DNA of 62,945 nucleotides, filler included. It is 10 parts of 10 records of this genome, joined end to end, with 100 filler letters (N's around TTAATTAATTAA, not from the genome) between each part and the next. Parts side by side here need not be neighbours in the genome. Positions count along the whole stretch, not along the records: positions 1 to 5,216 come from SRR7504441_3642; positions 5,317 to 23,338 come from SRR7504441_3643; positions 23,439 to 26,488 come from SRR7504441_3644; positions 26,589 to 31,229 come from SRR7504441_3645; positions 31,330 to 36,657 come from SRR7504441_3650; positions 36,758 to 42,531 come from SRR7504441_3657; positions 42,632 to 45,652 come from SRR7504441_3662; positions 45,753 to 53,066 come from SRR7504441_3663; 2 more parts are not named here. One strand, given 5' to 3'. The notes under the pieces were generated by a model that was not told where the DNA came from, did not search any database, and saw only the letters and a program-made list of their open reading frames with translations. Below, piece by piece: positions 1-62,945 of the stretch (within the stretch, counting starts at the first letter, position 1; every line of letters begins with the position of its first letter). The position numbers and the translations under genes were made by a program.

Positions 1-156
1 TGGGAGCCGGCGGACAACATCCTGGACCGTGGGCTGATCACCGAGTACGAAGCACGGATACAAGCGCAGCAGGCAGGGCCGGAGCACGGCCACACGGTGG
101 TGCTGGACGACGACACGATGATCGTGGACGGGTTTATGATCACTGCACTTCACTAA
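1..156 (+). CDS. 3' end of a chromodomain-containing ORF (partial)
   Basis: Frame 1 reads WEPADNILDRGLITEYE...ALH*, matching the chromodomain C-terminal (T)WEPxxN-helix motif; truncated at the window start. Confidence 0.55.
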   Translation, partial: WEPADNILDRGLITEYEARIQAQQAGPEHGHTVVLDDDTMIVDGFMITALH

Positions 157-326
157 TTCAGGGACGGACTCTTTACTCCCGCGACGTGTTGAGTTAGTTC
201 ATTGCCATGTTTTAATATCTAATAAAATATCCGAAATTACAGTCATCGACAATCATCGATTGTCAATCAATGATTACTTTTGCGTTTTAATTTATCATTA
301 GTCGTATGCATGGATCCAATTGCTGG

Positions 327-1085
327 TTAGACCACATAGCCGGTCTCAGCGTCGCAGCAAGGCTGGCAACAGCCACCCTTTCGGCAGCCGGACGGCACCC
401 CGGACTCTGTCAAGTGATCGCTCCTCTCGAGCTCACGAATAGCCTCAGGCCCTATGGCGATCGCCAGCCACGAGGATCGGATCTCATGCCGTTGCGCGCC
501 ATACTGGTTGTAGACCATGTACCCGAATATATGGGTCTGGGTCTTGCAGAACATGCCCACCTCGGCAAGCCGCTCGTTCAGGTCGTTTTGCCACTCCTCA
601 ACCGCCGATTGGTAACGCCGCGGGTTGTAGCACAGACAGGCCAGACCTAAGCTGGTCAGGCAGGCCGTGATCATGCAGCACGCGCTGGAGGTCTGCGGCT
701 GCACCTCCTTGTCCAGCCGGTCCATGAACTCGCTCCAAAGCTCCTGCCGCAGCCCGAGCGCCGCCAGCCCCGCCGGCACTTTAATTAAATCTCGCTCGTT
801 CATCCCAGGCCCCACCCTGGTGCACCGGCGCGGGTAGAACGGCAAGATCACCCGGCTCTCTGTAGAGTCGGGCCGCAAGAACGCGGTCGGGTGGCAGCAC
901 CGCTTGCAGCAGGGGCAGCAGCACGAGGCCTCTTCCTTCTCGTGGTCTCGGTATAGCGAGTAACCCGGCGGCGCCTGCTTAGCCATATCCGGGTACTCGG
1001 CCGCCAGCTCGCTGTGCTCCTCGCTCTTCTCGCACTGTTCGGGCGCTTGCGCGGGGTCGTCCAGAAGCACTGCGTCTTTGTCCAT
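327..1085 (-). CDS. Cys-rich protein, possibly ERF4/Golgin-A7-like
   Basis: ORF from MDKDAV; WSEFMDRL...CCMITACLTSLGLACLCY...WQNDLNERL resembles the Erf4 domain; Cys clusters. Confidence 0.5.
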   Translation of the reverse strand: MDKDAVLLDDPAQAPEQCEKSEEHSELAAEYPDMAKQAPPGYSLYRDHEKEEASCCCPCCKRCCHPTAFLRPDSTESRVILPFYPRRCTRVGPGMNERDLIKVPAGLAALGLRQELWSEFMDRLDKEVQPQTSSACCMITACLTSLGLACLCYNPRRYQSAVEEWQNDLNERLAEVGMFCKTQTHIFGYMVYNQYGAQRHEIRSSWLAIAIGPEAIRELERSDHLTESGVPSGCRKGGCCQPCCDAETGYVV

Positions 1086-1200
1086 GTTTGCCGGCGGATG
1101 TTTCGGCAACCAGGCCGTTATCAACTGATGAAACCCCAGCTGGTAGTCTACGCTATTACTAATCCTGGACTGTGAAATCATCACCCAGCTTTCTGTGCCC

Positions 1201-2436
1201 ATGGCGCAGCAAGACGAACCGGACGGGCCGCCCCCACCCTACGAGCCGCCCCCACCGGCGCCCCAGCCGGCCGAGTGGCACACGGTGGGCTCCGCCGGCA
1301 TCTTCCGTCTCCAGGCCAGCCCGGGCGTCCCGCGGGAGCTGGAGCGGACCCCGGTGCTGGTCTCGGGCTCGATGGCCGAGGCCCTCGCCGGGTTGACCAG
1401 CCTGCCGGCCGAGTACAGAGAGGCGGATCTTGCCATGATCGAGGCCGGGCCTGAGCACCACAACAGCACGCTCGAGTACGGTCCGGACGCCAACGGCGAT
1501 TTGTGGATGGTCGAGCATCGGTCGGAGCAGAACTGGTGGCTGCAGTCCGACGTGAGCGCGGCGGTCTACACCCGACGGGCCAAGCAGCCGGCCGATGGGG
1601 CGTACCGGCTGATCGCCGTCCACCCGACCGACCCAACCCGGGCGGTGGCGGTGGCTGTCCTCCCGCACCCGGCTGTGTCTTCTGAGGCGGCCGGACGGGC
1701 GCTGGAGCAAGCCGAGGCATGGGCGAGCAGATTCCTGCCGGCCGAGCCGGGGGGCGCGTACCAGATGCTCGCGGGCAACCTATCCCCGGCGCTCGAGGAC
1801 CTGGCAGCCCACGTCTCACCGCCCGAGGCTGCCATAGAGCCCACCTCGCCCGCCCAGCGGATCCTCGCGGACCGGGCGGCGAGCAACAGCACCCAGCCGG
1901 CCGCCGAGGAACTCGAGTGCCCGGTGTGCATGGAGCCAATCGGCGAGGCCGATGCGGCGATGCGGTGCGCGGGGCAAGCCGGTGTGCGGCACTACTTCCA
2001 CGCCCATTGCCTGTCTCGCTGGGCCTCGACCTGCCGCGGCAACTGGAGCCAAGCGAGCTGCCCGGTGTGCCGCGGGCCGGTGGAGGTGCACGCCGAGCGG
2101 CTGGGCGACTTCCTCAGCGGGGCAGCCAGCAGTGAGCTCGATACGGAGAGTCGGGGGATGCTCTCCGGGCTGCTGGGAGGGCTAGGGAAGGGCTGGAGCG
2201 GAGTGTCGCGGGAGCAGGTGGCCGAGGGGATGGGGGTGCTGGCCGGGGCCGGATTCGGGTTCTGGCAAGGCTACAATGGCCGGGCGCCGAGCACGGGTTC
2301 GTTCATTATGGACGACTTGGTTTGGGATAATGCTCCACAATCGGTGAGGATGGCAGTGATTGGCGGCTGGATCGGGGGGCTGGGCACCAGGCTGGTCCGG
2401 TACCTGACCCGCAGCAAGGACGACGACGACGACTAG
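1201..2436 (+). CDS. RING-H2 zinc-finger protein with C-terminal hydrophobic segments (putative E3 ligase)
   Basis: CPVC...C...HYFHAHC...W...CPVCR motif; single exon. Confidence 0.8.
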   Translation: MAQQDEPDGPPPPYEPPPPAPQPAEWHTVGSAGIFRLQASPGVPRELERTPVLVSGSMAEALAGLTSLPAEYREADLAMIEAGPEHHNSTLEYGPDANGDLWMVEHRSEQNWWLQSDVSAAVYTRRAKQPADGAYRLIAVHPTDPTRAVAVAVLPHPAVSSEAAGRALEQAEAWASRFLPAEPGGAYQMLAGNLSPALEDLAAHVSPPEAAIEPTSPAQRILADRAASNSTQPAAEELECPVCMEPIGEADAAMRCAGQAGVRHYFHAHCLSRWASTCRGNWSQASCPVCRGPVEVHAERLGDFLSGAASSELDTESRGMLSGLLGGLGKGWSGVSREQVAEGMGVLAGAGFGFWQGYNGRAPSTGSFIMDDLVWDNAPQSVRMAVIGGWIGGLGTRLVRYLTRSKDDDDD

Positions 2437-2564
2437 GTGGCGAGAGATGCAGTCATAATGTTATTAATAATGCGCGGTACTCGCACCTGATTTTATTATA
2501 TTTAGAGATTCCAACAATACGTTTCACCCCGACGCAAGTGTAACGGACCACGCAAGTACAACGC

Positions 2565-3281
2565 TCACGCCCCGACCTTGGCGCCGACGATTGGCTTGAG
2601 CTCAGCATAAATTGCATCACTGCGACGGTTCTCAGCAAGCAATTCCGGACTCCCGCTGCCGTCAAAGCTCTCCAACACGCCCTGCGCCCCGTAGTGGTCG
2701 ATCAGCGGCGCCGTGTTGGCCGCGTACGCCTCGAGCCGCGTCCTGACTGCTTCGGGCTTGTCGTCGTCGCGCTGGATCAACGGCTCGCCAGTCTCGTCGT
2801 CCTTGCCCTCCGCTTTGGGCGGATTGAAGTCATAGGCGTACACGCGCCCGGAGGGCATGTGCACCCACCGGTTGCTGATCCGCTCCACAATCTCCTCGGT
2901 CGGCACCTCCAAGTTGAGCGCCAGGTCGATTTTGATCTCAGCGTCTAAAGCCTCCGCCTGGCCCACAGTCCTCGGGAAGCCATCGAGCAGCACGTGCGGT
3001 GCGTCGGTCCTCTGGAGCTGGTCGAGCACCAGCGCCACCATCAGCTGGTCCGGCACCAGGCCGCCCGAATCCATGTAGCTCTTGGCCTCCTTGCCCAGTG
3101 GGCTGCCTTCGGCTACGTTGGCGCGTAGCACGTCGCCGGTCGAGATGTGCCCGTATCCAAAGTCCTTCACCAGCTTCTTGCTGATCGTCCCCTTCCCCCC
3201 GCCCGGCGCCCCCATGATCAGCGTCGTGATGCTCCGCTGCTGCCCCGCCCAGCAGCGCCGAAGCGCTCCCGAGCCCAGCAT
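2565..3281 (-). CDS. AK3: Adenylate kinase, AK3-type (GTP:AMP phosphotransferase), with likely mitochondrial presequence
   Basis: GAPGGGKGT P-loop, HISTGDVLR, LDGFPRT, lid RWVHMPSGRVY...QRDDDKPE; start MLGSGALRR at 3281. Confidence 0.9.
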   Translation of the reverse strand: MLGSGALRRCWAGQQRSITTLIMGAPGGGKGTISKKLVKDFGYGHISTGDVLRANVAEGSPLGKEAKSYMDSGGLVPDQLMVALVLDQLQRTDAPHVLLDGFPRTVGQAEALDAEIKIDLALNLEVPTEEIVERISNRWVHMPSGRVYAYDFNPPKAEGKDDETGEPLIQRDDDKPEAVRTRLEAYAANTAPLIDHYGAQGVLESFDGSGSPELLAENRRSDAIYAELKPIVGAKVGA

Positions 3282-3324
3282 GGAAATCGTTACGCTCGTC
3301 CGGTCGGACTGGATCTCGGCATCG

Positions 3325-4996
3325 ATGAGACTACTCGCTGCCGTCCTGTTGCTGGCCGGCGCCTCCGGCCGCTCGGTCTGGCCCAAGCCGCTGCACCAGG
3401 CTGACACCGGTGCGGTGCACGTGATCGACCCAGCGGGGCTCCGGTTTAGCTGCAATGCGTCCAGCCCGATCCTGCTCGACGCCTTCAAGCGGTACAGCGG
3501 CATCATCACGGCCCACGCCGGCGCCAGCTTCCATGCCACCGACACAGCTGCCATCTCGACCTGCGCCGTATACGTGGGCAGCACTGACGATGAGCTCACC
3601 CTGGAGACCGACGCCTCGTACTCGCTGACCGTGTCAGGGAGCGGGATTCAGATCTCGGCCGAAACGGTGTACGGCGCAGTCTACGGGCTAGAGACGTTGT
3701 CCCAGCTGGTGGACCGGGGGGCGTTTATCAACGGCACCCAGATCTCGGACCGGCCGCGGTACCAATTCCGGGCGAGTATGATAGATACGAGCAGGCATTA
3801 CTATCCGTTGGAAGTGATCCTGCAGCACCTGGATGCGATGAGCTACAACAAAATGAACGTGCTGCACTGGCACATCGTCGACTCCATCTCGTTTCCGTTC
3901 CAGTCCACTACTTTCCCTGAAATGAGCACACAAGGCGCCTACAGCCCTGACCACGTGTATACCCACGACGACGTGAGCACTGTGATCGCGTATGCTAAGA
4001 ACCGCGGGATCAGAGTGATACCTGAGTTCGATACTCCCGGGCACGTCCAACAGGGCTACGCAGCGCTCGACCCCCCTATCCTCACGCAGTGCTACGACCC
4101 CAAGACCGGTAAGCCGATCGAGGGCGACGGTGCCACAGGTCCACTGGATGTCACGCTCCCAGCCACTTATACATTCCTGGCCAAGCTATACAGCGAGGTG
4201 GCCAAGCTGTTTCCGGACAAGTTCGTGCACGTCGGCGGGGACGAGGTGCCGTCGGCCTGCTGGGCTTCCAACCCTCACATACAGCAGTACATGAAGGCTC
4301 ACAACCTCAGGTGCGCCGTGCCTGCTCTGGGGTTCACGCAGAGGGCAGCTCGTTTGCCGACTTGGAGACGCTTTACGAGCAGCGGCTGTTGGATTTGCTC
4401 AAGGCGCAAGGCAGCTCGTACATTGTGTGGCAGGAGATTTTCGACAATGGCGCCAAGATCCAGCCCGACACTGTGATCGACGTGTGGAAGGTGCAGCTAC
4501 CGCCCGACTGCAGCCCGCACTGAGTGCATTGGGCCAGGGCGGCAACTGGCAGCAGGAAATGTCCAACGTCACCCGGGCCGGGTTCCACACGGTGCTCTCG
4601 GCGCCTTTCTACCTCAACTATATCTCATACGGTGAGGATTGGCCCAACTACTACAACGTCGAGCCTTCCAACTTCACCGGGGGCGAGGCCGCCGACAGAG
4701 CCGGGCTGGTGGGAGGGGTCGAGGCCTGCATGTGGTCCGAGTTCGTGGACGCGTCCAACTTCATCTCGCGGATCTGGCCACGGGCCGCAAGCGTGGCCGA
4801 GCGTGGCTGGTCCTCTAAGGATACGAGGGACGTCGGCGAGGCTAGGGTGCGACTGCACGAGTTCCGTTGCAAGCTGCTCGAGCGCGGCATCGGGGCGGAG
4901 CCGATCACCAACGGCGGCGACCCGGACGAGCTGCACGGGAAGAACTTTTGCCCTCGGGAGTGGGTGCCAAGGTACGCTCGGCCGTGGGATGGTTGA
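3325..4996 (+). CDS. Beta-N-acetylhexosaminidase (GH20), secreted/lysosomal; 3 exons
   Basis: Signal peptide MRLLAAVLLL; DTSRHY, NVLHWH, PEFDTPGH, HVGGDE, EACMWSE, RIWPRA; introns 4311-4348 and 4491-4537 join the frames. Confidence 0.93.
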
Positions 4997-5061
4997 ATAA
5001 TGGCTGAAACCGCTGATCTGATGATTCCGATGTGCACACGATTGAACGCATTTAGATAGTA

Positions 5062-5101
5062 AGTTGAGGTAGAACGGCGCCGAGAGCGCTGTGTGCAACC
5101 C
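5062..5101 (-). repeat. Inverted 40-bp copy of hexosaminidase coding segment 4580-4619
   Basis: Reverse complement matches at 36/40 positions (GLHTALSAPFYLN vs GFHTVLSAPFYLN). Confidence 0.85.
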
Positions 5102-5216
5102 ACTTACAATAAATATTTGACACCAAGTCTTGATCATAACGGTTCTAACAGTAGTTTCAACGGTGAAGGATAAGCGCACTAAAGCGCATTGAGTACTACA
5201 GTGTTAGCCTTCTACT

Positions 5217-5316
5217 NNNNNNNNNNNNNNNNNNNNNNNNNNNNNNNNNNNNNNNNNNNNTTAATTAATTAANNNNNNNNNNNNNNNNNNNNNNNNNNNN
5301 NNNNNNNNNNNNNNNN
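5217..5316. other. Artificial contig spacer (N-run, TTAATTAATTAA, N-run)
   Basis: Identical 100-bp linkers also at 23339-23438, 26489-26588, 31230-31329, 36658-36757, 42532-42631, 45653-45752, 53067-53166 and 58561-58660; six-frame stop linker. Confidence 0.98.
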
Positions 5317-5323
5317 CCATTGA

Positions 5324-6533
5324 TCAGCCTGGGCCCTGGCACCTCAGATGGGCGAACGAGGTTGGGTAGAACTCTAGAGGGTAATCGACCCCATCCACCT
5401 CCACACGATACTTCTTGTTCACCCGCTCCTTCACCAGCGCCCCCCGCCCGGCGTATTTGCCCTTCTTCATAACTATCCGCCGCCCCTCCCACTCATCCAC
5501 CTCTCCCGGCCCGTAGCTTCGCACTCGCCGCATCGCCGGAAAGCTCTTCGGAGAGTCGAGTGCCCTGTCCTCCAGTGTCTGCACGGCCGGTCGCCCTTGC
5601 GGCCCGTGCAGAGTGCTAATTAGCCCTGAGAGCGCGCCCATTTGTTGTTGGGCCGCGATCCTGTGCTCCAGGTCCCCCGCCATTGGCCCCACCATCGGCC
5701 AGCTGGCCGCAATCGTCGGCAGTTCCGCAGGCGGACAGGACTGGTTGAGCTGTCCACATGGCAGGAATGGCTGAGCGGGCACGGTTGGATAGGGGCCCCC
5801 AAACTGACCGGCAGTGTACGCCGGCGCGGGCACGGCCTCCTGCGAGGTCTCGGCCGGCCCTCGAGGGACGCAACTGAAGCAATAGTCCACTTTGCACGCT
5901 ATGCAGTGCCACCGCTCCTGCTGCCAGGGCTGGGCGCAACTGTCGCAGGTGAACCTGCCCTGCGGGTAGCTGGCATCGGCCCGGTCCGACGGGGTGCACG
6001 GGTGACCGGCCGGGCACTGGGGCACAGTGCAAGTGGTCGGCAGCCTGGGTCCTCCTCCAAAACCAGCCGGGGCCGCTCTCCCCAAGCCCGCCGGCTCGCC
6101 CTCGCCGACGGGCCAACCACGGGCATCCCCAGCCTTGGCCAGATCCCGGGTGCTCCTGACTGTGGACTGTTCCATGAACCGATTTAGCTGGTCGTCAGTG
6201 AACTCCAGCAGCTGGTCACAGGCCACTTGGCTCAGGCCGGACCCCACACGCAAAAGCTCCGGATCGCTCGATCGCGACCCAACCCGGGACAGCTCGGCTG
6301 CGCTGGCCGGCTGCTCCTCCGGGAGGCCCGGGGTGTCTGCCAGCGCCTCCTGGAACGCCTCCAGCGTGCCGTCGGAGCTGGCCCCCGGGCTGAGCCGGCC
6401 AGGGGAGGCAGCCAGGCTACCCGGAGCGGAGCAGTTCGTACAGTTCGTCGTCCGTCGGGCTCATGGTGCGACAGAGCATCGGGTTGAGCCCGCCCGAGCC
6501 CTGCCGGTGCAGCCCCGGCAGACCGTCGACCAT
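5324..6533 (-). CDS. ZZ-type zinc-finger protein with C-terminal KOW/SH3-like domain; 2 exons
   Basis: CPAGH...CDSC...HCIACKVDYCFSC; GRRIVMKKGKYAGRGALV; intron 6379-6421. Confidence 0.65.
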
Positions 6534-6607
6534 CCCTAAGTTTCCATGCCGCAAGCTGACACCAAGTCAGCAGGGTCGCGAAGGCTTCCGTTATAAATCC
6601 TCCAACG

Positions 6608-7853
6608 ATGTCCGAGCCAGATCCCAAGCGTCCGCGAGTCGAGCCGGCCGACTGGTGGCTGCCGGCGGGGTGCGGGCTGACCATGGGGGCAGGACGGCCA
6701 CGCTGCAGCAGCTCCAGACCACCGTGGCTGGACTCCAGGCGCCTGCACCCTCTGGGGGCCGCCAGCGGGGCCGGGCAGTCCACGCTCGCCGGGGCGATGA
6801 CCAAGACGACCGGGGAGCTCGGGGCGTCGGTGCAGATGATGGAGCGGCTCAACGGACTCATGGAGCAGTACCTCGTGCGCAGCCTGGCGATCGGTGCCGG
6901 CCCCGGCTCGGATCCGGGAACCCGGCGGCAGAGCTAACGGCCCTACCGCACGCCTCGTCGACTAAAGAGGCGCCCGCCGCGGAGCTCCGGCTGCAGCTAC
7001 AGAACATGTGCCGCTGCCGCCGGCCAGAGCGCGTCCCAGCCACTGGCCAGGTGTGCCTTCGCCCTACCGGGCCTGACGCTGGAGCTGAGCGCGCGGGCGG
7101 TGGGCGGCCGGCGGCTGGGCGTTACGCGCCGGGCCAGCCCGATGCGGCGGCGGCGACGTCCATCGCGGCGGAGCTGACGCATCTCTCGGGTGCGCTCGGC
7201 CCGGGTGGGTTTGAGCACAGGCAGGCGAGCACTGGTGGAGTGGAGGTGAGTTTGAATTGTCTGGAGGCGAGCGGCACTCGCTGGCTGCGGTGTGGAGGCC
7301 CAGAGCCGGGCTCTCCGCGGTGCCGGGCCGGTCGGGAGGCTGGTGAGCGAGAGGGGCAGTGCGAGCTGGTGGCTCGGCTCAAGTTTGTGAGTCCTGGCAC
7401 CGGCAAGCCGCTCAGCTCTGCGGGCAAATGCACGGTGCCCGTATTAGAACTGGTCAGCTCAGGCCGGGGCTGGTCTGACGGGAGGCAGTGCGGCTGTCCC
7501 GAGGCTGTGCAAGGCGACGCCGGGCTCAGCAGGCAGGCTTGGTCAGGGCTGTGTAGCTGACGGTGTCGCACAGCATCGATGGCAAAGATTCTGCAGAGCC
7601 AGTGCGGTTGGATTTCATGCGGAACTGGCTCGCTGTGCCGGCTGCCGAGGCCTTTCCGTTCGGGCGACAGTACACGCTGGTGTGGCCAGCCTGGGGGCGG
7701 CGGATGAGTGAGGTTGGGCAGTTGTCGGGGACAGTCAAGGTGCATGTGGGGCCTGCAGAGCAGGAGGCAGTGCTGGTGCTGCTGGAGGTTTTCGGGTGGC
7801 CGGGCGGGGCGAGCGGTCGCAGGCGGCCGATGGGGAGCGGGCTGCCCAGTTGA
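6608..7853 (+). CDS. Multi-exon hypothetical protein (N-terminal coiled coil)
   Basis: Introns 6655-6692, 6739-6778 (GC-AG), 6894-6931, 7008-7050 and more give a continuous ORF MSEPDPKRPRVEPADWTATLQQLQ...; 3' exons less certain. Confidence 0.55.
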
Positions 7854-8982
7854 TGCGGGAGCTGATGCACAAGGCGGAGGCGAAGGGCAAAGAGCAATAG
7901 AGTGCACTCTTGCCACGTAGTGGTGAGCTGTGCGGACCCATGCTGGGCCATTGAGATATACGCGATCTAGTTTAGTCATATATAGCTGTGTAAACAAAAG
8001 AATATCGATTGTCAATGCGCGAGGCGACTTGTGCGTGTAACAAATACGAACGAGTGCGAGCATGATGATGAGATAAGTACACAACATAGGTACTCGCATG
8101 GTCGGACCGCACGGACGCCCGACCGGGTTAGCGCCGCTCGCCGGAACGCCTGGGTTGCAAGCCATTTCATTTTTGCATTGTGTTTCATTCGTCAATCGGT
8201 GGACGCTAGCCAGCCTTCACTGCGCTACCGGCCTGCCTCGTAATTACAGCCCTCTCTATTGTGGCCCACTCTTGCTCCGCCGCTCTCGCCGCCTAGCTCG
8301 TGAGCGGCAGCCAGCGAGCCAACGCCCGTGCCCCCTCGCTCCCCTCGATGCTGCGGCTACGCTCCCAGTCGCATCGCCGCAGCCGCCGCCTGCCCTCCCC
8401 GCGCCGGCCTGCGGCTAGTGCTTGTAGAGCAGGATGGCGTAGCCGTTGAAGTGCCCGTTTCACTCGTGCTGTCAGAACCGCTGCAAAATGTGGATTTAAA
8501 AAGGAGACCGTGTGCCGCTCCAGCACATGTCGTGTGAGGAAGCACATGTGGTGTATCGAAGTGTGTTTCTATGCAACCAACCATGAGTACCTCGTCGATG
8601 GGTTGCAGGAATGTTCTGCCGCCTTGTGCGCCTCAAATCGAAGCAATGACGAATATGGAGACCTTGCGTGCAAAAAGAGTGTTTTAATGGCTTGACTTGA
8701 TGATTAAAATGCGGCGGCAATCCGCGTCATACAACATAGTATTTGTACAATGCTGAAGTTTAACATTAGGTAGCTTCAAGCTCAATCATCTCGAGCTCGT
8801 CTGATCTCGAGCATGGTCTTGAGGTAGGGAATCACTGGGAATGTAGCTCTAGAAGGATTAATTATTAATTAAGAGAATGGTCATCGCACCTAACAAGATA
8901 CGCGGCCGAATTCTCGCTGAACCTAGCATTGCTGATAAGAGAGGATTTTGTTGATGACCCTGCACGTGCTAGTCAAAAAGAC

Positions 8983-9960
8983 TCATATGCGTCTGGCGAG
9001 CTCAGCAGCCGCGGCAGAGCCCCGCCCCACGACCCACTGCCACGCGGGATCCACCCACTCGAACCACGGCCGGCCGCCCCTCGCGTCGTCCGCGCGCAGC
9101 TGCGCCTCCTCCTTGTGGGCCACCTCGTCCTCGCAGGCCCAGCGCAACACTCGTACCAGCTCGGCCTTGCCAACTGCCAGCTCGCGAGCCTCAGCACCCG
9201 CCGTGGGTGTTGAGGCCAATTCTTCCTCTAGCCGCTTAATCTGCTCACTATAATGAGCTTCCACGAAAGTCTCAACCGCGTCCGTTGTCACGTACATGCC
9301 CCTCGGGCACCATCCAGCCGACAGTGCCCCGAGCGCGAAGCCCGCCCACCGCCAGGCGGGCAGCAGCACCGAACGGTGCCTGGGTAGCACTATCCTATTG
9401 AGCGCTACCAGGTGCGCTCGCTCCGATGCTGCATGGTGCTCACAAAACCCTATCAATTCCTTCTCGTAGCACCCGACACCGCCACCGGACAGCCAGGCAC
9501 GCTTTGACAGTGCCCACAGCGCGCCGTCGTAGATGCTCACCGCACCTGTCTCGCCGGCGTGATTTGAGCGCAGCTCGCGTCGCAGCCACGGTGGGAAGCG
9601 CGGCTCATACCGACCGATTGCCTCATAGTCGAACAGGGCATCGATCGGCTCGGCCTCGTCCTTCTCACTGAGTTTGGTACTCAGCCTGCGGTGGCCCCAG
9701 AACCCTGGCAATTTGGAGACTCGTACGTCCACCCGGGGCAGCAGCACGCACTGGCCGGCCCGGCTGCCAGCACGCACTGGCCGCAGGGCCCGAGCTCCGC
9801 GATGCGGCGGCGCAGGCACTCGCTCCCCCGCGGTATCGCCGGTGCCTCGCCCGCCAGAGCTGACCAGCCCACGGCAGCTGATCAGCCGGGACCCTGGATT
9901 GCAGGGCAACAGCCCTGCACCGGGCAGCAGCGATCGGAGCGCGGTGCCGGCCCACACCAT
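8983..9960 (-). CDS. COQ7: COQ7-family di-iron hydroxylase (ubiquinone biosynthesis)
   Basis: LRSNHAGETGAVSIY, ERAH, AVETFVEAHY, EDEVAH di-iron motifs; presequence-like N-terminus. Confidence 0.85.
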   Translation of the reverse strand: MVWAGTALRSLLPGAGLLPCNPGSRLISCRGLVSSGGRGTGDTAGERVPAPPHRGARALRPVRAGSRAGQCVLLPRVDVRVSKLPGFWGHRRLSTKLSEKDEAEPIDALFDYEAIGRYEPRFPPWLRRELRSNHAGETGAVSIYDGALWALSKRAWLSGGGVGCYEKELIGFCEHHAASERAHLVALNRIVLPRHRSVLLPAWRWAGFALGALSAGWCPRGMYVTTDAVETFVEAHYSEQIKRLEEELASTPTAGAEARELAVGKAELVRVLRWACEDEVAHKEEAQLRADDARGGRPWFEWVDPAWQWVVGRGSAAAAELARRI

Positions 9961-9998
9961 GGTCGCCCTCGTCGGCGTCAACGGATTCGAGATATGAA

Positions 9999-11513
9999 AT
10001 GCCTGTGAGCCCTGCGCCCGGCGAGGCGCCCTCGGGGACCAAGCTGCTGGACCTGCGGCTGTCTGAGTACGGCGCGGTAGCCCAGCAGGAGGAGCTCGAG
10101 CCGGGCCCGGCCCCGGCGATCCGGCTTCTCTCGCTCCGCCGGGTGGGGGTGCTGCTCAGCTACGGGCTGGTCGGGCTGGTGCCGGCCCTGCTGGACAACG
10201 CGAGCACAGTGTACACGATCCGGGAGCTGAACGCCACCCCGATACAGCAGAACACGATCCAGGCGATGGGGCTGCTCCCGTGGTGCCTGAAGAGTGTGTT
10301 CGGGCTTCCTGTAGACGCCACTGGCCAGCGGAAGCGCTGGGTTTTGGCCGGGCACGTGCTGGCCGCGATAGGGCTGGCGGTGATGGGCTGGCTGGTGGAC
10401 AGAGGGACGATGACCGTCCAACTGATGGCCGTATTCACGCTGCTGATTACATCAGCCCAGATCAGCGCGGACGTGGCTGCCGATGGGATTTGCGTCGAGC
10501 TGAATTACGGGCAGGCGGATTCGGGCTGGGTCCAGTCTGTGGCCTACCGCATCCGGTACACCGCCAATTTTGCCGGGGCGCTGCTCGGCACGTGTCTTTA
10601 CAACAAGGATGAGTGGGGTTGGGGGGCGAGCTTTGGGCAGCTCTGCTATGCAGCTGCGGCGTGCGCGGCTTGCTGCGTGCCGTTCTTCATCACGATCGAA
10701 GAGCCGCCCGCCGGGCCGGGGTCTGGACCGCTGCGCGCCCAGCTGGCCGCGCTGTGGGCGATGGTAGACAACTTTTCAGCTTGGTGCCCGCTGCTCTGGA
10801 TATTTGGGTTTAACGCTCTCCAAGTCGGCAACCCAGCCTGGAGCTCGTTTCTGCTGGACGGGATCGGGCTCACACCGTTCCAGCTAGGGCTGGTCGGATC
10901 GCTCAGCGCGCTCATGTCACTGACCGGGATAGCGGTATACCGCACGCTGATGGGTGGTGCCTCGTGGAGAATCATATTCCTCGTGACCACGCTGGTCAGC
11001 GCCGGGTTCTCCTGTCTGCAGCTGCTGCTCGTGTTCCAGATCCCCGGCAAAGCGGGCATCCCTCCGTTTGTGTTCTGCTTGGGAGACACAGCCGGCGGCA
11101 GCCTCGCGAACGGGATCCACTTCATGCCGATGGTGCTGCTCGCGCTCAGTCTGTGCCCTGTCCAGCAAGAGGCGGCCTCGTTCGGGGCACTGACCACCTT
11201 CACCAACATGGGAATCATGGTGGGCTCTTTCCTGGGAAACTTATCCTCGCTGATATGGGACGTCTCAAATGAGGCGATGGAGCGGCACGAGTATGACGGC
11301 TTGTGGAAGCTCACGCTGCTTTTGAGCTTGGTGCAGCTGCTGCCTCTGGGCATGCTTTGGATGCTCCCCGCTTCAGAGCAAGAGCAGAAGGAGAGGGCGG
11401 CCAATGGCAGCAAGAGCGACAAGAGCTCTTTGATGTTTGTGGCCATTTTTGGGTTGAGCTTAATAATAGCAGTCGTCAACGTCTTTTGGGGAACATTAGC
11501 TAAAACAAGCTAG
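9999..11513 (+). CDS. BT1 folate/biopterin transporter (MFS)
   Basis: LPWCLKSVFGLPVD, SADVAADGICVE, LCPVQQEAASFG; many TM helices. Confidence 0.85.
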   Translation: MPVSPAPGEAPSGTKLLDLRLSEYGAVAQQEELEPGPAPAIRLLSLRRVGVLLSYGLVGLVPALLDNASTVYTIRELNATPIQQNTIQAMGLLPWCLKSVFGLPVDATGQRKRWVLAGHVLAAIGLAVMGWLVDRGTMTVQLMAVFTLLITSAQISADVAADGICVELNYGQADSGWVQSVAYRIRYTANFAGALLGTCLYNKDEWGWGASFGQLCYAAAACAACCVPFFITIEEPPAGPGSGPLRAQLAALWAMVDNFSAWCPLLWIFGFNALQVGNPAWSSFLLDGIGLTPFQLGLVGSLSALMSLTGIAVYRTLMGGASWRIIFLVTTLVSAGFSCLQLLLVFQIPGKAGIPPFVFCLGDTAGGSLANGIHFMPMVLLALSLCPVQQEAASFGALTTFTNMGIMVGSFLGNLSSLIWDVSNEAMERHEYDGLWKLTLLLSLVQLLPLGMLWMLPASEQEQKERAANGSKSDKSSLMFVAIFGLSLIIAVVNVFWGTLAKTS

Positions 11514-11605
11514 CTCTTTCTATAGTTGACTAATGATACACTCAGCACCGCGGCTCACGCCACGATACACGGCCCGGGCCCGCCCAACTCGTGCTTACCT
11601 CGTGA

Positions 11606-12227
11606 TCATGCTCCCACTGCCACTTCAGCGAGAGCTCGTTCAACCACTGCCAGCGCGGCTCCAGGCAGCTGCTTACGCCAGCATGGCTCGAGTGGTACGG
11701 AAACAGTCGCCTGCCGACCGATCGGCCGGCTCCGATGGGCTCGGAGCCACCGTCGCCGCTGCTCCCAGTTCAGCCCGCTGCGCGCCCGGTAGTCTTCCGC
11801 AACCACCCGGCGCACCTTTTCACCCTGTCCGGCTTCTCTCTCGATGGCCACGAGGTCAGACCAGAGCCGCATGGTGCACGCCATCATCCTGACCAGGCTC
11901 GCCGCGGCTTATTCGGCCCGGGCACCCAGCCGACATGTACCCGCTGAACTGGATAACCCGGCCTGAGAGTCCCTCGTTGGCGAGCACCCAGGTCCGGGGG
12001 CTGTCGCTCCCGAGCACCCGGAGCGCTGCCCAGCGGTCAAGGCCGCCCAGGGGAGTGGGACCCACCGTCCGATCCGACGAGCTTGCGCACCTGGCGCCGG
12101 GCCAGGGGGCGGCGCGGGAGGCTGCAGCTCGGCACGCTGTGGGCAGGGCTCAGTCCGAGGACGGTGGGCCAGCGCACCCCTCTTTGACCCCGGCCGCAGC
12201 CGGTGCGCTCGCGATTTGCGCCCACAT
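11606..12227 (-). CDS. Multi-exon hypothetical protein
   Basis: ATG at 12227 divergent from the JmjC gene; short GT-AG introns link ORF pieces; boundaries approximate. Confidence 0.35.
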
Positions 12228-12280
12228 GGCTGGCAAAAAGTCGTTAGAAGCCGTTACGGGTTGGTATCAACTGGCAGCGG

Positions 12281-13940
12281 ATGGGGTGCCCGGCAGCGCT
12301 GGCCTGGGCTGTGGTGCTGCTGAGACTCGTAGCACACTCGCACGGCGCCTCCAAGTGCACTGCGGACGAATGGATCTCTGCGGAGACCCCAACGCCTGTA
12401 AGTTGCTCCGCTGGTATTCGGCGTCTTCACGCCAGCGCTCTGCCTTCCGAGGACGCCTACGCCACTGTGACAGCGGCCACTGTTGTCGAGGGCGCCGCCG
12501 ATCGGATTGTAGCCGACGCGCAGCAGTGGTCGCGCCCCGCGCTGCTCCAGCGGCTCGGGACACTCCAGGTTTCACCGCGGGGCGCGTCGAACGTGGCAAG
12601 GAATGGGCCACGCGCGGATGGCGGCGCGGGCTCACTCAGCTTCAGGGACTACCTGGAGAGCATGCGCAGGCCAAACTGGACAGACCGAGTCCTGTTTGTG
12701 AGCCGTCAAGAGAACGAGCAGCTGATGGACGCGATCGAGCCGCTCCTGCAGCTCGCCAATCAGTCGGATGCCGAGCGCTGGTTCTTCCCGCCGCGCCATC
12801 GAGACTCGCATAGCCTGCTCGTGTCGGTCAGCGCGCCGGAGCGTGGGCTGCCCATGCATGTGCATGGAGCGTCGTGGCTGCTCCAACTGCGAGGTGCTAA
12901 GCGCTGGTTCATTTACCCCTCTGAGACCAACGTGTCTCGTATTCCTCGGTATCTGGAACTGTTTAATGCGCCGCCAGGCCGGTGGCCCGCTGAGCTCGCC
13001 GAGTGGGCCAGCTCGGGTAACTTGCTGTCTGATTGTAGTAATCGGTGCGGGCAGATGCAGTTTTGGCTCCACTCACTTGCATGCTGCAAGAAGGCGAGAT
13101 AATGCTTCTCCCGCCAGGCTGGCACCACGCCACACAAAATGTGAGGCCCGCGCTCTCGGCGCGCATTGATGTAATATGTGGCGGCAGGTGGGCGAATCGG
13201 TGGCTGTCGGAGGGCAGCTCTTTGGTGTTCAACGCACAGTGGCAGATATAGAGGTGCTGCTGGTGACAATTGGAAAGGATCTTATGGGCAGTTGCAGGCG
13301 ATGGTCCGCACAGCACCAGAGGAGCTGTCCGGCTCGGCGCATAGGCTTTATTATGAAGCAAGCACCATTGCATTAGCGATCCCCAACACGGTGGACGAGG
13401 GTCAGAATAGGGGAGCGCTGCGTCATCTGGCCCCTGGAGCGATTCAAAAGGCCTTGATGAGGCGGCTGAGGAAGGCGCAGCAGCTCGACCCCACCAATGT
13501 GAATTAGCTAGATTGTTGTCAAGCCATGCTGACTATCTTGCCTGCAGATGCCTATGACACACCGCTTGCTAGAAGAACTAGCCTTGGAAGACCAGACGGC
13601 TCCTGAATGCTTCGAGCTGCTTGAGAGCGCTCTCCGGGACTTAAAGGACTTGCACACGGGTCAAATATTCACGAGGGAGGAATATGCAAAGCTCTCGCTT
13701 GAGGTCATGGACCGAGCAGTGCGCACAGGTCTGACTCTGGCTGTGTGTTCACAGCACGCGAGTTCAGTACTGCTCCACGCCTCTCCAGAATTAATGCTCG
13801 ACCACCGCATTAAATTCAAGGGCCGACATATGCCGGTGGTCGAGGTGATGCATAACATACTTACGATGTGCAACAAGCTCATCCCAGAGTCCCCAAGTTT
13901 ACAACAAGCTTGGCGAGCGTTCAACTACATGTTCGAATAA
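12281..13940 (+). CDS. Secreted JmjC/cupin_8 domain protein (JMJD8-like); 5 exons
   Basis: Signal peptide; GLPMHVHGASWLLQLRGAKRWFIYP, LLPPGWHHATQN; introns 13017-13054, 13141-13187, 13254-13297, 13499-13547. Confidence 0.8.
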
Positions 13941-14035
13941 GCAATTACTTCGTAGCTATAATAGTGTGTGTGCAGCTAGTGTGCCACACGCGTGATCGTG
14001 TGTCGCACGCGTGATCAATTCAAGTATAAAAAATA

Positions 14036-15286
14036 TTATTTGCACGCCGCCTTTAAAATCCAAGGTTGCTTAGCTTCGGCGTCCATGCTCTTCCAAAGCT
14101 TGGATCCGCGTAGTGTCGCCTCTCGCTTCTCCGACCCGGGTTCTAAGTCATTAATCCCAAACTCATACTCTAGGAACAACTTTAAAGGGAGGGTTCGGTC
14201 GATCCGGGACTTGGATTCGGCCCGCCTCGGCCGGATTGCCCCGCCTCCCAGGGCGTCAAGCCACTTCTCAAATATCTGGACCAGCTCCCGCCGGACTAGC
14301 GGGGCTCTGCTGGTAACGAGCCCGAGGGGGTGCCCCTCTATCATATAGGCCTGCGCCTCATCCCATAGAATGTGCGGCTCCTGTGTAGCGTAGCCCATCT
14401 GAGAGAGGCAAGCCCGGAGCCGGTCCCATTCGCGAGGACCGAGGCTAGCCAAGACACGATCCACCTCCGCCTTATACTCCGGACTCGTCCCGTACAGGCT
14501 GTGTGCCAGCTCATGCTCGAGCGAATCAGACTCCTCCTCGGCGCAGATAGCGATCACATACGTCGTGCCCGGCGGCACCAGTCCCAGCAAGCACTCCTCC
14601 TCGCGCCGCAGCTGCCCGAGCTTTCCAGCTCTGAGCAGGTCCAGCACCCACCCGGGGATGTTGAACCCAGGCCACCGTGTGTAGTAGCAGAATCCTCTTT
14701 CCGGCTCCAGCTCGCGGCACCACGTCTTGTAAAGCTCCAGGCTAAACGGCGCCTGCCGCCGGATATGGTCAGCCGGGCATTCATAGTACTCCTGCGCTCG
14801 GACGAACATGGCCGCCAGTAGCACCTGAGACTCACACCGGACACATACCGCCCCGGTGCTCAGCGCCGGTTCCACTGTGATGCCCGCGCTGAGCTCGCCC
14901 AGCCAGGCAGGGCAGGCGGTAACGATCCAGTCCCAGTATTCGCACACAAGCTCTTCCAGGCTGGCGATCCCGCCCGGCTCGGCCTCCCAGCGCGCCCCGG
15001 CCAGCTCGTCCGCCAGCTCAGCTAGCGCGTCCACCGCGGCAGTCGGCTGGGCCGCCAGCTCGTCCCAGCTCAGCCCAGCCAGCTCCTGCTCGAGATCCGG
15101 CTCCAGCGGCGGCCCGGCCCAGCTGATACTGCGCCATGGCCGGCCGGACGGGTCGAGGCACCGGAGCAGCTGCCCGCTGGGCCTGCGAGACAGAACGAAG
15201 CAGCCCGGCCCAGTCAGGCCGAACGCCACAGGGTCGAGCCGGCGCCAGCTAGCCACCTGGGCCCACGTCTGATCACTTCCAGGCAT
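14036..15286 (-). CDS. Zincin-like (HExxH) protein with C-terminal HMG-box-like tail
   Basis: FVRAQEYYEC...WPGFNIP...YVI...LEHELAH; tail GSKLWKSMDAEAKQPWILKA. Confidence 0.6.
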   Translation of the reverse strand: MPGSDQTWAQVASWRRLDPVAFGLTGPGCFVLSRRPSGQLLRCLDPSGRPWRSISWAGPPLEPDLEQELAGLSWDELAAQPTAAVDALAELADELAGARWEAEPGGIASLEELVCEYWDWIVTACPAWLGELSAGITVEPALSTGAVCVRCESQVLLAAMFVRAQEYYECPADHIRRQAPFSLELYKTWCRELEPERGFCYYTRWPGFNIPGWVLDLLRAGKLGQLRREEECLLGLVPPGTTYVIAICAEEESDSLEHELAHSLYGTSPEYKAEVDRVLASLGPREWDRLRACLSQMGYATQEPHILWDEAQAYMIEGHPLGLVTSRAPLVRRELVQIFEKWLDALGGGAIRPRRAESKSRIDRTLPLKLFLEYEFGINDLEPGSEKREATLRGSKLWKSMDAEAKQPWILKAACK

Positions 15287-15575
15287 TTCTTCGGGATCGT
15301 GGGTGGTTCGAGACACGCGAACCACACCCTGCGTTAGACTGTTAGAGGCGTATTGAGGTGTGTAGATCTATGTATGGTCCTCTCGTGGGTCTAATAATAA
15401 TATACGTGCAACAGGACTCGCTAGCCGAGGGCACACCCCATCGCCAAAGCAGTCGAGGGGTCTACGAGAAGCGTATATGTAGATTACGAAGTACTCGTAC
15501 CTCGTACCGTACGCACACAAATATTGATGAAAATTCACAAAAGCTCAATTGTTACATACAATTACGCGCACGGTA

Positions 15576-16311
15576 TCAGTCTTTGCTACTTGGGTGCTCC
15601 TTGTGGTTTTCGGTCGGGTAAACTGAGGCCATGCTGGCCTTGAGCTCGTTGATCAGCTCATCCGTGTGCCCTGGTTCGCTGTAAGCCGGTTTCTCAAACA
15701 CTCGATACACAATCGGCCGAAAGAACTCGAGCGGCTTGCTCTTAAACTCGCAGTCGAACGAGGTTTGGTCCCAGTCCCGGCAGAAGGCCTCGCATGCCTC
15801 AAAGTGCGGGCTGGCCCGCAGTCGCTCCTTGAGCGTATGATCCCGCGCCCCGGCCGCCTGGCCGTAGTAGAACAGTTGGAAGATCTCATGGTGGATCAGG
15901 ATCCAGTAGCTCCGCGGGCTGATAAATGGCCGCATCAGCGCCGCGGCCACCTCCCCGTGGTTCACTGGGGAGAGATGCTCCCCTATGTCGTGGAGCAGCG
16001 CCACCGCCACCAGCTCCTCCTGCTCGGCGGTCAGCCCATCGGAGTCGCCCCCGTCGGCGGTCAGGGCCTGGTAGCAGCGGGTGGCGGTCTGAAGCCCGTG
16101 CTCGTACAAATCCACCGGGCAGCCTGCCCCCGGCTGGTGCGGCCAGGGCAGGGCGGCGCGCACCAAGGGAGAGCCCGCGCTGGGCTTCGAGCATCTGGAG
16201 CAGGTGGTCGGCCGTGTGCCGGGGTGAGGCGATCTTATTGAACGCGCTGTCCATCTCGGTCAGCTCGGCCGGGCTCATCTCGGCCAGCGAGCCCGACCAC
16301 TTCCGCTTCAT
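15576..16311 (-). CDS. HD-domain metalloenzyme (PhnZ/COG4341-like); 2 exons
   Basis: EHGLQTATRC...ALLHDIGE...NHGE...HHEIFQ...DWDQ; intron 16124-16163. Confidence 0.8.
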
Positions 16312-16435
16312 CGCAGCCACGCCCCCGGCACTCCGCCGTTGGCAACCTGCAGCTTCGCTGAGGACCGACGAATTTTTAGGCAATCCGCCGCAGGTTCGAT
16401 GGTTCCACCCGCATAGCTACAGAGGTACGGGGGAC

Positions 16436-17287
16436 ATGCTCGGAGATGGGACCAGCCACGAGACACCGCTCAAGCACCCCCTCGACAGCATCACCCCCAA
16501 CCTCACCCCGAGCAAGCGGCCCCGATCGGCCGACGGCAGTAGCCGTCGGTGGCGCGCCGTGGTCCTGGACCTGGACGAGACTGCCGGCTCCTGGGGGCTG
16601 GCCTCGCTAGCCTACAAGATGTACCTCAAATTTGCCGGGCGGGCGCCACCGACGGAGATGTTTGTGCGGCAGTACCTGGAGCGGGGCGGGGCCAGGCCGT
16701 GGCTGCGTGAGCTGCTCAAGACGTTGGAGCATTGGAAGACGATCGGGCGGCTGGACGAGGTCGGGATCTTCACCTCGGCGAGCAACAGCCAGGGATGGGT
16801 GACCTTCCTCCAGCGGTGCATGGAGGAGTACGCCAGCACCGAGGGCCTCTTCGAGTGCTGCTTCACCAGGGAGAACTCGCCGCTGGCCATGACCGACAAC
16901 GGCATCCGCACGGTCAAGGACCTGTCGCAAGTCTCGCCGGACGCCGAGCAAGTGGTCCTGATCGACGACAAGCCGCACTTTGCGCTCAACGGGTATGTGA
17001 TTGGCGTGCCGGAGTACACTCAGGATGTGCCGATTGCGCACCTCAAGGAGAGGATGAAGATGGACATCCCGTCTCGAGCAGAGGACATCGAGACTGTGTT
17101 TGCAGCCGACTCGTGCAACCACCCGCCCAACTCGCTCGACTTCAGCCGGGACGACGCGCTGTTCAATGCCTGCCGAGTGCTTGATCAGATCTTCCCATCT
17201 GAGCAGCCGACCATTAGAGGCACCGAGATGCCAAGCTATGGAGAGTGGCAGCACGCCGAGCCACGCCCCGTCTGTGTGGAAGCATGA
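16436..17287 (+). CDS. HAD-superfamily FCP1/NIF-like phosphatase, single exon
   Basis: VVLDLDET, RPWLRELL, IFTSA, KDL, VVLIDDKP. Confidence 0.8.
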   Translation: MLGDGTSHETPLKHPLDSITPNLTPSKRPRSADGSSRRWRAVVLDLDETAGSWGLASLAYKMYLKFAGRAPPTEMFVRQYLERGGARPWLRELLKTLEHWKTIGRLDEVGIFTSASNSQGWVTFLQRCMEEYASTEGLFECCFTRENSPLAMTDNGIRTVKDLSQVSPDAEQVVLIDDKPHFALNGYVIGVPEYTQDVPIAHLKERMKMDIPSRAEDIETVFAADSCNHPPNSLDFSRDDALFNACRVLDQIFPSEQPTIRGTEMPSYGEWQHAEPRPVCVEA

Positions 17288-17535
17288 GCGGCTGTTCTCG
17301 GCCCATCATGCCATAAGCTACCTACGCCGCCAGGTGGGGGCTTATCCATTTTCCATTTTAATGAAAATTGAAAATTAATTACCGTATACCGTCGGACAGT
17401 TTCTCTTACTCTCAGTCTCTGACTGGCAACATACCATTTGAGCCACTTTTCGAGGCAATAAAAATGTTAGATTTGATAATTTAATAATCGGAGTGGGTCG
17501 ACGTGTGCAGCGTACATGTACCTCAGGCCTCGATC

Positions 17536-20073
17536 CTACTCGACGTACTCGATCCCTTGACTGTATTTTGACATTCGGAGCTCCAATTCGTCGTTGGTCG
17601 TCTTATAGCAAATCTTTTCATGGAGCTTTTCATACAAGTCGGCCGTGTTCTGAGAGTGCAACATCTGGTCAATTTCCTCGTCAAACGGCTGCGCGATATG
17701 TCCAGTTCCCTCGCCCTCACAGGACTGCGCAGCTGCGTGCTGCACATGCTGCATGAAGTGCCCCACCACTCGCACAGTCGCGCTGTCCCGCCAGTCCAGG
17801 AAGATGTACGCCTCCTTGATGTGCAGCCTCGACACTCCAGGCGGCGAGGTGTACACTGTACTCGGGTGCTCGTCGGGATGTATCGCCTTTTGTTTGATCA
17901 GCCTGCGATACTCCGACTCGGAATCGCCCGGCTTGACTCCTGCAGGGAAGTACTGGAGCACCGGGTGGATGTAGTTACTGAATATCCCAGAGCGCACAGT
18001 CCTGATCTGGCAAACTGCTTGGGCCGGAGGACCGAGCGGCCCATGCCACACTGTAACCCCGATGAGCTTTGGGCGGCATGGGCAGTCACCGCCATAGTGG
18101 TACGACCAGGTGATCCTGGGCATGTCTGGATACTTTTCGTGCACCTGCAAGGTCGCTCATGCGCTAACTGCCAGCTCAACTCACATAGTCCTCCGGCAAG
18201 TCCTCGATGTATATGGCTTGCTGCTTTTTGCAGTCAAACACAATCGCGTCGGCAAGCGATCCTCCAACCATTTCGAAAGGGCCGGCCGCTTCGTTGATTC
18301 GGTTGAGCAGCCGCTTTATCAGCGGAGGCGCCAGCTCATACTTGGCTGACACGCTGTCGAGCTCCGCTGGCTTAGCAACTTGCGCCACAGGCCATTCAAA
18401 CGCGCGCACCCCATCGTCTGCACGGCACTGTTGGTTGGCCTGATCTTGGCAGCCGTCTTCGTATCGTCTTTCGAGTAGCCGAGAGAGGGTTCGACAGACA
18501 AATCTAAACCCGTGAATGAACCCTCCAGACGCCTTGTACCGGTATCGATCGCTCCCATGTGCGGCAGCCCCAGCAACGAAGAGATGCGGAGCCGAGACAG
18601 ACTCGTACTCGCTGTTGAGCTCCGGGTACACTTGAGGGTCATGAACAGAGTGTTCAAGTCTAATAAAAGGCCGCAGCCAGGTCTGCCTGTTGGGCGGCCC
18701 TGTCATCTTGACCTTCACGGAGTCGTCAAGCACCGACGAGTCCCACGTCCAGCCGAGCGCCGACACCACCACATCGTACGGCTTCTGAAACTCCTCCCCG
18801 CTGTGGGTCAGCTCGATGCTCGAGTCACGCAGCTTGATCAGCAGCTGGCGCTGCTCCAGACTGTCTGCCCGAAGCAGCCCCTCCTTGGAGAGAAGCAAGT
18901 TCCTATCGAGCGCCGGATTCACACTGAGCCCAAGCTCGTCCGCAAACAGCGACTCACGGATCTGCTCCCCAGTCGGGTCGGCGACCAGCAAGTCCCCGTC
19001 CTCGAACAGCTCGAATGCTCTCCTGATCAGCGGCTCGAGCGCCGACTCCATTGGAGCCAGGACCACCCAGTCCTTGCCGGGATGATCGGCAAGCTGGATC
19101 TTTGAGAAGAAGCACACGGGCGGGGCGCCTTGAAAGCCTAGATTATCCGAGTCCGGCCCGCACGGCACCATCAGCAGATCCTGCGACTGCTGGCTGATCG
19201 AGCCTTCATAAGACTTGAGGCTGAATGCGTCCGCGTGTGTCGTCCTCCGTGCTCGTACGTCGCCCACGTAATGGGTGTCCTTCATCTGCTTGAGCGCCCT
19301 ATACCGGCCAACCACCTGGATATCGCGCGCATAATTCCGCACAGCATCCGCAGTCTCAGCCGCAGCGTTGCCAGCGCCCAAGATCAGCACCGATCTGTTC
19401 TCGAACGCCTCGCCGGGCACGCCGCTCAGCTGGTCGTACCGCACGGCCAGCTGAGGCATGTTCTCCACCCAGTCGTCCACCCGCCTCGGCCGCTGCATCC
19501 CGGTGGCGAGCACAAGCACGCCGCACTCGTACTGCTTAATCGTAGATCCCGCCGCCACCCGCAGCCTGTACCGACAGTCCGGGCCGCCCGGCTCGCACCG
19601 GCTGACCGTCTGCACTGAGTGCCCGAACAGCAGCCGACCGGCCTCCAGCTGCGGCTTTGCGAACGCATTGATATACTCGACCAGTGTGTCGGCCGGCGGC
19701 CAGTACTCCTTGCTCCAGTTGCCGAACAGCTGGGCCGGCTCGCCGGGCAGCGGCAGCAGCGAGTTCCAGTCGTGCCGCAGGTTGAACTCCAGATTGCCTG
19801 ACCGGGTGAACCGGCGGTTGATGCTGTTGAGCTGCCTGTGGATCGGGAAGCGTTCGAACCAGGAGCCGGCCCGCGGCTGCCGCTCGAGCACGACAAAGTC
19901 CCGCCCCCGCCCAAGGAGCATGTGCCCCAGCTGCACCCCACCCGGCCCCGCACCCACCACGCAGTACTTGTGCCGCTGGACCGCCGCCGGCTCCCCCGAG
20001 CCGATGGCCAGCCCTAGCGCTAGCACTGGCAGCACACGTCGCGCCGGCAACAGGACAGCCGGAGCATGGCCAT
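17536..20073 (-). CDS. FOXRED2: FAD-dependent oxidoreductase FOXRED2/ERFAD
   Basis: YCVVGAGPGGVQL, FNLRHDWNSLL, SVLILGAGNAAAET, HYVGDVRA, ASGGFIHGFRF; spliced; start approximate. Confidence 0.85.
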
Positions 20074-20142
20074 GCTTGGTGCCTTGGTCCCAACCTGCGC
20101 CCTTGCCCTTCCGGCTTGCCTGATGATGACTGCACACCGGTG

Positions 20143-21664
20143 ATGCGCGACGGAGGAGTGGAGGAGGTGCGGCGGCTGGTGGCGGAGCGGCTGGCGGCCC
20201 GGGACCGGCGGGAGTTCGACCGGGCCGACGCGCTGCGCCGGACCTTGTTTGTGGCTCACAGCGTCTCGGTGGACGACAGCGGGGACTGGAGCGCGCATCC
20301 AGGACTCGGCCAGGACGGCGGCTGCTTCGCCTGGTGTCGCCGTCGGCGGGTCAAGCCGGGCGACCGGCCTGGGTACAAGTGCGGCCGGCCGGTGCAGGCG
20401 GGAGGCTGGTTCTGTGCGCTGCACGCGCCGGCGAATCGGGGCAAAGTGCCCTGCCCGACCGACCCCCGGCACGCGGTGCCGCTGGCCAAGCTGCACGGGC
20501 ATCTCAAGGTCTGCTCCGGTGGGGTGCCCTCACACAGCCAGGCCCCGGTCGTCGAAGGGCCACACCTGACCGCCGGCCGAAATAGCGGTGGATCCGGGGG
20601 GCTGCGGGAGCCCGAGGAATCCCGGCTGCTGCCTGCGGAGGCGGGGCCGGCCGCGGTGGCAGCGGCCGAGGCGGATGAAGCGCTGCTGGTTCGGCTGCAG
20701 GCCCGGGTCATCGCGGCGCTTGCCAGTCTGCGTGTGTGCGACGGTTGCGCCGACGCGGTGCCTGCTGCATCAGTGTGTGAGGCCGTCAGGCTCAAGCCAC
20801 TGAACCGGAGGCACCCCGAGCCGCCTCCGTCGGCTAGCAGCAAGCGGCGGCGGGATGCGGTGCAGCAGGGTGCGCTGGCCGCGCTGGCGAGTGAAGGCCT
20901 GGTGGCCCCGGCAGCCGTGGTGGAGTTTTGTGCTGGCACCGCTGGATTATCACAAGCTCTAGGGCGGCTGTGGCCGGAGGCTGCGCTAGTGGCAGTGGAT
21001 AAGGCTCAATTCCGGGGGGTCCATTCGGGGGCGGTGCGGGTGACGGCAGACATAAGAGACCTCGAGCTGTCTGGAGTCGCGGAGCTCTGTGACGCCGACC
21101 GGTTTGTGGCAGTGGGCAAGCATCTTTGTGGCTCGGCCGCTGACTTAGCCCTCCGCTGTGTGGTGTCGACGGAGCGGCCGGCTGCCGTCAGAGTGGCCAT
21201 AGCGCTGTGCTGTCATCATCTGTGCGACTGGGGTAACTGCGGGCCACGGCTGGCACGGTAAGCCTGGGCACAGATGATTTCGTTAACAGGGAATTGCTCT
21301 TGTCTCACGGGATCGGCCGAGGCGAGTTCGGCCTGTTGAAGCGGCTGTGCACGCGGTAACGGAATAAATGGCCCTGTCAAGTGAATTGGCTGTGCGCAGG
21401 TGTCGTTGCCACCCTGCCCAGGACCGGGTCGACAGCTTCCGGTCAAACGGGACAGTCTTGGCTGGTGACGACCCCAGGCTGCGGACTGATCGGGCGAAAC
21501 AAGCGGCGCGGCGGGCTGAGCTTGGGTTGCTGGCCAAGCGGTTGCTGGATGAGGCAAGGGCCAGCTGGCTCCGGCGGTGCTGTGGGTGGAAGGAAGTCCA
21601 GTTGGTGCAGTACGCTGCGATTGAGGTAACGCCGGAGAACCACCTGCTGATTGCATCGCCGTAG
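20143..21664 (+). CDS. TRMT13: tRNA:m4X methyltransferase TRM13-like; 3 exons
   Basis: CCCH finger, CHHC finger (CPTDPRH...HLKVC), EFCAGTAGLS, DIRDL, KHLCGSAADLALRC, IALCCHH, TPEN; introns 21233-21273 and 21356-21399. Confidence 0.85.
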
Positions 21665-21946
21665 TTGATGCGGTTGGCGACAGCATGATTGTAGCTGCTT
21701 TGCATAATTATGATAGGATGGTTCAATGGGTAATAATTACAATACATACTCGTATCACTAATTCCAAGTTCTCATGCACTTGTAGCAGTTACTGTCAAAA
21801 GCTTCCTTATCATTTCGTGTGACCCTCGTCTGTGTACCCCTCAGAGGCTCAAAACGAGCGTCTCAAAACGAGCGTCTGCTGGGCAGTATCAGCCGGTATG
21901 CAGCAGTGACCGTTGGCGTCTGAGCCCCCTGGAGGCGCTTGCATGG

Positions 21947-22263
21947 ATGGAGCCCCCGTCTCCACCAAACGCCAAGTACCCAGCCCGGCGCGTGTGTAAC
22001 CCCGCCCTCCCCCGCGGAGGCTCAGCCTGGCGGCAGGCCGAGGGCCCAGCCACATGCAGCGCGCGATGGCCGAGTGCACCCGCTCGGCCGGCTGCCGCTG
22101 CCCGGCCTGTCTCAGCGACGTCCAGGCCACCAGGCAGCTGAACCCAGGCTTCGCACAGCGCGCCCGGATGAATCAAAGCTTCTCCGACGACCTCACGGAT
22201 AGGATCGGGCTGCCGCTCGGTTATGCCGCTAAGATCGTACACAAGCTCAACGAAGAATTCTGA
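21947..22263 (+). CDS. Small Cys-containing protein with SAM-like C-terminus
   Basis: Putative intron 21996-22036; CTRSAGCRCPAC; DLTDRIGLPLGYAAKI. Confidence 0.35.
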
Positions 22264-22331
22264 GCTCGATGTCCATACAGTAATATCAAAGTAATTCAAT
22301 TATACAATAAAATAGACACATTGATCAATCA

Positions 22332-23338
22332 CTATAAAACAGCAGGGAGTTCCAATTGTTGTTCGTTGCCCCGTCGGCAACTGATCCGGCCCTCATTGTC
22401 CCGAGCCTGCTCGTGATTCTGCCACTGGCTGGTCACAATCAGCCCCCATCGCTCGGCCTTTTCGATCTGCGCCTCGGAGAACGAATCAAACCCGCCCTCG
22501 TTGACTATAGTGCTAACCATCCCCACCACTTCCCGGCACTCACGGCAGCTCACGTTGCACTGAGGGTCGCGGCAACAGGCCACATCCGGGGGCAGCCGCT
22601 GGTGCTGCCCGACATACACTATATTCCGGCCGAAGATGTGCTCCTCCTCTGGACTGACGTATATCCCGAGCTTGCGGCCGCTCGCTAGCTGGTCTTTTGT
22701 GAGCCTTGGCTTAGCTCGCTTGAACAAGTCTTCAAACACGCGGAGCTGCTCACTATCAAGCACTTCCTTTCCAAAGTACTTGACCGTCTTGAACACGCGC
22801 ATCTCGGTGGCCGAAGGGGCCGCGCCGTGATCGAGCAGCAGCTCCATGAGCAGCATCCGCTCCTTGATCTGATCCACCTACTCCCAGTGCTCACACACCC
22901 GAAGCGAGCCGGCTGCCACAACCTGGCTGTTGTCCATTGCGTTCTTCATCTCTTTATTCTTCCACAAGCTGCCGAACACCTGTCGCCGCCTCCGCCACCC
23001 GCCTGCCCGTCACAGCCACCTTGGTGGCCTTCTTCCGGTGCTTTTCTTGCTGGAACCCGAGCTCGGGATTCTGTTTTACTTCCTGCAGCAGCGCTCGGAT
23101 CTCAAGGTTACCGGGCTCGGTCTCTGCCCGACCCATCCACCCCCTCCCCCTCCGCACACACACCGTTTGCACGGCGGAGGCACTCGAGCGCCTCGATGTA
23201 GTCGCCTTTGATCATGTACGCTTGGCCCATCCGGTACAGCGCCTTCGAGTTGTCCGCCGGCTTGCACACCAGCGCCGCCCGGCAGTGCTCCAGCGCCTTG
23301 TTCACAGCCTGCAGCGCCTCCGGCGGCAGCTCGCCCTC
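22332..23338 (-). CDS. TPR-containing protein (5' truncated, multi-exon)
   Basis: KALEHCRAAL...NSKALYRMGQAY...ALECLRRA TPRs; downstream exons ELLLDHGAAPS... Confidence 0.55.
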
Positions 23339-23438
23339 NNNNNNNNNNNNNNNNNNNNNNNNNNNNNNNNNNNNNNNNNNNNTTAATTAATTAANNNNNN
23401 NNNNNNNNNNNNNNNNNNNNNNNNNNNNNNNNNNNNNN

Positions 23439-26400
23439 GGGGGGGCAGGCGGCCTGGCCCCGGGGGTGGTGGCGGTGCGTCTCGGCCCGGGCGTCGGCTG
23501 ACTGGGCGGGCAGACCACCGTGGGGCTCCAGGCGGCGCAGATGAACGGTCTGCAGGTCCGGCTGACTGAGTGGCTGACGGAGGGTACCGGGCGCGGGCGC
23601 TGGGCCGTCTGTGTGCTCAGCCCCGGGCCACAACAAAACTCGAAGCATGCAGTCCGACCGGCCAATCTGGTCCCAGTCAGTGAAGAGCCGCCGGCGCCCG
23701 ACGAGCCGCCGGTACTGGAAGAGCCGCCGGTACCCGACGAACCACCGGCGCCCGAGCCGTCTCCCGCGCAGACCATGCAGCCACCACCGGCTGTACGACC
23801 GCCACCGCAGGAGCAGCTGCCCCCTGAGAAGCAAGCATTCCCGGCCGAGGCGGCAGCTGCAGCAGCGCCCGAGAATCAGCCGCCACCGGCTGAGGCGGGG
23901 CTGGGCGGTCCACTGGGCTCGGTGCCTCTGGCTGAGGGCCTCACACTGCTTTCCGGGCAGTTCCGGCAGCACGCCGAGGTCGGAATGGTCGAGCTGACCC
24001 TCGAACTGCGCGATAAGGAGAGCCGGCTGCCGTTTCAGCTGCCCTGCCGCGCCGACCAGTGCCGGCATATCGAGTGCTTTGAGCTGGTCTCCCTGCCCAG
24101 CCTGCCCCGCGAGCCCAGTACAGGTGAGGTTCTTCAGACACAACAACGGAAAATCCTCCGAGTGTCCGATCTGCCGCCAGCCAGCCGCAACAGTCCGTCT
24201 GTGCGAGCTCACTCTGCGCCTGGTGCCCGGCTGGCCTGACACAGGGCCGATGGTCGGCAGGCCGGCGCCCAGACGGCTCCAGGGGCCGCCGTGGTCCTCT
24301 CCCAGGCGCCGGACGGTACACTCCTCTGGCGCTGCCCGGTGCTGCCTGCTCAGCTGGCTCGGCCTGATCTGGAGGTGCAGTCGGCTCCCGGGGCGGTGAT
24401 CGTAGACCTCACCCAGAGCCAAAGCCGGGAGGAGCTCATCTCCCAAGCCAGCCGGGACCATCCGCTGGCCGAGCTGCCGCCGGTCCCGCTGCCGCAGGTA
24501 GAGCTGCTGCCGCCGGGCAGCGGCTCGCCTGCTGAGCTGCTTAGGATGGTCAACAACTGGTCCGGGCCGCGGCTGTTCAGAGTGTGCACCGCGCGAGGCA
24601 CCGACGGCACGTTCAAGTGGCTGATCAAAAAGGCGCGCTCGGCCGGCGGCCGCAAGCTAGCCGGGGGCAGGCAATCCAAGCGGTGGTGCGGAAACGGCCT
24701 TTTCAAGTCGAGAGCAATAGCGAATCCGCAGTTCAGGCGGCGCTGACAGCGTGCAAGGGAGTGGGCAAATCTCTGGCCGAGCGGATCGTGCGCGCGCTCA
24801 CAGACAGTGTGAACGAGTACCGGGCCGAGCTCACGTTCAGCACGCTGCAGAATGGCCCAAGCGAGCCAGAAAGCAGCCTGAGCTCTGGGGACAGCTCGCC
24901 GCCAAGCAGCTGGCTGACAGACCAGAGCGCCAACAACAAGGTCGAGAGCAGCAGCCACGAGCACCGACAGCCTCCAGCACCGCCGGAGAAGGCTGACCCG
25001 ATCCACCAGCCTGGCAGCCTCTCGTCGGGTCTTCACGAACCGTGGCAGCCACCGCCGCCATGGCAGCCTCCCGCCGTGCAGCCAGTGGAGGAAGTGGACA
25101 CAAGTAGGCTGGGACGCAAGCTGACTGGAGTCGTGCTCGTGGTCAAGGGGGTTCGCTTCAGAGTGTTCACGAGCAAGCAGGAGGTGGAGGACTTTGCACG
25201 CGAGGCCGGGGCCAAGGTGTTGAAGAAGATGTCCAAGAGCGTTACCCACATGCTGGTGCCCGACGGGGGTCAAACCCAGAGGTTTGGTATCAAACCCGGT
25301 GTGACTGTGGTGGATGAGTCCTGGCTCCAATCTTGCAATCCGGCCGGCGGGGCAGTCGGCCTGGACCCGGAGGTAGTGGCGGCCGAATTGCAGCGCGACA
25401 GCTGTGACCCAGTCGCTGGCCAGCGGATTGACCGCGCTGCCCAGCCAGACCCTGTGCAGACAACCGCGCCGGCCGAGCAGCAAGCTGTGGCTGTGGATGA
25501 GCCGGACCAAGGCGAGGACTCTGATGACGTGCCGTTGACAGACCTGCGCGTGAGGCCACGGCTGCGTGCGCCTTGTGGCAAATGGTTTGAGAGCCAAAGA
25601 CTGCTCGATCAGCACTTGGACACACGCGGACTGAGGGCCCCGGTCTGTCTAGACTGCCACCCGGAACTCAGGGGGCCGGAGCTGGTGCTCGGTCGACATG
25701 TGCTCGAGTATCGGACAACTGTCGACAACGAGCGGCCTAGTCAGATCGCTTCGGACATGGGTGTGGCGCCGGCGCGGCTGCTGGAGCTCAATCAGAAGGA
25801 TTACCCAGGGATGCGGCTGGGCAGTAAGCTCCAGCCAGGGACGTCGCTGCTGGTGCCGGCTGTGGACGATAAGAAGTTTGTCGGGCGGAAAGTGGAGCGA
25901 TACACCGCATCTGAGGTGAGTGTCCGTGCAGGCAACTGCTGAGCTGGGTCAGGTGGGCTCCGAGCTGCTGATCGGCACCGTCATCCGGCGGGAGGGCAAC
26001 CAGGCAGCGTATGTCGTGCAGTACGCCGACGGTGGCAGCCTCGCCATGCCAAGCCAAATGGCGGGTGCAGGTGATCAGGAGGTGCTCACTGTGCCACAGC
26101 TCAACAGCTCCTGGCACCAGCGCGCAGCCGAGCCAGCAGAGCTCGATGATGTGCCACTATCGGCCCTGTTGCAGCGCCCGGGCGGCAAGGACGGAGCTGA
26201 GCAGCCGCGCAGCAGTGTGGTTGCTCAGAATATGAGTAGTCTGGAGGCGGCTACAGAGCGCAGAGGACAAAAGCGAACGGTGGCACAGGGTGAAGCAAAT
26301 AGGAGGCCTGCGGCTGCCGCCTTTGCAGAATTCCTGGCGGACAGCAGGCACAAGGCGGAGGAGAAACAGACTGGTGTCCAGGAGGCGGAAGTGCGACATC

Positions 26401-26488
26401 ATGTGGCTGACATCGCTCAGGATGCGAGAATTAGAAGCCGCGTGGTGCACGAGGACACGCGGAGGCCGTCATTGGAGGAGAGGCGAAG
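23439..26488 (+). CDS. SP-RING/MIZ (PIAS/SIZ-like) protein with SIM, HhH-like, BRCT and LysM-like modules (both ends truncated)
   Basis: LPCRADQCRHIECF...CPIC across intron 24087-24123; VIVDLT SIM; KGVGKSLAERI; BRCT LTGVVLVV...GAKV...VTHML...VVDESWL; LysM-like YRTTVDNERPSQIA...LLELN...LLVP. Confidence 0.65.
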
Positions 26489-26588
26489 NNNNNNNNNNNN
26501 NNNNNNNNNNNNNNNNNNNNNNNNNNNNNNNNTTAATTAATTAANNNNNNNNNNNNNNNNNNNNNNNNNNNNNNNNNNNNNNNNNNNN

Positions 26589-29500
26589 TAGACATATCGC
26601 TGTCTGAGATCAGCGGCTGGCCGTTTGGATCAGGCTCGGGGTTGCGCTCGGTGCGGGGCAGAGTGGGTGGGGTGCTGTTGGACATTGAGTTGTCCGCCTG
26701 GGGGATGCTGTACAGGTCCATTGCTGGCTCTGCTGGCTGGTACCCAAGCATGGGGTTTTGTAGCTGCACCACCCAGGCGGAGGTACCAGATATCCGCCGA
26801 AGCTCCAGCAAAGCAAATCCATTCGGACCGGCCTTGATCGACGCAATTGTGTTGCCAATAATTGTAGCCGAGTGCGCCCCTCCCGCAAAGCAGTCAGGAT
26901 AAGGCTTGCTCGGGGGCGCCAGCAGCCTGGAGACTGTGAGTGTACTGCGCAGCAGCACGTCCACGGTGCAATCGACCAGTTGCTTGTGCTTCTGGTCCTC
27001 GCGCAGCTGCTTTGTGATCACTGGCAGCAGCTGCACCCGTACCTGCAGCTGGCACTGCATCAGCCCGAGTGCCAGCACCTGGTGCCCAAAGTGCAGCTCG
27101 GGTGCGCCAGCCTTACTAAGCGTGGTGACCAGTGCCGTGAGCAGCATCACCACCTCACGGCTGCCCGCCTCAGTTACAGCGTGCAGCGCAGTGTGGAACA
27201 GTCCGAGTGCCGCAAAGCAGAGCTGAGGCACCTGTGCCAGCCCGTGCACTGCGGCGGTCAGCTGTGGCAGCCGGCTCGCCATCAGCTTTGGTTGCTCTAG
27301 CATCAACTGGCTGAGCGCGTCCAGGCACACGCGAGCTTGCTGCCGCTCAAACTTGGTGCTACACCCGGCTAGCCGGTTGACCGCCACGAGCAGCCTGCTG
27401 AGCAGCAGCTGCACAAGCGGCTCTGGCAGCTCATTCGAGTACCCCACGAGCTGGCACATGATCCGCACCGCCAGCCCCTGCAACCAGCCCTCCAGCTGGG
27501 CGTGCTGCTCGAGTGCCGAGCCGAGCACACTCGGGCTGCCGCAGACCACCTCGATCAGCCATGGCAGGTGGCTCGGCCGGATCAGCTGCTTGTGCTCGAG
27601 TACCTTGCATATGCCACGTGCCACCTGCTCAAGCAACTGCTGGTCGGTCTCAGTCACAAGCATCCTGATCAGCGCCTCCACGAAACTGGCCACCCCGAGC
27701 GCGCAGTGCCGCTGCCCGTCGCCCCTGGCCAGCACGGGCACTCGCTGCAGTCCGAGCTGGGCCGGGAGCTGGTGCTTGCCTGAGTGGTACCCGAGCAGGA
27801 ATTGGAGAACCGGCTGGCGGACCATCAAGTCCTCCGCCTCGAGCAGCCCAGTCAGCAACACGAACAACTGCTGTTGGTGTGCGCTAAACGCGGGGCTGTA
27901 CCGCAGTTCGGCTGGCTGCAGCGCGAATAGGCCTTGGAGGGCTACTTGCTTGCCTGCGCTCGAGGCTGACCGTGAGAGCACAAAGCTGGCCAGTCGCGAG
28001 AGAAGCTGGTCCCAGTGCGGGCTGTTTGCCGCCTTGTGCGCCGCATGCACCACCAGCTTGAGCCCTTCGACTGCGATCTCGGGCACCGTTTCCTCGTGCA
28101 GCCGCTGCAGGCCGGAGAGTACTGGAGCAAGCAGCTCAACACGCTGCGGTGGCGGGAGCCGATCTAGGAGCCGCCTCACCCCTTGGAGCATCCTAAGCCT
28201 GACCGACGGCCGGTGCTCCTGCAGATAGTGCAGCTGGATCAACTCGCCGACTGCAGCCAGCCAGTCTGGCCTAAACATAGACAACTGGCCCAACTTGAGT
28301 GAAACAAGCTGCTGCTCCAGTTTCTCGTCCGCAAACGGCGAGAACCGGCCGGCCCACTCGAGGGCTGGCTCTGGGTTGCCCTTGAACTTGCCGGCTTGGA
28401 TCAACTCCACCAACAGCTGGGCAATCTCACTCGAAGCGATTGCAGCCGGAGTGGGCTCCTCAGCACCTGGTGGCTCCAGCCGGCCAAGCAGCTTGAGCAG
28501 CTGAGGCCACTCGCCCCGGAGCTCGGGCCCGTACCGCCGGATCAGCCGGCGGACAGCGAGCGCTACCTCGTGCAGAATCTGCGGGTGTCCCGCCTCGAGG
28601 ACCCGTCCGAAGCAGGGCAAGATCGTGCTGTGACTAACAATCCGCGTGACCAGCTGGACCCGGTCCGAGCCCCAGCAGGCGTTGGCCACGGCGAAGATCG
28701 ACCCGCGCAGAGTGGCCACTGGCCGGCCGTCTGGCTGATCCAGCATTGCGAGGAGGAGCCCGAGCGCGCGCTGCCCATACCCGGAGCTCAGAACATGCTT
28801 CAAGATCTGCCAAGAGAGCTTGGTGTCAAAGTGCCGGCTGTGCGGCACGCTCGGGATCAGGCAAAGCGTGCTCACGTACCGCTCGAGCGCCGATGGCGGA
28901 ACTTTGCCAAACCTTAGCATCGCGTCAAACAGAGTGAGGCAGCTGTCGCCCAGCCGCAGCTTCCTGCCGAGCTCGGAGGACATCCCAGCTACTACCCCGG
29001 CCGCCTCGGCCGCCCCGAACAGCGCGGCCCCGTCCTGGCAGAGCCGGCAGACCGCTGTGATCATCTGGTGGATCTGAGGCTCAGGGATTGAGCTGAACCT
29101 AACCACGCCCTCCAGCCCCACCACCGCCCCGAGCCCCGCACGGGCGGCCTCCTCGCTGGCCGGCCACCCTGACGGCCCGGGCTCGACCAGGCTGATGAAG
29201 AACTGGACAACCTGCTCCCCACTCTGGCAAAGGTTGCGCCCGCCTTGCGTCAGAACCGAGAGCGCTTGCACCCGCTGGGCGGCGCAGTCGGCCGGCTGGC
29301 AGACCAGCAGCCGGATCAGTTCGAGACGGATCCCGCCGAGCGCCTCGTGCTGCCCGGCGGCCACCGAGGTGGCGAACTGGATCCCGAGCTGCAGCTGCTC
29401 CCGCGGGCTACCCGGCTGCAGGAGGTCCGCGACCAGCTCCCATATCCGCGGGAGCTCCTGCTCGAACCGGTAGGCCCGGAGCACCGCGCACCAGGCGGCC

Positions 29501-29685
29501 ACGTTGGCCAGCCGGCTGAGCAACGGCTTGGTGTTCGGGTGGAGCGCCCTGAGAGCGTCGTCGACGAGCACAGGGTCCGGCTCGCCGCCTTGGCTCAGCC
29601 GTTTGGCCAGCTGGCGCACCGGCTTGGCCGGCTCGGTGTCGCGCAGAAAAAGGAGCTGCTCATCCGGCGGCTCCACCCGCTTCAT
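26589..29685 (-). CDS. TSC2: Tuberin (TSC2), N-terminal and tuberin domains; GAP domain lost at contig end
   Basis: LRGSIFAVANACWG (cf. LRGAVFFVGMALWG) and IGNTIASI...GFALLELRRISGTSAWVVQLQN (cf. [22 protein letters not shown]); HEAT-like helices. Confidence 0.8.
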
Positions 29686-30154
29686 GGCCACGCCCGCTTC
29701 ATAGCCACGCCTGCCCTCGACGGTGTGTCGCGTCCCTCGAGGCACGAGCGAGGCCAAGAAAACAACGGCAAGCAACATCCAACATCCATTGAACCAGTTC
29801 ATGATCAGTACCGTACGATACAGCATGGAGTCAGGCCTGAAGATTAATATTGGTAGACAGCAGTCATAGTACACGATAGTAAAGAGGGCCTAAACCACCT
29901 GGAACCAGCACAGCTTCGCCGTTGAGTGTTGAGGATGGCAAGTTCATGATTTTCAAGCTCAAGTTTTATACGATTATTATGGCGCGTCGGTTTATAACTC
30001 GGAAAGAGCAGGACAGCGCGTCGGAAAGTGGCTCTTCAAGTCTAACTGCAACTTGTGGTACATGTGCCACATCTTCTGGTAGCCTTCTGCTAGCTTAGCG
30101 TCCACAAGCGGTTCCAATGCGTGCACCTAGACGCCAGGCCGTCAGCACACCAGT

Positions 30155-31069
30155 CTACCTAGCCGCCACCTGATAGACAGCCGGCAGACTGTGCGTGTCT
30201 ACACCTACCGACCGGAGCAGTTCACTAGCCGACTGGAGCCCAACTTGCATCGAGCGGTGCAGCGCGGGGATCTCCGCCTCCCAGCGGTCGACCAGTCGCT
30301 TGAGGTACTCGGTCTTGGCTTGCCAGCCTCCTGCCTCCGCTTGAGCTGCACTCAGCTGATCGGACAGCTGCTCGCTCCGCCGTTCCGCTGCTGCACGCGC
30401 CTGGCCCTGCTCCGAGATCTCGAGCTCGAGCCCGGCCACTGCTTTGCAGTGCTCGCGCTGGCCCGCCGCCAACGCCTGGTGGGAAGCATTCAACTGCCCA
30501 ACGAATCAGAGGAGCCAACAAAGGCAAGAGACCTGCTTGCGGCAGTCTGCCAGCTCCGCCTGCAGTGCCACGGAAGTGTCCTCGGCCTCGCGCCGCTGCC
30601 TGTCCATCTCTAGCCTCATCTTGGTCTGCTCGCGGCTGTGCGCGTGGCTGGCCCTGTCAAGAGCCCGACGGCCCTCCTCCAGCATTTGTTTAGTCTCAGC
30701 ATTCGCCTGCTGCATCTGCTCAGCCCAGCGCCCCTGGACCACATCGTCAGCCCGGAGCCACCCAGCACGCACCTGCTCCGTCTGGGCGTCGTGCTGCGCA
30801 TACTCCAACTGACGGCCCACCGAGCCGACCTCCCGCCGGCTAGCCTCGACCGCCGCTCGGTGCGATTGCTCCTGCCGCTCCATCGCCAGCCGCAGCTCGG
30901 CCAGCTCGCGCTGCCTAGCCTGCTCGGCCTCCTGTCCCCCGCGTGAGCCAGCCCCCGCTGCGCGCACCTGGAGCCGGTCGGACTGCTCCTCGAGCAGCCG
31001 GTTCAGCCGGTCGATCTCTACTTGGCCCGCCGCCAACTGCTCGTCCCGCCGGCTGATCTCCTCGGCCAT
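30155..31069 (-). CDS. Coiled-coil hypothetical protein, multi-exon
   Basis: E/Q/R-rich heptad ORFs 30506-31069 and 30155-30493 linked by short introns. Confidence 0.5.
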
Positions 31070-31329
31070 TCGCTGCTCCAGGGTGCGGTAGGCAGCAACC
31101 CGCCGATCCTCGGCCTGCCTGGCCCGGGCTGGCGGCCAGCCGGCGGGGAGGGCACTTCATCTCTTGCCGGGTTGCGGCGTGCGATTGCGCTTCGCACTGG
31201 AGCAGCTCGCGGGTCCGGGCGAGTTCGCGNNNNNNNNNNNNNNNNNNNNNNNNNNNNNNNNNNNNNNNNNNNNTTAATTAATTAANNNNNNNNNNNNNNN
31301 NNNNNNNNNNNNNNNNNNNNNNNNNNNNN

Positions 31330-31375
31330 TCCTCCTCCTCCTCCTCCTCCTCCTCCTTCTCCTTCTCCTCCTCCC
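31330..31375. repeat. (TCC)n microsatellite at contig start
   Basis: tcctcctcc... run, a likely cause of the assembly break. Confidence 0.85.
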
Positions 31376-31379
31376 CCTA

Positions 31380-31943
31380 GCGCAGGCCCTTGGCAAGGTT
31401 GATGGACTTGGCCAGGTGCGGCCGATCTGCCTGCGCGAGTTCGACCTGCCGATATACTCCCAGGAGGAGGAGCAGGCCGGGTTTCCAGCCAATGCCGCGG
31501 CTCTCAAGCAGGAGATCGGAGCGTGCGACGGGCTGTGCGTGGCGACCCCCGAGTACAACGGCTTCATCAGCCCGCTGCTGCTCAACGCTTACACCTGGTG
31601 CTCTCGTGGGGACGTAGACGCGCCTCCGGGCAAGTACTGCACGTTCAACTTGAAGCTGGTCGGGATCGTGGGCGCCTCGCCTGGGATGATGGGCGGGCTC
31701 CGGGCGCTCAGGCCGCACCGTGAGATCCTGACCAACCTGGGATGCCTGGTGATACCAGAGATGACTGCGATCGGAGGTGCCTTTAGCGCTTTCGACGACG
31801 ACGGACAGCTCACCGACGAGCGACACGCCGCGATGCTTAAGGCCACGTGCGATGGTCTGATCTGCGCGACCACGATTGCGACAAATAGAGACACGATGAT
31901 GGAGACGCTTCCTGTGGTCGGGGCCTATGGGCAGACGCCGTGA
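31380..31943 (+). CDS. NADPH-dependent FMN reductase (5' truncated)
   Basis: LREFDLPIY, CDGLCVATPEYNGFISPLLLNAYTWCSR, GASPGMMGGLRA. Confidence 0.85.
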   Translation, partial: AQALGKVDGLGQVRPICLREFDLPIYSQEEEQAGFPANAAALKQEIGACDGLCVATPEYNGFISPLLLNAYTWCSRGDVDAPPGKYCTFNLKLVGIVGASPGMMGGLRALRPHREILTNLGCLVIPEMTAIGGAFSAFDDDGQLTDERHAAMLKATCDGLICATTIATNRDTMMETLPVVGAYGQTP

Positions 31944-32104
31944 GGATTGGGTTCTCATTACTACTCATATTGCATAGTGCAATGTAGTGTAGTGCAATGC
32001 GCACATGGTTCAATAAACGGACGTACTCGTACTCGTATGCGATGAATACAATCTCGCACTCGTACAGACAATGTGAGTAATTGTGAGCCCTAGCCTGCTA
32101 CCTA

Positions 32105-33727
32105 TCAAGCCCGTAAATCCGAAACGGCCCGATCTAGTTGTCTGGCCCGCTCTTGGCTCTCTAGTCGCCTTACAGTGGTCTTATACTCGAGCTCGTTGCT
32201 CTCTAGACGGCTGGCCTGCTCCGGGCTCTCGGCGGCACAGGCCAATTTCCGGTACAACACGAATGAGAATTCTTCGGCCAGCCCGTTCTGCAGATTAGGC
32301 GGGCTTTCCATACTCAGATGCGGCCACCACCGCCACTCCTCTGTCCACTCGCCCGGCTTGATCCCCATGCGAGCTAGCGGCACCGACCCGGGCGTCCCAA
32401 GCATAGTGCTGTTCCGAATCGCGCTCATTGTGCCGGCGAGGTCACTCCCGAGCGCGCGAACACTCCCGGCCTGCATCAGCCCCTGGGGCACCACGTAGGT
32501 CTTGTAGAAGACTCCGTCTGCCGACTGGGCCGACAGGTGTGCCAGGCCTGGGAGCACCCCAGCTTGATGCATGAACCCAAATAGAACTGTGCAGATACAG
32601 TTCAGCAGCCCTAACAACCACAGCGCCCCCCGGCCCCGGGGCAGCGCCGACCCGGCCAGCACGACCATCGGTGCGAGCATCGGCAGCAGGAACCGAGGCT
32701 CCTGGTGCGGGGCGGTGGAGAGGAAGCCGAGCCCTCCGATCATCGACCCAGCCAGCACCAGCCCGGCCTGGCTCCTGCGGGCAGCCAGTGCGGCCGAGAG
32801 AGGGAGCCAGCCGTATAGCAGCCACAGATTGACCAGCGCGTGGGTGCAGCGCGGGTGCAGCCCGTGGGTGCTGAGCGCAGCGCTGTCGAGGTTATAGACA
32901 AGGTTGTTGACCGGAGTGAGCACAAAGCAGCTCCCGGCACACCGATAGGATACGAGTGCGGCCCAGGGGGCCAGGAACAGTTCCAACGGACTGTCCAGCG
33001 GCCGGCCGTCCAGCTCGAGCTGCAGGTTGCCGAAGTAGATTGAGTCCCACAGGCAGAGCAGCCCAGCGACTGGGAGGAACCCAGTGAGCACCGTGTGCAC
33101 GCCTGCCGAGCAGAGCCGAGCCGGCCACCAGCCGGAGCCCTGCAGCCCGAGCCAGAGGCACACCGGCCCGAAGAACCCGGGGAAGCTGATCCGAGTCCAG
33201 AACCCGGCCGCCATGATCGCCCCGCACCAGCTCCGGCGGGCAGCGAGCGACCAACCACCGGAGAGCGCCACCAGCAGCCCGGCGGCGAGCAGGACGGCCT
33301 CGTTGGCGTTGGAGAGCGGTCGGACCATGAGCACCAGCATCGGCCAGCTGCACCCGAGCAGCAGCAGCGCCGGGAGCGGCGACTGGCCGGTGCTGCGGGC
33401 CAGCCGGTGCACCAACAGGTCCAGGACGAACGACTTGGCCAGCCCGAACAGCCGGGCGGCCACCATCAGCGCCCAGGGCGTCGGGGACGTCCCGCTCGAG
33501 CTGAGTAGCCAGAACGGGATGCTGGTGGTGCACAGCAGGTTGAGAGCGCTCCGGGCCGGCGGCGGCTGGTACTCCCAGGGGACCTGGGCCGGCCGTCCGA
33601 ACAGGTCGCGGGCCGAAACCTCGGCGGACTGGAGCCACTCGTCCGGGTGCACAAACCCCCAGCCGGCCAGCGCGCACACCACCCGTACCGCGCACAGCCC
33701 AGCGTAGCAGCCCCAGCCCCAGCGCAT
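32105..33727 (-). CDS. PIGZ: GPI mannosyltransferase 4 (PIGZ/SMP3, GT22)
   Basis: FVHPDEWLQSAEV, PWEY...ARS, NNLVYN...LSTHGLHPR, HQEPRFLLP, HQAGV, WPHLSME. Confidence 0.88.
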   Translation of the reverse strand: MRWGWGCYAGLCAVRVVCALAGWGFVHPDEWLQSAEVSARDLFGRPAQVPWEYQPPPARSALNLLCTTSIPFWLLSSSGTSPTPWALMVAARLFGLAKSFVLDLLVHRLARSTGQSPLPALLLLGCSWPMLVLMVRPLSNANEAVLLAAGLLVALSGGWSLAARRSWCGAIMAAGFWTRISFPGFFGPVCLWLGLQGSGWWPARLCSAGVHTVLTGFLPVAGLLCLWDSIYFGNLQLELDGRPLDSPLELFLAPWAALVSYRCAGSCFVLTPVNNLVYNLDSAALSTHGLHPRCTHALVNLWLLYGWLPLSAALAARRSQAGLVLAGSMIGGLGFLSTAPHQEPRFLLPMLAPMVVLAGSALPRGRGALWLLGLLNCICTVLFGFMHQAGVLPGLAHLSAQSADGVFYKTYVVPQGLMQAGSVRALGSDLAGTMSAIRNSTMLGTPGSVPLARMGIKPGEWTEEWRWWPHLSMESPPNLQNGLAEEFSFVLYRKLACAAESPEQASRLESNELEYKTTVRRLESQERARQLDRAVSDLRA

Positions 33728-33896
33728 GACGGGGTTATGAATAACGGGTACAGGACAGCACGTGGCGGGCCTCGGTTGGGCGGGTTGACTGGGCTAGCCA
33801 AGCCTCGTAACGAGCTTTGTCCAGCGTAGAGTCTAAGAGCTTTGCTGCAGTCAAAGGCAACTGCAGCGTGCAAAGTGCTCGGAGCAGCGAGCTGAG

Positions 33897-36500
33897 ATGC
33901 CCTCACAACTCACCCGGGTCCACACACCAGGCGGGACAGATCGCACTGCCGAGTCCCAAAAGTATATGTGGCTCAAGAAGCACCTGCTAGCGCGGGGGGC
34001 TCAGCGGAAACATCTGGACAGCTGCTTCGGGAACACCGAACTCCGTAATTGGGCGATTGAGAACGGATACCTTTCCGCGGAAGGGGCAGCTCCAGCAGAC
34101 CCCATCAGCGTGGCTGACTACGCAGGCAGCACCGAACAGCTGCAGCAGCTGCATCAGCTCATCCAGGTGAGCTCCGAGTCGACCAGAAATCCACCGAGCA
34201 GCAGGGCGGCTGATTTCGCATCAGAGCTCAAGGCTGCAGGGTTTAAGGTGGTAGCATTCGACATGGATCAAACCATCACCAAGGTGCACTCAAGGGGTAG
34301 GCTGGGGCGCGGTAAGCCACTGGTTGAGTTCATTAAAGGCACAACTCCCGACTTCGAGCCAATGGTCCAAGCTCTGGTGGCAGTTGGGCTGAAGCTGGCC
34401 GTCGCAACACACAGTGACGAGGCGGAGTATGGTCACGAAGTACAGCCAGAGACACACATTCTAGGTGCTGAGCTGGCACAGACTTTGCTGGAGGCTGTAG
34501 TCCCAGATCAGGCGTCTTCCTTCAAGGTGGTGTCCTACAATCCTAGGGCCCACAAGGATCGTAAAATTGAGAATGGCAACAAACGCAGTCACATCCGTCA
34601 GATAGCACAGCACTATGGTGTTGATGAGCGCGAGGTGCTGCTGCTTGACGATGACAGGACAAATGTCGAGAACACAGCTGGACAGTTCAGCGCTCTCCAC
34701 GTCAATCCAGAACACGGGTTTGAAATTGACGCGTCAGCCGCTCAATTCCGCGGCCTGGAACCGATCGTGGCAGTAGAGCCAGCGCCCGCTGAGGATAGCC
34801 CAGCAGCTATCAATGCTGGATGCGATACTCCGGAAGTCGGCTTTGTGACGATTGATGAGAGAGGACCGGCGGCAGCTCCCGCTAGACACGTCGAGTTGGT
34901 TGCGTGGCAGCAGGAGCGGGTCCATGCAAGAGTGCTGATTGGCTGTATAACTGGGTCTGCCCGAGTGGAAGTCCAGCCTCTGGTGCATTCTTCAGGATGC
35001 TCTGTGAACGGAGTGGCGCGAGCTATAGGGAAGGTGCTTGCAGAGATCGATGTTGCCTCACCCGAAGAGCGGACCAAGCCAGTGAGAAAGCAGGATTTGG
35101 GTCTTGGTTGGGTTGAAGATCCGTTGGAGCCTGGCGATGGGAGCCTGTGCACCGTCGCAGGTGCTGGTGATAATGGCAGTTGGTACTCTGTATGGCTCTC
35201 ATGGGAACCCGCCGCAGGGGCTGATGTTGGGCGCTACGATGGCGCTGTGGTGGTCCATGCAGCTGAGGATCATAGACTCACAGTCACTCTCCGTGTGTTG
35301 CCGCATGTGCTCGCGCCAAGGGAGCAATGGGCTTTCAAGCTCAACCTGTGGACAAACCCGTGGGCTGTGCTGAGGTATGCCGGGTATTCAAGTAAGGCCC
35401 ACTGGACACCGGAGGTGCTGCAGCTATTGAAAGAGCATGTAGCTGTGCTGGCAGACGCTGGGCAGAAATGTGTGACAGCAACCATTGTGCAGAAGCCTTG
35501 GAAGAACCAGACCTTTGACCCACACTATACGATGGTCAGCTGGTCAAAGGAGATTGACGGCAGTTGGGTATTTGACTTCACAAAGCTGGAAATGTGGATC
35601 GATATCCATTCAGAACTCGGGATCACAGGACCAGTTGAGCTTTTCAGTGTGTTACCGTGGCCGAGCAACGCAGGGTGTGAGGTGCAAGAGTCTGATCCGT
35701 ATGCATACTACTTTTACGACAAAGCCTCCTCGAGAGAGTGCAAGGTCGAGGTTGTGGTCGGGTCTCCTGAATTCGAAGCGATTTGGGAGCCATTTTTGCG
35801 AGCCCTGGTCGCTCAGGCTACGGCATCTGGCTGGATTGATAGGATGAGATTTGCCTTTGATGAGAGGAATCCACGTGATTTGGACGCAGCGTTCGCTTTC
35901 CTCGCCCGGGTAGTGCCAGGAGCTCAGATGGCTGCTGCTGGCAATTGGCGGATCAAGACTGCTGACGCATGCCAGGATTTCGTCGGCATGATCAAGTCCT
36001 CTGGCGGCTTCATGAACAGCAGGTCATTTGGAAAGGTGCTTTGCACACGTGCTAGCGAGCACAGGACGAGCTCCTTCTATACTTGTGCTAACCCCAAGTA
36101 TCGGTTCCCAGACACAAAGCTAGCGAATCATCCATCCGATGCAGTTTGGCTAGGTTGGCACGCTGCTGCGGTTGGGTTTTCGGGGTACCTCCGGTGGGCC
36201 TACGACTCATGGCCACAGGATCCACTCAAGGATGCACGCTTTGAAGGGACCGGCGGCACCTGGTTAGCTGGTGAATGTTTCCTTGCATACCCAGGAGGAC
36301 GTGGTTCGATTAGACTTGAGAGGTTGCGCGATGGGATTCAAGACTTTGAGAAGATTCGACATCTTCGCATGCTCGGGGGCGACACGGCTCAAGCTATTAA
36401 TTCGCTGCTCGAGCCTTTCAGGCATAAAATGAAACTGGAGAGCTGTGGAGTTCCACAAGGCATGGTAGCTAGTGCGAGACATAAACTAAATGATTTGTGA
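33897..36500 (+). CDS. Fusion of a HAD-like domain with a GH123/DUF4091 glycoside hydrolase; intronless
   Basis: N-terminal VVAFDMDQT...LLDDDRTN; C-terminal LNLWTNPWAV, LADAGQKCVTATIVQKPW..QTFD, FDFTKLEMWI, AFDER, GYLRWAYDSWPQDPL, SIRLERLRDGIQDFEKI. Confidence 0.8.
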   Translation: MPSQLTRVHTPGGTDRTAESQKYMWLKKHLLARGAQRKHLDSCFGNTELRNWAIENGYLSAEGAAPADPISVADYAGSTEQLQQLHQLIQVSSESTRNPPSSRAADFASELKAAGFKVVAFDMDQTITKVHSRGRLGRGKPLVEFIKGTTPDFEPMVQALVAVGLKLAVATHSDEAEYGHEVQPETHILGAELAQTLLEAVVPDQASSFKVVSYNPRAHKDRKIENGNKRSHIRQIAQHYGVDEREVLLLDDDRTNVENTAGQFSALHVNPEHGFEIDASAAQFRGLEPIVAVEPAPAEDSPAAINAGCDTPEVGFVTIDERGPAAAPARHVELVAWQQERVHARVLIGCITGSARVEVQPLVHSSGCSVNGVARAIGKVLAEIDVASPEERTKPVRKQDLGLGWVEDPLEPGDGSLCTVAGAGDNGSWYSVWLSWEPAAGADVGRYDGAVVVHAAEDHRLTVTLRVLPHVLAPREQWAFKLNLWTNPWAVLRYAGYSSKAHWTPEVLQLLKEHVAVLADAGQKCVTATIVQKPWKNQTFDPHYTMVSWSKEIDGSWVFDFTKLEMWIDIHSELGITGPVELFSVLPWPSNAGCEVQESDPYAYYFYDKASSRECKVEVVVGSPEFEAIWEPFLRALVAQATASGWIDRMRFAFDERNPRDLDAAFAFLARVVPGAQMAAAGNWRIKTADACQDFVGMIKSSGGFMNSRSFGKVLCTRASEHRTSSFYTCANPKYRFPDTKLANHPSDAVWLGWHAAAVGFSGYLRWAYDSWPQDPLKDARFEGTGGTWLAGECFLAYPGGRGSIRLERLRDGIQDFEKIRHLRMLGGDTAQAINSLLEPFRHKMKLESCGVPQGMVASARHKLNDL

Positions 36501-37028
36501 TGTTAAGTAATGCATATAATAATACGGCTTTATCCGCTAAATTGCCAAATTCCGGCAGGTTTGCACATGCTATCGTAGACTCGCGGCTCTAGCTAAGGTA
36601 CCGTGTAGATTCATGGACTGCCAAGGTTCCCAATCGGGTCGGTGCGAATATCTACCTNNNNNNNNNNNNNNNNNNNNNNNNNNNNNNNNNNNNNNNNNNN
36701 NTTAATTAATTAANNNNNNNNNNNNNNNNNNNNNNNNNNNNNNNNNNNNNNNNNNNNGCGCGGCCCGTGGGCCCCTCAGCCGGCTGATCTGGCCTCGGAC
36801 GATGTCCACACCAGGCTGGACATCCGGGCGATCAGCACGTTGCTGGCGCGTGGCCACAAAGTTGAATTGCTCAACTTCGGAACTTGTGCACTTTTGCAGC
36901 ACTTTAATCAAATGTACTTATATTATAATCTATGAACGAATGTTTGCTACTGATACATCATTAATAATTACTGTATTTGAAAGTGGCACCCGAATCAGAT
37001 AATCGGATAATCGAAGTCTCATTCGGTC

Positions 37029-39166
37029 TTATGTCCATACCACTTTAGAAACCATCCGCGGGTCTTGATCATGACTATGGATGACACGTTTCAGAGATGC
37101 TGCGACCGCCCCAAATGTGGGCCGGTCGCCAGGATGCCTTGCGACCATTCTAGCCACCAGCGTACACAGAGGTTCGGGGATTTCATCCTCGCTAAGTTCT
37201 TGAACCTGTGAAGATTGAATCAGATCCATCAGTTCTGCTACGCCAACATCTGGCCAAGGCTCTCTCTTTGTGAGCATCTGGCCCAACAGAATACCTACAG
37301 CATAAACCTGGAGCACAAAGCAGCCAGATGAGCTTGTTTCAAAGGAGGCAGCTCACATCCACTTTGGTGCCATCGATGTATTGCTCCTCTTCGTCTAGAA
37401 TCTGCAGGAAACCAAGTATTACAGAAAACTAGTCAAGCTTTGCTGAGATACCTCTGGTGGAGTGTAATGCAAAGTGCCAACCATGCCGCGTGTTATTTTA
37501 TGATTTGTCTTTGATCTCCGGCAGCATCCAAGATCACAAATCTTGATCTTTGCAGTATTATAGTCAGGGCTTGTGAGCAGTACTGCAGACACAATTGCAC
37601 TTGATCTCAACTGAGCAAGGTAGGGGGCACCATTCTGCGGCTTCAGATCCAAGTGGACAACCGGCGGAGTTTGCGAGTGGAGGTGATCCATCGTTTCACA
37701 GATTGTGAGTGCCCACACCGTCATTTGCATCATCGATACCCGTGGTGAGAGAATTGCATCAAAGATGGTGCCGCCCAGGCACCGCTCAAAAATCATATAA
37801 AATGATGTCTCCTCTTCCATCCCTGGTGTCGGCTGCATCGTAATCCCATAAAAGCGCACCTGTACATCCAAAAACGTAAGGAGCGTCCATATGCAGTGAG
37901 AATCAAAAGGGCTTACAATATTTGGGTGATGCTGGAACTTCATGAGTTGGGTGAGCTCTTTGGCAAAGCTCTCGGTTCCGCCGCCGATGAGCAAATCGAA
38001 CTGCAGCAGCAAACGCCATCACGTGGTCACATCAAGCAATGCATGGGGCACCAGTTCTTTGAGCACAATGTCATTTTCATCCCATTGCCCTTTGAACACC
38101 CGGCCCTGTCCTCCAGTAGCCATCACTCCGCCCATCCGAATCTTTTCAAACGGTATAAAGTAGTCTTGAATGGAGATGCTGTTAAACACCTCCTGAAGAT
38201 TGTCCAGTTGTCCAGTTGTGGTGGCTGTTCGGCATGCTTCAGGACTGATGTCCACCACATTTTGGCTGGGAGACCGGCGCAGGTCCAGTTTTGACGCGTC
38301 CCCTATGAGCGACTCTCGGTCACCGACGAGCAACGAGCTCCGGTGAAGTTCTTCTTGCCCAGCTGGCCGTCTGAATTTGAGAACGACAAAACAAATGATC
38401 AACGCAAGCACCACCACCACACCGGCCGCAACGAGAATGACGAGCACCGTGCGGTCTATCAGCGGGCCACTAGTCGGCGGGCTGGTGGGGGCGACTGTGG
38501 GAGAGCCCGGTGTCTGCCCGCACTTGGCACCGCACACTTCGGTCGCTTCTGATGGCAGTGGACAGGCGAATAAGCTGCCCGAGAGATCGCAGTAGTAAGA
38601 CAGCTGAGTGAACTTGAACGGTGGCAACACGTTGGTCAGGTTGTTGTTGCCCAGGTCCAGCGAGATGAGCGAGCTGAGGCTGGCCAGCTCTTCGGGGATA
38701 GAGCCTTGGATCTGATTCTGCGGCAGCTCGATGTAGGCCAGGTTGGATAGCACACCCATCGAGGCAGGCAGTTGGGTGGTCTGGGTGCCTGCCCCTGCCC
38801 CAGATTACAGGTTAGGGGGCGCGCTTCTCACCTTGATTTGAGTGAAGCTTGTTGGACATGGCGATGTGAGTGATGTGGCCGTTCTCGCACATGACGCACG
38901 TGGCCGACTTGCAGGGATCAGACCGGAAGTCCGACTGGCACCGATTCCCGAAGGTGGGGTCCTTCACTGCCAGCAGGTCAGTGCGACTGCTGGCGGCGGC
39001 TTCCGCTACCGAGCCCTGGCGAGGCGTCGAAGAAATCTTGGAACGCCTTGCACTCTGCGGGCAGCAGGCTGGCCGACTGGTTGACGCATCCGGCCGACAC
39101 AGCGGTGGCGCAAAGTGCGAGCAGGACAGCGGCGTGAAGCACGCCGGAGTGGCACAATATCGACAT
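37029..39166 (-). CDS. LRR receptor-like kinase (signal peptide, plant-type LRRs, TM, TKL kinase); multi-exon
   Basis: LPQNQIQGSIPEELASLSSLISLDLGNNNL; TM VLVILVAAGVVVVLALIICF; GGQGRV, HLDLKPQN, DLG, GTLHYTPPE; introns include 38967-39009 and 38795-38831. Confidence 0.88.
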
Positions 39167-39224
39167 CCCAACGACGGCCCTCAACGGCTGTACAACGGCT
39201 GTGCCGTTGGGGCAATCAGGAGCA

Positions 39225-39924
39225 ATGACGAGCCTGGTCGGACCCCGCGGGGCATGCCTGTTGCCCTGGCTGCTGCTGCCCTGCCTGGGGCTGGTGATCC
39301 CACTCGGACGGCACGGGCATGGCCAGTAGCTCCCCGCTCTGACCGGCCTGACTGCGGCGGACAGGCACTTTATCGAAACGCTCCGCACGCCGCCCGACCG
39401 GCTGTGGTTTGTAAAGGCGACTGGCCGGCTCGGGGCCGGCTCAGGCCGGGACAGTACCACACGTACGACACCCGGGCCGACGGGCTGCTCCCGGAGTTTG
39501 CTCAGCTGGCTGAAAAATACTCGGACCCCGAGGACGCTGAGGCAGCCCTGGGCCGGGCCGCTGGGCAACACGGGGGCAGGTGATCAACTTTGGCAGCGTC
39601 AACCTGGACCTGCACCCGGAGCTTGCAGCCAAGGGGACCGACAAGCACACCCCGCTGCTCAAGCTGTTCCATAATGCGACCGAGGTGGAGGACGAGTCGA
39701 TCGACTTCAGCGCAGCCAGTGCCGAGACCCTCGAGCGCTACATCAAGAACTATCTATATGCCAAGCTCCTCAACGACTTTGCCAACAAGCTCGAGCAGCG
39801 GCACGGGCCGGATGATCTTGAAAAGTTTGTTCCTGATGCCGCCGATGCACCTAGCGAGAAACCGAATCACGACAAAAAGCCGGAGCCGGCCGGGCAAACA
39901 GCCAGTTCTCTCGAAGAGCTCTGA
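39225..39924 (+). CDS. ER thioredoxin-fold (PDI-like) protein lacking CxxC; 4 exons
   Basis: Introns 39326-39364 (GT), 39417-39454 (GC) and 39542-39579 (GC) give signal peptide + RLWFVKYHTYDTRADGLLPEFAQLAEKY...INFGSVNLDLHPELA...PLLKLF; C-terminus LEEL. Confidence 0.7.
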
Positions 39925-40376
39925 GTGCGATCAATGCGCGACAGTAAGCGGCATCAGTCAGATTTAGTACATCGCTGACCAAACAGCATTGACTGGCACT
40001 CCGCCTGACTCCGTCACACAAGTGAATTGTATCTGATTTCATAGAATTTCAAGATTATTTTCATGATTGTGTCACTCAGATGGTAAGATGACTCATGATT
40101 ACACATTGATCAAGGTGCAAGAATAAGATCTAGACTTTGATACAAATGCTTTTTATATACGAGCTTTAGTCTGGTTACCATGGCATTGCGCGCTAAGTTT
40201 ATCAGTCATCGAGTCATACAGTATCAGTTCGGTAGCCACAGACTCTTTGACACGTGGAATAACCGTGGCCATACGATTGTACGATTGTGGAAGAATCTGA
40301 AGACCCGCGCTTAGCTCAGCGTCGCGGGCGCTTAGCTCACGACTCAGGAGCTGCCCAGCGACTGCTTGTGGCCGCG

Positions 40377-41812
40377 ATGCCCGAGGATCTGCTGCCGGTG
40401 GAGCACCTGACCAGTCTGCAGGAGATGGGCTTGGACAGAGGTGCCCCACCCCACCGGGCTGGCCACTGAGCCCGCCCGCAGCCGACTACGCCGGCACCAG
40501 GTTCCCGCCGGTGTTTCCGGCCTCCGAGTACGCTGAGCGGCTCGGTCGGGTGCGCGCTCGGATGGCGGCTGCCGGGTTTGGGACCCTGATCGTGGCGTGT
40601 CCGGCCAACATTCATTATCTCACGGGGTTCGATGGCTGGGGCTACTACATGCAGCAGTATCTGATTGTCCGGCCGGAGGAGGAGCCGGTTCTGATCGCCC
40701 GCGGGATGGACGCCGCCGCTGGGGCGTTCAGCACGCACTTGCCGTTGAACCGATGCTTCGGTTATGCCGATCACTACGTCGACAGCCCGGAGCTGCATGC
40801 TATGCAACTTGCGGCCCAGGTGTGCCTCAACCAAGGCTGGGCGCAAGGTACGGTGGCATTGGACATGAACTCGGATTACATGACCGCCCGCGCGCTCCGC
40901 GAGGCCTCGCGGCTGTTGGTCCCGGCCGGTGCTGAGCTCGAAGACGACCGGCGGCTGGTCAACTGGGTTCGGCTGGTCAAGAGCGACTCTGAGCTGGCCA
41001 AGATCAGGGAGGCCGCCAAGATAATGGACAGGGTGGCTGCCCGGGCGGTGGCCGCGCTCACCCCCGAGACTCGCGGGTGCGATCTGGCTGCGGAGATTAT
41101 GCACGCCCAGGTGTCGGGCACTGAGGAGTATGGTGGCACCTACACGGCAATTGCTCCGATTCTTGCTTCGGGTAAGGATAGCGACGCGGGGCACATGCAG
41201 TGGTCGAGCGCGCCGTACCTCAAGCTCGGGTCGGACGGGGAGCTGCCGCAGAGTGAGGTGGGCCGCGGAGTGGCGGTGGCGATGGAGCTGGCCGCTAGCA
41301 GAGACCACTACCACTGCCCGATGGCTCGCACAGTCATGTTGGGTGAGCCTTCCGAGGAGTATCAGCGGTTCATCAGCTGCTGCTACCAGGCGATGGAGAA
41401 CATGCTGGCGGTCGCCGTCGAGGGCAGCACCTGTGAGCAGCTGTACTTGGCCTATCAGGACACGCTCAAGGCCCAAGGGTTCAGCAAGGCGAGCAGAGTC
41501 GGATACAGCTGTGGGGTCGGATTTGCCCCGGACTGGGGCGAGAAGACGGTGAGCGTCCGGCCCGGGGACAAGACAGTGCTCCAGCCTAACATGTGCCTGC
41601 ACTTGATTGCTGGCTGTGGGGACGGCTACTTGTTTGAGACCAGTGAGGTGGTGGTGATTCGGCCAGACGGCCAGCCGCCGGAGCTGCTGCATGGAACGGC
41701 ACGGCAGCTGTTCGTCAAGCCCGTGGATCTGTGCGAGGGCGCGGCCGGGACGAAAAGTTCTCCTAAAATGGAGCCGCAATCGAGTCAACCGCCAATGATC
41801 TGGGTTTCGTGA
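40377..41812 (+). CDS. doeA: Ectoine hydrolase DoeA/EutD-like (M24 family); 2 exons
   Basis: EYAERL, YLTGFDGWGYY, ARGMDAA, GYADHYV, NWVRLVKS, YHCPMARTV, SRVGYSCGVGFAPDWGEKTVSVRPGD; intron 40441-40481. Confidence 0.8.
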
Positions 41813-42030
41813 CCTGAGAAGCCAGCCGTTGCGAGTAGAGACCAACATTAGATATAGATCAAGCAAAGATCCAATATTTTAGGTGTAGATAGGGTGTAGA
41901 GTAAGTGCATGTAGAGTAGCGATGAGTGACGGAGGTGGAGATTGCCAGAGATTGGTCAATCTAAGTTTACAGTATAAAAGACCATACTCACCATAGCTTG
42001 TTTACCTATGAAACGCTCTCTAAAGTACTC

Positions 42031-42531
42031 CTACCTATCCGTCGGAGGCGAGTTGCTCGGACTATCCCTCTTCCAAGCCAACACTGCCGCCACCGGTCCG
42101 AGGTCGGTGAGCTGCTCGGGCTCGGCTGTGTCCATCTCGCCCTCCGGCTCGCTGCCTGGCGGTGCTGACCAGGCCCGCTCTCCAAGGTGCTTCCAATGCG
42201 ACTTGGTTTCTGCTGAGATCGGGCCGCTCGCACGCTTAAACCCTGCGATCAGCCGCGAGTGCGCCCGGCGCTGCCCGAGCATGCGCCCGTGCCGTGGGGC
42301 GACCATCCGAGCGAGTCGACTCATCCGCTGCTTCCTCTCGATCTCGACGGCCATGTGCCGCCACCGCGCGCGCTGCAGGCCGTCCGTCGCTGCCGCCACG
42401 TCGTCACGGGTGAAGTCGCCATCCCAAGGCCTCCGGGGCTCGACCCTGAAGCGCAGCCGCCGGTCGCCGCTAATATGCTGGGCCGTCTCTATGAACTTGG
42501 AGATGGTGGCATTAAACTCGTCCGCATCCTT
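42031..42531 (-). CDS. 3' end of hypothetical protein (partial)
   Basis: Open frame from the contig edge to the stop at 42031. Confidence 0.4.
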   Translation of the reverse strand, partial: KDADEFNATISKFIETAQHISGDRRLRFRVEPRRPWDGDFTRDDVAAATDGLQRARWRHMAVEIERKQRMSRLARMVAPRHGRMLGQRRAHSRLIAGFKRASGPISAETKSHWKHLGERAWSAPPGSEPEGEMDTAEPEQLTDLGPVAAVLAWKRDSPSNSPPTDR

Positions 42532-42631
42532 NNNNNNNNNNNNNNNNNNNNNNNNNNNNNNNNNNNNNNNNNNNNTTAATTAATTAANNNNNNNNNNNNN
42601 NNNNNNNNNNNNNNNNNNNNNNNNNNNNNNN

Positions 42632-45600
42632 CACCGACGCCTCCCTCAAATCAATGCAGGTTCGCAACTTGGAATTTGGGGTCGTGTTGTGCTGGAAGCT
42701 TCGAGCTTGCGCCGAATCCGTTCGCATTTCGAACGGCCAATTCACCTGCAAACCCATTTCCTCACAAACCCATTGAAGCAACCTCGCCGCCCCTACAGCC
42801 TCCCTCATGGCATATATTTCAGCCTCTGCTGGGCTAATGGCTGTGGCCGGCTGCTTTCGGCTGCACCAGTCCACTGGCATGGAGTTGACAAATAAGATGT
42901 ATCCCGTCTGGCTTCGCAAACCACTGCGCCTATCACCGGCATGGTCGGAGTCCACAAAATAGTCGAAGGTGTCCGTACCACTTACAGCTCCCCCAATTCT
43001 GAACTCCACCGTGGCACTCAGATACCCCAAGACCCGCAACATGGCTTTCCAAGCACCCTCGTCAGGCCTTGCCATCTTGGCACTGAGCCTCGATACTGCA
43101 TGCGCGATGTCAAACCTCACTGTCTTAGCAAAGTAATTCAAGGTGCCAACGACGTGCTTGTAGTACGCCGCATCCACATCCGAAAGCTTCGTGTTGTCTG
43201 AGTACAGCAGCGCAGCTGTCGGCATCGGCGTCGTGTACTGCCTGAGGATACCCCTGTCAAAACGCTGTAGAAACTCCGATACCGCGTCCTCCTGATCCAT
43301 GTAGATGCACTCCTCCCCATCAGCGAACTCCGTGGATATGGTGAATCCTAAGAAGTCCAAAGAATGGTCGGGTGCCAGATACTCCTCGGGCTTGCACTCG
43401 AACCTCTGTCCCAAAGCCCTGTGAAAAGCCTGAGTCTCCAATTGTCCGCCCCTCGTAAGAAAGTCATCGCAGTACAGGACCACCACCAGACCCGACTGCT
43501 GGTGCCGAAACATGCACGGTTCATTCAATCCCTGAGTGAATCCCATCTCCTCTGACGTCATCCAAGCTGCCACTGTCTCGTACCACCTTCTACTGGCCGA
43601 ACGTTGGCCATAGAGCGGTCCAAGCAGACGATACACCCGCTCGACTGCTTGTCTGTACGCCCTGTAAGACACGTACCCTGGAGCCTCGCCCGGGCCATAC
43701 TCTGTGCTCTGCAAGAAGGCAGTTGAGACGTCGCGCTTTGTGATCACGCAGCCCCGCATAGCTCGAGCAAGCAGCGCCCTCACAGTGGCCATGTGCACCA
43801 CTGGCGAGTCGTTCGATACGCCGCCATCCCAACCCGGTGGCTCCATGAACCCCTGCAAGATCAGGCGACCTTTGCGCCGACCATCCCGCTTCTGCTCAAG
43901 AATCATCCGCAAGCGGGGAACCAGCTCCTCCCTGCGCACCCTAGCTGCCTCCTCTGGGTCGAGCTCGCGTAGCCGGGCTCGGGTCACTGATTCTAGCTCC
44001 TCAGTGTAGCCCGGAACCCAGTCCTCAACCGACCCGGCGACCTTCTGCCTCCGCATCAATTCCTGCACGGCCTCTCGCACCTCCCCTGCATCGCTCGGGT
44101 CCACGCTCGCTAGGCTAGCAGTGGCAGCACCATCAGCCTCCGGCATCGCCGGCCCCTTCCTCAAGTACTTGCCAGCCTCCTCGCGCATGGCGTCAGCCAT
44201 TTCCCGCACACAGCAGGCCGCCCCCAGTCGTGACTCGAACTGCGCCATCAGTTCCGGAGCATGCACATTCTCCGCTGGCTCCCATGTGTCGCTGCTCCTA
44301 CCATAGCCCTTCCATCTGACAAGGAACATGGTCTTGCCCTTGACCCTTTTTCGATCCAAGATCCTCTGCACCTCGTACTCCGGCTCGGCCTCATCACTGT
44401 CGCTGTCGCATGTCGGTTCTGGGAGAGATACGCTCTCGCAGGCCTCGTCCTCCTGTGCTGTGCAATACCCATCACTGGCATCGCCGTCCTCGTCGCATGC
44501 AGCCCGGTGAAGCAACGGATCAAACGTCGCCTCCAAAAGCTCCGACTGATCCGGCCTACCCCCAGGCCCAACCATCGCCAGCGGCATGACACCACTGTGA
44601 ACCTTGACACTGTTATCAACCACAGTGGGCATCAAATTCCACGCCTGGGTCTTGGCATCCCACCGGATAGGCACCACCAGAGCCGACCCCACTGAGTCCT
44701 CCGCCCTGCCTACCCAGATGCCCATCTCCCCTGTGGGCTGGTACTCTCCCTGTCTGTTCGGCGCAGGGACATGCCAGGTAACCAGCTCTCCAAAGACGTG
44801 GTCCTCCTTCTGCCACTTGTATGCGCTCCCGGTCAGCTGCTCATGCGGCGCCTTTCGTGTCGCCCAATCGGTCACGTTAACACAAAAGTTCGCCCGCGCC
44901 AACAGATGCCCCCAGAGTTGGTCGTAATAAAACGCTCCCCCAGTGGCCCCCAGCAGCATTGAGCGCGCACGCTGCTTCAGCATGCCGATTCGCCTCTCCA
45001 CCACCGAGTTGGCCTGGGATCTGTACCCTCCAGTGTCGGTCTGCTTCCAGCCTTTCCGACGCGCCAGCGCACGCACCTCGCCCTCGAACGACTTGTCCAC
45101 ATCGGTGTGAAGCTGCACTATCGATCTGGTCTTGTCCGCACCCAGTCGCTCCAGCTCAGCGCTGAACTCGTCCAAGGCCGCCGCCACCGACTTGGAATCA
45201 CGCCGCTCCAGGAGCCGCACAAAGCCGTAAGCAGCCTCATCTCCTGGGGCTACCTCGTCGTCATCGCTGTACCCCGCCACACAACACACCAACGCCACCG
45301 TATGCCCATCCAAGGTCGGCGAGTGGCGCCCAGTGAAGTCTGCCGAAGCATGGTACCCTCCAGGTACTCTCGTCCCGCCACTCTGCTTCTTCTTGCGCCT
45401 GGCTGCCTTCTTGGCTCGCTTCTGTCCTCGGACACAGTGGTCGCAATCTGGCCGGTAGGGATGGCCACTCCGAGCGTGATCCTGGTACCAGGATGGAAGC
45501 CGCTGTGCCGTCACTGCACTGCGATCCGACACCTCAGTCACAGCATGCGGCCAACAGCACACGACATCCGTCCACTCAACCGGTCCCATCTCTGTGGGTA

Positions 45601-45652
45601 GCCGGAATAGCCTGCCATCTCTGTCCAGCTCGATGTCCTGGCCCGGATAATC
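42632..45652 (-). mobile_element. Ty1/copia LTR retrotransposon pol (integrase-chromodomain-RT-RNase H); LTRs and gag not in contig
   Basis: HARSGHPYRPDCDHC; DDE (ADFTG, HTDVDKSF, NSVVERRI); chromodomain 44234-44380; RT KRDGRRKGRLILQGF, DVSTAFL, LYGQR, YCDDFL; RNase H VDSDHAGD...SQTGY...WCSRKQ...EAE; uninterrupted ORF. Confidence 0.93.
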
Positions 45653-46010
45653 NNNNNNNNNNNNNNNNNNNNNNNNNNNNNNNNNNNNNNNNNNNNTTAA
45701 TTAATTAANNNNNNNNNNNNNNNNNNNNNNNNNNNNNNNNNNNNNNNNNNNNTGGGTCCGCGCCAAAGGGGAGCACCGAGCCAGACGAGGAGCAGACCGG
45801 CCGCCGGCCGAGCCACCGCCAGCAGACGGCACTGCCCCGCCTGCAGACCAGGGACATCGAGGCTGACGTCACGGTCCCGGACCAGGCCCCAGCTGCAGTT
45901 TACTATGGCGTCCTGTACCGGACAAAATAGATCTAGGCGACTTAAGGAAAAAGCGTGGATTTAGAGAAAATGCCACGTGTTAAGCATGGACTTACGATGA
46001 AAATCGTGTC

Positions 46011-47523
46011 TTAAGGCGCGCATTTGAACCAGCGATTTAGCGCGAGGCGCCGATTTAACTTGGCATGCTCGATATAGCTCGAAAGACCGCGATACAATTT
46101 TGAGGCGCACAACACATCTAAAAGTCTTGGGTACAAAAGCAACACATCTCGCTCCCAGTCTGGCGGCTTGTGGTGCCTCGCCCACACGAGCGGCACGTAG
46201 TCTGCGCCCGGTCAGCAGGGCACCAATGGCCAGCTACGGTCGTGCTTGACGCTCTGCCATCCGACCACCACCGGCCGTCCATACACCTCGGCTGGGTCGA
46301 GCCTGATGGGCAAGTGCAGCCCGGCTACGCCCCAGTATCCTCTCCCAAACATCTCAATGTCCCGCTGGCTCGCCTGGATGAGCAACGGCCGCCGCAGCAC
46401 GTGCGCGCATGCCACCTGCGACGGCTCAGGCTCGGCCGGCTTAATCGAGCAGACCGCGTGCACATTGGACAGGTAGGCGCCGGGGGTCTGGGCCTGGAGC
46501 AGCGCTTGCTTCCAGTCGGCCTGCCCAACCCGATCTATGTACCAGTCCTGCTGCTTCTCAAGCTCATTCGCCACCTGCCCAGGCCGATCAGCCCGGTCCG
46601 GCTGGGCAGGCTACCGCCACCCGGAGGATGTCCGAGAACAGTTCCATCCCCCACACGCCGCGCGAGACCGCGTGCAGCAGGCAGCTCCCGTCGCCTGTTG
46701 TGTTGAGAGGGAACAGACACACGTTCTGCCGCTCTGCAAGGTCGAAGATGTTGTCCGCCAGATACTCATAAGCGGCTTGGTCGATATCGTCCGACCGGAT
46801 CGGCAGGTAGCAGCAGCGTGTGTCGGGCAGGGTGTCCTGGAATATCATTCTGATTGTGGGCGCCAGCACCTACTCGCGGCTCAGTCAAATCCACCGCACT
46901 TGTCAAGGCCAGCGCACCACCAACTCGTCTCTCAGGATCTCCCGCCGACTGCGCTGCGAGTAGGTGGTGCCTGGAAGCAACGGATTGTTCACATCACCCG
47001 TCTGCAGCTCACTGCACAGCAGCACTGGCCGATGCGCCTGGCCCGCCCGGTCAAGCCCCGCTCTGCCAGGCCGGTCGCCTTGCACATCCGGCAGCACAGG
47101 TCAGTGGACTTGTTCTCGTCGAATGTGCACCGGCTGCAGGTCCAGTCCGGACCCCCAGCCGAGCAGTCCACCCGCTGGAAGAGCGTCACCGGGGCCGCCT
47201 TGCCACTCGGAGTCTGAATGGGGACGAACCGCCCGCCGTCCAGCTGCAGGTAGGCCCCGTCCGCCCCCTTGGCCTCCACCGCCCGCAGGATCTCTCCGAA
47301 TGCGGGCCCGGCCCCGCCGATCGCGCTGCCGAAGCTCGGCCGGCTTCGGTACCGCACCTGCCCCGGTAGAGTCAGCGGCGCCCGGAGAACCAGCCACTCC
47401 TTGGGGCACCACGCACTGCCAGTGCTCGGGCTCCCCTGGCGGCGGCGGCGGCGGCGGCGGTGGGCCCGGTGGTCCGCCCGGCGGAGGCGGTGGTTGGGAC
47501 CCTCCGAGTTCCACTGGCGGCAT
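46011..47523 (-). CDS. OTU deubiquitinase (A20/Cezanne/VCPIP1-like) with RanBP2/NZF finger and Pro-rich N-terminus
   Basis: WTCSRCTF...CCRMC; PLNTTGDGSCLLHAVSRGVWG; HVLRRP; removal of intron 46202-46237 creates the catalytic HYVPL. Confidence 0.82.
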
Positions 47524-47589
47524 TGTCACCGTTGCTTGATAAACGGGATTTAGATTTAATGACTGCGTACAGTATATTGCGCCGTGCGT

Positions 47590-48814
47590 CTACTCGGTCT
47601 TGGCTTTCTTTTCTACTGGACCCGACGCCATCACGATATCCATTTGCTCCTCAATCTGTGCGGCGAGAGGTGCCACCACCTCCGGGCCTAATCCGTGCTT
47701 GTCGCAAAATGCTGACGCCACCTCTTGCGGTCGATCTCCGTGGCACACTTGCACCGTCGCCGTCGCCTCCGGGTTGGCCTCAGTGGTAATCTGGACATCC
47801 TGCCATCCACAGCTCAGCACCGCCCGGCTCAACGCTCACCATTTCAAACAAAACCCAACGCTCGCCGCTGTCGTCAGCCAGCAGCTCGGCAGGCTGCCGC
47901 TGGTTGCTGTGCAGAATCCTGGCCTGGAATGGCTTGCTGCCCTCGCACAGACTGGTCCGTGACCGGTGGTTTACGTGGTCCCGAAACCACGGCCGGCAGT
48001 AGCACAAGTAAAGCACCATCCTGTCCTCTGCCGAAACATTAGCCCCACCGCGATGCTGCAGCCGGTAGTCGAAAACGACCACTGACCCGGCCGGGCAGCA
48101 CACGCCGAACGCGGGCTTGCCCTGTCTACTGGTCTGGCCGGCTAGATGGGTGGCTGGCACGAACTCGGTCGGCCCGTTGGCCTGGTTCAGGTCTATGAGC
48201 GGCACAAACACATTCAAGCAGTGCGGCGGCAGCTTCATCGACCCGCCGAACAGTTGGCCGCCGTCCCCGTGCCACTTCTGGGGCTGGCTGGCCGGGTCGG
48301 CGCCGGCCACCATCACGCCCGAGTACAGGAGGCAGACCGTGCCCCCGAGGCAGGCGCTGACCAGCGGGAACCAGGTTGGGTTGTAGACCAGCTCCGACGA
48401 ATTGAACGGCGGCTCGTCCATCTTGTAGCGCAGGTCGTACCGGTTGCCGTCCCGCTCGACGACCTCGGTGAACCCGCCCGGATTAAGGCTGTTGATGTCT
48501 TGTATACCAACCCCGGCTCTGCCCGTTCGGTCCGCACGGAGCCGCCGGAGCCTCTCGCAGACATGCCCGAGGTTGCGGGTGGCGGCCTCGCGGCACTGCT
48601 GCAGCAGCTTGGCCGAGATAGCCGCCGGCCAGTGCACCAGCCCATTCCGGAGCAGGCAGGACACGGCCTCGCGGGGCGGCTGCCCGTCGACCGGTGCCAC
48701 CGCGCACTCGGCCGGCACTCGGGCAGGCTGAGCGCCGCTGTCCGCCAATGCCTGCGCCCAGCATTCTTGCAGCAGCTCGTCCTCCGCAGCCCCACTCGCC
48801 CCGCCCTGCTGCAT
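47590..48814 (-). CDS. PhyH-family Fe/2OG dioxygenase with small C-terminal domain; 2 exons
   Basis: QKWHGD, FVPLIDL...NGPTEFVPATH, GSVVVFDYRLQHRGGAN...DR; intron 47800-47839. Confidence 0.85.
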
Positions 48815-48868
48815 GCGCCTCCCAGCTGCAGCCGGTGGAAGTCGGGCACACTCTCGCTCAGCCCACTC

Positions 48869-50778
48869 ATGGCGGAGTGGACAGACCTTTGCGCCGAGGT
48901 GCTCCCCCCGGCGGGTGAGCCGGGCTGGCTCTCGTTGGGAGCCGAGCTCGGGCCGTCGGTGGAGCCGGCTGCGCCCTTCCTCTCGCTGCCTGGGTCTATG
49001 GCTCGGCTACTCGAGCCCAGCTGGCGGACCGGTGCCAGAGCGCTGTTCAAGGTGGCAGCACGGTTCAGACGGCTGTTGACCGCCCGGGGCAGGCGATGCT
49101 GGTGCGGCGGGAGGCGTTGTCGGGGCTCCGGCAGCTTGCCAACGGCCACACCGCGGTTTTGCTACTTGTGGGGCCGCGCCGGCACCCGGCGGAGCTGCTC
49201 GCGGCGCGGCTGCTGGCAGTGGCCGCCGGGCTGGGGCTCCCGGTGCTCGACGCCGCCAGTTGGGGGCGGGCGACCGGTTCGCGCACCAAGCCGGCCGTGG
49301 GGGATCAGGCGGGCCGCCCGGCCTGTCTAGAGGGACTGGCCCGACTCAGTGTGCCGCTGCTCGGGTACGCCGCCAGCGGGGAGGACTCGGCGGTCAGCTT
49401 GCTGATTCGGGCTGTGGCGGCCCGGCGGGTGGGCGACTGCGTGGTGGTCCCGCTGGACTGCAGGTGCTGCGCGGTCGGGGCGAGGCTCCGCGCGACACTC
49501 GGGCTCGGGCGAGCAGTCAATCTGCGCGCGACGCTGCATGCTGCGAGCTCCTGGCAGCACCCGGCGGCCGGAGTGGTGAGCGCCGTGGAACGTGAGCTGG
49601 CAGCCAGTGCGCCCGTGGGGCTGCCGGAGCTGCTGATGGCTGGGCTGATCGGGGGGGAGAAAACGCTCGGTCAGCTGCATGTAGCCTCAGAGTGGCTGCG
49701 CCAGGTCTTGCCTCCAGACAGGGTGCGCCGCCCCGCCACGCCGCCGACTGGCCGGACAGGTATCGCCGGGGCTGGCTGGTCCTGTTTCGATGGCCGCGAT
49801 CCGGGCTGGCTTGGCTGAGCTGAGACCACTCGTGCGGCGGCTGGTGGACCCCCAGTACTGGCTTAGCCCCGCCAGGCCCGCCAGCCCCCTCACAAAACTG
49901 ACCAACCAACAGGCTGGAGCCGGGCCGTGCGGCGGTCCTAGCTGCAAGTCCAGAGCTGGTGCTAGCGGCAGCCGCAGCCGGATCTTACCAGCGAGCCCAC
50001 CCTGAAGCGGCAGCTGTGCCGATGGCGGCGGTGCTCACCAGGGTGATCAGCCCAAGGCTGTCAGTTGAGGCCAGCGGCAGGCGAGGTTCCTGCTGAGCAT
50101 GCTCGAGCAAGAGCTCCAGGATGTCCGATGGGATGGTCCCAGTCTGCAAACCCGGCCGGACCCCGCCAAAATGGAGGCAGCACTCCGGTCTGAGCACAAC
50201 CGTGGCCGATTGGTTGATTGCTCGCAGGCGAGCCGGCCCCGTGTCGGCGGATGGGGTGGAGCTGGCTAGAATCAGTCCGCTGGCCGAGCTGGCGCTCAGG
50301 CTGCTCGCACCGCTGGTCGAGAGTATGTGGCTGGTTGGGCTTGGTTTGCTCCAGCTCGGATCCAGCACCTCTATCAGCCAGGCGACCCCAGACTTGAACC
50401 CGATCACCGATTGGGCAGGTTGGGCTGTTGGCCGTGCTCGAGCAGCTCGCTGCAAAGCTGGCCGGGCAGGCATGTTGATTGGTTGGGTGGCTCTCATTAG
50501 AGGCGGCAGGGAAAAATCCGGCTGGAGGATGGGGCTCGCCTCCCATACTATTGCACCGAGCCCGTGGTTGAGCGGGTACACAATGCTTGATTGAAAGCAC
50601 TCTGACATGTCCACTGGCAGGCATTAGAACAGCTCGAGCGGATTCGGATATTGCAAGAGCAGCCACGAAGCGAGCCAACACGCAGCTGGCAGCCCAGCTC
50701 AGATACGGACCTGCTGGTATTTTGATTATTTATCATGACCAGCCATGCCCTACGGCTTACTGCCCGTTGCTGCTCTAG
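48869..50778 (+). CDS. Multi-exon hypothetical protein
   Basis: ATG 48869 divergent from PhyH; Ala/Leu-rich ORF pieces separated by short introns; no recognisable family. Confidence 0.4.
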
Positions 50779-50824
50779 TTTTACCTACTCCGAGAACTGA
50801 CTATCTAGAGAACTGACCACTGTG
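50779..50824 (-). mobile_element. Putative transposon terminus beginning CACAGTG, with subterminal direct repeats
   Basis: Minus strand CACAGTGGTCAGTTCTCTAGATAGTCAGTTCTCGGAGTAGGTAAAA; GAGAACTGAC twice on + (50792, 50808); partner end not seen. Confidence 0.35.
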
Positions 50825-51039
50825 TAGGTTGGGCTGGTTGAGAGCTTGGGCCAATTCCGGCTGGAGAGGTTTTATTCTTTTGGTCGAAGAGCTTCGCCAG
50901 CCAGACACCCAATGGAATATCTAGACGAGCCAGGCTCGGAGCTCGCATCATCCAAGCTGTAAGCCAAAAGGTGGCCTCAAAACAGCTCAATCTCAAGTAG
51001 ACAACTACTATATCAGCCAATCATATAACAATGAGCACT

Positions 51040-51125
51040 GTACATCAGCGGTAACTGATCAGTCACCGGCTGCATATCAGTACATGTACTGAGCGGCCGG
51101 TCAGTACGTTTATCAGTTATTGTAC
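51040..51125. repeat. Imperfect foldback palindrome centred on TACATGTA
   Basis: Nested arms TCAGTACA/TGTACTGA, ACCGGCTGC/GCGGCCGGT, TAACTGAT/ATCAGTTA, GTACA/TGTAC. Confidence 0.75.
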
Positions 51126-51371
51126 TGATCAGTATTAAATCAGTATATAATTATCAATATCGGTAAAACCTGTGTCCTATTTAAAATGCCGTATAATTGT
51201 AGTACATAATTGCATTTGATAGTAGTATGACTGCTCACGCGTTCATTTAATGAGCGAGTATCGGGTTCTCATCTCGTTGCCTAGATCTATCTAATTCCAC
51301 ACCGTCACACAATCGGATTTGGGCATGTCAACAGGCCCAAGCTTTGCTCTACGACGACAATCATATATTCA

Positions 51372-53066
51372 TCAGTGACTCAGGCTGGCTTCAACGTAGT
51401 GACCATCGTTGAAAAGACGAGAGATCTTGTTTCCGCTGACGTAAGTGAAGATGTTACTGAACTTGTCGGTGTAGTCGTTAAATCCAGCCCAAAACAGCTT
51501 ACTTGGAGGAGGCTTCCAAAAGAGTTGTCTGAAACCATCAATTTTTTTCATGGATGTTCCGTAGTCGTGCACTTGGACAGCAGTACCAGCGGTGGCGTTA
51601 ATGCGCAGGATCACGCTGAAGTCATGCTGGTTTCCACCACCCACTGCGATGATGTGGTCCTCATCTAGCTCATAGCCCTGCAGGTGATAGGCTTGATAAT
51701 CACACTCTTTGTGGGTAGCTGGTGGCAACACTGAGGAAGCAACTTAGTGACTTGAGCCGCGGTACCAACTCAAACAGCCCCTCGGCGCTGCCAAACCCAA
51801 GTTACGACGTCAAGCCTGCCCACACACCGCTGAGGCGGGCAGCCATCGGCAAACTGCTTGAGCTGGTCCGCCCTGTACATGGGAGGGGCCAGTTCCGCTG
51901 TGCCGGGGACTCGCACATGGCTTATGGGTTTCAGCTGACCGGATCTGAGGATGGCAACAATACTCAGCAGGGCCACTTCATGTGCCTGATTGAGTTTGAA
52001 GCCACTGGGAACGAGATCATCCTCAAGTTTGAGTACAATATGCATGGGGAGCCGTTTGATGAGGGCGAAGGTCTATGTGCCTACCTCATGGACCCAACTG
52101 TGCCCGGATGTTGCAAGCGCTCAGGGGCAAGCTTGTGTGACAAGCTCGACGAAAAAGTGCTGAAGCAAGTTTTAGACCACCTAGCACAGGATGCTCACAA
52201 GGAGGCGGCCTGGCTTCAGTTTCTGATCAATGTGGTCTCTCCAAATGGCAAAATCCACATTGATAATGCCTCTGTTGTCGGCCGAGCTGTGTTTGGGTCT
52301 ACATCGATATTACAGGTTGCTGCTGGCGAGGATAGTAAGAGTTTGGCAGACGCTCTAGTCGCCTATCCAGCAGATGCTTCGTTGATCAAGCAAGCAGCAG
52401 ATAAAAATCTAAGCTTGGGCTTCATCTGTGGGTCTGTCGACTTATTATCGAGCCCTTGTCGATGCTTGGCTTGGGAAGATGAAGATGAAAGCAAGCTACC
52501 TGAATTTGTGGGCCAGTGTGTTTGTCGACTGTGAACATCCCCGCTGCACTGGCAAGCTGCTCTCCTATAATAATCAGCTGTTCCCCCAAGCCGATGTTAT
52601 GGATTCATGGAATATTACAGAGCCCACCACACTGATGAAAACCCAAGGAGCTTCCGCGCTGTGGTCTGGGCACTCTACCAAGTGCTGCTTCAAGCACCCG
52701 ATATGTCTGATGAAACTCTGGCTTCATTAACTAGGGTATGCCGCAGCTGTATTTACTTTGAGCATGCTGTGGATGTGAGTGGACAAAACCGAGAAGGCGA
52801 TGGAGGTCTTACATGATTCACACGCTGAGATTGCTGCAGACTTACAGTCCAAGATCGGCTTAGTCGAGGTTTGTCGTGACGGTGTGGCGCACACTGTGCT
52901 CTTCCCATTACCGCAGCTGTGCTTCGAGCTAGTACATGATGCAGCTTTCATCGAGCATTGCACCAAGTACATACAGAGTATACCAAGAGAAGATGCTACT
53001 GAGAAAGTCACTGCCAGGGCAAGATATCCTGCAGGCACTTCTTCCAAGATAGCCAGCGACAAGGAG
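51372..53066. pseudogene. Mosaic of gene fragments (propeller-like on -, L-type lectin-like and IP3-receptor-like on +)
   Basis: Frame changes near 52425, 52600 and 52780; IP3R-like motifs (WLQFLINVV.PNGK, KASYLNLWASVFVD, VEVCRDGVAHTVLFPLPQLC) compressed into about 900 bp; lower GC than flanking genes. Confidence 0.5.
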
Positions 53067-53166
53067 NNNNNNNNNNNNNNNNNNNNNNNNNNNNNNNNNN
53101 NNNNNNNNNNTTAATTAATTAANNNNNNNNNNNNNNNNNNNNNNNNNNNNNNNNNNNNNNNNNNNN

Positions 53167-53694
53167 GCGACGACCAGTTCCGGGTGAGCCCCAAGGGGGT
53201 CCCGCTGGAGGTTGTTCACTACTTCAACGTCCTGAGCTGGGTGCGGTGGTCCAGTCGGCGCGCGCTGAGAGCGGCCGGGCAGGGCGAGGGGCACGAGCTG
53301 CTGCAACTAAGCACGGCCGGGACCTCGATCAGTCCCTCATCCGGCCAGCGCGCCCAGACCCGGTACGCCGACAGTGTGGACGCTGGGCTGATTGGCCTGC
53401 AGGGACAAGCGGCTGCTCCAGTTTAGTTGCTGCGAGCCTGGCGCTGTGGCCCAGCAGCTGAGGATCCGATGCCAGGCAATGATGGCAGAGTTTAACAACG
53501 AGCCGATCGCCCGGTCGCTGGACGCCAGCATAGCCCCGCTCGTCCAGCAGGAAGCAAGCGAGGTCCAGGCGCGTGCCGCGCAAAAGGAGGCGGCCGCGCA
53601 AGGCGAAAGTCTCTCGTGTCGGTCGCCCCAGGAGGTGCGGGAGCTGCCGGGAGGCGAAGTGAGGAGGAGGCACCGGCGGAACACAATCATCTAA
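53167..53694 (+). CDS. 3' part of hypothetical multi-exon gene
   Basis: ORF pieces to TAA at 53694, followed by an AT-rich spacer. Confidence 0.35.
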
Positions 53695-53978
53695 ACCGCC
53701 GGATGTAAAATGATGAGTTTAAAATTAGTCGCGGAAGAATTCTAGAGTACATGTACAATAGCTGCTACTCCGGTTTTCCCTGATGTGAGCAATCCCGCGA
53801 TACTGTACATGAATTCGATATCGACTTACAGTCTTTGAGCTTCACTTTTAGCTTCGCTGAAGCTCAAGACTGTGACCTGCTACCGCAGCTACCGTAGCAA
53901 CCAGTACATAGCACCTTCCCGCGGGTCCTTGCATTGTCACAAGCGGGGCTCGGCGCTACTACGGCGCTACGGGAATCG

Positions 53979-54437
53979 TCACCAAAGCCAGGCCGCAAGC
54001 AGACTCATCACAGCCAGCACCATGCACGGCGCCCTCTCCTTCCGCATGAGAACCCGCTCGGCCGCCTCATCCAGCCGGCCCCAACCCCACGCCTCCGACC
54101 CCCCTTGCACCGCGTAGAGCCCGGCCAGCGCCAGCAGCGCCCAGTCGGCCGCAACTGTCCAGGCTGCCACAGTGCACACAAAGCTGGCCAGCCCGAGCCC
54201 GATCCCCGAGCACACCAGCGCCGCGGCCCGCCGGTCGGGCCGGTCTGCCAGCGCTAGCCCAGCCGCCTGCACCAGACCTCCGATGAAGGCCAGGATCATA
54301 CCGGCGTATGAGGCCAGCGCAGGCCGGATCATCGGGGGCCAGCCCAGCCAGGCTCCCGCCGCAGCCACCGGGAACACCAGCGTGCCCAGCCGGAGCAGCC
54401 CGCACGCCGCGGTATGCCCGGTGATCACTTGCAGCAT
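53979..54437 (-). CDS. Small membrane protein, DUF3429-like
   Basis: LGTLVFPV...LASYAGMILAFIGGL; several TM helices. Confidence 0.55.
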   Translation of the reverse strand: MLQVITGHTAACGLLRLGTLVFPVAAAGAWLGWPPMIRPALASYAGMILAFIGGLVQAAGLALADRPDRRAAALVCSGIGLGLASFVCTVAAWTVAADWALLALAGLYAVQGGSEAWGWGRLDEAAERVLMRKERAPCMVLAVMSLLAAWLW

Positions 54438-54524
54438 GCCGGGCACAGTAGTCAGCTCAGGGCGACACCGAGCCGGCGGCCGTTGAAATCCATCAATCCC
54501 GCGGTGAGATCAGGGGACCCGCAT

Positions 54525-54893
54525 ATGCGGCTGTCGGCGGTAGTGGCGCTGATCGCGCTGGGCGCGGTGGCCGCCGCGGACCCGGAGCGGCCCAAGTGCA
54601 ACTTCCAACCGCCACCCGGGTGGGCTGGCCCGGGGCGCCGGCCGACTGGAGATAGGTGCGGCTGTGACGGGACCAATCTGCCTCCCGACTCGTCGGCCAG
54701 CATGTCGGGGGGGGACGGCACCATCCTGGCGGCCGACACGGGCAGCGAGGGCTCCCCAGATGATGTCAACACCGGCGTGGGCGGCCACAGCCGCCGGGTG
54801 GAGGTGGCAGACCTCGGGGCGGCGGCCGAGCCGGCGGCACCTGTCAAGTGTCCGCCCCTGCCGCCAGGCTGCTCGTGCGAGGAAGCCACGTAG
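54525..54893 (+). CDS. Small secreted Cys/Pro-rich protein
   Basis: Signal peptide MRLSAVVALIALGAVAA; CNFQPPPG, CGC, CPPLPPGCSC. Confidence 0.5.
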   Translation: MRLSAVVALIALGAVAAADPERPKCNFQPPPGWAGPGRRPTGDRCGCDGTNLPPDSSASMSGGDGTILAADTGSEGSPDDVNTGVGGHSRRVEVADLGAAAEPAAPVKCPPLPPGCSCEEAT

Positions 54894-55095
54894 CACGGGC
54901 TGCAGGGCCGGACTGCTCGCGACCAGGGCGTGCGGTGGACCGTTCCACCCTGAGCAAATTCCATGTTTTGTGTGCAAGTACGGTAGTCTAATTAGATCTA
55001 ATCACTCGATGCAGTCCAAAGTTAGTCTAAAGTAGTCTGCTGAGTACTCGTACATGCTTATTGACCACAGCCGGTATTTTCATCATTTATAGATG

Positions 55096-57094
55096 CTATG
55101 GATTCCTATTCGTCCAAGTCATCTCGAGCTCCTGCTCAAACATAGTCTCCTTTTGACTCGCCAGTGCAAACCCACGCCGCTGCATGAACTGTTTCAGCCC
55201 ATCCTCAGTCGCCTGCCCTGTGTACAGTGGATGGGCAGTCACCTGCAGCCCAATCGGCCGCAGCTCAGCCCAGCCCCGACCTGTGCCGAGCACTGCACCT
55301 CGGCCACCCGGCTTTCGAGCCACCAGCCGGCTGACTCAAGCACTTCCAGCTCAAGCCCCTGAGCCTCCACTACCAGCCTATCCACTCGGGCCAGCTTAAG
55401 CGCCTCAAATAGCGTAGACAGCCGGTAGCACCGCACCATCCCGCTGGTGTGCGGCAGGAACTGCGGCAGTTTGGCCGGCTTGCCGGTATGGGGGTCTTTG
55501 TAATGGCCCAGCGCGTTGCTATCCTGCCACAGAATCGCTCTCAAGCCCTCGGTGAGCGGCCTACCACGCTGAGCACGCTTGAATAGTCTGCCATCGTTGG
55601 TCAGTCGCTGGCGTGTCAGGCCAAGCTACCAGCCCTGGCGCACATATTGAACGGGGTGAACCCGTCGTGACGTCTCACTGCAGCACAGATCTTGGCATCC
55701 ACTGGCCTAGCGTGAGACTCTCGCCAGCTTGCCACCACCTGGCCGAGTCTTGATCCGCGCATACGAGCTGTACACCGGCTCCACAAACAGCGCCGGCGGC
55801 GCATCGCCGCTCCCGGTGCTGCCCACAGCCCTCATTGCCTGCGCCAGTACAGCCAGGGAGACCCGCACGCCTTCCCAGCACCGACGTGCACCAGCCAGCC
55901 GGGCTGGTCCTGGCGGGCTCTCAAGCCAAGCCGGTCGAGCGGGGTGCGCGCCAGCAGCGAAATAGCCAGCCCTGCGCGCGCAGGTGGCCGCAGGTGGCCG
56001 GCCACGAGTGCACCTTGAATCTTAGTATGCAGTGTGGCGCACAGCGTGGCCTCTATCGCCACCGCGGCGTCTGGGTCGGTCGGCGGCGGCCTCGGTTCCC
56101 TGCCCAGGCAGAGCAACACGAGCTGCTGCAGCTGCAACTTGGGCTGCACCGGTGGTAAAGGCTCAGCTGTCCACCCCTCAGTGAGCTGGGCACAGCTGCC
56201 CGTCACATAAGTCGGCCACGCGCTCGGCCGTGCTCAGGCTCGGCCGGGATCCAATGGCCCGTTGCAGCCACACGAGCAGCTCTGGGGCTTGCACTGCCGC
56301 CTTGATCGGGCCAGCCGGAGCGAAAAACAGGTACCAGACCAAATGCTCTAACTGCCCGACGGGTCAGCTGGCCCGGGCAAACGCACCATCTGGCCGGCCC
56401 GGGCTTGCGCTGACGGCAAGTCTATGACGAACACTTCCCGGCCTACGGCCACCGCCAGCACGGCCGCGGAGGCGCCGCAGTGCTCCGAGAGGTCGCAGCG
56501 TGCTGCGAGCCCCACCATCTCCCCCTCCCGGCCAGCGGCGATCAGGCCCGAAACCGCCCGGGAGAGCGAGTTCGAGCAGGCGCACCGCACCGCCCGCCGA
56601 CCGTCCAGCTCCTCCAGCCGCAGCGGCGGCTCTTCGTCCATCGGCGGATTGAGGATCGCCGCGTGGGTAGGGCAACTGCAGCTCGGCGGCGCCGCACTCA
56701 GCAGTGCCATCCGCGTGGCCCCGTCAGCTGCCCCATCCGCTGGGGTTTCGCCGTCGGCGTCCACCGCCTGCTTGTCGGCCCCGGCATTGAGCAGCAGCCC
56801 GACCACCGGCGAATGGCCGTTCCAGGCCGCCCAGTGCAGCGGCGTGGCCTGGCTCCGGTCCCTGAAGTTGACGTCAGCGCCCCGGGCCAACAGCTCCCGG
56901 CACAGTGCGACGTGCCCGCCCTCGCACGCCCAGTGCAGCGCCGTCCGCCGGTATTGGGCCACATGCGCGTCCGGCGCGAGTCCCGACTTGTCGAGCTTGG
57001 CCCGGACTGCCAGCAGGTCGCCGGCCTTGGCTGACTCGAGCAGCCCGGCCACCGCGGCTGCCTCCTCCGCCTCCTGCAGCGCGGCCACGCTCAT
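55096..57094 (-). CDS. Ankyrin-repeat protein with degenerate exonuclease-like middle and FkbM-like methyltransferase C-terminus (possibly two genes)
   Basis: RTALHWAC, TPLHWAAWNGH; LAVAVGREVFVIDL; VHVGAG...LFVEPV...VDRLVVEAQGLELEVLES...LYTGQ...FMQRRGF. Confidence 0.55.
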
Positions 57095-57219
57095 CGGAGC
57101 AGCACGCGGTCCCACGCAAAGACCGTCACCGGAGCCCCGACTGCAGGCGGGTGCTGTCGGTTGGCCGCCAAGCCGGAGTTGCAGCGGCACGAGCACGAGT
57201 CGGCAGTGCGGACGGCAAG

Positions 57220-58131
57220 ATGGAGGGCGAGTCTACCCAGCCGCCTCGGCACACCTCGATGTCGGTGCTGGTGGCGCTATCCTCGGTCGGCTCGGTGCGC
57301 GACATCGACTACCCCGGTGCCCCTAGGCAGCTGCCTGGCCCAGCCCGGCGGACCAGCCGGCACCTCGGGCACGGCGCTGATCTCGATCTACACCACGCTC
57401 ACCGCGGCCAACTTTAACATCGTGCTGGCCACCGCCGGGGGCAACCCGCCCGAGTTCTCCTGCGAGGACGATAAGAGCGAGGCCTGGATGCGCGAGCACA
57501 AGCAGCTTTACAGCCGACCGCTGCCGCTCGAAGAGGCCAACGGTAGCCGCCCTCGGCCCCAGCCGCCGAGCGGGCGGGGTCAGAGCAAGACTTTGACGCG
57601 CTGTTCCTGCCCAGCGCTCTCGGGGCGATCCAGGACCTAGCGGCTAACGAGGCGGTGGGCACCCTGGTTCAGGCCTTCCTTACCCGGAAGAGTGAGCGCC
57701 TCCTGCGCTGCCGGGGACGAGCGGACGGACAGAGCCTATCGGAGCCATAGGGTATGGCGTTGGGGGGCTGTGCGGTGCAATGGCTGCTGAGAGCGAATGG
57801 TGCTTCAGCGAATACAACATGACAGGAGTACGCCGCGCAGTGACTGTGTCCTGACAACGGGTGAAGGTGTCAGTATATGAGATGGCCAACCAGCCGTTCT
57901 TCGACAAGCTGCCGTTCCTGATAGAGGATTTCATCCGGGACAATGGCGGGAGCTATAACTGTACGTGCGTCGCTTGTGCTGGACTGATTGCCGGTTGCAG
58001 GCACACCCGAAGAAGGGGCAGTGCACGTCATTGTGGATCGGTGTCTGGTCACCGGTCAGAACACGGCGTCTACGGGGCTCGCGGTCCAGAATTTGGTCTG
58101 GCTTATGAAGAACGAGGCCCAGCTGCACTGA
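57220..58131 (+). CDS. GATD1: GATD1/PDDC1 (DJ-1/PfpI superfamily); 6 exons
   Basis: Introns 57317-57356, 57543-57583, 57692-57732, 57828-57866, 57961-58000 give FDALFLPS...KPIGAIGYGV...WCFSEYNMTGVSVYE...LPFLIEDFIRDNGG...HVIVDRCLVTGQN. Confidence 0.88.
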
Positions 58132-58942
58132 TGAGCCCCGGCTTGTGCCAATTCATTGCACTTTGAGAGGCTTGTCAATAGCTCGTCAAAGATGTCGTGA
58201 GATTCATTTTAACGCACGAAGCTACATGTACATGAACTTTTTACAGTGAACTCGTTATGAATTCATACTGTACCTGGCAGATTGGCCCACTCAGGTCGGT
58301 ATCAGGTCGGCATAGACAATTTTGAATACAATAGTGAAAGCAAAGCATCCCGCATACAATCGATATCTACCGGTATATACAATCATATTTCATTCTGTTT
58401 TAGATATGCAGTGGTTGGGGCAGACAGGTGACGTCTAGTTGTGAGCTCGTTGCTTTGTCTGTCTCGTCCGGACTAGTAGTTCGTATTCGGCCTTCCGTTC
58501 GGCTTTTGAAAGCCGAGTGTGCTGCAATAGGCATGCGGACGCTGCTAGATTAAAGCGAGTNNNNNNNNNNNNNNNNNNNNNNNNNNNNNNNNNNNNNNNN
58601 NNNNTTAATTAATTAANNNNNNNNNNNNNNNNNNNNNNNNNNNNNNNNNNNNNNNNNNNNATCCGTCCTAGCTTCATCTCAGGTCACACGAAAGCTATAG
58701 ACTAGTTAGACTCAAGACTCGTACTCGTAGGCAGCCAGTACATGTAGGCGAGTACGTGGAGGCCCGCCAGAGCCCGCTAGAGCCCGCCAGCACGAGCTGT
58801 ACTGCATTGCATCTGGGGACTCCAAGTCAAGCACGTCTCGTCTCATCAGGGGTCACCACAACGGAACAAGCTGAGGAATCCGCGGCCGCTTCTTCATCAC
58901 AATCCGCGCCAGGGGGGGCGGGTGGACTTGACGCGATTAGCT

Positions 58943-60377
58943 ATGGACACGGTTTTGGCTGAGGGGCAAGCTGACACGCAAGGGCTCGTGATCGCCGAGC
59001 GCCGTTGCTCCACCTGCCACAGCTCCAGGTCAGCCGACGAGTTCACCGGTGTGCCCGGCCGCCGAGCCACGCCGATTCACCCGGCGGCGCAGGCAAGCTG
59101 CAAACATGCCGGGACTGCCTCCATATCAAGCGGGTCAAACGCCAGAAAGTCCTGGTGGGCCAGGAGTCCAGCCCGGGGCTCATCGGTGGGCAGGAGGAGA
59201 CTGCGCTGCTCCAGGCCCAAGTACACAACGGGCAGGAGGCAAACTCTCTGCTCCAGGCTCGGGTGCGGGAGCTCGAGGAGCAGGTCAGATTGTTAAGCGC
59301 GGAGCGGGACCAGATTACACACGAGCGGGATCAACTGGCCCGCTGGCGAGACGAGACGCTACAGTTGCTCAGAACGGACTTCATGCAGGATGAATCAGAT
59401 TACACCGATGATGTTGGCGGCCGATCGGGCTCGCAGGAGGCTTCGGGGAGCGGGAGCGGATCGATGTTGATGGATGCATGCATGCCGGATCTGGTGGATC
59501 CGAGTGTGGCCCAGGATGTGTGGCGGGCCGCTGCAAACCGGAAGCATGTGGACTACGAGAGTTCGTTCCCTTCATCACTCGAAACACTGTACAATCTGTG
59601 GACCTTCAACCAGCGGTTCTATGGACTGTCGACCATTGTGGTGGTGTATGTGTCCACCTTCTTCTTATCTTTGGGACTATCTGAAAGTTACCCTTCCTTG
59701 GCCGAGTCCTCACTTGTGTTTGCGATCACTCCAAGGCTGCTGAGCACCTGGAACATTTACTCTTTCTTGGTGTTTCTTCTGGTCTTGTATTTGGTTCTGT
59801 TGCCCTTACTGTTGACCTTTACGAGGAAAAACCAACTGTTGATGCACGCACTGCTGCCTAAAGTGTTGATGGTGTTCTGTTGTTTCGAATATGTCCGTAC
59901 GGCCAGCGGTAACAGCCCTCCTAATCCCAACGCTAACGTGTGTGGCAGGTATCATGAGACGGCTGGGCTCGGGGTCAGAAGTAGACCCGCAGAACTTCAT
60001 GCTGCAGATCCTGTGTGCATACGTGACGCACATAGCTGCGACAGTCATGCTCAATATTTCACCATGGTGCAGCACCATCGGAGCAGTGTGTCAGGTGGCA
60101 TATCTTGGGCTGTTGCATTCTGATGAATACCGGACTGCATTTGCGGCGACATGGCCCGCGATCCTGTCTGTGCTATTGCTACAAGTGATGGTTGCTTTCA
60201 CGACAAGCCACCGAGGAAGAATGGCCTTTGTCAAAGCTTACTCGCTGTCCAAGTATGTTTCTCAAAAGTGTCAACACGAGCAGCACCTTTATTTGTGACT
60301 CCGCTGGAGCGATTGGCCTCCTTACAATCGTCCTCCCGCGGCTCACGAGGCCTATTCGTTTCTACATGATTGTATAA
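58943..60377 (+). CDS. Protein with N-terminal CxxC...CxxC finger, basic/coiled-coil region and multi-TM C-terminus
   Basis: Intron 59049-59092 gives CSTCHSSRSADEFTGKLQTCRDCLHIKRVKRQK; LQARVRELEEQVRLL; several hydrophobic helices. Confidence 0.6.
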
Positions 60378-60518
60378 TAACAAGTACAGTATTGTATAAT
60401 AAAAAATATTCATTTACCGTAATACATGACATTGTACACCTACATTACAGTGATTACACTTGGTTGCACCCTAGGTAGTTGCACCCGAGGAAGTTGCAAG
60501 CACAGTTCATGTTCATGA

Positions 60519-62945
60519 TCAAAAATTCCTATAGTCCGGCAGATATCGCAACGCAACAAACGCCACTAGTCTCAAACCCACGGTGATTCCGGCCAGCGCC
60601 AGGAGGCTGCTCCACTTGTTGCCGACGCTAAAGCCATACAGGTCCAGAACCTCATCCCCAGTTATCTCTTGCTCTCTGCCGGCTATCGTCTCGTGGAAGG
60701 TTACACCATCAAACTGCACGATCCCCGAGAATGCAGCAGCGTACTTGAGGGGCGAGATGAAATTGAGCTGCTCGAGCACAGCTGGAAGATTGCCACCGGC
60801 CCGAAACCAGCCACACATAACGTTCAAGAGCGATAGCCAAATCGATACGATGCTGACTGCAAAGCCGGCGTGCTTGATGGCCGAACAGAAGATGAGGCCA
60901 GCGGTCTCCCCATTGGTTATCACGAGAAATATCACCAAAGCGCTCTCCAGAAAAGCAGCGATGGTGTTTGTGAGCCCAATCACGTAGCAGAAGAGTGCAC
61001 TGCAGAGGAAGGATCCGAAGATCGAGCAGGGGATTTCTATGCACATGTAGGCCAACAGGAACGAGGTGCTGTTATAATGCCCGTCGTGCCGATCTCGGAG
61101 ATACACATTGCGCTCAGCCGGGAAGTTTGCTATGCAGGTGAGCATGCCCACAAAGATGAACGGCTGCCACTCATAGAGAAGCCCCACTCGGTTCTGAATG
61201 TTGTCCACCTTGTGAGCAAAGAACAGCGTCAAGATGACTGCAAGTGCCAGCGGCTGCCCAATCCGCGCAGCCACCAGATGCGGCTGTCTCCACGAATTCA
61301 GCACAGACCGCCAGATTAGCAATCCAATCACAGTGCAAACAGGGGTAGCCTGCGGGCTGTCGGCTTCCTGGCTTTGACTCGGGGCTACCGGCTCACTAGT
61401 GGGTGCAGCATCCACACTGCCACTGGGTGGGAGCGAACTCAGGTAGGCTCCGTCAGCTAGAATGTCTAGGAGGTAGTCGGCAGGGTTGGTGCACTCCGGA
61501 AACGGAAAGCCCTGGCTAGTGAACTGCTGAATCGCTCCGTCTAGATTACCGTGATACACGCACTGACCCTGCGCAATCAGAGCAACTGAGCCAGTGACGA
61601 GGGCCATGATATCTGAGCGCGGTTGGTGGATTGAGGCGATGATTGTGGTGTGGCGGAGCTGTGCCAAGCTACACAAGGTCTCGACCAAGTATCGCGCAGT
61701 GGCCGCATCGAGACCGGAGGTCGGCTCGTCAAGCAGCAGCAGCGACGGTGATTTGACCATCTGGCATGCCACAGAGATCCGCCTCCTCTCGCCACCGCTG
61801 CAGCTGGCGACCAGCGTGTGGGCACAATCGGGAAGGCAGAGCTCAAATAAGAGTTTGTCGACCTGCTCGACGCTGCTCGACGAGATTCGAGCAGCAAAGA
61901 TCAGAGTCTCCCGCGCAGTCAGCCCGATCATCAGGTCGTCGTCCTGCATTACGAATCCGCATTTCGAGCGATTCAACGGCTGGTGGTTGAACAAGACCGA
62001 TCCAGTCACCACGACAGGCGGTCCGATGTGGCCGGCGACTGCGCGCAGCGTGGAGGTCTTGCCGCTACCACTCGGGCCCATCACCACACTGAAGCAGCCG
62101 GCCGGGAACTCGGCATCCACGTGGTCCAAGATCAGCTTGTGCGAGCCACCACTCTGATCCAGCAAGCTCTCCTTGCTTGGATCCGAGCGCTTGGGCTGTC
62201 CGACAACCACGCTGAGCTGGACCAGCTTGAGCCCCTGAGTAGCAGCCCGGAGCTCCGGAACGTTCAGTTGAGAGGGCCCTTCGCCGTCAAAGAAACCGTG
62301 CTGTTCTGGGCGCCGTTCAAGCCGACCGCTGCTCGCGCCAGTCCCTGCGAGGGCCGGGATGGCGTGCACCCTGTGAGAGAGCATCAGCACGGTGGTGATC
62401 AGTTGGTACGCGACATAATGGAGCAGCAGCACTAGTATCAGCTGGCTAGTGGTGGTGGACCCACTCAGCCCAAGCTGCTCGAGCACGGCATCGCCTGACA
62501 CTCCGGGATCGTACGAGTTGCCTCGGTATTCGTTGATCGCGAAGAGCTGGAACTCGACCCACTGAAAACTGATACGTTTAATCCAAGCCAGGTAGACCGG
62601 CACAGTGTCGGCCTTCATTAGGAAACCGCCCGAGAGCACCATGAAGGTATAGAGTGAATTGGCGATCAGCGAGGCGAGGTCGAAATTGCGAGTGATGCTC
62701 ACCGCACAGGCGGCTATAGAACTGCCTACCAGCTGGCCCCAGAAGCATCCCATGAGGAAGATCAGCATGTGGCTGCCTCCATCATCGAGCCGCAATCCGG
62801 TCAGGAAGTAGCAGGAGCACCCGTACAAGAGGCTCTGGGCTAGCTCCAGTGGGAGATAAATCACTCGCTGCACCAGCACGCCGCACCACGGCCGGTACGC
62901 TCGGTCGTCCGCCTCCGCATCAAAGATCGGCATGTCGACTTCGCA
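60519..62945 (-). CDS. Full-size ABCG transporter (TMD1 end, NBD2, TMD2); 5' truncated
   Basis: MGPSGSGKTS, CSGGERRRISVA, LLLLDEPTSGLD, SIHQPR, NPADYLLD, ABC2-type TMDs. Confidence 0.92.
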   Translation of the reverse strand, partial: CEVDMPIFDAEADDRAYRPWCGVLVQRVIYLPLELAQSLLYGCSCYFLTGLRLDDGGSHMLIFLMGCFWGQLVGSSIAACAVSITRNFDLASLIANSLYTFMVLSGGFLMKADTVPVYLAWIKRISFQWVEFQLFAINEYRGNSYDPGVSGDAVLEQLGLSGSTTTSQLILVLLLHYVAYQLITTVLMLSHRVHAIPALAGTGASSGRLERRPEQHGFFDGEGPSQLNVPELRAATQGLKLVQLSVVVGQPKRSDPSKESLLDQSGGSHKLILDHVDAEFPAGCFSVVMGPSGSGKTSTLRAVAGHIGPPVVVTGSVLFNHQPLNRSKCGFVMQDDDLMIGLTARETLIFAARISSSSVEQVDKLLFELCLPDCAHTLVASCSGGERRRISVACQMVKSPSLLLLDEPTSGLDAATARYLVETLCSLAQLRHTTIIASIHQPRSDIMALVTGSVALIAQGQCVYHGNLDGAIQQFTSQGFPFPECTNPADYLLDILADGAYLSSLPPSGSVDAAPTSEPVAPSQSQEADSPQATPVCTVIGLLIWRSVLNSWRQPHLVAARIGQPLALAVILTLFFAHKVDNIQNRVGLLYEWQPFIFVGMLTCIANFPAERNVYLRDRHDGHYNSTSFLLAYMCIEIPCSIFGSFLCSALFCYVIGLTNTIAAFLESALVIFLVITNGETAGLIFCSAIKHAGFAVSIVSIWLSLLNVMCGWFRAGGNLPAVLEQLNFISPLKYAAAFSGIVQFDGVTFHETIAGREQEITGDEVLDLYGFSVGNKWSSLLALAGITVGLRLVAFVALRYLPDYRNF

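What the first reader, a model, noticed from the sequence alone, without database searches (positions are those of the whole stretch)
4311..59092. Genome-wide class of ~40-nt structured introns without a polypyrimidine tract
About 28 hand-mapped introns, each needed to restore a reading frame, are 36-49 nt long and mostly 38-41 nt. Their 3' ends are usually G-rich (GGGCAG, GGCGGCAG, GGACAG) rather than pyrimidine-rich. Many fold into a stem whose 3' arm ends at or near the acceptor: 38967-39009 GCCAGCAG/CTGCTGGC-AG; 38795-38831 GCCCC/GGGGC-AG with CTAAC in the loop; 46202-46237 GTGCCC/GGGCGC-AG with CTGAC in the loop; 59049-59092 GCCGCCG/CGGCGGC; 57543-57583 CCGCCC-TCGGC/GCCGA-GGGCGG; 16124-16163 CTGCCC/GGGCAG. 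Established: canonical 3' splice-site recognition uses U2AF65 on a pyrimidine tract. Inference: here RNA structure and near-fixed length may define introns, which would be an unusual splicing code.
Basis: partly seen in the sequence, partly recalled or inferred. Interest (0 to 1): 0.72.

Follow-up and report, generated by a model that had tools for sequence, protein, structure and literature searches.

The report
Tiny GC-rich introns, not structured
A marine choanoflagellate-like genome has real, very short (about 40-base) introns that mostly lack the usual pyrimidine tract, but their hairpins are what any sequence this GC-rich would form, so they look like ordinary minimal introns and not a new structural splicing code.

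Summary
The window is ten contigs joined by N44-TTAATTAATTAA-N44 linkers. A GH20 tree places contig 1 among acanthoecid choanoflagellates.

The short introns are real. Four are confirmed by homologue alignment and four by kinase-profile continuity. A gene finder with a flat 25-80 nt length prior gave 39 introns: 10 exactly 40 nt, 24 of 37-44 nt.

In GC-rich loci positions -9..-4 are 59% G and 35% pyrimidine, so there is no pyrimidine tract. A CTRAN/TYRAC branch motif lies at -11..-18 in 14 of 27 (2.1 expected), and the acceptor is the first AG after it in 13 of 14.

For 27 introns, mean folding z against dinucleotide shuffles is -0.29 (p = 0.12), and GC-matched exon windows fold about equally. 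The predicted pairing next to the acceptor mostly survives swapping tails between introns, so it comes mainly from the shared G-rich tail. In a low-GC kinase gene the introns are 48-57 nt with T/C-rich tails.

RNA-seq could not test any junction.

The parts
4311..4348 (+). 38-nt intron 1 of the GH20 hexosaminidase gene
   Evidence: 7 of 7 homologues align without a gap across it. Pfam profile 1-192 then 194-240. Fold z = -0.08 / 0.04.
4491..4537 (+). 47-nt intron 2 of the GH20 gene; CTGAG branch motif with A at -15
   Evidence: Fold z = -0.43.
6378..6420 (-). 43-nt predicted intron
   Evidence: Gene finder with flat length prior; needed for the frame. Fold z = 0.61.
6894..6931 (+). 38-nt predicted intron
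   Evidence: Found without any splice-site matrix and again. Fold z = -0.84.
16124..16163 (-).
Evidence: Fold z = 0.93 / 0.78.
18145..18184 (-). 40-nt predicted intron (GTGAGT...) in a flavin oxidoreductase-like gene
   Evidence: Fold z = 0.50.
21258..21289 (+). 32-nt intron 1 of the TRM13 gene
   Evidence: Homologue P0123 changes frame here; sequence read. Fold z = 0.60.
21356..21399 (+). 44-nt intron 2 of the TRM13 gene
   Evidence: Pfam TRM13 profile 17-146 then 208-256. Fold z = 0.61.
22878..22919 (-). 42-nt predicted intron in a TPR gene; no branch motif, lower confidence
22980..23019 (-). 40-nt predicted intron, very G-rich, no branch motif; lower confidence
   Evidence: Fold z = -2.01.
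23124..23163 (-). 40-nt predicted intron, G-run rich
   Evidence: Fold z = 0.58.
23475..23513 (+). 39-nt predicted intron; CTGAC with A at -13
   Evidence: Fold z = 0.03 / 0.12.
25916..25952 (+). 37-nt predicted intron (GTGAGT...); CTGAG with A at -11
   Evidence: Fold z = 0.66.
30494..30532 (-). 39-nt predicted intron; CTGAT with A at -13
   Evidence: Fold z = -0.12.
37308..37356 (-). 49-nt intron in the kinase domain; T/C-rich tail
   Evidence: Read by eye. Pkinase profile 69-170 then 179-257 in successive frames. Fold z = -1.25.
37402..37451 (-). 50-nt intron in the kinase domain; tail ...TTTCCTGCAG
   Evidence: Fold z = -1.37.
37583..37630 (-). 48-nt in-frame intron in the kinase domain (between KPQN and VLL)
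   Evidence: The Pkinase match has about 36 extra residues, which equals the 57 + 48 nt of this intron and the next one. Fold z = 0.38.
37860..37916 (-). 57-nt in-frame intron (GTAAGC...) in the kinase domain
   Evidence: Fold z = 1.18.
38001..38051 (-). 51-nt intron that removes an in-frame stop; a 30-nt alternative (38001-38030) is equally possible
   Evidence: the donor is ambiguous.
38795..38831 (-).
   Evidence: Fold z = -0.66 / -0.88.
38967..39009 (-).
   Evidence: Fold z = -2.82 / -2.86; 2 of 200 shuffles fold as well.
40441..40481 (+). 41-nt intron in an M24 peptidase gene; CTGAG with A at -13
   Evidence: Fold z = -1.18.
46202..46237 (-).
   Evidence: Not chosen by the gene finder. 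Fold z = 0.55 / 0.60.
46575..46614 (-). 40-nt intron; CTGAT with A at -14
   Evidence: Both flanks score strongly as coding. Fold z = -1.09.
46870..46917 (-). 48-nt predicted intron; lower confidence
47800..47839 (-). 40-nt intron (GTGAGC...) in a PhyH-domain gene; CTGAG with A at -15
   Evidence: Fold z = 0.88.
53363..53402 (+). 40-nt predicted intron; CTGAT with A at -12
   Evidence: Fold z = -1.60.
55702..55738 (-). 37-nt predicted intron; lower confidence
56167..56206 (-). 40-nt predicted intron; CTGAG with A at -12
   Evidence: Fold z = 0.31.
57317..57356 (+). 40-nt predicted intron
   Evidence: Fold z = -0.53.
57543..57583 (+).
   Evidence: Fold z = -1.06 / -0.85.
59049..59092 (+).
   Evidence: Fold z = -0.46 / -0.58.
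59909..59948 (+). 40-nt predicted intron (GTAACA...); CTAAC with A at -13
   Evidence: Fold z = -0.18.

Best explanation
These are ordinary U2-type (GT-AG) spliceosomal introns that have shrunk to the smallest size the splicing machinery of this lineage accepts. The lineage is probably an acanthoecid choanoflagellate.

The introns are most likely recognised as whole units (intron definition) through three short signals at a nearly fixed spacing:
- a degenerate 5' site, G|GTR;
- a CTRAY-like branch site about 25-28 nt downstream of it;
- the first AG, almost always CAG, 11-15 nt after the branch adenosine.

The spacing adds up to about 40 nt. The 7-11 nt between branch motif and CAG leaves no room for a long pyrimidine tract, and none is required. 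That stretch is A-poor and takes on the local base composition: G-rich in GC-rich genes, T/C-rich in a low-GC gene.

The hairpins are what any 70%-GC 40-mer with a G-rich tail forms; they are a by-product, not the signal.

Shown here: the introns, their lengths, their composition, the motif spacing, and the lack of excess folding. Inferred: intron definition, the first-AG rule as a mechanism, and dispensability of U2AF65-type tract binding.
For: Junctions. GH20 junctions are confirmed by 7 of 7 homologues and by Pfam profile continuity. TRM13 junctions are confirmed by one homologue. Kinase junctions are supported by profile continuity.

Length. 10 of 39 introns are exactly 40 nt and 24 of 39 are 37-44 nt under a flat 25-80 prior. 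The model-free site-pair excess is 31 against about 14 per bin at 36-43 nt.

Branch site and acceptor. A CTRAN/TYRAC motif with A at -11..-18 is found in 14 of 27, against 2.1 +/- 1.5 (maximum 7) in 500 shuffles. The 3' site is the first AG after the branch A in 13 of 14. C is at -3 in 25 of 27, and A is rare at -12..-4.

Folding. GC-matched exon windows have about the same MFE per nt. Tail-swap chimeras keep most of the acceptor-proximal pairing, 0.69 against 0.75.

Composition. Tail composition follows local GC: with flank GC under 0.56 (n = 7) the tail is Y 0.60, T 0.42, median length 49; above that (n = 38) it is Y 0.42-0.45, G 0.42-0.43, median length 40.

Precedent. Short-intron lineages have degenerate signals (PMC2483917, abstract and section 15 read). 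Human short introns with truncated tracts splice without U2AF (PMC8363638, abstract and passages read).
Against: No RNA evidence exists for any junction: the two RNA runs covered no short intron.

Only 4 introns are homology-confirmed and 4 more profile-supported. The six short introns found with no matrix and the homology-confirmed ones do show the same features.

13 of 27 lack a recognisable branch motif; some may be false or use other branch sequences.

G at -8..-4 (59% at -9..-4) exceeds the intron-wide 40% G, so the tail is a positional feature and may be functional and not passive.

Tail-swap chimeras pair slightly less than native introns (3 of 100 reach the observed value), so a small intron-specific component is not excluded. 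One intron (38967-39009) has a clearly non-random hairpin.

The low-GC kinase region could be a misassembled or foreign piece.
Confidence: 0.7

Rival explanations
1. The G-rich tail, together with C-rich runs upstream, is a functional intronic enhancer that replaces the pyrimidine tract. It would be bound by G-run-binding proteins of the hnRNP H/F type or by an snRNA, or the introns would be handled by an SPF45-like factor in place of U2AF65. Sequence motifs would act, not RNA structure.
For: G makes up 13-19 of 27 at each of positions -8..-4, against 40% intron-wide. GGG occurs 3.84 against 2.70 per 100 nt and CCC 3.20 against 1.50 per 100 nt, introns against exons. [quoted passage not shown] 12 of 15 validated human ultra-short introns are G-rich (PMC4463651, abstract read).
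Against: Introns of the low-GC kinase region of the same contig have T/C-rich tails and few G runs, so the G tail is not obligatory. The GGG enrichment is modest (1.4-fold) and partly follows from the higher GC of introns, 70% against 63%. No binding factor can be looked for, because no genome is held.
Confidence: 0.15
2. One reading: a hairpin whose 3' arm ends at the acceptor, together with fixed length, defines the intron and presents the branch site in a loop. This would be a structural splicing code that replaces U2AF65 tract recognition.
For: The quoted arms exist. Predicted pairing probability at -10..-3 is 0.75 against 0.55 in interior shuffles, reached by 0 of 100, with the terminal AG left open at 0.29 and 0.12. 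Native introns pair slightly more than tail-swap chimeras (3 of 100 reach the observed value). Intron 38967-39009 has z = -2.86. Structure between branch point and 3' site matters in some yeast introns (PMC3239191, listing and abstract seen).
Against: Mean z is -0.29 (p = 0.12) with 2 of 27 below -1.64. Exon windows do not differ (p = 0.24), and GC-matched MFE per nt is about equal. The eight best-supported introns have mean z = -0.04. Chimera mean MFE does not differ (p = 0.14). The kinase introns have weak folds. A sequence branch motif at fixed distance already explains 3' site choice.
Confidence: 0.07
3. The 40-nt introns are recent copies of a short transposon-like 'introner' family, which would explain the uniform length and the palindromic look.
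For: Lengths are uniform. The mean best local alignment score between introns is 11.4 against 9.9 +/- 0.33 for shuffles. The two GH20 intron positions are not shared with the nearest metagenomic relatives, which have introns elsewhere.
Against: The excess similarity is small and is of the size expected from the shared branch and tail motifs, which were not masked. No long shared core is visible in the listing. Known introners are mostly longer (recalled, not checked here). Target-site duplications were not examined.
Confidence: 0.04

Closest known systems
Minimal (size-floor) spliceosomal introns of short-intron lineages, such as Encephalitozoon (35.8 nt on average), Trichomonas (about 25 nt), Paramecium and the Bigelowiella nucleomorph (Irimia and Roy 2008, PMC2483917; abstract and section 15 read)
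   Same: U2-type GT-AG introns with a narrow length peak at a lineage-specific minimum, degenerate 5' sites, a short fixed distance from branch point to AG, and no poly-T tail.
   Different: The composition here is about 70% GC with a G-rich tail (GGGCAG), and the peak is at 40 nt. The lineage, judged from one gene tree, is a choanoflagellate; the sequenced Monosiga brevicollis has 6.6 introns per gene with a mean size of 171 bp (Table 1 of PMC3753549).
Human ultra-short G-rich introns, such as NDOR1 intron 12 (49 nt) and ESRP2 intron 6 (43 nt) (Shimada et al. 2015, PMC4463651, abstract read; Fukumura et al. 2021, PMC8363638, passages read)
   Same: Lengths are 37-65 nt, the introns are G-rich, and the pyrimidine tract is poor or absent.
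   Different: In humans they are rare exceptions, often with 'completely inefficient' splice and branch sites. Here they are the majority form, and half carry a good CTRAY branch motif at a fixed distance.
SPF45/RBM17-dependent human short introns with truncated pyrimidine tracts (PMC8363638)
   Same: Short introns in which the U2AF heterodimer is not needed because the tract is too short.
   Different: The factor dependence is unknown here. No genome is held, so SPF45, U2AF and SF1 could not be searched.
G-rich and C-rich intronic splicing enhancers in GC-rich introns with weak pyrimidine tracts (Murray et al. 2008, PMC2481429; passages read)
   Same: G runs and C runs are enriched in short GC-rich introns with weak tracts. 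They can be drawn as a stem-loop, which that paper found unnecessary for splicing.
   Different: In that work the motifs lie upstream of a weak tract in 80-nt-plus human introns. Here the G run sits where the tract would be, and its function is untested.
Yeast introns in which a hairpin between branch point and 3' splice site is needed for 3' site use (PMC3239191; listing and abstract seen)
   Same: The idea that structure near the acceptor can guide 3' site choice.
   Different: In yeast the structures shorten long branch-to-AG distances. Here that distance is already 11-15 nt, and folding does not exceed shuffled controls.

Membership tests
U2-type (GT-AG) spliceosomal introns | GT at the 5' end and AG at the 3' end | tested here: met
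   All four homology-delimited introns begin with GT and end with AG. The other predicted introns do so by construction of the finder.
U2-type (GT-AG) spliceosomal introns | Removal restores a continuous protein that is colinear with homologues | tested here: met
   GH20: 7 of 7 homologues are colinear over three frames. TRM13: 1 homologue. Kinase: Pfam profile continuity. All 39 of 39 predicted introns are frame-restoring. For the remaining introns this rests on prediction only.
U2-type (GT-AG) spliceosomal introns | Branch-site motif (CTRAY-like) a short distance upstream of the 3' site | tested here: met
   14 of 27 have a CTRAN/TYRAC motif with A at -11..-18, against 2.1 +/- 1.5 in shuffles. 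13 of 27 have no such motif.
U2-type (GT-AG) spliceosomal introns | Pyrimidine tract between branch site and AG (metazoan or plant type) | tested here: not met
   Pyrimidine fraction is 0.35 at -9..-4 and G is 0.59. The longest pyrimidine run in the last 20 nt averages 2.8, against 3.2 in exon 20-mers. The feature is present in the low-GC kinase introns (Y 0.60, T 0.42). It is not universal among U2-type introns.
U2-type (GT-AG) spliceosomal introns | Spliced out of the RNA | tested here: inconclusive
   Two marine poly-A RNA runs were laid on contig 2. Contigs covered 16414-17352 and a few short pieces, with no joint at any short intron.
Structure-defined introns (a structural splicing code) | Folding energy lower than composition-matched controls | tested here: not met
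   Mean z is -0.29 for n = 27 (p = 0.12). Comparison with exon windows gives p = 0.24, and GC-binned MFE per nt is about equal.
Structure-defined introns (a structural splicing code) | Stem at a fixed place relative to the acceptor, specific to each intron | tested here: inconclusive
   Pairing at -10..-3 is 0.75 against 0.55 for shuffles (0 of 100 reach it) and 0.69 for tail-swap chimeras (3 of 100 reach it). The pairing is mostly generic.
Structure-defined introns (a structural splicing code) | Compensatory base changes in orthologous introns | not testable with these tools
   The nearest genomic relatives found share at most 63% protein identity and have introns at other positions.
U12-type introns | Conserved RTATCCTT 5' site and TCCTTAAC branch site | tested here: not met
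   None of the 40 listed introns begins with GTATCC or ATATCC. One kinase intron begins with GTATCT but has no TCCTTAAC.
Introner elements | Families of near-identical intron sequences | tested here: inconclusive
   The best-pair local score is 11.4 against 9.9 +/- 0.33. The excess is small, and the shared splice motifs were not masked.

The most novel reading that the evidence does not exclude
In this choanoflagellate lineage the conserved G-rich tail pairs generically with the C-rich intron body. The pairing sequesters positions -10..-3 while leaving the branch site and terminal AG exposed. This generic fold, not a pyrimidine tract bound by U2AF65, would be what marks the 3' end of a 40-nt intron. 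It would be a lineage-wide, structure-assisted 3' splice-site code in the closest living relatives of animals. The whole-intron z-score test cannot exclude it, because a fold that follows from the positional composition itself is reproduced in part by the controls.
Probability: 0.08. Interest if true: 0.7.

Novelty: new member of a known kind. Interest (0 to 1): 0.36.

Why it matters
If the lineage assignment holds, this is a loricate choanoflagellate with far fewer and far shorter introns than the model choanoflagellate. My gene models give roughly 1-1.5 introns per gene, with a length mode of 40 nt. Monosiga brevicollis has 6.6 introns per gene with a mean size of 171 bp (PMC3753549, Table 1). 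That bears on reconstructions of gene structure in the ancestor of animals.

It also matters for gene calling in marine eukaryote MAGs. Prokaryote-style callers cut these genes at every intron, as seen in the truncated database proteins.

For splicing biology it offers a natural set of G-tailed, tract-less minimal introns that resemble the rare human ultra-short G-rich introns, whose mechanism is still open (PMC8363638, PMC4463651). It does not offer a new structural splicing code.

Tried and rejected
RNA evidence. The look-up of sequencing runs gave only two marine poly-A runs holding 6-8% of the words. The second, on contig 2, covered no short intron, so no verdict on any junction is possible.

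Whole genome. None is held, so U2AF65, U2AF35, SF1, SPF45 and the U1/U2 snRNAs could not be sought. Rfam on the window gave 0 matches.

Orthologous introns. The metagenome scan with GH20 exon 1 returned 69 loci, best 63% identity, mostly low GC. Their introns lie at other positions, so they are unusable for covariation.

More homology checks. The tuberin N-terminus search gave nothing at E <= 1e-10. The representative search with the BRCT-gene ORF returned 26 weak hits sharing only a repeated module of about 50 aa, and no colinear alignment across introns.

Gene-finder versions. The first version ran genes across linkers. Versions allowing 300-nt introns merged pairs of short introns with a mini-exon into one long 'intron'; for example 21258-21399 is really 32 + 44 nt. 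Frame logic alone leaves 7-62 alternative GT..AG pairs per junction, and raw frame-restoring candidates show only a modest peak. The first site-pair thresholds were too strict and gave almost no pairs.

Earlier findings of the scan: nothing on record.

Literature. Searches for choanoflagellate or acanthoecid intron architecture found no description of such introns. The Tara MAG paper mentions Acanthoecida MAGs but says nothing on their introns in the passages found. Supplements were not seen and may hold gene-structure statistics.

Full report
WHAT THE WINDOW IS

The 62,945 bases hold nine spacers of the form N44-TTAATTAATTAA-N44. The window is therefore a pseudomolecule of ten contigs of 3-18 kb joined in arbitrary orientation. 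No whole genome is held.

Pfam annotation of the long frames gives ordinary eukaryotic genes: adenylate kinase, GH20 hexosaminidase, COQ7, BT1 transporter, TRM13, tuberin, ALG9-like transferase, GH123, LRR plus protein kinase, M24 peptidase, PhyH, ankyrin and an ABCG-type transporter. One contig is filled by a copia-type retroelement with a chromodomain.

The best named relatives of the GH20 protein are choanoflagellate transcriptomes (Acanthoeca spectabilis is named). In a maximum-likelihood tree of 20 sequences, the window's protein sits in a clade with the two Acanthoeca sequences with support 98/98. Stephanoeca is the next branch out, with support 98/96. This is one gene from one contig, so the assignment to Acanthoecida is likely but not proven for all ten contigs.

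Two marine poly-A RNA runs hold near-identical pieces of contig 2.

ARE THE INTRONS REAL?

Yes, where I could test them.

- GH20. Seven of seven full-length homologues align to three frames with no gap in the query. For P0002, residues 27-345, 346-393 and 393-544 align to 3373-4308, 4347-4490 and 4535-4990. The middle 47-residue exon matches Pfam GH20 profile positions 194-240, exactly between 1-192 and 244-347 of its neighbours. This fixes introns 4311-4348 (38 nt) and 4491-4537 (47 nt).
- TRM13. Homologue P0123 changes frame twice. Reading the sequence gives 21258-21289 (32 nt) and 21356-21399 (44 nt) around a 66-nt exon.
- Kinase domain of the LRR-kinase gene. I read five further introns by eye: 51 nt (or 30 nt), 57, 48, 50 and 49 nt. 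The Pkinase profile runs 69-170 in one frame with about 36 surplus residues, which equals the two in-frame introns. It then runs 179-257 in another frame.

For the remaining introns I wrote a small dynamic-programming gene finder. It uses a codon log-odds model trained on 13 long frames, 12 of them with Pfam matches, a flat intron-length prior and, from the second pass on, splice-site matrices.

With lengths 25-80 allowed it predicts 39 introns. All 39 are needed for the frame. Ten are exactly 40 nt and 24 are 37-44 nt. Length was not part of the score, so the peak is evidence in itself.

A check that uses no coding model pairs donor-like and acceptor-like sites, with all seed sites excluded. 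It gives 31 pairs at 36-43 nt against about 14 in each other 8-nt bin, and 8 pairs at exactly 40 nt.

When 300-nt introns were allowed, the finder merged pairs of short introns and a mini-exon into one long intron, as the TRM13 case proves. I therefore see no evidence for long introns here.

The class is seen on 8 of the 10 contigs. RNA could not confirm any junction: the contigs of the two runs covered 16414-17352, with a poly-A tail at 17352, and a few fragments, but no short intron.

WHAT THE INTRONS LOOK LIKE

The figures below are for the 27 introns of 36-49 nt.

- 5' site: G at -1 in 23 of 27, then GT, then R at +3 in 26 of 27. Beyond that it is nearly free (GTGCGC, GTAGCC, GTGAGT and so on).
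- 3' end: C at -3 in 25 of 27 and G in 13-19 of 27 at each of -8..-4. The G fraction is 0.59 and the pyrimidine fraction 0.35 at -9..-4. Pyrimidines make up 0.44 over -20..-4, and T is only 0.17.
- The longest pyrimidine run in the last 20 nt (mean 2.8) is no longer than in random exon 20-mers (mean 3.2).

A CTRAN/TYRAC branch-like motif with its A at -11..-18 (mostly -11..-15) is present in 14 of 27, against 2.1 +/- 1.5 (maximum 7) in 500 interior shuffles. In 13 of those 14 the acceptor is the first AG downstream of the branch A. The 5'-site-to-branch distance is mostly 25-28 nt, which with 11-15 nt to the AG gives the 40-nt mode.

Introns are more GC-rich than exons (70% against 63%). They carry more GGG (3.84 against 2.70 per 100 nt) and more CCC (3.20 against 1.50).

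The short introns found with no matrix at all and the homology-fixed ones do show the same features.

THE STRUCTURE CLAIM

The question is whether they exceed what such sequences form anyway.

- Against 300 dinucleotide-preserving shuffles each, the 27 introns have mean z = -0.29 and median -0.18. Two of 27 fall below -1.64 (t-test p = 0.12, Wilcoxon p = 0.29).
- 108 exon windows of the same lengths have mean z = -0.03 (Mann-Whitney p = 0.24).
- In GC-matched bins the energy per nucleotide is about the same: -0.24/-0.24, -0.32/-0.29 and -0.43/-0.39 for introns/exons.
Only 38967-39009 stands out.
- The eight introns with homology or profile support average z = -0.04.

The second condition, no positional bias, is not met in its simple form. 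Predicted pairing probability at -10..-3 is 0.75 against 0.55 for interior shuffles, reached by 0 of 100, while the terminal AG stays open.

When each intron is given another intron's last 16 nt, the value is still 0.69 (3 of 100 chimera sets reach 0.75), and the mean energy is unchanged (p = 0.14). The bias thus comes mainly from a shared G-rich tail placed in a C- and G-rich body. At most a small part is specific to each intron.

THE TRACT-LESS STATE FOLLOWS LOCAL COMPOSITION

The kinase half of the LRR-kinase gene is low in GC. Its introns are 48-57 nt with tails such as ...TTTCCTGCAG and ...CTTTGTGCTCCAG.

Over 45 introns, flank GC correlates with intron GC (Spearman rho = 0.48, p = 0.0009) and inversely with tail T content (rho = -0.37, p = 0.012). 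With flank GC under 0.56 (n = 7) the tail is 60% pyrimidine and 42% T. Above that (n = 38) it is 42-45% pyrimidine and 42-43% G.

The same contig carries typical G-tailed introns at 38795, 38967 and 40441. The machinery therefore seems to accept both kinds of tail, unless the contig is chimeric, which I could not check.

MOST LIKELY MECHANISM

These are minimal U2-type introns recognised across the intron. The signals are a degenerate 5' site, a CTRAY-type branch site and the first AG 11-15 nt further on. Total length sits at the steric floor of this lineage's spliceosome.

The stretch between branch and AG is too short for a classical tract. It is kept A-poor and otherwise drifts with local composition and the G>C skew of the sense strand.

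Shown here: existence, length, composition, motif spacing and absence of excess folding. Inferred: intron definition, first-AG selection and independence from U2AF65-type binding.

The main rival is that the G runs are functional enhancers that stand in for the tract, as shown for human GC-rich introns. In that work a stem-loop between the C- and G-rich motifs proved unnecessary (PMC2481429, passages read). The structural code and an introner origin are less likely.

COMPARISON WITH WHAT IS KNOWN

Narrow length peaks at a lineage-specific minimum, degenerate signals in short-intron lineages and fixed branch-to-AG distances are described in PMC2483917 (abstract and section 15 read). Human ultra-short introns of 37-65 nt are mostly G-rich with poor signals (PMC4463651, abstract read). 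Short introns with truncated tracts use SPF45 in place of U2AF (PMC8363638, abstract and passages read).

What may be new is the lineage and the scale: a choanoflagellate with few, 40-nt, G-tailed introns, against 6.6 introns per gene of mean 171 bp in Monosiga brevicollis (PMC3753549, Table 1).

Three full-text searches found no description of intron architecture in acanthoecid genomes. The Tara MAG paper mentions Acanthoecida MAGs without intron statistics in the passages found. Its supplements were not available to me.

VERDICT

I rate this a new member of a known kind (minimal, tract-less introns), of moderate interest.

Noticed in passing
window 5217-5316, 23339-23438, 26489-26588, 31230-31329, 36658-36757, 42532-42631, 45653-45752, 53067-53166, 58561-58660: Nine 100-nt spacers of the form N44-TTAATTAATTAA-N44 (a six-frame stop linker). 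The window is ten contigs joined end to end, so neighbourhood across spacers means nothing and frames seem to 'end' at them.
   Followed up: yes
window 42632-45652 (-): One contig is a single open frame of 1007 aa with a copia-type reverse transcriptase (RVT_2) and a chromodomain. It is a retroelement fragment without introns.
   Followed up: partly
window 36758-38100 against 38800-42531: Within one contig, and apparently one LRR-kinase gene, GC drops sharply in the kinase half (third-position GC 0.54 against 0.78). The introns change style there, becoming longer and T-rich. This could be a GC-poor island or an assembly chimera.
   Followed up: partly
window 16436-17352 (+): RNA contigs from two marine poly-A runs cover the NIF-type phosphatase gene. 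One of them (8 differing letters over 822 nt) ends in a poly-A tail at 17352, about 65 nt after the stop codon. A second contig differs at 69 of 476 positions, which suggests a related species in the same run.
   Followed up: no
L026 and L063 (metagenome loci): The nearest genomic relatives of the GH20 gene (63% identity) have introns of about 60-210 nt at other positions and none at the window's two positions. The window's gene has none at theirs. Intron positions are not shared.
   Followed up: partly
window 20143-21258 (+): A database protein (P0121, 373 aa) is 98% identical to the first TRM13 exon and stops where the intron begins. Prokaryote-style gene callers cut this organism's genes at introns, and a near-identical organism is present in another public assembly.
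   Followed up: no
window 6655-6692 (+), 30734-30772 (-): Two further segments inside predicted exons have all the hallmarks of the class: G|GTG..., GGCTGAC at -13 or -14, a CAG end, and 38-39 nt. The local gene models may be wrong and the intron count higher.
   Followed up: no
window 22878-23163 (-): Three predicted 40-42 nt introns in a TPR gene are extremely G-rich, with runs of GGGGG, and lack any branch-like motif. They are either false predictions or a more extreme G-rich subtype.
   Followed up: no
window 31330-31360: A (TCC)n simple repeat lies directly after a contig linker.
   Followed up: no

Follow-up and report, generated by a model that had tools for sequence, protein, structure and literature searches.

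The stretch of DNA analysed here (the window; 62,945 nucleotides) contains part of a Ty1/copia retrotransposon in which a chromodomain lies between the integrase and the reverse transcriptase (RT), and the question that this locus raises is whether the domain is a genuine part of the element and, if so, what it would do there. Positions 42632-45652 were found to be one complete contig of 3021 bp, flanked on each side by a linker of 44 N's, TTAATTAATTAA and another 44 N's. As such linkers chain separate contigs together, the neighbours of the 3021-bp contig in the window are not its genomic neighbours, and the argument of the first-pass annotation from a genome with almost no intergenic space finds no support in a chain of unlinked contigs. 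The contigs of the window have a GC content of 56-66%, and no second copy of the element was found within the window.

Translation of the minus strand of the contig in frame 1 gave 1007 codons with no stop, versus a mean of 38 stops and a minimum of 18 in 2000 composition-preserving shuffles of the contig; the other five frames contain 15-37 stops each. The polyprotein runs from integrase through chromodomain and copia-type RT to an RNase H region, and the first-pass annotation was right to place chromodomain, integrase and RT in the same unbroken open reading frame. Its description of that frame as intact holds for the absence of stops across 3 kb, but what the contig carries is a fragment truncated at both ends. 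Since the frame is cut by both contig ends, gag, the protease, the tail of RNase H and the long terminal repeats (LTRs) are not on the contig. The features of the contig are as follows:

42632..45652, minus strand: whole contig, an LTR-retrotransposon pol fragment open at both ends (N linkers, stop-free translation)
45491..45652, minus strand: residues 1-54, upstream of the integrase, with the family-conserved DGRLFRLP (alignment to P0006, family consensus)
44468..45490, minus strand: integrase (invariant catalytic residues, AF2 model, Foldseek)
45434-45478, minus strand: integrase zinc-binding motif H59-x4-H64-x5-C70-x2-C73 (conserved in relatives)
45338-45340, minus strand: integrase catalytic D105 (invariant column)
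45101-45103, minus strand: integrase catalytic D184 (invariant column)
44996-44998, minus strand: integrase catalytic E219 (invariant column)
44378..44467, minus strand: acidic low-complexity linker from integrase to chromodomain, residues 396-425 (sequence)
44228..44377, minus strand: HP1-type chromodomain, residues 426-475 (Pfam Chromo, PDB phmmer, AF2 and Foldseek)
44375-44377, minus strand: chromodomain cage residue Y426 (alignment to HP1alpha/HP1beta)
44312-44314, minus strand: chromodomain cage residue W447 (alignment to HP1alpha/HP1beta)
44303-44305, minus strand: chromodomain cage residue Y450 (alignment to HP1alpha/HP1beta)
43973..44227, minus strand: variable helical linker, then a conserved N-terminal extension of the RT, residues 476-560 (family consensus, model)
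43223..43894, minus strand: copia-type RT, residues 587-810 (Pfam RVT_2, invariant columns)
43463-43474, minus strand: RT YCDD box (D729 and D730 invariant among relatives)
42632..43162, minus strand: RNase H region, residues 831-1007 (position, homology, motifs)
42932-42952, minus strand: DSDHAGD motif in the RNase H region (sequence)

Residues 1-54 align from residue 624 onward of P0006, a full-length relative of 1708 aa, and probably represent the linker between protease and integrase, with the protease active site lying off the contig. In the integrase that follows, the D,D35E residues D105, D184 and E219 were invariant in two alignments, of 18 and 28 relatives, and the zinc-binding residues H59, H64, C70 and C73 were conserved among the aligned relatives, with an unusually short spacing from H to C. 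An SH3-like C-terminal domain comes after the catalytic residues, and a Foldseek search with the AF2 model of the integrase (pLDDT 82, pTM 0.84) retrieved the integrases of PFV, RSV, MVV and HIV (E about 1e-11, probability 1.00). Pfam returned a weak match to SH3_retrovirus at residues 285-324 (E 0.1) and, on the 1007-residue translation, no match to rve at E<=1. The acidic linker that leads on to the chromodomain differs in both length and sequence between relatives, and its acidic run lines up with the N-terminal tail of HP1alpha, which is likewise acidic.

The chromodomain itself was recognised by Pfam Chromo (PF00385) at residues 426-475 with an E-value of 1.6e-15 (57.2 bits; cut-off 25.1), a span close to the 44234-44380 first proposed for it. 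Its best matches in a phmmer search of the PDB were HP1alpha (CBX5; E 2e-18) and HP1beta (E 2.6e-15), with the Polycomb-type CBX2/4/6/7/8 ranking behind them at 1e-7 to 1e-9. Y426, W447 and Y450 align with the Y, W and F of CBX5 and CBX1, which, together with the Pfam match above cut-off, bears out the description of a canonical chromodomain with its cage aromatics. Structure prediction with AF2 gave a pLDDT of 83 overall and of 92-97 across the domain, with strands at 24-33, 36-43 and 52-55 (model numbering) and then a helix, as in the chromodomain fold of a three-stranded sheet plus a helix; the model also has a helix after the chromodomain. In Foldseek the model matched the CBX1-H3K9me3 complex (6d07) with an rmsd of 0.6 Å over 52 columns (TM 0.93, 46% identity), and it superposes at 0.6-0.7 Å on CBX1, CBX5 and HP1 bound to H3K9me2/3 peptides. 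Among 24 aligned chromodomains of relatives, W457 is kept in all 24, W447 in 23, and position 450 is aromatic in 23. Cage position 1 (the Y426 column) is aromatic in just 14 of the 24, with an aromatic residue one position upstream in three more, and not every member of the clade therefore need read the same mark. The HP1-type and CDY/MPP8-type matches fit either H3K9me or H3K27me as the predicted mark.

The RT was matched by Pfam RVT_2 at residues 587-810 (E 6.7e-16, 59.1 bits; cut-off 31.6), and RVT_1 gave no match to the 1007-residue translation at E<=1. As 59.1 bits is low compared with the 170-520 bits of classical copia proteins, the element belongs to a divergent branch. The RT is thus copia-type with the integrase ahead of it, as the segment map also shows and as first annotated; a grouping of the RT with gypsy, under which that annotation would have been wrong, was not found. 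A gypsy element of the Gmr1-like kind, which also carries its integrase before the RT, was considered as a candidate and ruled out, the RT being RVT_2 and not RVT_1. The RNase H region ends at the contig edge, about 65-70 residues short of the end of the relatives' polyprotein. It is homologous to the segment that follows RVT_2 in classical copia polyproteins (phmmer E 1e-13 to 1e-25) and contains motifs that we take to be those of copia RNase H; its putative assignment rests on these motifs, on this homology and on its position. No RNase H family model matched in Pfam or NCBIfam, and an NCBIfam search of the contig protein gave no match at all. Of the domain models named for this element in the first-pass annotation, Chromo and RVT_2 were hence recovered above their Pfam cut-offs, and rve and an RNase H model were not.

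We found the same combination of domains in many other proteins. By hand count of the matches listed, precomputed RVT_2 and Chromo annotations occurred together in 20/28 in one search and in 39/62 in another. When 95 proteins were placed in an RT-RNase H tree, the query fell in a clade of 56 with an SH-aLRT support of 100, and a 57-row tree under a mixture model recovered the same topology with a support of 99 for the query clade; these supports are SH-aLRT values from quick searches. Identity to the query across RT and RNase H goes down to 36% among the relatives listed. In the 56-protein clade, 45 members carry a chromodomain upstream of the RT, the other 11 are fragments without upstream sequence, and none lacks the domain; its sister clade of 14 proteins comprises 11 without a chromodomain and three fragments. 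The 45 chromodomain-bearing members trace back to several collections (ENA, JGI, Logan and EukProt). Two colinear loci, L001 and L002, share the domain order of the query with 57% and 50% identity, respectively, over residues 1-1007. The chromodomain is fixed between integrase and RT across a large and deep clade, which so far consists of environmental sequence only. Its presence in all 45 checkable members of so deep a clade argues that it is important for the survival of the element.

Relatives that are full length are compact, at about 5.2-5.5 kb, with direct terminal repeats of 81-123 bp placed about 5.1-5.4 kb apart. Directly after the 5' repeat they carry TGGTAGC or TGGTATC, a tRNA-type site resembling a primer-binding site (PBS), and they encode a single gag-pol frame, some 1700 aa long, in which the protease motif is of the D[TG]GA type and Gag has a CCCH finger; no CCHC finger was found in the Gag of these relatives. 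In the 90%-identity cluster of one relative, P0023, which is 37% identical to the query, seven of 23 members are 1760-aa copies on separate contigs. No convincing target-site duplications were found in the relatives, a result to be read with the caveat that metagenome assembly of multi-copy elements may fuse the flanks of different copies. The stop-free 3-kb frame and the near-identical full-length relatives suggest that the lineage is active now or was so recently.

We consider it probable, with the targeting step argued by analogy, that the contig is a fragment of a Ty1/copia element from a deep clade in which a fixed HP1-like chromodomain guides integration to silent chromatin. In this model the host-derived domain would read a methylated lysine of histone H3, most likely H3K9me2/3 and possibly H3K27me3, and would hold the pre-integration complex at chromatin that is silent and rich in repeats. 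In a gene-dense host this would place new copies at a distance from genes. In Ty3/gypsy chromoviruses the chromodomain directs integration to heterochromatin (Gao et al. 2008, as summarised in passages of PMC6673714 and PMC5348765), and the present element would have come to that function independently, from a copia backbone.

A less likely reading is that the chromodomain, although real and fixed, has no part in the choice of target sites. It might instead recruit the RT or the particle to chromatin, act as an HP1 mimic that blunts or exploits host silencing, or serve in nuclear retention, and after processing it may sit on the RT and not on the integrase. The domain is internal, with variable linkers on both sides, versus the C-terminal chromodomain of chromoviruses, and because of these linkers it might stay on the RT or be released. 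In addition, cage residue 1 is lost at the aligned column in 10 of the 24 relatives with the domain itself retained, which hints that its role may not depend on the reading of methyl-lysine in every case. On the other hand, the chromodomain directly follows the SH3-like domain of the integrase, and it is directly after this domain that the integrases of Ty1 and Ty5, both of the Ty1/copia type, carry their targeting determinants. The cage in the present copy is intact and of the HP1 type, and a chromodomain stands at the same place in P0106 and P0132, two environmental copia proteins, and, in the accounts of them that we drew on, in the diatom elements CoDi-A/CoDi-I.

We regard it as improbable that the contig lies outside any mobile element, whether as a dead relic or as a host gene domesticated from a retrotransposon. 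Such a reading would fit an internal fragment whose contig lacks LTR, PBS and gag and of which the window contains only this one copy. A relic, however, would be expected to gather stops, and there are none in 1007 codons; in a domesticated gene one would not expect integrase, RT and RNase H to have stayed together, and here all catalytic residues of integrase and RT are kept. The relatives, moreover, are full elements, bounded by terminal repeats, equipped with a PBS-like site and present in multiple copies that are nearly identical.

Among public sequencing runs, 10 DNA runs and no RNA run matched the element; in four of them, from four studies of seawater or marine metagenomes, the matching contigs measured 85-325 bases and 9/13 pieces had at least 99% identity. 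It is very improbable that an assembler joined a host HP1-like chromodomain to a copia integrase and RT, for although the contig stems from a short-read metagenome-type assembly, and the contigs from the four public runs all fail to span 44046-44450 and leave the junction without independent read support, the frame is unbroken through both junctions and the order integrase-chromodomain-RT recurs in 45/45 clade members with upstream sequence, drawn from several collections, and in the colinear loci L001 and L002.

Returning to the reading of the chromodomain as an integration guide, the closest known system is found in diatoms. Llorens 2009 (PMC2774666) describes CoDi-A as a diatom Ty1/copia lineage with a chromodomain at the integrase C-terminus, captured independently of chromoviruses, and Ustyantsev 2017 (PMC5348765) restates the same chromodomain as that of CoDi-I. 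The novelty that the first-pass annotation saw in a chromodomain on a copia element was therefore overstated, going by these accounts, which have been in print since 2009; our literature search, Symbiodinium included, found no further chromodomain-bearing copia beyond CoDi-A/CoDi-I. As described, the CoDi-A/CoDi-I elements of Phaeodactylum tricornutum and Thalassiosira pseudonana resemble the present element in their copia pol, with the chromodomain at the C-terminal end of the integrase and before the RT, in an RT distant from classical Ty1 and copia and in their marine origin. No CCHC finger is reported for CoDi groups 1-5 in the relevant passages of Maumus 2009 (PMC2806351), and the relatives of the query lack one too. 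They differ in their terminal repeats, which are reported as 153-844 bp as opposed to 81-123 bp in relatives of the query, and the CCCH finger in the Gag of these relatives was not found in the CoDi descriptions that we consulted.

An ABCG protein of housekeeping type encoded in the window has a best named match of 34% (chytrids and other fungi), its only close match, at 56%, being a transcriptome. From this one gene, and on the assumption that the retrotransposon contig belongs to the same organism, the window contigs do not resemble the genome of any sequenced diatom. Atlas matches of the element itself fell in broad eukaryote clusters only.

P0106 and P0132, which are environmental classical copia proteins, also carry a chromodomain between the SH3-like domain of the integrase and RVT_2. 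They differ from the query in that Pol_BBD, rve and SH3_retrovirus are present and RVT_2 scores 170-207 bits; Retrotran_gag_2 and gag_pre-integrs were found in P0106 as well, and zf-CCHC in P0132. In our trees P0106 nests within the classical copia clade, far from the clade of the query, and the chromodomain of P0106/P0132 is a separate acquisition. The sole taxon label that the cluster look-ups returned belongs to a fragment of 353 aa, a member of the 90% cluster of P0106, which is filed under a planctomycete MAG and which we took as contamination.

We propose only tentatively, as a reading with somewhat less than an even chance of being right, that the query clade is not CoDi-I but a copia lineage of its own, very deep and so far undescribed, from aquatic protists other than diatoms, and that a chromodomain has been captured at the integrase C-terminus at least three times within copia. 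If so, the lineage would be told apart by an HP1-derived chromodomain that all its members keep, by a Gag that combines a SAM-like N-terminus with a CCCH and not a CCHC finger, by an integrase whose zinc motif is shortened, and by terminal repeats that measure only about 80-125 bp. The captures, in the query clade, in CoDi-I and in P0106/P0132, would then make the chromodomain a recurrent solution and not a diatom oddity. Since the principle has been in print since 2008-2009, the gain is one of breadth and not a new concept. In gene-dense protist genomes, insertion into silent chromatin would be a plausible route to persistence, and with the host known, the family could serve as a marker-plus-reader system for probing H3K9me/H3K27me heterochromatin in little-studied marine protists.

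Relative to its presumed host source the domain is almost unchanged: it shares with HP1/CBX1/CBX3/CBX5 the fold, the cage and the acidic N-terminal tail, at 46% identity to human CBX1, and it differs in having no chromoshadow domain and no hinge and in lying inside a transposon polyprotein. In Saccharomyces, the Ty1/copia element Ty5 carries a determinant at its integrase C-terminus that sends integration to heterochromatin. This determinant is a short peptide that binds Sir4; the copia-type backbone and the place of the determinant are shared with the present element, but the Ty5 peptide is not a histone-mark reader. The chromoviruses (Ty3/gypsy, Metaviridae; MAGGY, Tf1-type elements and relatives of CRM) share an integrase-fused chromodomain, presumed to tether integration to marked chromatin, and some of their chromodomains ('group I') carry all three cage aromatics. 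They differ in having RVT_1, the order PR-RT-RH-IN and a C-terminal chromodomain, whereas RVT_2, the order IN-RT-RH and an internal chromodomain are found here. As the RT belongs to another superfamily, the acquisition of the chromodomain was separate from that of the Ty3/gypsy chromoviruses and the resemblance is convergent. That the element works like a chromovirus is something we infer from this analogy, and the locus adds evidence that capture of a host histone-mark reader at the C-terminal end of the integrase is a repeated event in retrotransposons of both LTR superfamilies.

Reading the minus strand of the 3021-bp contig that corresponds exactly to coordinates 42632-45652, we found 1007 codons in a single frame without a stop (hereafter the query). 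Shuffles of the same composition contained a mean of 38 stops and a minimum of 18 over 2000 trials, the remaining five frames of the contig contain 15–37, and GC3 of the open frame is 0.69. The intact ORF described in the first-pass annotation is therefore uninterrupted as claimed, but the frame is open at both ends. The following features were mapped to it:

Residues 587-810, minus strand: RVT_2 (Pfam, 59.1 bits; cut-off 31.6)
Residues 426-475 (44228-44377), minus strand: Chromo (Pfam, 57.2 bits; cut-off 25.1)
45434-45478, minus strand: integrase zinc motif (H59, H64, C70, C73)

In the same Pfam search of the 1007-codon frame neither RVT_1 nor rve was matched; the match to RVT_2 with RVT_1 absent speaks against an RT that groups with gypsy elements. 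When the chromodomain was compared with PDB sequences, the top matches were HP1alpha (CBX5, E 2e-18) and HP1beta (CBX1, 2.6e-15), followed by CDY, MPP8 and Rhino, with the Polycomb-type CBX proteins reaching just 1e-7 to 1e-9. Like HP1alpha, the query has an acidic run N-terminal of the domain. A predicted model built on 24 relatives (pLDDT 92–97 across the domain) superimposes on CBX1-H3K9me3 with 0.6 Å over 52 columns (TM 0.93, 46% identity). The structure initially proposed, a copia-type RT and an integrase with a chromodomain between them, is thus borne out by the Pfam and PDB matches and the model. The position first assigned to the chromodomain agrees with the Pfam mapping, and the aromatic cage said to be intact is so, Y426, W447 and Y450 aligning with Y, W and F of HP1.

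In two alignments, one of 18 full-length relatives and one of 28 integrase segments, D105, D184 and E219 are invariant, with D,D35E spacing, and the zinc motif is kept in all 28 of the latter. This motif is compressed (H-x4-H-x5-C-x2-C); in retroelement integrases the second His is usually separated from the first Cys by about 20–30 residues. A predicted model of residues 40-400 (pLDDT 82, pTM 0.84) was matched by Foldseek to foamy-virus, RSV, MVV, MMTV and HIV integrases (E ~1e-11, probability 1.00), a match that takes in the catalytic core as well as the SH3-like C-terminal domain. The YCDD box of the RT is invariant in the alignment of relatives. Over its last 177 residues the query is homologous to the post-RVT_2 region of classical copia polyproteins and contains what we take to be typical copia RNase H motifs, while no Pfam or NCBIfam family model matched this region.

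A word-indexed search returned 28 relatives at 37–55% identity, 20 with both RVT_2 and Chromo; searching with just the RT-RNase H part returned 62, of which 39 have Chromo; and an exhaustive HMMER search returned 448 representatives at E<=1e-30. Among the relatives listed, identity to the RT-RNase H part of the query goes down to 36%. The only transcriptome-derived relative is the EukProt protein P0021, whose last ~35 residues are probably an artefact, presumably translated sequencing adapter from their appearance. Ten environmental proteins of 338–735 aa among the best 150 matches of the whole polyprotein (P0078, P0088, P0092, P0094, P0102, P0104, P0119, P0121, P0123 and P0124) are made up of chromodomains in tandem, four or five per protein, which are individually ~35–41% identical to that of the element.

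When 95 RT-RNase H segments were placed in a tree with SH-aLRT support, the query fell within a clade of 56 (support 100). Using a profile from 27 family members to score the chromodomain upstream of the RT, we found it in 45 rows of this clade and absent from none, 11 fragments starting too late. The sister clade of 14 comprises 11 rows without the domain and three fragments. The same picture came from 57 rows analysed under a site-mixture model, with the query clade at 99 and two label changes in all. On this distribution, the domain was gained once at the base of the deep clade and has been retained since. Four sister-clade members (P0064, P0066, P0077 and P0085) have a more ordinary copia signature: Pfam matched SH3_retrovirus in each of them, rve weakly in two and a CCHC-type finger in a single protein. 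Contigs from four public runs are short and thin, and none spans 44046-44450; the relatives keep the order integrase, chromodomain, RT, and with 45 clade rows carrying the domain and none lacking it, a chimeric assembly as the source of the join can, on these comparisons, be excluded for practical purposes. A catalytically complete integrase and RT lie in one copia-type polyprotein, with an intact-cage chromodomain between them, and this arrangement is kept across a deep clade. We are very confident that the query is a copia-type element with an HP1-type chromodomain.

The outer parts of the element lie beyond the window's contig and are described here from relatives. We collected 78 related loci from metagenome contigs, whose GC spread (37–60%) suggests many hosts. 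Full-length relatives encode proteins of about 1600–1800 aa with the order SAM-like N-terminus, CCCH finger, D-[TG]-G-A protease motif, integrase, chromodomain, RT and RNase H. The Gag N-terminus gives a weak SAM_1 match (best E 3.4e-4; P0004, P0006, P0009, P0012, P0015 and P0039), the Gag features of these proteins lying at residues about 375-430 and 39-81. A single CCCH zinc finger (C-x8-C-x5-C-x3-H), with further matches to tristetraprolin-type fingers among PDB entries, replaces the usual CCHC knuckle. Self-comparison revealed direct repeats of 81–123 bp, about 5.1–5.4 kb apart:

L017, 104-186 / 5225-5307: terminal repeats
L022, 82-182 / 5513-5613: terminal repeats
L050, 128-249 / 5769-5890: terminal repeats
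L002, 1-75 / 5185-5259: terminal repeats

Directly after the 5' repeat, L017, L022 and L050 have TGGTAGC or TGGTAGT, and L002 has TGGTATC after its repeated leader; this is a putative primer-binding site, complementary to the 3' end of a tRNA. Tandem or partial second copies are found on some contigs (L002, L059). L002 has a single 1708-aa ORF at 111-5237, and since the ORF stop of one copy lies only 57 bases from the ATG of the partial copy that follows, the terminal repeat overlaps coding sequence. No convincing target-site duplications were found in the relatives' loci. At the locus L049, an 81-bp stretch recurs (1-105 and 5969-6049) and ends in CCCTAA repeats, with two further units on one side; this tract may be telomere-like and either adjoin an element copy or lie within it. 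The 90%-identity cluster of P0023, a protein 37% identical to the query, holds seven copies of 1760 aa on separate contigs among its 23 members, which suggests that this branch has been active recently.

The window consists of ten contigs of 3.0–18.0 kb (GC 56–66%) split by nine linkers, each of the form 44 N, TTAATTAATTAA, 44 N:

5217-5316, 23339-23438, 26489-26588, 31230-31329, 36658-36757, 42532-42631, 45653-45752, 53067-53166, 58561-58660: linkers

As these spacers are artificial, adjacency across them is meaningless for any finding in the window, and since the retrotransposon contig has no true neighbours there, the element offers no local gene-density or synteny argument. The other contigs carry eukaryotic genes for tuberin, an Alg9-like mannosyltransferase, a BT1 transporter, an ABCG transporter, and GH20 and GH123 hydrolases. 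The ABCG transporter shares 56% identity with one EukProt transcript, and its next matches, another sequence and then chytrids and other fungi, reach at most 34%. Host genes at 60522-62945 (minus strand) and on other contigs are without close named relatives. A poorly sampled marine protist appears to be the source of this DNA.

In Ty1 and Ty5, copia integrases carry targeting determinants at their C-terminal end. Because the chromodomain lies at this same end, and chromoviruses provide a precedent for targeting (Gao et al. 2008, as summarised in the excerpts of PMC6673714 and PMC5348765), methyl-histone-guided integration is the mechanism we somewhat favour. After processing, the chromodomain would stay on the integrase, may bind methylated H3K9 (or K27), and would tether integration to silent chromatin. 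Weak points of this proposal are that the linkers flanking the chromodomain vary on both sides among relatives, and that the first cage residue is aromatic at the aligned column in only 14 of 24.

Chromodomain-bearing copia elements of diatoms are in print, which justifies the caution first voiced over earlier stramenopile reports (PMC2774666 and PMC5348765, in their excerpted text). In the excerpt of Llorens et al. 2009, diatom CoDi-A copia integrases have a putative C-terminal chromodomain, its capture is suggested to be independent of chromoviruses, and no other copia element had one (PMC2774666). The corresponding section of Ustyantsev et al. 2017 names as known INT-CHD elements the chromoviruses, oomycete Chronos and the Ty1/copia CoDi-I of Phaeodactylum (PMC5348765). 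In Maumus et al. 2009, CoDiI comprises groups 1-2-3-4-7, and CoDi LTRs of 153–844 bp, elements of 5182–8062 bp and CoDi-like RTs in ocean metagenomes are reported; the excerpted text does not mention a chromodomain (PMC2806351). Several features would favour membership of the CoDi-I lineage: like CoDi-I, the query clade is marine, far from classical copia, without a CCHC finger and similar in element size. Other features differ or would count against it: the relatives of the query have much shorter terminal repeats and a CCCH finger in Gag, and the window's other contigs resemble no named genome (ABCG 56% to EukProt, 34% to chytrids/fungi). The query is a chromodomain-bearing Ty1/copia element, a kind already in print, compared here with CoDi-I by description, and is part of a large environmental clade in which every checkable member keeps the chromodomain (45 of 45). 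Tentatively, at slightly less than even chances, we put forward that this lineage stands apart from CoDi-I and has a Gag and LTR architecture of its own. Chromodomains also lie between integrase and RT in two polyproteins of classical copia type, both with the standard Pfam domain set of copia:

P0106, residues 1003-1054: chromodomain
P0132, residues 849-894: chromodomain

As P0106 is nested within the classical copia clade of the RT-RNase H tree, its chromodomain is a separate acquisition, and capture at the integrase–RT position has thus occurred more than once within copia.
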